DNA of 62,992 nucleotides, counting the filler, from Octopus bimaculoides (Eukaryota): NCBI RefSeq assembly GCF_001194135.2. It is 5 parts of 5 records of this genome, joined end to end, with 100 filler letters (N's around TTAATTAATTAA, not from the genome) between each part and the next. Parts side by side here need not be neighbours in the genome. Positions count along the whole stretch, not along the records: positions 1 to 8,405 come from NC_068981.1; positions 8,506 to 19,319 come from NC_068984.1; positions 19,420 to 45,982 come from NC_068988.1; 2 more parts are not named here. One strand, given 5' to 3'. Below are positions 1 to 62,992 of the stretch, piece by piece. Position numbers and translations under genes: made by a program. Positions within the stretch are counted from its first letter, which is position 1. Every line of letters begins with the position of its first letter. The notes under the pieces were generated by a model. That model worked only from the letters and a program-made list of their open reading frames with translations. It was not told where the DNA came from and searched no databases.

Positions 1-26
1 TATATATATATATATATATAATCTAT

Positions 27-65
<39 letters not shown>

Positions 66-627
66 ATGTGTGTATGCTTGTATGCCTGTGTTTGTCCTCC
101 TCACCATCGCTTGATAACCAATGTTGGTGTGTTCACATCCCCGTAACTTACCGGTTCGGCAAAAAGCGTCCGATAGAATAAGTACTAGGCTTACAAAGAA
201 TAACTCCTGGGGCCGGTCAAATGACTGAACAAATGAGACTGAAACAAATAAATGGACAAAAGACTGATTTACCAAATGTATCATTTCCTAACGAGTAGTT
301 TCTTCTCCAGTTGCATTTATAACAGTCTTTGCTTTTCTAGATGACATATTTCCATATCTCCTCGATGCACACGTCTTTTGTCTTCCCAGCAACGTCACAG
401 TGCTTCATTTCAGAGACAGCTTCCCAAAAAGTCAGGACTGAATATTCCCATTGGAACTCTGTCTCCACACACGCTTTGCATGCACGTAATGATCTTCAAA
501 TACTCGAACTCAACATCAGCTTCAGCAAGTGGGGATGACGACCGTAAAAAACGCTATCGCAGCTCTTTATTTTCTATTATCCTTGGGGGCGTGGAGAGGA
601 GGGTTTAGGGTTAGGGTTAGGGTTTGC

Positions 628-758
628 AATTGATACTTAATTTATCGACCCGAAAGGATGGAAAGCGAAGTCGACCTCGGCGGAAATTGAACTCAGAACG
701 TGGCGACGGGCGAAATACCGCTAAGCGTTTCGTCCAGCGCGCTAACGATTCTGCCACC
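628..758 (-). mobile_element. tRNA-derived SINE (dominant family; Meta-domain-like core GAGGTCGACTTTGCCTTTCATCC)
   Basis: Reverse complement of the family consensus seen at 33265-33495. Confidence 0.8.
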
Positions 759-2133
759 TGGATAAGAACTGGGACGAGCTGACGAGCAGGGTAGCCAGTC
801 TCACCCACAAATTGGCTGGGAGGAAGCTATCACTGAAAGGGTCGAGCGGAGGTGGCGAATGGGCACATCGCATCCGTCATCTACTACCGCTTTAACGTCG
901 TGCCTTGGCCTCGATCGCGCATCGCCAAGTTAGAACGTCTCTTCTTCAAATTCCTGTGAAGTAGATGGTGAGGCGGTCCATCCGCTACCAACACCCTCTA
1001 TGTGGAGGGCTGGGCATGCCGTAGCTAATGATGCGCACACAAGCGCTGACGGTTCGGCATCTCCAGATATTCTGCCTAAACGGTGAACAGGTTTTGTTGC
1101 CGTTTGCCAAACATGTTTTTCCACAGCTCATCTCTGTGACTGGTCTGCAGTCCTGGGTCAAGAGAGACCTAGGAAGGGTGACTGGCATCTGGAATGTTGC
1201 CAGGCACTCACTGCCCTCTACCAGGCGGACAATGCGATCAGTGGAACATCCACTTTTGAGTTCTATAGAGGGTTAGTGGAGAGAAAGAGCAATGGCGCTA
1301 GGCGTTGATGAAATCGAACTATACAGTCTGTTCAGGAGGACTTTCGAGCCGGACACAATGGATAACTTCCCGAAATCCCTTGCTTGGCAAAGCTACTGGG
1401 GTGCACTGCCGGTTCGAGACAAACTCTACAGGAACGGAAGTGCTGTCAAACGGACCTGCCCGAGATGTGCGCAGAGCGACGAAACCGTTCTTCACGCACT
1501 CGTCCAGTGTCCTTGCATTACTGACATGTGGAGTTATATTGAACAGCTATTATCTCATGTAGGACGGGTCCGACCATCGGCCGAGTCCATAGTGAAGATC
1601 GATCCGCCACTTTCCATCGGTCCGGAAGGTCAGGCAATTTTCCTCTGTCTGATAGCAGTAGCGAAAGAGGTTGTATGGTGGACCAGGTTGAAAGGACTGA
1701 AGACAGACACTTTTCTCTTAGGTCTATCACTCATCAACTTTTTCAAATTTCATTTGGAAAGGAAGATGATGGTAGAGAGAGAAGTGTTTCCTCCCACTAC
1801 ATTTGCTAAAAGGTGGGTGAATGTAGCGAACATGGCACGTGTGAGTGAACCTACTCTAACAATGCGCCTGTGGGCTAGTTAATTTGAGAGGGAGAAGGAT
1901 GCTCTTTCCAGATGGCCTCGAAACGTCCAGTGGTTCAGGATTGGTGGCTTACCTGAGCCAACTCCAGATGGTTACCTCCCCGCCCTTAGGGAACTTCTAT
2001 TGTTATATTCTTTTGTTGGTTATCATTATTATTCCTTTAATTGTGTATTCGTTGTCTCTGTGTAAAATCCCCACTGTCCATGTCTACTGTATCGTTCCCT
2101 ATATGTCGGCCCTAGTGGCTAATAAATGAAATA
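759..2133 (+). mobile_element. 5'-truncated L1-clade (Tx1-like) LINE: frameshifted ORF2 C-terminal region with zinc-binding (zf-RVT-type) motif and 3' UTR
   Basis: NWDELTSRV..LSLKGR, GGLGMP, and ALPVRDKL..CPRC..ETVLHALVQC (ORF 1292-1882); ends GCCCTAGTGGCTAATAAATGAAATA followed by (TAA)n. Confidence 0.88.
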
Positions 2134-2168
<35 letters not shown>

Positions 2169-2229
2169 AATAATAATAATTATTATTATTATCATTATCA
2201 TTATTATAATAATAATTATTATTATTATT
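2134..2229. repeat. (TAA)n/(TTA)n microsatellite
   Basis: Direct reading. Confidence 0.95.
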
Positions 2230-4014
2230 TAGCTTTTATATAAAATCATACCAATTGTCTTACGTACTTGACGCGTATTCTGTTGTTGCACAAATATTCC
2301 ACAACAAGAGCAATCCAATAATGGGCAAACCAGCAGGTATCTCATCGTTTGAACTTTTCTACGAATATTCATACACACAAAGTAATTATATACGATCCAA
2401 AATGTAACACACTCATACACATTTTTATACATACGCATCCAACTTTCATGTAGACACACTCGGAACACTTTGAGACATGTTTACATACTGAAGAAAAATA
2501 CACACACAAAATTAGAAATAAAATAGCATGCATATACGAACACACATAATCCACTCGCATACGCATTCATATTTTGCATGCAAAAGACATTGCACACAAC
2601 AAGCAAATACACAGATGAACACGCAAACATTCTCAATATAATGCACACATACATAAGCACACACAATGTTTGGTCTTTCAGCAATATGCTATTTTCCGAA
2701 CATATTAAGATCTCCTAGTGCGAAATCGATTATATACGAAAATTATAACCTAATGCATTTAATTTACCTGACCTTGTTATGCATATGTATACAAAACATT
2801 TTAACCAGTGCCAGAAACAGTTTTTTTCTTCTGCAAGGCATAAAATATATACCAGTGTTTTGAATTATTTGTATTAATTTATACCGATGCAAACCATCGC
2901 TGGTTTCCATGGATTCCACTGTTTTGCTATATTGCATGCATTTAGTTTGTTTTATTGAGCGTACACTGTTACTATCAATTTTACTTGAGTCCAATATTTC
3001 CATTCATAGTACGGCTCAATCACATTCAGTGTTGGCCAAACATTCATCATCTCTCTGGCGTTAGTTTACATTCTCATTTATATCCTAGAGATACATATGA
3101 ATACCTCTAGGCGGTGTTAGCGCGATGGCGTTGGTCTAAACAATAACTACAACTACAAAGAATTAAATACTTTAACGTGTTTTGGCAGGGATTCGAGAGG
3201 AAGAAAATTCGTCTACGATGTCTGGCTTGTTTAAAGACCGAGTATTCCATTGGTCTTTGTAAATGGAAGTTTCTTTGTTTCTTTGTTTACTTGTTTCTCT
3301 TTCGATATTTTAATACAAAATGTTCGCGATAGTGACGATAAAACTTGCTTTTATACAGCTATTGATACTGCATTCTACGGAGAAGCATACTTGCAAGATT
3401 CTGAGTGCTAAAAGCCTCTGGATATTTATTCATTCAAATTCACCATCAAGTCATAGATGTGTGGTTCAGAATCTCTCTTTTGAAACCTCGTGGTTTCGGA
3501 TTCAGCCCCGTTGCGCAACACCTTCTGAGTGAATTTGGTGTACAAAAACTGTATGTATATATGTATGTATGTATGTATGTACAGCTTTGTGTGTGTGACT
3601 TTGTGTCTGTATTTGACTCTACTCCGTTCCACAGCTTCCGATGGTTTGTTTACGTCTCTGTAATCTAGCAGTTCGACAAAAACGATAGATAGAATAAGTA
3701 CAAAAACTTAAATAATTATTACAAGGTACACCTCAGTATAGCCGCACGCCAGTGACTGAAACACATAAAAGATAAATAATAATTATTTGGGAATTATAAA
3801 AGTATGCCATTTTGCTAAGAGAATTTAGTGGACCAGAAAAATTTAATGGTTTCAAACTTTGATACAAGGTCAACAATTTTAGGGGAAGGAATACGTCGAT
3901 CTCAACATTCCACTGATACTTATTTTGTCGAACCCCATGGGATGAATGGCAAAGTCAACCTCGGTGGAATGGGAACGCAAAGCGAGGAGAAATGCCGCTC
4001 AGTGGGCGAGTAAA

Positions 4015-5680
4015 TTCTTTTCTACTCTAGGCACAAGGCCTGAAATTTTTGGGGAGACGGCCAGTCGATTAGATCAACCACAGTACACAACTGGTACTTA
4101 ATTTATTGAGCTCGAAAGATGAAAGGCAAAGTCGACCTCGGCGGAATTTGAACTCATAACGTAAAGACAGACGAAATACCGATTTCTTTATTAGGCATAA
4201 AGCCGTAAACATAGATGGGGACACCACAAGGACAGAAAAGACCACAGTGGGGACAACAAACATACATAAAACGAATGTAAATGAAATGAAAGTTATATAA
4301 AAATGAAAAAAACAAATGAAAATGGACACATGGGCCCCACTCCCATGTAGTACCATTTGAACCGTTATATGTATTATTTACAATTGTTCTTTTTTTTCCC
4401 TTTAATTTCATACGTTTTTTTTTTGTCTTTAGTAGAACTTCATTAGTGGTTCGATATCTCTCAAATCCACCAATGGTGGCAACTCTTTAAATTCCACTTC
4501 CACTCCTGGTGAGTCAATGCTATCTCCACACATCTTTTTCAGCTTTCTGTAGTTTTCCTCTTCTTTTTCTGCTTCTCTGGCGGAGAACTCATTCCTCCGC
4601 TCCTCCTTCTTTTCTTTTTAACCATAGTGAATCCCTTCTCCGTTTCTTTTTCTGTTGCCTTGTCCTGTACTACCTGGCCCACACTCTCATCTCTCTCTTC
4701 CTGTTCTGTTTGTGGCCTTTTTTGGGTGCACCATGCCTTCATGTGGCCCCTTTTTCCACATGTGAAACACACTGGCGGCCTGCCCTCCACAGTAACTCAC
4801 ATCTTCTGGCAGCACAATCTCAACCACCACACTATTCAAGTCCTCTGTTGTTGTCTGAATCGTTAATTCGATACCATAACCCCAGTAATCTACCTTCTGA
4901 TTCCTTGTAGCCTTCAGAATCTTCCCGTCTTTCATATATGTTATGGCTGTCATCAGCCATTCTTCTTTCAATTCAGGTGGCACCTTACCCCCTCGCACTT
5001 TGGCCACACGTTTGCCGCGGTACGAAGGTAAGACCACCCATTCCTCTANNNNNNNNNNAATTTCTATCTTTCTCGTGGCTGCCTTCATGGTTTTAAATAT
5101 AACCGTTCTTTTTGTCACGTTGGCCCATAGCTCTTCAGACGGTGTTAGCTTCAAAGTGTTTCCTTCCTTTGTGATTAATTTCTCACTCTCCTTCATCTGT
5201 TTGGCTCCACTTTAATCTCGCGGACCTCCAACTCACGCGCGTCTACTCCTTTGCTCGTTGCAGCCGCATAGCTTGGGCCTGCCTCCGGCGCCTTCTCCAT
5301 TTTCCCACAATAGGAAACACAACAACAATTAACGAATCAACAACGGCAACAATTCAAACAATTCAATTAACAATGGCAACAATTCAATAGATATATCAAC
5401 ATAGACTCACGCAATAACTTCATAGAGACGAAATACCGCTAAGCATTTTGCCCAGCGTCCTAACGTTTCTTACTTCTTTATTGCCCACAAGGGGCCAAAC
5501 ATAGAAGGGACAAACAAGGAGATCGACCCTGGTGCGTAACTGGTACTTAATTTATCGACCACAAAAGCATGAAAGGCAAAGTCGACCTCGGAGGAATTTG
5601 AACGAAGAACGTAACGGCAGACGAACTGCCGCTAAGCATTTCGCCCGGCGTGCTAACGTTTCTGCTAGCTCGCCAACTTA
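4015..5680 (-). mobile_element. Dominant-family SINE split by the ORF1-only element (4015-4181 plus 5426-5470), followed by a second tandem copy (5471-5680)
   Basis: The two halves rejoin seamlessly across the 13-bp TSD. Confidence 0.8.
4182..5425 (-). mobile_element. ORF1-only (HAL1-like) non-autonomous Tx1/L1 derivative no. 1, with 13-bp TSD, inserted into a SINE
   Basis: Degraded ORF1 from the ATG at 5300 (SYAAA motif; knuckle CFTCGKRGHMKAWC), then short UTR and tail; AGACGAAATACCG duplicated at 4169-4181 and 5426-5438. Confidence 0.8.
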
Positions 5681-8129
5681 GTAGATGAGTAAATTAATAA
5701 AATGAATATGGCATTGTTTGATACTTTTACGATACTTTTTAAACGAGATGAACGAATACTGTATTAGCTTTTTCATTTCTATCAGAGATTTAAATGCAAA
5801 TGATATTAATTTTAATTCTAAACTGAGAGGGAAAAAACACAACAGCCTAACTGAAAGAATCCTTATCATTTTAGAATCGTAGCAGGGACGAACGTGTTAC
5901 CACTAACAGAGTGCCTGTAGACCTCTGCTATTGGAGTATAGGAATAACATTCTCCCTTCCGCCATCAGATTTGTATTATAATTGTAGCTGTTAATTTATA
6001 AATTGTTACGACGCTAATTTAATCTGCTAACGTTGACGAAGTGTGATACCTCGCTATGCAAGGCATTAATGGAAACAACTTCGCTGTTCGTGCTCTGTAG
6101 CTCATGAATTATCTATGAAGTGAGATATGTGTGAGCATAACAAACTATAGTTACATATCTGTTATATAAACACTGGTATTGCCTAATTTACATAACAAGT
6201 TACCATACTTTGTCTTTAAAAGGTTTACACCTTTAAATAATAGAATATGATGAATAAGATTAATATTTTCTCGAAGGGAATTATTAATATAAAGTGACTT
6301 CGCACCATTCCCAACGAAAAGTGAAAATAAATCATAAACATCGCCCAGTTATTAATACAAATCTACTAAAATATTTTTCATGCTCCCACTGTGAAATCCA
6401 TAGTCATATTTTCCAACTACCTCTCTCTCTCTCTCGCTCTCACTCGCTTTCTGTCTATCTATCTGTTTTTTGTCTTTATCTACATATATATATATGTACA
6501 TACGTGTTTGTATGCGTGTGTGCGTGCGCGTGTGTGTATTTGTATGTGTGTGCATGTGTGTTGCTTGTGTGTGTGTGTCTGTATTGTATTACATCTTACA
6601 ATTTGGTAGTTTCTTGGGATCAGCCTTTAATGTTATTAATCCACCTTTATTTTACATGTGCAGTATCTCATTCAGAAAAAAAACATAGGCGAATGAATCC
6701 TTTATGTTGTAATGGTTGCTTCATATCATCGAGCGACTACTCTGAAGAAGTCAACCATTTCTCATTGCTGAAGTCAATTCATTTGTGTGTTGAAGCAATT
6801 CTGCATTTCTGAGCCTGTGTTTTCTAGGATGCCCTTCACCCTTTCTGACAGAATTTTGATGAAATACGCAGTTCACAGACGACGTTAAATGTTCTTCTCA
6901 GTGTATGAACTCTCTCAGATACAAGGACAGGACAAACGTCGTCTTTCTCTCTTTCCAAACGTGTCATCCACTCATTCAGCAGCGACTAAAATATCTTGTA
7001 ATCGTCTGGCTAGCTAGCTATCTGTCTATCCGTCTCTCTGTCTCTCCGTCTCTCTGTCTCTCCGTCTCTCTGGCTATCCGTCTCTCTGTCTATCCGTCTC
7101 TCTATCTCCATATATAGTAACGTGCATGTGTGTGTATGTATGTGTGTGTGTGCATGTGTGTGCAGGTGTGTGTCTATGTATGTATCTGTTTGCCTACGTG
7201 CTCTATCGAGTGGTTCTCTGTATACTATACATGAATTCTCAGAGAATATGTAACACATATACACAAACACACACACACACACGCATGCACACAGACACAC
7301 AGAGACACACACACGTACTCAAACGCATGGTATATATTTAAATCTCATTTAATTCTCAGAATTCTTTCTATAAACAGGGATTTCAGTTCTTACAAAAGTT
7401 ACGTTCTTTGCTGGTATTTGGAAAATAAATGCAGTAAAATATTTTACATGTTAAATTTTAGGAAAACAAGCTTCCAAAATTAGCTATTGTGCTTAGAAAG
7501 ATATATATACTTTAATACGAGACTGAACCCAGGACTACAGGGTTCGGAAGTAAACATGTTACCACACAGCAATGTCTGTCCCACCACATGCACACAAACT
7601 CTCGCACATACACACACATATCTTTTATCTTTTTTATCAGTCATTACACTCCGCCATACGGGGGCACCGCCTTGAAGACTTTCTAGTCGCATGTATCAAT
7701 ACCAAAGCCTACGTTTTATGAGGCTAGTACTTATTCCATCCTTCTATTTTTTCGAACAGCGATCTTACGGGAATATAAACAAACTAGCGCCGGTTGTCAA
7801 GCGGTGGTGGGCGACAAACTCAGACACACACACACACACACACATACAGACACCCACACACACATAGACACACATACAGGCACTCACATACAGACGCACA
7901 CACATACAATTTCTATCTATCAAATTCACTCACAAGGTGTCACAACGTGGGGATGAAACCGGAACCATGTGGTTGGGAAGCAAGTTTTTTTTATATAAGA
8001 TGCACATAAATTACAGCTCTAAACTGATGTGGATCAGAATAATTTTAGTTGAAAATATTAAAATATATTTGCAAGTAGAGGTTTACACACAGTAGACTGC
8101 TGGAGAAAGTACTATCATGTACATATTTA

Positions 8130-8215
8130 CATGTTTGTGTATTTCCACACACACACACAACCACTCACACACATACATACACACACACACATACACACAC
8201 ACACACACACAACCA

Positions 8216-8255
<40 letters not shown>

Positions 8256-8282
8256 TATATACATATATATACACAGGCAATA

Positions 8283-8316
<34 letters not shown>

Positions 8317-8405
8317 CATACATATATATATACATACATATATATATACATACATATATATATATATATATATACATACATATATATATATATATATATA
8401 CATAC
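8130..8405. repeat. (CA)n/(TA)n compound microsatellite
   Basis: Direct reading. Confidence 0.95.
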
Positions 8406-8505
8406 NNNNNNNNNNNNNNNNNNNNNNNNNNNNNNNNNNNNNNNNNNNNTTAATTAATTAANNNNNNNNNNNNNNNNNNNNNNNNNNNNNNNNNNNNNNN
8501 NNNNN
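8406..8505. other. Assembly gap linker: 44 N + TTAATTAATTAA + 44 N (same pattern at 19320-19419, 45983-46082 and 61282-61381)
   Basis: Identical 100-nt construct four times; the 12-mer carries stop codons in all six frames. Confidence 0.9.
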
Positions 8506-8973
8506 CTCCCCTGCCTCTCTCTCTCCTCCTCCGCCCTCCCTCCTACTTCCTACCACCCACCTCTCCTCTCCTGCTCCGACTCCTACTTCTCTGTACTTCT
8601 CTTCACTCCTACTTCTCTTCACTCCTACTTCTCTTCACTCCTACTTCTCTTCACCCCTACTCTTTCTCTCTTCTCTCTTCTCTCTTTCTCTCACTCTCTT
8701 CTCTCTTACTCTCTTTCTCTCTCTCTTACTCTCTTCCTCTCTTTCTCCTCGCTTTCTCCCTCCTCCCACACCCACCTTCCCCCTCTTTTATATCCACCTT
8801 CCCCTTCCCTTTCATCGTCACCTCCTCCCCTTCATCGTCAACCCTCCCTCATAAGCTCATCCCACCCCAACACNNNNNNNNNNNNNNNNNNNNNNNNNNN
8901 NNNNNNNNNNNNNNNNNNNNNNNNNNNNNNNNNNNNNNNNNNNNNNNNNNNNNNNNNNNNNNNNNNNNNNNNN

Positions 8974-9010
<37 letters not shown>

Positions 9011-10809
9011 TCGCACACACACAGACACATGTACGCGCATAAGATTGTTTCAACTTTCACGGCCAAAAGCTTTAAAAATCTACTGTTTAACTACTTTAAA
9101 TTTATCGTTGAACTACAACACACACTAAATTGCGTGTAAATATCATAGGCAAGTTCTAGCTTGTGTTTTGATTAAGATAACAATTTGCTACAACTTCTCT
9201 TCATTATTAAAAGATGAGTATTTGTCTTCTCACGAGTGGTTCAATGAAGCGTGAAATATAGCAGAAAAATCTTCTATATTGTTAGTGTACCAAGAGAGTA
9301 ACTAAATGTGTATTCATCTGTTTCAAGTTTAACAACGATGGGCTTAAAAACTGTAGTTTAACTACAAAACCAGATACTTCTAGGTATCTTTGTAGATCTG
9401 GTGTTTCATAATTCACTGCACCTTGGATAATAGGAACAAATGAGAATCTATAATAGAAAGAAATGATAATCAGTTGCCTTGGCTATAAGATCTGTAGGTT
9501 TCTCTTTAGTTCTACATAGATGCGCTCCTTTTCCCTATTTTTAACAAGGCACCCACATCTGCTGGGCTGCTGATATCTACAATAATGCGCCATTTTAACT
9601 CCCTGTCCCACAGATTCATATTCGACCCGTTGTGCTTACACGGGGTTACTGTTTTAATTGGAATGTTCTACCAATATATTTCTGTACGTATGTATGAATG
9701 TATGTATGTATATAAGTATGTATGTATGCATGGATGTATGTATGTATGTATGTATGTATGTATATAAGTATGTATGTATGTATGTATGTATGTACGTATA
9801 TATGTATACGTGCAGATTTGAATGTTTTGTTTTATGCATGTCTTCTCATGCACATACCTGCATATCTAGACATGCTCCTATGTATCTATGTATTTATGTA
9901 TGCATGTANNNNNNNNNNNNNNNNNNNNNNNNNNNNNNNNNNNNNNNNNNNNNNNNNNNNNNNNNNNNNNNNNNNNNNNNNNNNNNNNNNNNNNNNNNNN
10001 NNNNNNNNNNNNNNNNNNNNNNNNNNNNNNNNNNNNNNNNNNNNNNNNNNNNNNNNNNNNNNNNNNNNNNNNNNNNNNNNNNNNNNNNNNNNNNNNNNNN
10101 NNNNNNNNNNNNNNNNNNNNNNNNNNNNNNNNNNNNNNNNNNNNNNNNNNNNNNNNNNNNNNNNNNNNNNNNNNNNNNNNNNNNNNNNNNNNNNNNNNNN
10201 NNNNNNNNNNNNNNNNNNNNNNNNNNNNNNNNNNNNNNNNNNNNNNNNNNNNNNNNNNNNNNNNNNNNNNNNNNNNNNNNNNNNNNNNNNNNNNNNNNNN
10301 NNNNNNNNNNNNNNNNNNNNNNNNNNNNNNNNNNNNNNNNNNNNNNNNNNNNNNNNNNNNNNNNNNNNNNNNNNNNNNNNNNNNNNNNNNNNNNNNNNNN
10401 NNNNNNNNNNNNNNNNNNNNNNNNNNNNNNNNNNNNNNNNNNNNNNNNNNNNNNNNNNNNNNNNNNNNNNNNNNNNNNNNNNNNNNNNNNNNNNNNNNNN
10501 NNNNNNNNNNNNNNNNNNNNNNNNNNNNNNNNNNNNNNNNNNNNNNNNNNNNNNNNNNNNNNNNNNNNNNNNNNNNNNNNNNNNNNNNNNNNNNNNNNNN
10601 NNNNNNNNNNNNNNNNNNNNNNNNNNNNNNNNNNNNNNNNNAAAAAAAAAAAAAAAAAAAAAAAAGAAAAGAAAGAAACAAGCAACTAAAATTACCATGA
10701 ACACAGCTGTAGGAATAAATCAGTAGACTTACACAATTTATTTTATTTTTACTTTTATCTCATGACACTACTACGAAGACCACCACCTACCCGAAAACAC
10801 TACCCCAAC

Positions 10810-10852
10810 ACCACCACCGTTACTACAACTATCGCTGCTACTACCACTACTG

Positions 10853-10898
<46 letters not shown>

Positions 10899-11021
10899 AA
10901 CTACTAAGACCACTACCACCACCACCACTATCACTACCACCTCACCACCACCAATACCACCCCACCTCATCACTACAACTACTTCTACTACTACCATGAC
11001 TACTGGTACTACTACTACTAC
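10810..11021. repeat. (ACT)n/(ACC)n trinucleotide microsatellite
   Basis: Direct reading; explains the poly-Thr and poly-Val ORFs. Confidence 0.95.
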
Positions 11022-11104
11022 AGCGGCAAGTCAACGAGCGAACCTTTACATAATGGTTCGATGTACAAGAAATAGCATCCAAATATCCTCGCTATGAAGC
11101 ACAT

Positions 11105-11146
<42 letters not shown>

Positions 11147-11299
11147 GTCTTTAAAAAAAATGAATATGTTGGATAAGAAAAAATGATGGAATGGTCACAT
11201 CACCTTGAATAACACCTTGCTACTGGACCAAAGTGTTGTTTTGTAACGCCTCACTGACCAGGTGTTAAACAACAACACCAACGATAACAACAATGACTG

Positions 11300-11750
11300 A
11301 CACTATTACCACAGCGACTGCTTTAAACTATGCACAAATAGCAGGCCTCGCTGTATAACTGGTAATCGCTTTTATTAACCCTGCCTTCCGGAAAGAACCA
11401 AATGCTAAATTTACTTTCACCAAAACACACCCTACTTACCACAGTAGAAAGACCCCATCCCTTTTGGTCATGAATGACCATGGGATTGCACCTAGAAAGT
11501 TCCCCTCCGAGGCCCAAGTCCGGGCAAGGTTGTTTATGGAACACCAGCAGTTGCCCATGCATACCAGACTCCCCTCTCCACACCACCAATGTTATCCAAC
11601 GGAAAGGTAGAGGCTGATACAGCTTGGCACCTGTGACGTCGCAACTCATTTTTACAGCTGAGTAAACTGGAGCAACCTGAGTCTTTGCTCAAGAACACAA
11701 CACAGTCTGGTCTGACTCTCTAGCCACTGAGCCATGCGCCTTCAATGTAT
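11300..11750 (-). mobile_element. SINE or non-autonomous LINE derivative (different family)
   Basis: ..TTGCTCCAGTTTACTCAGCTGTAAAAATGAGTTGCGACGTCACAGGTGCC.. resembles a SINE core followed by a LINE-like tail. Confidence 0.45.
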
Positions 11751-11859
11751 CACAAAAGGAAAACGCTATCATTTCTACTGAATCGCTTTAAAGTAGAGGC
11801 CTGATTGGTTAGGGCTGAGCCACAAAGATCACAAACATACAAACCAAATGATTGCTGTT

Positions 11860-12530
11860 CCTAAAATTGGTTTTAAATTTTGGCACAAAGCCAGCACTTT
11901 CGGGAAAGGGCTAAATCGATTTCATCGACCCCCAGTTCTCAACTGGTTCTTATTTTATTGATCTCCGAAAGGATGAAAGGCAAAGTCGACCTTCGCAGAA
12001 TTTGAAATCAGAACATAAAGATGGACGAAACACTGCTGAGCATTTCACCCGGCGTGCTAATGAGTCCGCCAGCTCACCGCTTTATTGCTGTCCATATCAT
12101 TTGTTTCAAATTTTGGCACAAGGCCAGAAAGTTGATTGCATCGACCCTAGTGTTTAAATGATACTTATTTTATCGACTCCGAAAGGATGAAAAGTAAAGT
12201 CGACATTAGCGAAACTTGAACTCAGAATGTAAAGACGGACGAAATGCCCCTAAGTATTTCGCACAGGCGTGCTAACGATTCTGCCAGCTCACCACCTTAT
12301 TGCTGTCCCTAATATTCTTTTCTACCCTAGGTACAAGGCCCGAATTTTTTTTTTTTTTTTTTTGGTGGTGGTGGGGACAGTCGATCAGATCGACCCCAGT
12401 GCGCAAGTGGTACTTAATTTATCGACCCTGAAAGGATGAAAGGCAAAGTCGACCTCGGCAGGATTTGAACCCAGAACGTAAAGACGGACGAAATACCGCT
12501 AAGCATTTCGCCCGGCATCCTGACGTCCCT
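11860..12530 (-). mobile_element. Three tandem head-to-tail copies of the dominant SINE
   Basis: The core GAAAGGATGAAA(G)GCAAAGTCGAC occurs at about 11970, 12182 and 12432. Confidence 0.85.
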
Positions 12531-13941
12531 AATATTAAAGGGTAACAAGGTGCTTAACGACATTTCATACATCTTTACATCTTGATGCTCGAATTCCGCT
12601 GAGGTTGNNNNNNNNNNNNNNNNNNNNNNNNNNNNNNNNNNNNNNNNNNNNNNNNNNNNNNNNNNNNNNNNNNNNNNNNNNNNNNNNNNNNNNNNNNNNN
12701 NNNNNNNNNNNNNNNNNNNNNNNNNNNNNNNNNNNNNNNNNNNNNNNNNNNNNNNNNNNNNNNNNNNNNNNNNNNNNNNNNNNNNNNNNNNNNNNNNNNN
12801 NNNNNNNNNNNNNNNNNNNNNNNNNNNNNNNNNNNNNNNNNNNNNNNNNNNNNNNNNNNNNNNNNNNNNNNNNNNNNNNNNNNNNNNNNNNNNNNNNNNN
12901 NNNNNNNNNNNNNNNNNNNNNNNNNNNNNNNNNNNNNNNNNNNNNNNNNNNNNNNNNNNNNNNNNNNNNNNNNNNNNNNNNNNNNNNNNNNNNNNNNNNN
13001 NNNNNNNNNNNNNNNNNNNNNNNNNNNNNNNNNNNNNNNNNNNNNNNNNNNNNNNNNNNNNNNNNNNNNNNNNNNNNNNNNNNNNNNNNNNNNNNNNNNN
13101 NNNNNNNNNNNNNNNNNNNNNNNNNNNNNNNNNNNCTCTAATTGTATAATTACGCTAAAGCCATGCAAGGGCACTGCCTTCAATGGATCGTCTGGAATTT
13201 CAGTCTTCTATCAATCTATTTATCTATCTGTCTATCTTTCTTCCACCCCTTACTATTTTTCGTTCCTTCTCCCTTCTCCTCACACCCTTTGTTTCTTTCC
13301 CTCATCCTCTCTCTTGTCTCCCTTCTCCTCTGCCTGTTTGTTCCCACGTGACTACAGGCCATTTTTTTCTCACCTCTGTCTTTTCTGGAAGCGACTCGTA
13401 CTTAACTGGACGTCATTTTTTCTCGCCTCACAACATTTTTTTTCTCTTCTACTATTTTCTTCTCTTGCAGTTATTCTATATCCTTTCAAAATTTCTCCCA
13501 GGCGTTACCCATTACAATGCATTTGGCCCAACGGCACTTAATGTTTGTCTTCATCGATTGTTTACTCTGTACCTCCACCCTGTTGTTGTTTGTTCGTTCG
13601 AAACCTTAACTCACCAGAAATCTTATATTTCTTAAATTTCTGGATGCTGCTGTTTAATGAACTTTTCCTGTATTGTTGAAAGCTCGAAATAGGGAATAAT
13701 TAACAGTCGACAACTGAGGAGGGGTTAGACTTCTTGGGATAATTTGTCCCGTACTCGTCTTTCATTATGTGTTTACGTATTTTGCACTCGTTGGTGATGT
13801 CCTGTTCTTATTGTATATTTTTTTGGTAATTTGTCCAGTACTTATCGCTCGTGTATCTACGTATTCTTCATTCGTTGGCGATGTCTTGTACTTGATGTAC
13901 TCTCTCCTCTCTCTCTCTTTCTCTCTCTCTCTATCTCTCTC

Positions 13942-13989
<48 letters not shown>

Positions 13990-14740
13990 NNNNNNNNNNN
14001 NNNNNNNNNNNNNNNNNNNNNNNNNNNNNNNNNNNNNNNNNNNNNNNNNNNNNNNNNNNNNNNNNNNNNNNNNNNNNNNNNNNNNNNNNNNNNNNNNNNN
14101 NNNNNNNNNNNNNNNNNNNNNNNNNNNNNNNNNNNNNNNNNNNNNNNNNNNNNNNNNNNNNNNNNNNNNNNNNNNNNNNNNNNNNNNNNNNNNNNNNNNN
14201 NNNNNNNNNNNNNNNNNNNNNNNNNNNNNNNNNNNNNNNNNNNNNNNNNNNNNNNNNNNNNNNNNNNNNNNNNNNNNNNNNNNNNNNNNNNNNNNNNNNN
14301 NNNNNNNNNNNNNNNNNNNNNNNNNNNNNNNNNNNNNNNNNNNNNNNNNNNNNNNNNNNNNNNNNNNNNNNNNNNNNNNNNNNNNNNNNNNNNNNNNNNN
14401 NNNNNNNNNNNNNNNNNNNNNNNNNNNNNNNNNNNNNNNNNNNNNNNNNNNNNNNNNNNNNNNNNNNNNNNNNNNNNNNNNNNNNNNNNNNNNNNNNNNN
14501 NNNNNNNNNNNNNNNNNNNNNNNNNNNNNNNNNNNNNNNNNNNNNNNNNNNNNNNNNNNNNNNNNNNNNNNNNNNNNNNNNNNNNNNNNNNNNNNNNNNN
14601 NNNNNNNNNNNNNNNNNNNNNNNNNNNNNNNNNNNNNNNNNNNNNNNNNNNNNNNNACCTTTTTTGACAAAACAAATCTTTGCAAGCTAGACACACCAAA
14701 AACTAGGGAAAAGAACGTGCGCGCGCGCACACACAAACAC

Positions 14741-14775
<35 letters not shown>

Positions 14776-14876
14776 CATGTTGTTTTAATTGCGTCAAACT
14801 ACTCAAGTTCCATGTCGGGTGAAAGATATTTAGTTTGACTTAGATAAAGCTTAGTTTGACTTAGATAAACCATCCT

Positions 14877-16216
14877 ATTCCGGTTTGTCCTCAAAATGGC
14901 GACCGGTTGTACGAAATTTATAATGTTTGTTGTAGAATGTTCGTTTCGCCAAGAAGAGGCAGTAACTTAGTACTTTAAAAGGTTGTTATTTTATTTTAAT
15001 ATAAGACTCAACACTTCTCATCTTTATTCATTAAAGTAATTTCCATTGTTTTCTATGACCTTAGTCTACTTAGCAGGCAACTTAAATATTCCATCGGCAT
15101 AAACCTCAGGTGTTTTTAAGGGGAAATAGTCATCTAAGTGGGATTTGACACCATCTAAATCATTAAATGATTTTCCTTTTGAAAAGTTTTGCAGAGACAA
15201 AAACGAATAATAGTCAGATGGTGCAATGTCAGAGGAGTATGGTGGATGAGGCAAGAAATCCCATCCAAGTTCATGCGACTTTGTGCGGATAGTCAAAGAC
15301 ACATGCGGTCGGGGATTGTCCTCGTGGAACACAACCTCTTTCCTGTTGGAGAGTGCTGGTCCCAGTTCCTTGATCTTTTGATTCAAATTTGCTAGCTGAC
15401 GGCAGTACACATCAGAATTGATGATCTTATTTTGTGGGAATACAGATTTTGAAATCCCACCAGATACAAAGCATGACTTCTTTTGAATTCTGCTTTAGAA
15501 GATATTTTCGAGGATCCTTACGCAAACTCCATGATCTTTTTCTCACTATATTATCGTAAACAATCCATTTTTCATCTCCAGTTACCAGTTGTTTCAGGAA
15601 AGGCTTATTTTCATTGTTTCAGAAGCATATCACAAATGGAATATCGGTCCATGCAGTTTTGTTCTGAAAGTTTGTGAAGCACCCAAACATTATTGCGAGA
15701 AACATATCAAATTTACACTAAGTGTTCATGAATGGTACTTTTGGAAACTTCCAGCTTCTCCGCAAGTTCTCAAGTCGTAATATTCGAGTTTTCTTCAATG
15801 ATTACATTCAAAATATCGTCATCTAACGTTGAAGGTCTTCCACAGCGATTGTCATCTTCCAAGCTGAATACACCAGATCTAAATTTTGCAAACCATCTTC
15901 GAATAGTTGATTCACCTACAACATCTTCACCATAAACTCCACAAATGATATTGCACGTTTCCGCAGCATTCTCACCATATTTTGAAGAAGAAAAGCATTA
16001 CGTGGCGAATATGCAACTTTCGGCTATCCATTTCAAATGGTAATTAGGGTTGAAAGGAGTAAAATATATGCTGCTTTTTAACGTGGAACTTAGCTGACAG
16101 GCTTCAATACTGCAAGCAATTCTGAAATGTAAGTCATACTAAGATAAGGATTGTTGCATAAAGGGCTTAAAGACACAAGTCCTGAAATAGCTCAGAACTT
16201 ACCGGACAACCTGATA
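14877..16216 (-). mobile_element. Degenerate mariner (Tc1/mariner) transposon with disrupted transposase
   Basis: ATG at 16031 (MDSRKLHIRHVML), STIRRWFAKFRSG, HEDNPRPHVS and PPYSSDIAPSDY (YSPDLAPSD-like); right end ...CCGGACAACCTGA-TA; left end approximate. Confidence 0.88.
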
Positions 16217-16412
16217 GTAACCTTTTTTTTTCAACTGCATTAGAATTTTTAGAAACTCTATAAATAGATCCACCTTTGCGGATAAAACTAATAACATAGA
16301 TGAAGTAAAGCAGGTTAAATATGATAAATTGTTACACAATACTAAAAAGTACAGAAAAGAGGAACTGTAAGACTGATAAGGACGTCATTGAAGCAAGATT
16401 GATAACAGGATA

Positions 16413-16581
16413 CACTACCGTAGCTAGGGAAGGGGTGCGGTAGGAGCAGTCCGCCCCGGGCGGCACTTTTATAGGAGCACCTCTTTTCGGTCTGCTGTAG
16501 GCAATATGTGTTTTTTATGAGGTCCGGGGGCGGCAAACGGAAGGGCCGTCCCGGGCGGCACACACTCTAGCTACGCTAGTG
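16413..16581. mobile_element. hAT-type MITE (169 bp)
   Basis: 15-bp TIR CACTA(C/G)CGTAGCTAG; 8-bp TSD ACAGGATA at 16405-16412 and 16582-16589. Confidence 0.85.
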
Positions 16582-16699
16582 ACAGGATAGAGTGTTTAAC
16601 TAAAAAGGAAGCGTTCATGATTTTAAAAGATCATTTGCCTCACGTCGTGAATAAGCTCACCTGTAGACTAAGAAACTCTGTTAGAGCAGACAAAAATAC

Positions 16700-18010
16700 T
16701 GAATGACATAAACAGCAAAATTAGAAAAGCAATCAAATTCCAACTGCAGCAAATAGTAGCACCGTCGTCAACTGTTTCAAGAATAAGCCTGGGATTAGGT
16801 TCACACAACTCGATATCATGGACGTCTACTCTTCAATATCGAGAAGTAGAATCCACGATATTGAAATCAAAGATATTGAGATTCAGTTATCGAGATGATC
16901 AGGCATGCCCGATCATCTTTAAAAAATAGTCGGTATGAGTAAAAAAAAAAGATAATAATCTGAGCCAGAGGGTTTATTTGACGTCACAGTGTATTAAGAG
17001 TGCTTACATATGTGACCTAGTAAGTTTGTATATACAGGATATACGAAAAGCAAATTTCCCACCTACAACATTGGTTTATATCGAGATGGATTAAGAATGT
17101 CACACGACTGAGATGGCCATGCACTAAATACCTTTAGGAAAAACGTCACAGTCGTGTTTAACGATGCAGAGATAAAAATCACAGTAAACCAACTTCCTAA
17201 ACACTTCTGTAGATTCAATTGCCTAAAAAACCCTCCAATAAGCCGTATAAAATGCTTAGCTGTATAAATAAGCTACCTTGCCAGTATTGGTTTTAAAATT
17301 TTCGTTACTGTCATTAGTACGACAATTTCAAACCTCTGCTCTTCTAAAGAAATATTCAATAAGGCGACGGCAAACAATAACAGGGTGATAACAGACAGAG
17401 GATTCAAAGATAAGATCTCATATATCCCAGCCGACACACATTCATGACCTATGAATAAACCTAGGAAAATAATAGCTGCGTCCCATCATTCTCCTTAAAT
17501 ATCAAAACTAAAGTAGAAAGTTCCAGGTCTTACTAGATAAGCATTTCCTTGAAAGACATAGATATCGAAATATCATTGATAAGTGTAATATAGAGATCAG
17601 CGTTAGTTGTTGGCGTAGCACGAAGAAAATAATCTCAAACAGACATACCAAACGGATTATTGTCAAGTATTACATCAGAAATACGGACTGCAGGATCAGG
17701 TATGCAATATCAAGTCAGGAGTATATGAAGCCTAAACACACCAAAAGAAATGGTTGAACATGGAAAAGTTCATTGGTATGTGCAAGCATGACTTGAAGAA
17801 AAAACTTTTATAATCTCGAAACAAAAGAAATACCTCAAAGTTAGCAAACTATATCAGGAAACTGAAGAACTACATCTCTTAGAGCATCAAATTGGAGGGA
17901 TTCGAGAGACCAAAGCTATGAATGAATGAATCAGAGGAATACAGCCTTTGTCGAATAGAAAAAACGTACATACTGCAAAGTTCAGAGTGCCACAACAGTT
18001 ATTTAAATTC
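16700..18010 (+). mobile_element. Heavily decayed Penelope-like retroelement (RT and GIY-YIG endonuclease remnants)
   Basis: Remnants FTQLDIMDVYSSIS (about 16800; FDIxxFYPSI-like), LYRD-GL (about 17075), and FIGMC..KRNTSKLANYI (about 17770-17860); many stops and frameshifts. Confidence 0.65.
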
Positions 18011-18632
18011 CAGATTTGAAATTTTCACTAAATGAATCCACCAAGACAAATATATTTTATCTAATTTGGCAAGACATCATACAACGGGATGACTACACCA
18101 CAATCCGAAATTTGCACATAAAATTTGCACGCTAAACAAGGTCAATGTACATGCGTGACGTACACATCTACACTTTGACAAATCTATGAATTACCTACAG
18201 TAATCGGGAGCGTTTAAATAAATTCAGCACAACATAATGTTTCAAAATACTTTTCCATCTATTTAAGAAAATACTTCTCCATATTTGGAATTTATAATGA
18301 ACTGATGACGGTACAAGGGATACAACTTCCCTTTTATAATCCTAGTCACTGCCCACCTCATGAAAAACCATCAATCACTCCAGGATAATGCTTTTTTTTG
18401 TCTTTTTTTTTTTTAAATCTCTTGAGCAATTGGTATCCATTTTGAGGACTAACTCGAATATTATTAAAATAAGAAGGCGGAGGCTTGATCTAAGTTAAGC
18501 CAGATATCTTTCTCTCGAAAAGAAACTTAAGTTGTATGTCGTAAATAAAATACTTGCATACGAAATATTAATAACTCTCTAATGTATTGCGTACAATACT
18601 CTCCTGAATCTAACAACAAATGAACATTACGC

Positions 18633-18695
<63 letters not shown>

Positions 18696-18734
18696 ACACA
18701 TACACACACGCACACACACACACATATGTTGGTG

Positions 18735-18857
18735 GTTCGCCTTACTGAGGTGTTAGGTAATGCCCATAAGGGTGCTTGGCTGTTCCAACTACTTAGCCTT
18801 GCCATCGCCCGTGAAAATGCCACGAGCGTGTTGGCTTGCTTCAGTAGGTTCCATTAA
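18735..18857 (+). mobile_element. C-terminal fragment of a CRE-like restriction-like-endonuclease non-LTR element
   Basis: VRLTEVLGNAHKGAWLFQLLSLAIARENATSVLACFSRFH* resembles the xGxxLxQRxSxAIQRGNAxS terminus of CRE-type ORFs; directly follows an (AC)n tract. Confidence 0.55.
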
Positions 18858-18959
18858 ACCTTGTGTGCAACCAAGTGAGGCTGATGAAATAACATGTATT
18901 AAATTGTATTGTCATAAATTGTATCAAATTTAATTAATTTTATACATACAAACATGGCC

Positions 18960-19319
18960 AAGATAAATGTTCCTATATGGTTGTGGAACGAGGAAAGGCT
19001 AAAAACCACCCTAACAACATCTCCATCAATGGCCTATCTGTTTCTCCAATATCTGATGAGGAATCCTACAGATACCTGGGAGTAGATGAAAACGTATCAT
19101 ACGAAGGTACTTGTAACAAAGAACGTGTTACTAAGGAATACAGAAATCGGGTTAGGAAAATATGGACCTCGGAACTCTCTGCAATAGCCCACAATGTGTT
19201 TTCAGTACCAGTACTCGTACCGACATTCGGGATACTTGACTGGACGATCGATGAAATCCGAGCCCTTGATGTGAAGACCCGGAAAATACTAACGAGCACG
19301 AACAACTTTCACATCAATA
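18960..19319 (+). mobile_element. R4/Dong/Rex6-like non-LTR retrotransposon RT-thumb fragment
   Basis: YRYLG..KEYRNRVRKIWTSEL..HNVFSVPVL..FGILDW..LDVKTRKILT; runs into an assembly gap. Confidence 0.7.
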
Positions 19320-19584
19320 NNNNNNNNNNNNNNNNNNNNNNNNNNNNNNNNNNNNNNNNNNNNTTAATTAATTAANNNNNNNNNNNNNNNNNNNNNNNNN
19401 NNNNNNNNNNNNNNNNNNNGCCAAATAAACACATGCACTATATATATACTTCAGACTGGAGCAAGTGGAGCAAGAACACACACGGAAACAAAAAGTGTTA
19501 CTGAAGAGGTTACAGATGTGTGATGCAAGACTTCCAGACAATGGACAAGCGTTCAAATAATAAAATAACAATAATAAATGAGTG

Positions 19585-19626
<42 letters not shown>

Positions 19627-21247
19627 CATGTGTATATTTGGAAAAAAAAAATAATAATAAATAAAATGACCATCTCAAAGTACAACAATATCTGTTTCAA
19701 CACATGATTTCATATCAGGAATCTTGCAAAATGAATTGATAAATGTTATCATCATCATCATCGTTTAGCATCAGTTTTCCATGCTGGCATGGGTTGGATA
19801 GTCTTACTGAGGACTGGCAAGCCAGAAAGCTGTACCAGGTTCCAATCTGATCAGGCAAAGTTTCTTCAGCAAATTTGGTTGGTGGAAACTGAAAGAAGCC
19901 CATTTTCTATTAAGTGTGGTTTAAAAGCTTGCTCAAGGTACCATGCAGTGGGACTGAAACTGAGACAACATGGTTGTTAAGCAAGTTTCTTAACCACATA
20001 TCCACACCTAAGCCTATATAACATAATAATGGTTATAATTATAAAACTAATACAGAGTAATAAAATGGTAGTTCCATTGTGTATTGATGTTTTTTTGTTG
20101 ATATGTCAACACTGGGTGAGATAAAGAGAAAGAGAGACAGATGAAGGGAAAGATAGAGAGATAAGTTCTATAGAAAGATAAAAGAAGAAAAAAAATTCAA
20201 CCTAGACAGAAGAATGAAAACTGCTACTGTGAAATGAAATATTTATAAAGTCCCATGGTAGAATAAAATAATTACAGACAAAAAAAAAGAAAATAGCTAC
20301 AATAAAATGAGTCAATTGGAGTCATACAGTGTACAGAAATAGCCCAAACATGAACATGTGTATTAGATAAGAAATCTTAAGATTATGGAAGACTAATCAA
20401 GTCATAATTCAACAGTAATGTAAAACGAAAAGTAGGGGAAATTAAATAATTGTGATAAAACAGTATGGTAGACTAAAATAGCAGAATTAAAATAATAAAG
20501 CAGGTTACGATAGCAATGCTAAACAGTATTGTTGACTAAAGTGGTAGTATTGAAGCAGTATGGTAGATTAAAATAGCTATAATAAAAACAAAAATAGGTA
20601 GACTGAAACAAAGGTATTAAACAGTATGGTAGACTAAAATAACAAAATTAGAATAGACCAAAATATCCAATAATTGTATTAAAATTGAAAGACATACGAA
20701 AATAGCTGTAAGAAAACAGCAGGGTAGACTAAACAGTTGTAAATATTATATAGTAAGCTAAAATAACAGTGTTAAGACAGTGTGGTAGACTAAAATAGTT
20801 TAATAACAGTATTAAAACTTTATGGTTGACTAAAAAATTTGGCAGACTAAATTAGCTGTCTTAGAACAGTATGGCTAGATGATTATGTTAAAACTGTACA
20901 GTAGGCAACATTTTGAATCTCACAAAAGAAATTATGAAGGATTAATGAATGGAAAGAAGCTCTGTTAAAACAGAATTCTTGAACCTATGTCCAGAATGGA
21001 AAAGTGAATGTATAAGAACTGATGATGATGATGATGAGACCAAACCAACTGAAGCAATCATCAATAGAGCCCATTAATAGGTTAACTGAATATGATTTTA
21101 TTGATGGTTAACAATAACTGAACCATTGACCACCACCACTACCACCATCATAGGTGAGGAGGAAGAGATAACTTAAATACACCAATATTAGGACAAACAT
21201 CAAGCAGTCAACTTGATATGAGATTTATTTATTCATTTATTACTTAC

Positions 21248-21460
21248 TGTTTCTTCAATTTGTTGCAGTTCTCCCCACACATTTGCAATGAGCACAGTGT
21301 TACTGTGGCCTCCAATTGAATCCTTCAAAAAATGAGTCAGTTTTGACTGACGGAATGGAATATGATCTCTCTTTTTGTCCGCCATTGCTACGACGACTTG
21401 TTCCAAAAATGACAGTGATTTATTTATGTACAACGCTTCTGCCTGTGTCTTAGCAGCTGA
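21248..21460 (-). CDS. KIF9: KIF9 coding exon 7 (SAAKTQAEALYINKSLSFLEQVVVAMADKKRDHIPFRQSKLTHFLKDSIGGHSNTVLIANVWGELQQIEET)
   Basis: 213 nt, ccag acceptor, gtaagt donor; INKSL, HIPFRxSKLT and LKDSIGG kinesin motifs. Confidence 0.96.
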
Positions 21461-22213
21461 CTGGTTCCACAATGGAAATTGGAAAGGAGGGAAAATGGAA
21501 AAAATAAAAGAAGAGAAACTTGGAGAATTATAAAGTAAATAAACATAGAAACTGAAGTAGAATGTCAATAACCAGGCTTTAAAACTATAATGAAAAGGTT
21601 TGATACTTAATACTGTATATTATAGTAAAGATTATTTGCCAGCATAATGTGGCAGTCCTGGTTGGGATGAATGCTACTGTTGTTTAGCTCCAGGAAACAT
21701 TGTCTCCAGCTGGCTATATGACACACTGTGATCTTATATATGTTCGAATAGGGGCATTTAGCATCCCTACCCAGCACAAAGAACAGGGGATGCTTAAGTC
21801 CCCTGTTTGAAAATATATAAGGACACAGATAGTGTGTCATATAGCCAGCTGGAAACAATGTTTCCTTGGGCTAAACAACAGTAACATTCATCCCAACTGA
21901 GACTGCCACATTAGGTTGGCAAATAATCTTTACTTTAAGGTACTGTTACTGAACGTCTCTTGTTCAGAGATTTAGAAATATGATGTTTCTAGTTACTGTA
22001 TATTATCACCATTACAAAATAAAAACAAAGTACAAGTATAATATTGTATACATGTTTTTAATGGCCACATTGGCTCCCTATTGTGGTGCATTTATTTCAG
22101 CTCTGGACATCAAGGCTGTGGAGTCAATACATAAGAACTTTAACTCTGAAGGGTTGGTGTATTGACTAAATTCATAGTACCACTAACTCTGACTTCAAAT
22201 GATTCCTCTAGTT

Positions 22214-22400
22214 CAATGCTCTGCAACTGGTATGCCGCAGCACACTGGTGTGCCACGAGACAATGCTAGGTGTGTCGCAGTGTAACCTGAATATAATTTT
22301 TTTCCCCTATACTTTTAGTTATATTTTTAGTTCAGGTGTGCCACTGAATTTTGAAAAGAATTTAAGTGTACCGCAAGTGAAAAAACGTTGCAGAACACTA
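22214..22400. mobile_element. hAT/Charlie-type MITE (187 bp)
   Basis: Imperfect TIR CAATGCTCTGCAAC / GTTGCAGAACACTA; 8-bp TSD CTCTAGTT at 22206-22213 and 22401-22408. Confidence 0.8.
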
Positions 22401-23771
22401 CTCTAGTTTATAATGCTCCAGACTGACTCTGACCTCTTAGTTTATGTTAACACCGACTCCAAATCCTAAATTTATGGTATCACTGATTCCAACATGGACT
22501 TCTTAGTTTAGAGCACAACTGATTCTGGTTCCTCTTTTTATAATACCACTGACTCTGATGCCAAATCATAACTCTGGCTTTTGTCTCTATTAGTCATCTG
22601 ACTAATCAGTTCCTCTGTCCCCACTCACTTCCATTTACCTCATACCTTGACAAGCTACCTGGACTTGCTGCTCCTGCTGATCATTCTCACCCTCTCTTCT
22701 AATTGTGAGCAACCAAGTAGCTCTTAAGAACCTGCTTTGTCTACCCAACCACTTCTCCCATACTTTAACCCCTTATCTCCTAGCATAAAACTGACTTCCC
22801 CCACCTCTAAGGGTTTTGCAGTTTTGTGAGTTACAATAGTGATCTCACTAGTGCCAGAGTACCCAGTACAAACTGCAAAGTGGTTAGTGTCAGGAATAGC
22901 ATCCAACCATAGAAACCATGCCAAGCTGTGTTAGAATACTATGGCATCATTTTAGAACAATCCTACAAGAAGCTTGTCGTACATTTTTGTGATATGGTCA
23001 TCTTAAAGACAGAAAACTTATAATGCAATGAATTAATGATGTGTAAGCAGCATGTAATTTAACTCTATAATGTACTCTAGAATAATTATAAATTTTCTGC
23101 ATGTGTGTAAATTAAACTCAAATATATAGGACAATTATACAGAACTGTTGTTTATATTTGTCATGTGTATTCAATTCAGTTTAATTTACACACAAGCAGT
23201 GTTGGCTGAAAACTATATAGCTTTAACATAAAGTAGTTTAATATTTCACTTAAACACAATGATACTAATAGCCTAGTGTTAGAACTCCATATTCTTATGC
23301 CTCAGAAAAAAGCGTTAATCGAGTACAGAGTATAGTAAAAAATTGAATAAATGACAATGGGAATAACTATCGCATGACTGTGATTTAAACTTATGGCATT
23401 TTGGTGACTCAGATTTACAAAATGGTTGTCTGACAGGCCTATAACATTGAGATAGTTGATGAAACTCTCTTATAACCCACAAATCCAGCAGGACATGCTT
23501 TGACCCAATCTGGTCCGAGCCGTCACTGCACATGTTAATCTATTATACAGTAGTTTGTGATGTGCAATGTTATAATCATGGCACATTTTTTTCATTGTCT
23601 CATCTCTTCTCTTTATAATTTACTAAGAGGAAGGGTATTGTCTTTGTTCTTTGTGAACCCCACAAACTGGTGAAACCAATCTGGTTAGAAGTCCAAATAG
23701 GATTTTTGTAAGTTGATGATTTTTAAGGAAAATGTGGACAGAGAAGAATGTTAATATTGTCCTATTTTTCA

Positions 23772-23990
23772 AGGCAGAGAGTTGGCATAAATGTTAGCAT
23801 GCCGGGTGAAATGCTTAGCAGTATTTTGTCTGTCTTTACGTTCTGAGTTCAAATTCCACCGAGGTCAACTTAGGCTTTCATCCTTTAGGGGACGATAAAT
23901 TAAGTACCAGTTGCATACTCAGGTCGATATAATCGACTGGCCCCGTCCCCCAAAATTTTGGGCCTTGTGCCTAGAGTAGAAAAGAATATT
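23772..23990 (+). mobile_element. Dominant-family SINE (GGCCTTGTGCC-tail variant)
   Basis: Head ..GTTAGCATGCCGGGTGAAATGCTTAG.., core, and tail GGCCTTGTGCCTAGAGTAGAAAAGAAT. Confidence 0.85.
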
Positions 23991-24966
23991 GTCCTATTCT
24001 TCTTCATAAAAAGAATTGGATAACGTGGCTAGTCTGGGATTGTAAGGTGATGAAATGAGGATGACAATTGGAGAAGTAGGGATTGGGAAGAGGTGACAGA
24101 CACATTGTTAGTTTAGAGGAGGAGAGGTTGTTAGGGAAACAGCAAAAGAGGCAGAGAGAATAAAAATAGTCCATCTGTGAGTTAGCTGTAAAGTGTTGTT
24201 AGGTGAGATTCATGAAACAACCAGTGAGTATTTCTTTAGGAAATGAGGATTAGGATGTTTGCATGCGCCATAGACGCTCTGTGGGATGTGGTAAGAAGTT
24301 TGTCTCAAAACCACATGGTTCCAGGTTCAGTCTCAATGCATGTCACCTTGGACAAGTGTTTTCTGCTATAGCTGCAGGCCAACCAAAGTCTTGTGAGTGG
24401 ATTTGGTGGACAGAAACTAAAGGGGGTCTATCATGTAGGACTGAACCTGATACCATGCGGTTGGAAAGCAAACTTTTCAACCATAGAGTCATGCCCGCAT
24501 TTATGTGGTTGCTATTTCCAGCAAGTGCATACAGGACCTCACATTAGCTCATACTTAATTATACTGCAAATAATGATGATAAGACATGGTTCTATGGTAC
24601 CTCTCAAAATGTTACCATTTTTTTTGTTATTTTTATTTCACCATAACCTAATTAACATTCGCTTCCTTCCAAAAACTGTGTTAATCAGAAACACCCATCC
24701 TGCTTCAAAAGCTGTTAAATTCTAGAACCACTCCCATCTGGAAAATTGCAAACTTGGAACTACTACTTCTGCATATATTTTGATTTCAAGTGCCTTTGAA
24801 ACATAAAAATCAACAGAAACAGCTCCCAGCTGTCTTGAGCTTTCATAATACTCAACAGGTAAAAGTCTTTCACTTTGATTGTTTACACCATAAGAATATA
24901 GAAAATTCAAGAGACATGATATAAATTATTTTTAATGATGGAACCCAAATAGATAAAGTCATAAAT

Positions 24967-25226
24967 CAGTGATTCTCAACCATTTTCTGTCTATGGACCC
25001 TCTCTGATTCCTGTTTTATCTACCAGACCCTCATAGCCAGTTGAAGTTTCTAAAAAAAATCACATAATATTTTTTGTAATTAAATATAATAAGGAACTGT
25101 ATTAAAAAAATTGTTGAAATATTTTGTGTATTGTAGAAGTATATCCAATATATTGCACATAATTTTTAACAGCTAAATCTTATATGGGCCCCCAAGGATC
25201 ATGTGGACCCTGGTTGAGAACCACTG
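24967..25226. mobile_element. hAT/Charlie-type MITE (260 bp)
   Basis: TIR CAGTGATTCTCAACC / GGTTGAGAACCACTG; 8-bp TSD TCATAAAT at 24959-24966 and 25227-25234. Confidence 0.88.
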
Positions 25227-25416
25227 TCATAAATAATAGCATGAAAATACTGGGTTAAAAAGCCTCTTTGACCTTTTCCAAGCAAGGGGCTTTTATCCCA
25301 ATTAATATATGCTTTTATCTGTAACTTCATCTGCTTTGAGTTCCACCATTAAAACCAATTTTTTTTACATTGAATAAATGGCGAATGGGAAAATAAAGTC
25401 AATGAAATCTATCTAC

Positions 25417-25509
25417 CTGAGTTTTCTTGAGCCTCTCTGAGCCAGCAAGATCAACGAAATTGAGCTTTGAGATAGTATATTTTGCGTCCGAATCCACAGA
25501 AGAATGGGA
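25417..25509 (-). CDS. KIF9: KIF9 coding exon 6 with switch II (SHSSVDSDAKYTISKLNFVDLAGSERLKKTQ)
   Basis: Hand-translated, 93 nt, polypyrimidine + AG acceptor, gtagat donor; DLAGSER motif. Confidence 0.95.
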
Positions 25510-27172
25510 CTTTAATAAAAGAAAAGAATAAAAAAAATCTACTTAAGTTAATGAATCTGCAAAGTTTAATTTATCAAAGAATATGTGTAGGAGGAGGTTG
25601 GTAAAAGACTCAGAAGAAAAAAAGAAGGAAGATGAAAATGTAAGCAACGAAATGTCAGAGGAGTAAAATCTAAAAACTGCTCATCATCATCATCATCAAC
25701 AGCAGCAGCAGCACAGCCATTTAAAATACATGAATGAAACATGAGATTAATATAAAAATTCAATTTCCAATAATGATTTCTTAATTAGCAATGACAACTT
25801 TGGGTAATTAAAAAATATGCTTACACTGGGTCATAAAACAATGCTTGCCATGGAGTAAGAGCTACCTACCTGAGTTACAGAAGTTAAAGACTTCAGTTAT
25901 AAAATGACGCAAACTGTCAAATATGATAGTTAGGAAGAAGTCATAGAAAAATTAAAATTTAAGGGTCTTAACCAAGAACGTATTGTAGATGCTGTCACCC
26001 ACCCAAGTGACATTACTCTCTCAACCACTGTAACTCACCTTCTCCAACAATCATGAAAAATAAAGTAGGAAATGGTGATGTTCCTAACTTCTCAAAGGTC
26101 CTAGTAAATTAGTAAAAATAAAACAGAACCAATTAAGATTAGATCTGAGCCACAGAGTCAGTCCATTAACAATTCACCACTTCTTTAAAGTGCTTGCATT
26201 CCACTTTGGGTAATATGAAATGTTATAGATTGGAAAGTACATTTTTTTAAATAATGAAATTATGTCATGATCTACCAGGAATAAAATGAAGTAATTAAAT
26301 GCATCTCTTGAATAAAAAAAAATTAATAATGGCACATTGCTGTACTCCAGAAAACCCACCCACCACAACAGAATTGAGATCCTGAAACCAAGGTGCCACA
26401 TAAAAGCATTGGTGTGGGTGTTGGTGCCACATAAAAAGCACCCAATATACTCTGTAATGTGGTTGGTGTTAGGAAGGGTATCCTGCTGTAGTAACCAAAC
26501 CAAAACAGACTATAGAACTTGGTGAGACCCCTGACCTTGCAAGTTCCTGTCAAGCCATTCATCTCATGCCAACATGGAAAACAGACGTTAAATGATGATG
26601 ATGATGATATTGACAGAAGATAAATGCCCTGATGCAATACCAGGCAGTGGCTCTCATGGCTTTTGATCTTACCTGTTTGGAAGTGTTATTATGTACATGT
26701 TTTGTCTTGGTATAAAAGATGGGCTACAACAAATATTCTGTTCAATATCACAGATTTGCTTGTTAGTTGCTTGACCTTAACCAGTTGAGCATGTCCCTTA
26801 GTTGCTGACAATATGTGCATCTCTGACCACAAGCGGGGGAGAATTATGGTCATGTGTTGACAGGGATACTTTTCAGTTTGAATAATCCATCCCTGAAAAT
26901 ATTGGTGTCTTTACATCATCCTTAAACAACCCTTATTCAGAGACCTTTTGAGTGCAATGGCCAGATGAAAATTCTAACTGGGCCCTACCTGCAAGATCAT
27001 GTGCTGTATATCTTGATATGAGGTCACCATGTCATACACATATCATTGTGATGTATGTACCCTTATCAGATGGCTAGTCATGATGGCTTTGTATATTTGT
27101 ACCTCAGTATCAATTTGATAGCATGCGCTGCTCTCTCACTCAATAATAATAATAATAATTACCAATATTTAC

Positions 27173-27256
27173 CTCCACAAATATAGTAAAAATACAATGA
27201 GACCGTGACGAGTGACTGTTGAGACTGTGTTGACCAATAATCCGGTTCGTTTCGCC
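27173..27256 (-). CDS. KIF9: KIF9 coding exon 5 with switch I (GETNRIIGQHSLNSHSSRSHCIFTIFVE)
   Basis: Hand-translated, 84 nt, ctgcag acceptor, gtaaat donor; SSRSH motif. Confidence 0.95.
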
Positions 27257-29030
27257 CTGCAGTGAATATTATAATTAAATTTAGTAAAAAAATGACACAA
27301 TCTATGTATGAATGAGTGTGTGTGCATGTAAATATAATTTTAACTTTTACATGAAAAACGTTGATAGTGACTTTAAAGTTTTTGTTGGCTCACCTTCACC
27401 AGACATCAGTCTGTGTTTTATTTGGGTTCTTTTCGGCTTCGAATAATATTGTCCTTTTTTTTTTTTTTGATTTTGGATAAGTAGACCAGGAAGGTAGTTG
27501 TGTAGGTAAGGGTGACAGTGGAGGATAGGAAAAAAGTATGTGCTTGTAGGATGTGGGTTGATGAAAAGTTATGGTAAGGAGATTTATTTTTATTTGATAT
27601 GAGGATTTTGTTAGTGCTTACAGTTCAGTCTACTCTTGAGAGAGGATTACAGAAAGAAGAACGACAGAGAACGGAAGAGAACATGGAGGAAAAATGAACA
27701 GAGAGAACAAGCGAAAGATGAAATAACCAGTTTTTCATTTATAAAGCAGCATTTCAATCATAAAAATTATGTTGCTTAAGAAGATCACTTTGCTATCACA
27801 TGGTTTTGGGTTCAGTCCTACAGCACAGGACCTTGAACAAGTGTCTTCTACTATAGCTTCAGGCTGGCCAATATCTTGTCAGTGGATTTGGTAAATGGAA
27901 ACTATGTAGAAGCCCACTGTGTGTGTGTGTGTGTGTGTGTATTTGTGTTTTCCTTGCTCCCCACTACATGACAACCAGCTTTGGTTTGGTTATGTCTTTG
28001 TAACTTAGTAGTTCGGCAAAACAGACCAATGGAATAAATACCAAACTTGATAAAGAATAAGTACTGAGTTGATTCATTTGACTAAATCCTTTAAGACGGT
28101 TACCCCAACATGGCCACAATCCACTGATGCAAACAAGTAAAAGATAAAATCAACTGCAGAAGCAGTAGCAAAAACAATGTGAGCAATGTGAGAGACAACA
28201 ACTAAGATACAACAACAACAACAACAATAGCAATGATAAAGACATCAACAGTAATGACACACACACTTGCATTACTTTTGATGGAGAAGATTTTCCAGCT
28301 CTCTTTTTGTGAAATTGGAATGGAGCAAAAACAAAAGCAACAGCAGTTTGGCAACAAATTGGCTGAGCATTATAAAAACAACCACAAACACCACCACCAT
28401 TGCTACATCCCTACGAACACCATTTCCTCTGTGGCAGCCAGTTCTAATACCAGTCAAAATATCAACAGAGGTTTAGAAGGTAGCAGCTGTAACAATAAGA
28501 ATTACTGAAAGATGTGAGATTCAGCTGCAAGAAATACAAGATTCTTGCAATTTTGTAAGGTGGCAAGGGAGAAGGGTATTGTTGGATGTACCACAGGAGG
28601 TTACACAAAGTAAAAAAAATATTTAGATGCTTGGTGACCTGTCAATGTATAAACACAAAAATTCCTGGAGTGAAGAAGCTAACACATGAACAAAAAGACG
28701 CCTGAAATTTGTGTGGGTGCAAAAGACATACCATATTTATTCATGCATTAGTTGCATTTATTTTATGCTTGAGATTCAATGTGACACAGAATGTGACAAC
28801 GGCTCTTTGAAACACAGATACTACTTATTTTTGCCAGCTGAATGGACTGGAACAGTGTGAAATAGAGTGTCTTGCTCAAAGACATAACACACCACTGGTT
28901 TTCAAACTCACAACCTTACAATCATGAGCTGAATACCCTAATCACTAAGCCATGTGCCTTCACAAATCAAATAATACCATCTTAGAAATGGAAGAATATG
29001 TAGGAAATATGTTGGGTAATGCACCTAAGT

Positions 29031-29410
29031 GGAGGTGCAATGGCCCAGTGGTTAGGGCAGCAGATTCGCGGTCATAGGATCGTGATTTCAATTCCCAGAC
29101 CAGGCATTGTGAGTGTTTATTGAGCAAAAACACCTAAAGCTCCATGAGGCTCCGGCAGGGGATGGTGGCGAACCCTGCTGTACTCTATCACCACAACTTT
29201 CTCTCACTCTTACTTCCTGTTTCTGTTGTGCCTGTAATTCAAAGGGTCAGCCTTGTCACACTGTGTCACGCTGAATATCCCCAAGAACTACGTTAAGGGT
29301 ACATGTGTCTGTGGAGTGCTCAGCCACTTGCATGTTAATTTCACAAGCAGGCTGTTCCATTGATTGAATCAACTGGAACCCTTGACGTCGTAAGCGATGG
29401 AGTGCCAACA
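29031..29410 (+). mobile_element. Third tRNA-derived SINE family (possibly carrying a Deu/Nin-like central domain)
   Basis: Pol III A/B-box-like head GTGGAGGTGCAATGGCCCAGTGGTTAGGGC..GATTTCAATTCCC; the same head occurs inverted at 45105-45182. Domain assignment is from memory and tentative. Confidence 0.6.
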
Positions 29411-30291
29411 GTAATGCACATAAGCAGGAATTTTTTCTTATTCATTCCTACCAGGAGAAATCACAGATGAACTAACTTTTTGAACAGAATACAGTATAAT
29501 GTAAATGATTATGATGAGTGATTACAGTAGTAGTCAAAATCGGATCTCTTGTAATATCAATAACTTATGATACCACGGTTCAAGAACACTCTTAAACATG
29601 ACAAGAGCTATGATTTTATCTCATCCCATTGGTGTCCCATTTAATCATACACAATCTTGTACGGACTTAAGTAGCAAGATAAAACTGTAACAAAACATTA
29701 TGACCTCTTTCAAAACAATATCCTGGTTCAATTCTAGTATAATACTTAATCTTGTGATGAAGCCTTATGATGATCTATGCCTAATGATAATCTTGTGATT
29801 AATCCAATGATGATCTGTGCCAGCTAGTATTGCATTTTCTCTTGGACCAACAAAATGTCGAAATATCTCTTTCCAGCCAACCTAAGTCATTACAGAAAAA
29901 AGAACTACATATCTGCAATTACTGCAAAGACACAGATCAGCTAAGACACTGGTTATTATTGTCGTCAATGACTGTTACTTAAAGCTCACACTTTCTAACA
30001 ACATTTACCCACTTTATGGGCAATTGCTTCACCTTATGCCTACTGAGAGATTTTCAGAACAACAGAGACAAGTAAAGGATCAACAGAATTTATTAATAAA
30101 CCTCAGCCTGTAGTCAGATAGATGTCTCTCCTAACAACTATCCATCTGGAATATTTCCAGAAAATCAATTACCTTCAGGTGTGGAGATGTTAGCCATAAC
30201 TGATGAGCTTAAACGTCATCTTACCAGTATAGCTGCTGACAGAAATGGTTGTTGTGTTGGTTATGTTGAGCAATGATGATGACAATACTCT

Positions 30292-30690
30292 TTCTCTTTT
30301 ACTCTTTTACTTGTTTCAGTCATTTGACTGTGGCCATGCTGGAGCACCGTCTTTAGTCGAGCAAATCGACCTCAGGACTTACTAAGCCTAGCACTTATTC
30401 TATCGGTCTCTTTTGCCGAACCTCTAAGTTACAGAGACATAAACACACAAGCATTGGTCGTCAAGCGATGTTGGGGGGACAAACACAGACACACAAACAC
30501 ATATACATATACATATATACGACGGGCTACTTTCAGTTTCCGTCTACCAAATCCACTCACAAGGCTTTGGTTGGCCCGAGGCTATAGTAGAAGACACTTG
30601 CCCAAGGTGCCACACAGTGGGACTGAACCCAGAACCATGTGGTTCGTAAACAAGCTACTTACCACACAGCCACTCTTACGCCGAGCTACT
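30292..30690 (-). mobile_element. CORE-domain SINE copy in KIF9 intron 4
   Basis: Reverse complement of the 47540-47945 family. Confidence 0.8.
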
Positions 30691-31372
30691 TACCACACAG
30701 CCACTCCTACGCATTATTTTAACATACACTTTAACCTTCTCGCATGAGTCAAATGGAGTTTGTTGAGAGATATTTTTATCACTAGATACCTTTCATGTTG
30801 CCAGCCCTTACCTGTTTCCAAGTAAGGTAAAATAATTCCCCCATGGCCAGACTTGTTTTCACAGAATATTGGAAATATCAACAATCACACAGTGGCCAGA
30901 CAAGGAAACACAAACATACACACACACACTTACACACACATATACATAAAGAGTTCGGTTTGCATCTATCAAGTCCACTCACAAGGCTATCATAGAAGAC
31001 AACTTGCCCAAGCTGCCACATAATGGGACTGAACCTGAAACCATGTGGTTAGGAAGCAAACTTCACGACCATGCCTGCACCTAAGTTCTGACTGTCCATG
31101 CTTTTCATACTTTTAGTTAGCCCTTGCTTCATGTGTTCAGAGTAATATAAAACTTTCTTGTCATAAGTCCCAAGTTACTCTGGTGGTTGAAAAAAAATGG
31201 GAACGTGTATCGTATATGATGCCTGAATGTCAAAGAAATATGTCCTGTGTATCACATGTGTATCACATATGAGACACATGACAAGCAAAGAGTCGAGGGG
31301 AGTGCTAAATAACTGAATGACTCATGGTCATCAGATATATATGTTATAATCAAATAAAAAAAGTTGACTTGC

Positions 31373-31556
31373 CTCAAACAGCAAATTAAGAGCCTCTTCT
31401 TCATTGCGCACCAAATGGTATGACAGCCCTTTGATGTAGACATTCTTATCCGATTCAACAATGCTTAGTTGGTCAGGAACAAAATGCTCCACATATTCCG
31501 GCAGAGTTGACAAAAGATCAAACAAGGTTTCATTGTAAATTTCAAGGTAGGAAATT
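31373..31556 (-). CDS. KIF9: KIF9 coding exon 4 (ISYLEIYNETLFDLLSTLPEYVEHFVPDQLSIVESDKNVYIKGLSYHLVRNEEEALNLLFE)
   Basis: 184 nt; kinesin SYLEIYNE motif; KIF9-type LFDLLSTLP; ends at a non-canonical AG|GCAAGT donor. Confidence 0.95.
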
Positions 31557-33049
31557 CTATTCCACAGAAAAAAAAAAAAAAAAAAATTATATATATATAT
31601 ATGTATATATATTGGTATATATATGTATATATATTGGTATATATATGTGTGTGTGTGTGTGAAGTTGAATTTAAAAACAAGGAAAGTTGTAAAGTTTATA
31701 CATTCTTCAAAGCTGATGATTCACTCCGTCACTATACAAAATCACTTGCTAAGAGTGATCGTTCATGCTTCTACTGACCCTGAAGAATAACACATGGTGA
31801 CAAACTCTGAGTAATAATACAATGGATCATCAGTTTCAAACATGCACACACACGCACACATTAAATGCCATATAAAGTATGATCAGACCTCGTAAGGTAA
31901 CTATTTTGCGACCATGTATCAGAAAGAAATAGAGCAAAGCATTTTACAGAATTATATGACAGAGCCAAAAACCTAATTATACCAACTCATACATTGCAAA
32001 GTGGCTTCAAACATAAATGTTCTTGCAACATTTATTACATCAATCCTTGAAGAGTTGATTGTTAATATTTTCCTATTCTCAACAGTCAATTTGTTGAAAC
32101 AAATTTTATTGTGTCTTGGGACATGATTTCACATCAAGAATCTTGCAAACCAAATACAAATACAAAACAGTGAATTTATTTTGTATTTACTAAAGGATTA
32201 ATAATGAAGCTGAGACTTCTATGATAGCCCTGTGAGTGGACTTGATCGATGCAAACTGAATAGTTGATTGGCAGACTTTTAGAATAGTTATAACTATTTC
32301 ATGGAGTGAGCTAGCAGAATTGGTAGCATGCCAGGTGAAAAGCTTAGTGGCATTTCATCTATCCTTACATTCTGAGTTCAAATTCTACCAAGGCAAATTT
32401 TGCCTTTCATCCTTTCTGGGCTGATAAAATAAGTACCAGTTGAACACTGGGGTTGATGTAATTGACTTAACTACTCTGGGTATGAGTATAAAGAAAAAAT
32501 ACTGCATCACTCTGAGAAGCCATGTTGAGCCAGTATGGCAGGGTAAACTCATCAAACCAGTATGATCTCAAGCTCAAATTCACGGCCTCCACATCAGACC
32601 ACCATGGTTGGTGGAAAAAACATGCTAAGGCCTTCATCCTGCAGTGGACTGAACATAGGCAATCCAATCCAATCCAATCTCACAGAGAAGAAAAAGGATT
32701 ATTTTTGCAGTTTTTTTCCTTCTAAATGATGAGGGTAGTTACAATTCCTGAGTGTGCATAAGTCCACTAATTTTTCCATCTCTCTGATCTGAGATACCCA
32801 AATCATGTACATGTTTGTATTATAGCCTTTTTGCATTAATAGTTTAGCAGTTTAACACTTCATCCATTTTACCATTACACCTAAAAGTTATGTGGTATGA
32901 CTATTACATAATTTCAAAAAATGTAATATTTTTGAAATTTAAATCTTCTAACATGCAGAATGGCTCTAATACATTTTCTATAAAGAATATAAAACAACTA
33001 ATAGACAACATCAGACAATAGGAAAGATAAATAGGGAGAAAGAGCTCAC

Positions 33050-33203
33050 CTTACAGAAATTACGTTTTCTGTACAATCTTCAATCTGCTTGAAGAGTTGA
33101 GAAATTGCCCTGGGAATTAGTCCCCGATACTGAAAATTCTCGTGCACTCCTGATATAGTAAATGTTTTACCAGCTCCTGTTTGTCCATAACATAATATGG
33201 TTC
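33050..33203 (-). CDS. KIF9: KIF9 coding exon 3 with P-loop (TILCYGQTGAGKTFTISGVHENFQYRGLIPRAISQLFKQIEDCTENVISV-R)
   Basis: 154 nt, tttcag acceptor, gtgagc donor, phases 1/2 fit the neighbouring exons; kinesin Walker A motif GQTGAGKT. Confidence 0.96.
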
Positions 33204-33264
33204 CTGAAATTGGTGAAGTGTAGAGCAAGAATATAAAACAAAGTTGATTAAAATTACTAATTCA

Positions 33265-33495
33265 CCCATCAATCTGGCAGAAATGTTAGCATGCCGGGCG
33301 AAATGCTTAGCGGTATTTCGTCTGCCGCTACGTTCTGAGTTCAAATTCCGCCGAGGTCGACTTTGCCTTTCATCCTTTCGGGGTCGATTAAATAAGTACC
33401 AGTTACGCACTGGGTCGATATAATTGACTTAATCTGTTTGTCTGTCTTTGTTTGTCCCCTCTGTGTGTAGCCCCTTGTGGGTAGTAAAGAAATAA
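33265..33495 (+). mobile_element. Dominant-family SINE, near consensus (GCCCCTTGTGGG-tail variant), about 60 bp from the KIF9 exon 3 acceptor
   Basis: Head, Meta-like core and tail GCCCCTTGTGGGTAGTAAAGAAATA all present. Confidence 0.9.
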
Positions 33496-33959
33496 CACAT
33501 CAATCTTAGTGAATTCTTCTTAGACCAGATAAACTGTTTAACTCAGAAAAGGCAGTCCAAGTGAAAATGGAATATACTAAACTATTAAAAAATTCTCTCA
33601 GTGAAAAACTTCAATGCCAACACTGAGACATAGTTATACACCAAATCTTTCATTTATGAAAGTTTCATTATTGCTTAGTCTACAACAACTGCAATCATCA
33701 TTTAACATCCACAATCCATGATAGCATAGGTTGGATGGTTTGACAGGATTTAATGGGCCCAAGAACCGCATATTGACACTGTTGGATAAGTGTACTAAAA
33801 TAGATCTGCTGCCTGTTCAGGTGAATATTTATTTTTGAAATGAAAAGCTACAAAAACAGAAATAAGAACAGGTTATACGGACTTATGAGATTCCTGAAAT
33901 GATCGCAAAGAGAGAACGAAAGGAGGAGAGAGAAATATGGTTTCAAGGGAGATTACTCT

Positions 33960-34460
33960 TGTTCAATTCTTTAGTTATTTCCCTTCATAGATTTGTTTTA
34001 ATAAGCGATCTGGTTTATTTTGATAAATTCGATAAATACACGATAAGAAATTATCTAGTCTCGCACCTCTACGCCTTAAATTCCATAGTTGCCGGCATCG
34101 GCGATAGCAGTCATAATTTAGGAGCTGATGAAATATTTACCAAACACGTAAACAATCCCCACCCTTTCCAACAAGTTGTGGCTTCGTAGGCACCATGTGT
34201 ATTGAATTCCTTTACTGCTCTGAATGCGAGTGTCGTAGCTTGACACGCTGAAAAGGTGTTTGATGCAGTGAGATTTTTTAAGACGTGTTTTTCTAGTACG
34301 TAAAGATAAATAATCATTTTTTTCCTGAAAACTAGTACGATGTATGAAATTAACTTATTGACTGTAATCAGAAGTAACACACAATGGGAAATAATCGGTG
34401 TGACGTTGATGTCATTCATAAATGTATCGTCTGCATACGTGAAGTGAAATAACGGCAAAT
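33960..34460 (-). mobile_element. Very old LINE reverse-transcriptase relic
   Basis: FHFTYADDT, followed about 65 aa later by VKEFNTHGAY (degenerate xxFxYLG), and DRLLKQIY further downstream in another frame. Confidence 0.4.
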
Positions 34461-35199
34461 AAAAATCATTAACGGACTACAAACTCATTCTGCTGGAAGC
34501 TTAACTTTTCTAATATCGATTTCTAGCATTGGCACGTGGCCATACATTCCACAAGTGTAAAGTCGATTAAATTTCTACTAGTATTAGACTGATGTTTTAT
34601 GTTATCAGCACGGAATGATGAAGATTAAACTCGTAATAAAGATTGCAAGATATTTTGTTCAACTTTCTAATGACTCTTTCAGTTCACTCCCTCTCTAATA
34701 TTGATAATTAGAAATTGTTCCACTTTTAAAATGATAGACACCGTGTTCAAGACACAGGTCTTTTAATCCAAAGGTCATGTAAAAACTAACACTTCCTTCC
34801 AGGCTGAGATTCGAAACCGAATCTAAGGATTCTTGCTCATCTGGCCAAACAGGCGCAAAAGAAATTTCTTTGTCCTGTCAAAAAGTGGATGGTTTTTCCC
34901 TTCGACTTACGACCTCAGCCATGTCATTTAGAGTTCAAGTGGACAGAAGGCAACCTACATATTCACATTTACTTTTATTTATTCATACTTATATTTGCAG
35001 CACTAGTAATGCTTAAATTTATAATGTTCATAATGTTTATACTTAGGACGCCACTAACACTTACTCCTACTCCTGGTAGGGGCAACAATCTTAACATGTT
35101 TGAATGACAGGTCAAAAGTGAGAACAGGTATAGCATGTCTATCAAACGAACACAGAAACCTTCTTTTCAGTGTTGAATAACATCTCCCCTTCCCATGCG

Positions 35200-35515
35200 T
35201 CCTCCTACATTCCTTTGCCAGTTTTTAGAGTTGGCACTGTCAATGTATTCTCACTGAAAGGTAGGTCTAGTGAGATTGTAGAGATGCTTGAACAGAGACG
35301 TGTTGATGTATGCTGCATACAAGATGTAAGGTGGAGAGGAGCTTCAGCCAGGGTCCTCACAGGCAAGGCACAAAGGTATAAAATCTTCTGGGAAGGTAAC
35401 AGTGATGAAGTAGGGGGTGTGGGCATACTCCTTGCAGAGAAACGGGTGGATAAGGTCATAGAGGTAGTCAGGATATGTGATAGAGTGCTTAAGCTCAGGC
35501 TAGTCCTGCAGAATT
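35200..35515 (+). mobile_element. RTE-clade LINE apurinic-endonuclease fragment
   Basis: VGTVNVFSLKGRSSEIVEMLEQRRVDVCCIQDVRWRG..GGVGILLAEK..DRVLKLRLV (N-terminal APE motifs). Confidence 0.85.
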
Positions 35516-35552
35516 GTATAGCAGATTTCTAAAGAGTAAAATTAAGACTCAC

Positions 35553-35718
35553 CATTGTAACCCATAAGGGCGGCATTAACAAGGTCTGCTGCAACTTCAT
35601 TGTATACCTCTTCTTGACTAACATTATGTAGAACACCATCAAGTTTAAACAACCAGTCATGAATCTGGTTATTGACTACATCTTGCTTGACACTTTGACC
35701 AGCATGTATGTTAATGCT
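35553..35718 (-). CDS. KIF9: KIF9 coding exon 2 (SINIHAGQSVKQDVVNNQIHDWLFKLDGVLHNVSQEEVYNEVAADLVNAALMGYN-G)
   Basis: Not in the ORF track; translated by hand. ttttgtag acceptor, gtgagt donor, 166 nt. VNNQ-x-DW-x-FKLDGVLH is typical of KIF9 rather than KIF6. Confidence 0.95.
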
Positions 35719-36631
35719 CTACAAAATAAGAATGCTATAGAGTTAACATCAATAGCATCAATTTATATAATTTTTTTTCAAACCACCCACGAGAAAACTG
35801 ATTGACCCTGTTAGTATTGCATCATGGGAAAGAGATGTAAGCAGACCCTAATGAGTTGTTAAATCGTTAAATTATGACAGAACTGGTTTGGTTCTTTCAA
35901 AATAACTTCATAAATCTTAATTTCACAGTGAATGCGTATGGATATACATGCATGCACACGCGCGCACATACACACACATATATTGTGTTTACTAGTGTAT
36001 AAGCCGCATTATTTTATACTTTAGTTTAACTGAAAGACTGGGGTGCGACTTATACATGAGTAAATATAGTTGCATTTTGCCATAGCGGTACCAGTAACCG
36101 GTTGCTATATACATGTTAACATAGAATCATACATACGTGATATGGTGAGTTGATAAACTTCTTTGATTAACCGATATTATCCTTATCTAGAAGTTAAAAA
36201 CTATTCTAGAGGGGGTTAAAACATGCAAGGGAGACAACACCCATAAAATTGGTTAATTCAAATTTAGGGGAAATAAAGCAAGGGCAGTTACGAATGCATC
36301 TTCTGTTCGAAGCTAATTGGTAAAAGCAACGGACATACTTTGATCTTATCAGATTTATAGGTTGGTAAAAACGGCAAATCTACCACATATGCAGGCACAG
36401 CAGTTAAGCAGTGTCTAATTCCAATGTCCACCAAGGTTTGTAACTTCTTAACTTAGAAGAATGCCTGCATTTCATTTTCGAAAAATATGGGTCAACCGAG
36501 GAGTAATCTTCCAGTATAGGGTGGTAAAAAACAGTTAATAAAAATACAAGGGAAATAACTTACATCTTACTAGTATCATCCGTACTACTCTGAAATGTTT
36601 TTTTTTTTTTAGCTGTTTATAATTAAATCAC

Positions 36632-38289
36632 TATCTCTTTATTACCCACTAGGTGCTAAACAAAGAAGGGGACAAACACAATCGGGGAACTAAAATTATA
36701 ATACAGATGTATAAAGAAAATAAAAAAAATAAAAACGAATGAATTATGAACAAGATGATACAATGAGGCGGAATGTCCACTCGATCCCCGAAGTCGAGTG
36801 GTTACATTGCAACGGTTTTTTTTTTTAAAAATCAATCCACCTTAAGTCCAGCAGTTCAATGTCATAGTCCTGTTTAAGTTCAATATAACTCGTGCTTTTT
36901 GGCAACTTGTCTCTATCATCTTTTACCTTCCACAATTCAATCCCTTTATTGTTTTTCACTATTTCCTTTTGCTCCTCGTTCAACGAATAACACATCGCTG
37001 CCTCACCATCCTCCCAGAGTTCCACCTCAACCACATCCTTCTACTCGTTTACCTGTTTCATCAAGTCATCCTCCATGTCCTCATACAGAAGGCAAGCAAA
37101 ACAAACAGGAGGAGGGGGAACCTTATTTCCATCGTGTTTGTTTTTGTTTTTTTTTTGTTTTCTTGATGGAGGGGATTGGGTAGGTTTGGTGTCTGCATGG
37201 GGAGGGTGTGATGAAGAGGGAGAGGGTGGGCATTGGGTGTTTTGGGGCTCACAGGCACTTACTTTCTTCCTCTTTCTATCTTTCCTCCTCTTGGCCATTT
37301 CCCATTCCTTATCCTCAGGTGTTTCTTTTGTCTCTTCCTGTCTCCTTTCCTGTGGTGGCGGCTGTCGCTCCTCTACCATTTTGGGTGGTGGAGGGCAGTT
37401 CGCTCTTATGTGGCCCTTCTGACCACATTTGAAGCAGCGCGGTAACCTGCCCTTCACTCTTACATTCATTACCACTTCGTCCAATGTTATCGTTTCCACC
37501 ATCTCTTCTAACGCCTCACTCGAACCCTGCACTATCATGTTTACGACCTGGCCCTTCCAGTTTGAACATTTTGACTTCGTTGCCTGGAGCACCACTATTT
37601 TGCCGTTAGTCTCAGCCTAAACAGCGGCCGCTATCCAGGCAACGTCAATTTCCGGAGGAATTCCTTCTACTCATACCCGAGACGCTCTACGTCCCAGGTA
37701 CGTGGGTAGAAGTACAAGTTCTTCATCCTTCAATGAAGTTGCCGCATACTTCTTTGCCGTGTCTTCGTTTGTGAATCTCACCTCCATTTCACCAAATTTC
37801 GGCCCTCTGGCAAGATATTGCCAGATTGGCCTCAGCACCTTCTCTACCTGCGTCGTCAACATGTGGTCTATCTTCCCTTTCTTAATTGAGTATGTTTTGT
37901 ACATTATAGTTCTGCCTTTCATACTTTTTGTTATTTTGAGCGGAGGGGCCACGATAACGTTGTAACCGTCACGCTTCAACAACGTCTTATATTTCTCTGT
38001 GTCAATTTGTCAATTTCTACATTTTCCTCTTCTTTTCGAGCAACCTCCGCAAACTTCCTCTTATCGAGTTCCACGTCCATTGCATCAACCGCTTTCAACA
38101 ATTCTTCCTCAGGTGTCGAATACTCAGACCTGCTAAAGTCTGAGTAAAAGGTATTCCTTTTACTTTTAGCCATACCAACTCTCAAAGAGAGAACGTACGA
38201 CTACACCGCTGCAAAGCAGCAAATACAACAATCCTTTCTGAACGATATTTCACAAATAGTACAAACCTTTACTGGCCAACTCACACTTG
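36632..38289 (-). mobile_element. ORF1-only (HAL1-like) non-autonomous Tx1/L1 derivative no. 2, apparently full length, with 21-bp TSD, in KIF9 intron 1
   Basis: Fragmented ORF1 about 38170-36825 with knuckle CFKCGQKGHIRANC; no endonuclease or RT; AGCTG(T/C)TTATAATTAAATCAC at 36611-36631 and 38290-38310. Confidence 0.85.
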
Positions 38290-38523
38290 AGCTGCTTATA
38301 ATTAAATCACACATGTGATTGAAGTTAACTGTTTATATATAAATCACACACGTGACTGAATATCATAATTTCTTATGAGAGATCGAAAATGCCCCGTGGA
38401 AGACAGGCTGCACAACAACTTATTGTTCCTCGAAACGAAATCCTCACTCGTCAATTAACATTAGAAGAATATTGGAATATTAATGAATTATATTATAATA
38501 TTAATTGACGAGTGAAGATTTCG

Positions 38524-38556
<33 letters not shown>

Positions 38557-38712
38557 TGTACACACGAGCACTATATACAACAATTTCTTTCATATCAACT
38601 GTACTTTTTAGGACGAAACTAAATATTCTAAGGCTTAGTTAGGTACTCAACTATTTCAACTAACATTCTAACAAAAGCAATAATATAAAATCGAAATTTT
38701 AATATCCTTGAG

Positions 38713-39156
38713 GGATCTATTTTAAAACGGGGGCGCCAGTATTTTCTTAACGAAACACTTTGAAACTTGGGACACTGGTAGAATGTGTCATATAAAACAT
38801 CTTTTACTCTTAGTCTTCTTAACAAAAAAAAGGAATTCGCAAGTTATTCCATGTTAAAGTTGTCGTATTTCTGTAATTTCAACCAATCACTGACGTCTAT
38901 TCAGCTCAATAGAGTTACTGCTGGGCGGTCATAAAAATGTTATTCCCTGTGACATATTTCATCCGGTTTAATCGTAATTTATACGCATATATTGTTTATA
39001 TAACAATTTTTTACATGACATAAATTCGAATACAAAAATATTTTTCTGTTCTATAACACAAAATAGATAAGTATACGAAGTTTGAAAGTCTTTCCGTACC
39101 AAAAGCACTACATAAAACATAGATGAAAACTGGCGCCCCCGTTTTAAAATAGATCC
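38713..39156. mobile_element. Non-autonomous DNA-transposon-like element with a 27-bp perfect inverted repeat
   Basis: GGATCTATTTTAAAACGGGGGCGCCAG at 38713-38739 and its reverse complement at 39130-39156; true outer ends and TSD not resolved. Confidence 0.6.
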
Positions 39157-40972
39157 TCTTTGAGTAGGATAATGAGGCGAGCTGATAGAATCGTTACCGC
39201 ACCGGGCAAAATGCTAAATAGCATTTCGTCCATCTTTACTTTCTGAGTTCAAATGACGTAGAGGTCGATTTGCCTTTCATCCCTTCAGGGTAGATAAAAT
39301 AAGTACCATTTGAGAGCTGGGGTCGATGTAATCAGCCTGTGCCCCCCACCCTCCCCCCGAAATTGCTGGTCTTGTGCTAAAATTTGAAACCAATATATTT
39401 GAGCAGGGGATGGCAGAACTAGTAGTATTTGCAGAAATGCCTTATACTATTGATTAAGGTCCCTTTGTATTGTGAATTCAAATTATACCAAATCATGTAT
39501 AACTGATGACTTACAGTACAGTGCCAAAATGGAATACTTCGCAAATTTCTATCCGTTCACATTATGAGTACAAACTACAAGTAGATTTAGTCTTTCATCA
39601 CCGACTAATTAATGAAATACGTACCAATAATTCACTAGGTAAAATCTTTTAACTATTCTCCTCAATTTTCAGAAATTAACCCTGTAATCAATGTTTGTCT
39701 ACATCATCATTATTAATCATTTAACGTCTGCTTTCCATGGCTTGGACAGTTCAACAGGATCTGGCAAGCTGTAAGGATGCACTGAGCGCCAATATTTTCT
39801 TTGGTAAAGCTTTTATGACTGGATGCCCTTCCTAACACCAACTACTTTACAGAGTATATTGAGTACACTTTTTGTGTTTTATGTCAGCAGCACTCGTGAG
39901 GTTGTCAGATAACTTGCAAGATAGAAATAGAACGGGAAAAGGAAACAGAAAAGCTCCCACTCTAAAGCGGGGAGAGAAGTATTTGAGAGGGAAAGACGGA
40001 TGTGGGTGTTGGCATGCATACAGACAGACAGTATAAGATGTGGATTCTGAGAATCGTTTGGCTATCGCAGAAAGCTCCTATTACAGACTCGGCTCTGAGT
40101 CCAAGTAGTACATATATACTCATTTCTCAAGCCTTTCGACTATACGTTTTATACATGTTACTAACACACACACACACACGCACGCGCGCATGCATGCATA
40201 CAGTCAAACAAACAAAACTATCTGAACATTAATTATATTAGATGTAGTACATTCCCTGAGATATATTCTATATTCTGAGTTCAGATCTCATCTTGGTTAA
40301 TTTTGCCTTCGTTATTTCATGATCAATACAATAAAGCGAAGTAACATACTATATCAAATATATTGTGGCAAAGTACAATCGACCATAAGTTCTCGTTTTA
40401 ATAAGAAATTGATTTTGTGTGTAGTTATGACAACCATTATACCATAAGGTGATGGAAATAGTAGATACATCACATACTTCTCTTTCTCCTANNNNNNNNN
40501 NTATTAACTGATAAAATCCATCTAGATGCTTCAGTCCCATTCTACTCGTTTTTATTTTTCGTTATTACAGGGATAATAGCTGTCCAATAACACATAGAAA
40601 TTGACCCCATCATCTCCTGACTGAAATGGACGACGTTTGAAGGAAATATCGTCTTAAACTATTGCGTAATATTTTGAAGAGGTAATAACTGATTTACTAA
40701 TACAAAGGACGTGAGTTCGAATCTTGTTTCTTAGTATCGTTCTGGGTCAACCGGGTGGACGTCCCATATTTTCATTCCTCTTAGTGATTTATAATTTGAT
40801 TGCAATGTGTCCAAATCGATATATCAGCTATAATTATATCATACGATCTCTACAATATTTATATCAATAAAGAGATTGCAAACTTCGGGTTTAAAGGTTC
40901 GTTGACGAATAAGAAAAAGGTGTGTGAAGAGTCTTTCAAAGTAACTGAAAAATAAGCAATGTCGATACAGAC

Positions 40973-41068
40973 CTTTTTGTCAGGAGATATATTTATCACA
41001 TTAGGGACAAAATTAGAAGTTGGTTTAATTCGGCACCATACTCGGACTTTGTTGGTACTGCTCCCCAT
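40973..41068 (-). CDS. KIF9: Kinesin-like protein KIF9, coding exon 1 (MGSSTNKVRVWCRIKPTSNFVPNVINISPDKK)
   Basis: ATG at 41068; 96 nt; GT donor at 40972-40971; resembles the KIF9 N-terminus (human MGTRKKVHAFVRVKPTDDF..DDKR) and joins exon 2 in phase 0. Confidence 0.92.
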
Positions 41069-41109
41069 TATTAGACAACGGACAGCATATAATATTTAGA
41101 AGCGTAACC

Positions 41110-41155
41110 GTTGCTAGGCAGCAACTTTATCACTTCCGGTTAATTGATTTCCGGT
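41110..41155. promoter_or_regulatory. KIF9 proximal promoter: RFX X-box-like palindrome plus two ETS-type CCGGAA sites
   Basis: GTTGCTAGGCAGCAAC at 41110-41125, about 40 nt upstream of the ATG; CACTTCCGGT at 41131-41140 and ATTTCCGGT at 41147-41155. Confidence 0.6.
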
Positions 41156-42456
41156 TACTAAGAAAAAACAAGACTGTTTATATTTATCCCGACGTTGTTG
41201 TGTAATGTCTGTAACGAATAGGTGCTGTCTTTTCGGAAATTATTCTCTTTATCTGCTTTCTTCTGATGTTTTATTGAGCGGAGTTTTGAAATAACCGCCC
41301 CTCGAATTTCGTTATATAAAAAGAAAAGAATAGTTTAAATTACTATTCGGGAAAAATGTCCCAAATATTTCACTATTTGCCTACCCTTCTATTTCAGTAA
41401 CTTGTAACTATTCCAAAACACTGCCTTCTATTGCATATGACTTTCTTAATCTAAGCAGAGGTTTATATTTTACCATTTTTGATCGAGAGAGAGTTCTTAT
41501 TAGTTATTCTTCAATATGTGGCCGAGAGAGAGTTTTTAGTAGATCACATCCTATGTTTTTGAAAATTAAAGAAGTTTCCTCTTACTGTACACAAACATTA
41601 GAACTACCTTCATTTTTATTTTTATGTTTGTTAGACTAGGGTTTTGTGATTTTTTAATTCAAATCACAGTGGACCTTGGGTTGACAACATCAGCTTTACT
41701 TACATGAACCATCTTGATTTTAATGTTATCCTATATCACGGTCCGTTTTTCCTTTTTTTCTTTTCTTTTTTATTTGTTAATTTTGGCAAATAGCTTGTTT
41801 TGTTTGCTTCATTTTTTGCCTCTTTTATGAGACTCCATCGTGAAGTAAAATGATGTGAATTATTTCGAACTGTTGTTTTAAATTTGCTTCTCTTTTTGAT
41901 TTTTTTCGATCTGTTAGATTTTTTTGTCTAGTTTTGTTGTTTTAGAGCATCAACAACAACGCTCATCGTAATTGCTGGCAGGTTAAATAGAGCTTAAAAT
42001 GAAGCTCTTGTCACAAAAGTGAAAGTAAACAAAGTATTTGAGAAAAAAAAGGCGCTGGTGGGGTGGGGGGCAATTCATCCTGTATCATAAAATTGTTTTA
42101 CTAAAGATGAAACTGATATAAAAATGTTCCTCCTAGCATTGTCTAATTCAGAGGTTCTCAACGTGGGTGGTACCGGCCCCAAGGGGGCACTGAACACGTT
42201 GAAGGCTTTAAGAGGCCGTGTGGTAACATAATTAACATACTAAATTTTATATATAGTATTTATTATACTATGCATGATAAAACTAGTAATACAGTTCTAT
42301 ATTTGAGAGATGAGAAATTACGTACATTATTTACAATTGACGGATATTTGTCATCTTGTTTGTTTTTAAAACAACGTTTCAGATGTCTTGTGGAAATTTC
42401 GAACCTGGGTTCTCATTCCTAAGGTATTTTTCGATGTTGTTGTTGTTGTTGTTGTC

Positions 42457-42517
<61 letters not shown>

Positions 42518-42520
<3 letters not shown>

Positions 42521-42637
42521 TCACTGCCTGGAATCGAGCTCAGAATCTTGGGATTAGTAGCCCACGCTGTTAACCACTACAGGCATATGGCGTAGTGGTT
42601 TAGAACGCGGGCTACTAACCCCAAGATTCTGAGTTCG
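42518..42637. mobile_element. Short tRNA-derived SINE with (AAT)n tail, present as an inverted head-to-head pair
   Basis: GGCATATGGCGTAGTGGTT..GGGCTACTAACCCCAAGATTCTGAGTTCG; left copy on the minus strand with its tail at about 42450-42517. Confidence 0.7.
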
Positions 42638-44227
42638 NNNNNNNNNNNNNNNNNNNNNNNNNNNNNNNNNNNNNNNNNNNNNNNNNNNNNNNNNNNNNNN
42701 NNNNNNNNNNNNNNNNNNNNNNNNNNNNNNNNNNNNNNNNNNNNNNNNNNNNNNNNNNNNNNNNNNNNNNNNNNNNNNNNNNNNNNNNNNNNNNNNNNNN
42801 NNNNNNNNNNNNNNNNNNNNNNNNNNNNNNNNNNNNNNNNNNNNNNNNNNNNNNNNNNNNNNNNNNNNNNNNNNNNNNNNNNNNNNNNNNNNNNNNNNNN
42901 NNNNNNNNNNNNNNNNNNNNNNNNTGTAAATAATGTAAATAAAAACTAGTAATGTTTATTAAAATAAAATGAGATCTTATCCGGCACCGTGAAGTCATTA
43001 ACTTGCAATGTCTAAAGTAAATTTACTTCTTTTGTCTTTATTATTGTTTTAATCCTTTCACTGCTAAAAGCTTACACAACCTATTTTTAGAGTAAAATCT
43101 ATAAATTATCATCCATGTTAAGTTAGTTTGGTCGATATCTCACTCACCACTTAGGTGGGCGCTAGGCATAACAACTACTTAAAAGGAGGGCGCTGCGAAA
43201 AAAAAAAAAAAGTTAAGAGCCACTAGTTTCACTGTATGTATGTGCGCGCGCCTGTATTCATGCGTGTAGTGGTGGCGGCGGAGGGGGGAAATGTACTAGT
43301 TAACCGCCAGCTATTCGTAAGAAAAAATATCTTTGAACGAGTTTTTGGATGACGGTTTGGTCAATTCTGCTTCTCATTGCAGAATTTGGCGATCTTTGTT
43401 TCTTTCCTTTTCTTTTTGCTCTGCATAACTGTGGTTAAAATATACGAAATAGATTTGGGTGTCCCAAGTAAGTGAAACGAATATGTAAATCTTTTAAATG
43501 TTATTATTGCAGATTTCTCTGTTCTGAGTTCAAATTCCGCCGAGGTCGGCTTTGCTTTTTATTCTTTCGGGGTCAATGAAATAAGTACCAGTTGAGCACT
43601 GGGATCGATGTAATTGACTTCCCACTCCCCTGAAATTGCTGGCCTTGTGCCAAAATGTGAAACCATTATTACAGACTTCTCTTTTTAATTGCTGAAGAAT
43701 CTAAATCGCCCAGAAATTGTCAATGTTTTACTCCCCAGGCCATCTTTGATCAAATGACATGATTAAAGGTGTTTCAACTGTAATTGTTACGTCGTTTTGT
43801 ATATATTGGATTACACAGTCTCTCATAACACTGGTCAACAAGTATTTTTCATCGAGCATATGTAAAGGTGCACCGAATATAGTTTTCAATGCTGATTTCA
43901 AATATACGATTAGTTTATTGACATCACGTACAGTTTTCAAGATGAGAAAGTTTTTTTGGTTTTAGCTCATGCATTATATAGAAATTCCAAATAATGATGT
44001 GTATGCATGTATTTCATTCACAACATGGAAACATACCTTTAAAATACCCTACATTGTTCATTGCTGCATAGTTCAGATACAATATTTCATCATCTTAAAT
44101 TAACCAATCAAGGTTTGTCTGATGAAATAGGTATTTCAATATCTCAAATTGTCCAGTCATAATTGGTCTGATGAAATACTTCATCTCAAATTTAATATGA
44201 GTATAACCACTTGTTCTTATTTCCTTA

Positions 44228-45104
44228 TTTGTTTTACAGTGTTAACAATGTCAAGACAGTGTAGTAATCGCCCTGGTGTGTTTTATCATGACAGAGGACA
44301 ATTTATCGTGAAAGCTCAAACACGTACAATAACACCAGAGATCAAGAAGATTTATAAGCTATACTTTGACTGTCCTCTTGTAGATCAGGACAAGTTATGG
44401 GCACCACATTTAATTTGCTCAGCTTGCTCAAATGGCTTACTTGACTGGTTCAGTAATAAAAAGAAGTCCATGTCTTTTGCCATTCCAATAATACGGAGGG
44501 AGCCGAAAGACCATTTTAATGACTGTTATTTGTGTTTATTCTATGAAGAATAAACACAAAATTTTGTATCCCAATTTGGATTCTACAATGAGACTTGTGC
44601 CCCACAATGGCAGTCTGCCAATTCCAGTTCCACTGGATGATGGTATTGAAACATCAGATGATGATGCTGACTGTCACGATAGTGCTGCTAAGGAAGATTA
44701 CCTGGCTGATGACGATAGCTTTAAACCTCAGAAATTTTCCCAAGCTGAACTGAATGACCTTGTCAGGGACCTGTCCCTCTCAAAAGATAAAGCAGAACTG
44801 TTAACAGCAAGACTGAAGGAGAAGTATCTGCTAAAGCACGGTGTTCGTATAACTTATTTTCGACAGAGAAATGTGGTTCTACAAACGTGTTTTTTTGTTG
44901 AAGGCCTGCTTTGCTTTTGCGGTAACATCGATGGACTTTTCGAATGTTTATCACACAATCATGATCCTGCAGAGTGGCGTTTGTTTATTGACTCTTCAAA
45001 ACGAAGTTTAAAAGCTGTACTTCGCCATAATGGTAATTTGAGGTCCTCCATTCCTATTGCACACTCAGTTCATCTTCATGAATCATATGAGAATATGGAA
45101 TTTT
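44228..45104 (+). pseudogene. Frameshifted, 3'-truncated DNA-transposon transposase of a widespread animal family (superfamily uncertain)
   Basis: MSRQCSNRP..DQDKLWAPHLICSAC..REPKDHFNDCYLC, ELNDLVRDLSLSKDKAELLTARLKEK, EWRLFIDSSKRSLKAVLRHNGN..SIPIAHSVHLHESYEN; cut by a tRNA-derived SINE at about 45105. Confidence 0.8.
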
Positions 45105-45572
45105 ACTTCGCCCAGTCTGAGATTCGAACCCACGATCTCTCAACCGCGAGTCCGCTGCTCTAACCTTTAGGTCATGTGCCTCCACATCATGTATGTTTAG
45201 TATTAAAAAAAGATACAAAACCAGAAACGGATCGTTGGAGAGGACACCATGGTGAATGCCGTTTCCTACAGAATTACAAATCCGTCTTTATGTAGATTCG
45301 TTGTTATTCGCGTTGGTTTTATCAACGTGATGTAGACTTACGAAGCCAACTAATTAAAAGCAGCTTTCAATAGACTATACGATACCAATGAAGTCTGATT
45401 GGCAGAAACCGTAGGGCGGTGAGCTGGCAGAAACGTTAGCACGCCGGGCGAAATGCTTAGCGGTATTTCATCTGCCGTTACGTTCTGAGTTCAAATTCCG
45501 CCGAGGTCGACTTTGCCTTTCATCCTTTCGGGGTCGATAAATTAAGTGCCAGTCACGCACTGGGGTTGATGT

Positions 45573-45967
45573 TGTAGTGACGCCTTAATAGCAGACATTC
45601 CGGAAAGCTTATCCACGCATGCGCAGGGACTAGTTCCGGAAGGAATACAAGAAGAGTCTCGTGCGCATACGTGGTCATTCGACATCCAAGTTTCGCACCC
45701 TTATTCATTCTCTCTTTTCTCGCCGGCCGGCGGAGAGCTCAGACGTACAAGCAGTCTGTCTCCAACATTCCAACTCTGGAGACAGCTCTTTCCAACATTC
45801 CAACTCTGGAGTTAGACAAATAACCACTCAACATCAATGACGGCGTCTCAGCAACCAAAGGGCGAAGTGCTGCCTATTTCCTCTGTAAATAAATATTGTT
45901 GTGTTGATAGTTCAGAATCTGCGTTCCGTTGTTTCTTCAGAATTTAATGTACGGAAGCGGGTATACA
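45573..45967 (+). mobile_element. Probable LTR inserted into a SINE
   Basis: TG...CA ends, AATAAA near 45888, GC-richer than the flanks, interrupts the SINE at GGGGTTGATGT; internal 21-bp direct repeat; adjacent to a gap, so no TSD is visible. Confidence 0.45.
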
Positions 45968-46082
45968 CCTAATGGTGTATACNNNNNNNNNNNNNNNNNN
46001 NNNNNNNNNNNNNNNNNNNNNNNNNNTTAATTAATTAANNNNNNNNNNNNNNNNNNNNNNNNNNNNNNNNNNNNNNNNNNNN

Positions 46083-46122
<40 letters not shown>

Positions 46123-47539
46123 CTGGAACAAAAACGCAATAGAGTACAATAAAACATTCGGACACATAGACGATACAAAGGCAGACAAGAGAAACAACAA
46201 TTAGGACAGGCCAAACAATAAAAAGAGACACGTGCGCGTTTGTATGTATATATCTATGTATATGCCAACACGCCTACACCCGTACATACACAAGAACGTA
46301 CTCACGCACATACACACACATAAACTTGTATTAAATGAATGTATTCACTTCTCCATATATTTCATTTGAAGCTACCTATTCCTCTATCATTGATTTCTCG
46401 TTTATCACTTTTCCAATCGATACCATTATTAGTATTATTAATTCTGTTGTTGTTATCTTGATTTTCATTAAGCACTATTTCTCTATTTCCCCACCCGTCT
46501 CTCACTCTCTAAATTTCTGCGACTCTACAACCCCCTCCATACACACACACACACACACTCTGTCTATCTATCCTTATAGTTACCGTTTTATCTCTTTTAT
46601 CGTCAGATATTCGTTTGATAACCAGCAAGTCAGGAATGTAAATGTTTTATTGAACGTGACAATATTCCAGAAAATGTATCACTTAAATTGACAAATAAAC
46701 TCGGAATTGTTCACTATCCTTCCAATTAATGATTTAAATTAGTAAATTACACCTCATCTACTGCAATTCGTACAAGCCTTCCATTTTTTTTATCCCCTTT
46801 CGCTTCTCTTTCCCTTGTCTCCCTTTCTGTCTCTGTTATTACCACCACATACACAAACACATATACACTCACTCCTTCTGTCTCACTCTCTCATTTACTC
46901 TCTCTTTCCCTCTCCCTCTTTCGTTCTTACTAATACTGCTTCTCAAGCATTCTTTACAAATCGATGCATATTGTTTGTTTTGCTTCGTTTTTTTTTTTGT
47001 TTTGTTTTTAGCATTTTCTCGCATTAAAATTCTGCTTACTGTTCATTAAGTTCTCTCCCAAATATAATTAAGGAGGGAAAGAGAGAGAGAGAGGGTAAAG
47101 AGAGAGAGGGGGAAAGAGAGAGAGGAGGAGAAAGTCGAGGAAAGCAAATAGGAAGAGGACGAGAACGTGAGTGAGATTGAGAGGTCGACGTGAAAAGTAT
47201 GTTGGTAATGGTGATAGAAAAATATATACATTGATAGAAATACTCTTTCGTAGGAATGTAAGCAAATAATATATATATATATCTAACATAAATAATACAC
47301 ACACACACACACATATATATATAACATAAATCATACATATATATAATAAAAATAATATATATATACATATATACATACGTATGTGTACATACTTACATCT
47401 ATACGTATATACGTATGCATATGTGAGCACAGGACATCACGAAACAAAACCTACGAATTACGAGTACATGGAATATGAACTATTTTGGGGAACAACGAAA
47501 GGCACAAATGGAAAACAAGACAAAGAACACAAAGAATGA

Positions 47540-47945
47540 CCTGTGTGGTAAGTAGCTTGCATACGAACCACATGGTTCCGGGTTCAATCTCACTGTGTGG
47601 CATCTTGGGTAAGTGTCTTCTACTATAGCCTCGGGCCGACCAAAGCCTTCCGAGTGGATTTAGTAGATGGAAACTGAAAGACGCCCGTCGTATATATGTA
47701 TAACTATGTGTATGTATGTGTGCGTATATGTTTGGTTGTGTCTGTGTTATGCCCCCAACATCGCTTGACAACCGATGCTGGTGTGTTTACGTCTCCATAA
47801 CTCAGCGGTTCGGCAAAAAGACCGATAGAATAAGTACTAGGCTTACAAAGAATAAGTCCTCGGGTCGATTTGCTCGACTAAAGGCGGTGCTCCAGCATGG
47901 CCACAGTCAAATGACTGAAAGAAGTAAATGAGTAAAAGAGTTAAA
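47540..47945 (+). mobile_element. CORE-domain tRNA-derived SINE (octopus OK/OR-type), near full length
   Basis: ..CATGGTTCCGGGTTCAATCTCACTGTGTGGCATCTTGGGTAAGTGTCTTCTACTATAGCC.. (CORE-like), internal (TA/TG)n, tail ..GACTGAAAGAAGTAAATGAGTAAAAGAG. Related copies at about 90-250, 3460-3780, 7660-7990 (-), 24270-24480, 27770-28145, 30292-30690 (-), 30950-31080 (-) and 57420-57720 (-). Confidence 0.8.
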
Positions 47946-48133
47946 GAAATTTTTAGTAAGGGGAGATAACCCAATTTTTTAATGGGGGTGAGATAAAAAG
48001 TACCAATTCGTGGTACGTTAAATACTGTTTCGATTGAATACCAATTCACTAATAATATTCTAGCCATGTTATACAAGCATCACTAACACAAAATGACGCC
48101 AGATGTAGTTAAAACTTTTCAAACTCGTTACAA

Positions 48134-48447
48134 GACGAAGTAGTTGTATGCTGTCACCTTAATGTGACAGTCCCCTGAAGGGAATAATACTATTGTTGGT
48201 TAAACCTAGGAAGATGCACCGCTTCCTGTCGGTCTTGACACATTTCCTGTGTCTTTATGTTTACAGGGAGGAGACAAGCACCTTGTAAACATAAGGACAC
48301 AGGAAATGTGTCAAGGCTGATAGGAACCGGTGCAGCTTTTAGGTCTAACCAACAGTAGTATTATTCCCTTCAAGGGACTGTCACATTAAGTTGACAGTAT
48401 ACAACTACTTCATCGTATCACTACTGCATAAATCTCTCTGAGAGATT
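48134..48447. repeat. Long fold-back hairpin element, copy 1 (arms of about 130 bp plus a small terminal hairpin)
   Basis: 48134-48414 is a near-perfect inverted repeat around a short loop; AATCTCTC-T-GAGAGATT at 48431-48447. Confidence 0.85.
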
Positions 48448-49185
48448 TAGAAATGTGTTATGTCTAAATTCGTTACAAGACGTTTACCAAACCAGAACAG
48501 CTTTCCATAAAAGAGAACTGGATTAATTGCAACTTAACGAGTACGAAAAAATTGGAGTAAGAAAGAATACCTTGAAATTATGAATAGTGGCGGAACACGC
48601 AAATTTCTTTTAAAATCTACTTTCGTCCATCTCCCATTAAACTCAAAGTGCACTGCGATGTACATTGTGACGAAAGCCGAACACTGGCAATCCATTACGA
48701 TATAGAGGCCATATACATACCTGGAGAGTTGGCATTTCGATAAGTCTATAATTTAGAACAAACTATGAACTGTAAAACCTACTTTGATATTTAGAAGAAG
48801 ATGCCTATTTATATGATCAGCGATAACCGCACTATATTCTAAGTTGCCAGAAAGAAAACGACGGGTTAAAGCTATTAATGTTAGTGTATCGGGTAAATAG
48901 TGAAGTTATGCAGATCTGAATCCCATTCAAAATGCAGAAAATATTTTCAGAGCACATTGCAGCTTATGACGCTTCGTCAATTTCGAGTCTAAAAAGGACG
49001 ACATTGCATGGTTTGACACAGATATATTCATGTCCTTATTGCACACAGGCGGCTAAGCATAAAGGGCACAAACAAGGACAGACAAATTACATCGAACCCA
49101 GTGAATAACTGGTACTTATATAATCGACTCCGACAGATATATTGTGTTCTAAAGCTTGCTTGACTTCATTGCTACCACGAAGGAG

Positions 49186-49486
49186 TGACAGTCCCCTTAA
49201 TGTGACAGTCCCTTGAAGGGAATAATACTACTGTTGGTTAGACCTAGGAAGCTGCACCGTTTCATGTCGGCCTTAACACATTTCCTGTGTCCTTATGTTT
49301 ACAAGGGGGAGACAAGCACCTTGTAAACATAAGGACACAGGAAATGTCTCAAGGCCGACAGGAAGGGGTGCAGCTCTCTAGATCTAACCAACAGTAGTAT
49401 TATTCCCTTCAGGTGACTGTCACATTAAGTTGACAGCACACAACTACTTCATCGTATCACTACTGCATAAATCTCTCTGAGAGATT
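49186..49486. repeat. Long fold-back hairpin element, copy 2 (same orientation as copy 1, left end shorter)
   Basis: Closely similar to 48150-48447, including the asymmetric right extension. Confidence 0.85.

Positions 49487-62992: not shown

What the first reader, a model, noticed from the sequence alone, without database searches (positions are those of the whole stretch)
2085..36680. Shared, covarying 3' terminus links the Tx1 LINE, two ORF1-only elements and the dominant SINE: a candidate four-member retrotransposition consortium
Seen (sense strand of each element). SINE 5471-5519: TTGTTTGTCCCTTCTATGTTTGGCCCCTTGTGGGCAATAAAGAAGTA. ORF1-only no. 2 at 36632-36680: GTGTTTGTCCCCTTCTTTGTTTAGCACCTAGTGGGTAATAAAGAGATA. 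ORF1-only no. 1 at 4182-4225: GGTGTCCCCATCTATGTTTACGGCTTTATGCCTAATAAAGAAAT. Tx1 ORF2 element at 2085-2133: ..TTCCCTATATGTCGGCCCTAGTGGCTAATAAATGAAATA. Each has a 3-4 bp stem with a 5-nt loop just before AATAAA, and the stem flips between families (GCCC-CTTGT-GGGC, GCC-CTAGT-GGC, GGC-TTTAT-GCC). A second SINE tail variant uses GGC-CTTGT-GCC (23961-23971, 43641-43651, 4030-4040 minus). Established: SINEs often borrow the 3' tail of the LINE that mobilises them (stringent recognition, e.g. L2/UnaL2, RTE, CR1), whereas mammalian L1 recognises poly(A). Inference: an L1-clade (Tx1) ORF2p here recognises a structured tail and trans-mobilises both ORF1-only elements and a very abundant SINE. I cannot check whether this is already described for octopus.
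Basis: partly seen in the sequence, partly recalled or inferred. Interest (0 to 1): 0.72.

Follow-up and report, generated by a model that had tools for sequence, protein, structure and literature searches.

The report
Octopus Tx1 tail hairpin and passengers
In this octopus-like genome dozens of related jumping-gene families, several enzyme-less short versions and one branch of a common short repeat all end in the same small hairpin whose paired letters change together, which likely lets the short elements borrow the long ones' copying enzyme and, with it, their fixed landing sites.

Summary
The four tails are real (three on the minus strand). The picture is larger than, and different from, a four-member consortium. 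Three deep clades of Tx1-like L1-group LINEs (87 copies on a tree), seven ORF1-only families and SINE subfamily B share a ~45-nt end: a pyrimidine box, a 4-bp hairpin and an A-rich end without poly(A). The stem covaries across families: 16 of 21 stem types pair fully, against 6.2 when arms are permuted.

Two corrections. The Tx1-tailed SINE is a minority (9 of 81 classified copies in a random 0.5 Mb). The window's LINE family (microsatellite-targeted) is not the likely driver: the passengers' tails match other clades better.

Added: ORF1-only family E1 sits at one nucleotide of the SINE head (19 of 23), one autonomous family sits in the head of a second SINE (21 of 22), and the dominant SINE forms keep the hairpin and sit in (ATT)n-like sites like one Tx1 lineage. 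No driver for E1's site was found, and recognition is untested. Each ingredient has a precedent; I found no paper on Tx1 tail sharing. The scan noted similar things in other octopus-like genomes.

The parts
759..2133 (+). 5'-truncated copy of LINE family T (Tx1-like, clade III): 3' part of ORF2 with zf-RVT, 3' UTR and tail
   Evidence: PF13966 E 1.7e-9; 79% to a long copy L122; 30 loci end at the same base
2108..2120 (+). Tail hairpin of T: 4-bp stem, 5-nt loop, followed by the A-rich end and an (AAT)n array to about 2230
4011..4181 (-). 3' part of a SINE (A-type tail) split by the E1 insertion; 4169-4181 is 'site 1'
4182..5425 (-). ORF1-only element E1 (this copy has an internal gap; other copies 1.64-1.71 kb), hairpin at 4193-4205
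   Evidence: zinc knuckle PF00098 in copy L080
5426..5470 (-). 5' part of the host SINE head; 5426-5438 repeats site 1 (partly an element-borne 5' sequence); 5460-5470 is 'site 2'
5471..5675 (-). SINE subfamily B (Tx1-type tail, hairpin 5483-5495) inserted at site 2 of the same host SINE head
23775..23987 (+). SINE subfamily A copy (hairpin 23960-23972) with a target-site duplication
33273..33494 (+). Second SINE-B copy
36632..38289 (-). ORF1-only element E2, full length (1.66 kb), hairpin at 36644-36656, inside an intron of a kinesin-like gene (gene identity read by eye from exons)
   Evidence: (PF00098)
36611..36631 (-). 3' copy of E2's 21-bp target-site duplication (5' copy at 38290-38310, one mismatch)
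43521..43665 (+). SINE subfamily C copy (hairpin 43640-43652)
50584..50785 (+). SINE-B copy with the tail cut before the hairpin

Best explanation
A radiation of Tx1-like LINEs in this genome shares a structured 3' end whose 4-bp stem covaries between families, and this end likely acts as the signal that ORF2p binds to start reverse transcription at a fixed base, so that ORF1-only families and SINE-B, which carry the same end, are likely copied in trans. Shown: the shared end, its covariation, flush 3' junctions without poly(A), ORF1 homology, low dN/dS between ORF1-only families, and family-specific insertion sites. Inferred: (a) ORF2p reads the hairpin plus its flanks rather than poly(A); (b) the endonuclease of whichever family moves a passenger sets its landing site, so the site identifies the driver; (c) SINE-B and E2-E5 likely ride clade I or II enzymes rather than family T; (d) ORF1-only elements likely contribute their own ORF1p to the particle; (e) less securely, the dominant A/C SINE forms likely ride the (ATT)n-targeting clade III lineage.
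For: Tails on all three ORF2 clades (support 0.99, 0.97, 0.94; 87 copies), although ORF2 proteins across the sample were only 48-70% identical to the query. Fixed-rule test: 17 of 28 representatives pair 4 of 4 at loop 5, and 0-3 of 28 at every other loop length from 2 to 9. 16 of 21 distinct stem types pair fully against 6.2 +/- 1.7 (maximum 14) in 100,000 arm permutations. On the blind alignment 78.6% of cells pair against 65.4% (0 of 500 shuffles), covariation 0.416 against 0.233, and all slid controls are lower; RNAalifold finds the same helix. Double changes occur within clades as well (L324/L337/L227 vs L326; L374/L379 vs L357). Junctions are flush: 23 of 23 E1 tails seen end within one base of the same point with no A-run; 855 exact SINE-B-type junctions at site 2 or its second-SINE equivalent against 2 for the reversed control; 81 and 49 junctions at site 1, controls 0. 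An autonomous clade I copy (L370) lies at SINE site 2, where 5 of 15 unselected SINE-B copies lie. Very short 5'-truncated inserts with duplications occur at site 1 (L156), and hosts are of different subfamilies (A 24, B 22, C 1, unclear 13 of 60), so these are separate insertions. dN/dS 0.11-0.17 between ORF1-only families, with dS near saturation. A/C copies have ATT-type 5' flanks in 10 of 18 and 7 of 17 against 2.7% background, in the sense orientation, as do the 3' flanks of 8 of 8 ATT-family LINEs.
Against: No autonomous element was found at site 1: 0 of 60 junction loci have ORF2 directly upstream. None of 6 loci with E1-like ORF1 (50-67% identical) is an intact two-ORF parent; L383 is an ORF1-only piece nested before another LINE. 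Only 1 of 25 clade I copies is at site 2, and 9 of 15 SINE-B copies were scored elsewhere. The stem is only 4 bp (-1.9 kcal/mol; covariation term 0.05), 2 of the 5 measures are not above shuffles (197/500 and 62/500), I chose the representatives and the arm boundary, and the families are related, so shuffles overstate significance. The end contains a poly(A)-signal-like hexamer, which could explain part of its conservation. A/C tails show no primary-sequence match to sampled Tx1 tails (22 against shuffle maxima 24 and 28).
Confidence: 0.7

Rival explanations
1. The end is conserved as an RNA 3'-processing or stability signal (hairpin plus poly(A)-signal-like hexamer); ORF2p recognition is relaxed, and passengers keep the tail because it makes a usable transcript.
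For: The hexamer follows the stem in most families. That some Pol III SINE transcripts are polyadenylated through such a hexamer is recalled, not checked.
Against: Insertions carry no poly(A) and stop about 5 nt after the hexamer. The clade II family L217 has lost the hexamer but kept box, stem and terminal bases.
Confidence: 0.15
2. The dominant A and C SINE forms are moved by another LINE clade (Dong/R4, RTE or CR1), and their hairpin only resembles the Tx1 one. This concerns the A/C part only.
For: No sequence match above shuffle to 85 autonomous tails. Dong-R4, CR1 and RTE families are recently active in a related octopus (PMC13282606, Table 1). That Dong targets TAA-type repeats is recalled. 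A Dong-like frame lies at window 18938-19318 (read by eye, no Pfam hit).
Against: Same stem length, loop length and loop sequence as the ATT-targeting Tx1 lineage; sense-strand ATT-type flanks; in 1.55 Mb 143 of 155 A/C-tail matches were preceded by SINE body and none of the other 12 visibly by a LINE (weak because LINE ends are rare).
Confidence: 0.35
3. One reading: the window's family T mobilises E1, E2 and the SINE.
For: T has the shared end and a homologous ORF1 (E 4e-14, 26%).
Against: All 25 T copies scored lie in AAT/ATT microsatellites, whereas E1 lies at SINE site 1 and SINE-B has 0 of 8 ATT-type 3' flanks; passenger tails score higher with other clades; T's ORF1 is on a long separate branch.
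Confidence: 0.05
4. The apparent site specificity is hitchhiking: one E1-in-SINE or SINE-dimer master copy was amplified as a unit.
For: E1 and E3 carry a site-like 13-mer at their own 5' end that often differs from the host's copy.
Against: Hosts belong to different subfamilies, five different families plus SINE-B use the same base, outer flanks differ, and 5'-truncated inserts have their own duplications.
Confidence: 0.05

Closest known systems
SINEU with Tx1-Mar in crocodilians (Kojima 2015, PMC4494074; parts 1-3 of 5 read)
   Same: A SINE assigned to a Tx1 driver by shared preference for a site inside another transposon; Tx1 families with microsatellite or transposon targets; tandem insertions; 5' additions related to the target.
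   Different: That paper reports poly(A) ends and no LINE matching the SINEU-1 3' half. Here the tail is shared in sequence and structure, there is no poly(A), the target is a SINE head (including the passenger's own family), and ORF1-only passengers exist.
Stringent plant and algal L1-clade pairs: LINE1-1_ZM with ZmSINE2/3, L1-1_CR with SINEX-3_CR (Ohshima 2013, PMC3747384; passages, section 1.4 and table rows read)
   Same: L1-group LINEs with a conserved ~45-nt end, a hairpin with compensatory changes, and SINEs carrying that end.
   Different: Those are the only three L1-tailed SINEs that review counts, none in an animal or Tx1; they end in poly(A) or poly(T) and no target specificity is described in the passages read.
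ORF1-present non-autonomous LINEs: HAL1 (L1), HeT-A (Jockey), Ag-Sponge (CR1) (Kojima 2018, PMC5786205; passages read)
   Same: One gag-like ORF1, no ORF2, retained 3' end, presumed trans-mobilisation.
   Different: None listed from Tx1; here at least three groups on the ORF1 tree, several sharing one nucleotide target in a SINE.
L2 stem-loop recognition, ZfL2-1/ZfL2-2 and UnaL2/UnaSINE (PMC4176376; abstract listing and passages)
   Same: Model for ORF2p binding a short 3' stem-loop.
   Different: Shown by experiment there, for another clade; only inferred here.

Membership tests
Tx1 clade (L1 group) LINE | ORF2 with APE endonuclease, RT and C-terminal zf-RVT | tested here: met
   PF13966 in the window copy; 72 long homologues, mostly PF03372+PF00078, many with PF13966
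Tx1 clade (L1 group) LINE | Closer to L1 than to other solved non-LTR proteins | tested here: met
   Human L1 ORF2p E 6e-34 over EN and RT, R2 proteins E 5e-20 or weaker over RT only
Tx1 clade (L1 group) LINE | Upstream ORF1 with zinc knuckle | tested here: met
   ORF1 homologues upstream of ORF2 in T copies and other loci; PF00098
Tx1 clade (L1 group) LINE | Target-sequence preference | tested here: met
   Family-specific flanks on the tree
Tx1 clade (L1 group) LINE | RT phylogeny grouping with named Tx1 elements (Tx1L, Keno, Kibi) | not tested
   No named Tx1 reference came up; the label rests on domain layout and target behaviour
Stringent-type LINE/SINE pair | Shared 3' sequence between SINE and LINE | tested here: met
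   SINE-B 68 against shuffle maximum 32; not met for forms A and C
Stringent-type LINE/SINE pair | Stem-loop with compensatory changes | tested here: met
Stringent-type LINE/SINE pair | Tail required for retrotransposition | not testable with these tools
   needs an assay
ORF1-only non-autonomous LINE (HAL1-like) | Repeated unit with ORF1 and tail but no ORF2 | tested here: met
   17 of 30 E1 loci full length (the window copy 1.23 kb, the others 1.64-1.71 kb); E2 1.66 kb with a 21-bp duplication
ORF1-only non-autonomous LINE (HAL1-like) | ORF1 under selection | tested here: met
   dN/dS 0.11-0.17 between families (dS near saturation), 0.32-0.59 within
ORF1-only non-autonomous LINE (HAL1-like) | Identified autonomous partner | tested here: inconclusive
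   none in 60 junction loci or 6 ORF1 loci; E4 is sister to autonomous L218
tRNA-derived SINE | Head derived from a tRNA with A and B boxes | tested here: inconclusive
   A- and B-box-like motifs seen by eye against recalled consensus; ARAGORN 0 genes, no tRNA match in Rfam; identity with the published octopus OR1/OR2/OK families not tested

The most novel reading that the evidence does not exclude
An animal L1-group lineage uses one structure-defined tail as a common password across dozens of target-specific families. This supports long-lived ORF1-only lineages and SINE subfamilies that switch drivers by swapping tails, with a loop in which SINE heads are themselves the landing sites for the LINEs, the ORF1-only elements and the SINE, and with nearly all copies of this abundant SINE (A, B and C) being Tx1-driven.
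Probability: 0.4. Interest if true: 0.72.

Novelty: new variant of a known kind. Interest (0 to 1): 0.58.

Why it matters
The review read here (PMC3747384) treats the L1 group as the exception among LINEs, with only three tail-sharing SINEs, all in green plants and algae, and asks whether stringent recognition was ancestral. A covarying tail across a whole animal Tx1-like radiation bears directly on that question and supplies natural stem variants for an assay. Pairing one RNA signal with many endonuclease specificities would make this a ready system for mapping which enzyme moves which passenger. It would also help explain part of the SINE load of octopus genomes and the nested SINE clusters that confuse repeat annotation. 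It is transposon natural history, not a new host function.

Tried and rejected
Driver at site 1: none in 60 junction loci or in 6 of the 150 ORF1 matches. The other ORF1 matches were not examined, and tail variants other than those were not searched at that site, so an autonomous family there is not excluded.

Tail-to-target complementarity (lead from note e1-8667107): the longest sense or antisense match between each tail and its own target was not consistently above the mean for other targets in 14 families; a few were higher (E3 9 nt and E1 7 nt sense, L217 family 8 nt antisense). Not supported, small test.

A LINE carrying the A/C tail: none seen in 1.55 Mb. Rfam scan: only microsatellite noise. 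ORF1 homologue search: one hit, an unnamed octopus CCHC protein.

Expression: no indexed RNA holder was listed. Three raw RNA runs of one study gave bin depths of 0 to about 80 over the E1 body against about 800 to 33,000 over SINE parts, unstranded, with no defined ends: uninformative on RNA ends.

Age comparison of SINE subfamilies depended on the reference used (B 88% with a B reference, 81% with an A reference) and was dropped. One search used a wrong frame.
Full report
OBSERVATION. The window is a pack from a 2.34-Gb genome that is octopus-like: the only ORF1 homologue found is an octopus protein. All four tails and the three short variants are at the quoted places; three of the four are on the minus strand. 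Each has a pyrimidine-rich box, a 4-bp stem with a 5-nt loop, then an A-rich end of about 11 nt containing a poly(A)-signal-like hexamer.

THE LINES. The element at 759-2133 is the 3' part of family T. Thirty loci end in the same tail (one with the hairpin deleted) followed by AAT/ATT repeats. Long copies span about 5 kb with ORF1, endonuclease and RT; their ORF1 matches E1 and E2 ORF1 (E 4e-14 and 4e-11). An RT query gave 8,876 candidates, of which 150 were scored at 48-70% identity. ORF2 has the L1-group layout. The name Tx1 rests on this layout and on target behaviour; no tree with named references was built. I built a tree of the ORF2 C-terminal region from 87 copies: 100 rows passed the coverage and tail filter, 13 duplicates were removed, loci without a detectable tail or with under 120 aligned residues were dropped beforehand, and 2 rows have a mis-called tail. 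Three clades emerge and all carry the tail. Clade III (T and relatives) lies in (AAT)n, (ATT)n or (ATCT)n. Clade II includes a family whose tail is followed by the head of a second abundant SINE in 21 of 22 loci with a tail (30 loci examined). Clade I has mixed flanks; one of its 25 copies (L370) lies in the head of the main SINE at site 2.

COVARIATION. I took 28 representatives (18 autonomous, 7 ORF1-only, 3 SINE forms). With the last four bases before the A-rich end as the 3' arm, 17 pair fully at loop length 5 and at most 3 at any other length from 2 to 9. Of 21 distinct stem types 16 pair fully, against 6.2 +/- 1.7 under 100,000 arm permutations with the same loop freedom. Pair 2 is G-C in 8 types, C-G in 6 and A-U in 4. 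I chose the representatives and the arm boundary, so I repeated the test on a blind alignment: RNAalifold returns the same helix; 78.6% of cells pair against 65.4% (0 of 500 shuffles), covariation 0.416 against 0.233, slid controls 19-52%; two of five measures are not above shuffles. The families are related, so these counts are not probabilities. The stem is weak on its own (-1.9 kcal/mol).

ORF1-ONLY FAMILIES. E1 and E2 are multi-copy (704 and 596 candidates, 40 scored each). 17 of 30 E1 loci are full length with no room for ORF2; E2 in the window has a 21-bp duplication. Junction searches and an ORF1 search revealed five more families, E3-E7. On an ORF1 tree of 41 rows they fall in three groups: E2+E5 (bootstrap 97), E1+E6+E7+E3 (100), and E4 beside autonomous L218 (100); deeper nodes are weak and autonomous sampling is incomplete. 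dN/dS is 0.11-0.17 between families, with dS near saturation, and 0.32-0.59 within, so ORF1p was under selection.

LANDING SITES. Of 23 E1 copies with a visible tail (30 loci), 19 continue into the SINE body from one nucleotide (site 1, window 4181), one into another ORF1-only element and three into other sequence; none has an A-run. Exact junction patterns at site 1 gave 81 and 49 matches, reversed controls 0; these patterns select for the site, so they count junctions, not preference. Upstream lie E1, E3, E4, E5 and once SINE-B. Hosts are A 24, B 22, C 1 and unclear 13 of 60, and very short truncated inserts with their own duplication occur, which argues against hitchhiking. E1 and E3 begin with a site-like 13-mer of their own, so the apparent duplication is partly element-borne. 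SINE-B junctions at site 2, or at the matching place in the second SINE, number 855 (control 2). In loci not chosen for this, 5 of 15 SINE-B copies are at site 2, 1 in the second SINE and 9 were scored elsewhere; site-2-like motifs occur 244 times in 1.02 million strand positions. Window 4011-5675 is thus a three-layer nest: a SINE hit by E1 at site 1 and by SINE-B at site 2.

WHICH SINE. In 60 evenly spaced 10-kb stretches (510,912 called bases) the SINE had 107 hits: C 41, A 31, B 9, no tail 13, body cut short 13. A rerun with an A-type reference gave A 34, C 34 and B 8 of 105, so the A/C boundary is soft but B stays near a tenth. B's tail scores best against clade I copies (68; T at most 51; shuffles at most 32). 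E2-E5 also score best with clade I, E1 with clade II; A and C do not exceed shuffles. A and C do keep a perfect 4-bp stem with the loop sequence of the ATT-targeting lineage, and their 5' flanks are ATT-type in 10 of 18 and 7 of 17 against 2.7% background, in the sense orientation; B shows 1 of 8. I ran this test after reading scan note e1-10319863. It favours an ATT-targeting driver but does not separate Tx1 from Dong/R4.

MECHANISM. Most likely ORF2p binds the hairpin with its flanks and starts target-primed reverse transcription at a fixed base just downstream, which explains flush junctions without poly(A). The endonuclease differs between families and sets the site. Because the signal is common, passengers can use any family that accepts it, and their site records which one did. 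Binding, trans-mobilisation and each driver assignment are inferred. The main gap is that no autonomous element was found at site 1.

LITERATURE. Eight searches found no paper describing these tails, ORF1-only families or SINE-head targeting in cephalopods, and none on a SINE sharing a Tx1 tail. The library lacks most subscription papers, Repbase and Dfam. Seen: PMC4494074 parts 1-3 of 5; PMC3747384 passages, section 1.4 and table rows; PMC5786205, PMC4758252, PMC4824008 and PMC4176376 passages; PMC13282606 part 1 of 3 (13 recently active L1-Tx1 families in O. vulgaris; supplements not opened); PMC3472496 search listing only. Each ingredient has a precedent: tail-sharing L1-clade SINEs with a covarying hairpin in plants, a Tx1-driven SINE inferred from target preference in crocodilians, ORF1-only LINEs, and Tx1 elements that target other transposons. 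The combination in one animal Tx1-like radiation is what appears new. Four unreviewed scan notes on other octopus-like genomes report overlapping pieces; they are not counted as evidence.

VERDICT. A real feature, a new variant of stringent LINE-passenger partnership; first reading partly supported; interest 0.58.

Noticed in passing
L198, L206, L209, L218 (3' flanks): Four autonomous copies are followed by related sequence with a hammerhead-core-like motif (recalled motif), suggesting a lineage that targets Penelope-type ends.
   Followed up: no
L358, L359, L361, L367; L364, L368; L376, L379: Small groups of clade I copies share unidentified repeated 3' flanks, i.e. further specific targets.
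   Followed up: no
L039, L041, L044, L046, L049, L056; L034, L069: E2-type copies share a non-SINE target, sometimes in tandem; L034 and L069 lie in a sequence resembling the 5' end of an E2 relative.
   Followed up: no
L383, L386; L384, L387, L388: E6 shares its 3' flank with an autonomous clade II copy (L383), a candidate driver-passenger pair; E7 has its own fixed target.
   Followed up: partly
window 30522-30660 (-), 47550-47681 (+), 24309-24421 (+), 27797-27903 (+): Copies of the second abundant SINE (82 hits in the random sample); CORE-type by recall only.
   Followed up: partly
window 21233-21619 (-), 31331-31720 (-): Exons of a kinesin-like gene, read by eye; E2 lies in the same stretch.
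   Followed up: no
window 15066-15494 (-), 18938-19318 (+), 35134-35532 (+), 44131-45163 (+): Fragments of a mariner-type transposase (PF01359), a Dong/R4-like ORF (by eye), an endonuclease of a probable RTE-type LINE (PF03372, below cut-off) and an unclassified transposase-like ORF.
   Followed up: no
G000:C1:65829266-65829330 (L261, L262): A tail junction present as a near-perfect inverted pair.
   Followed up: no
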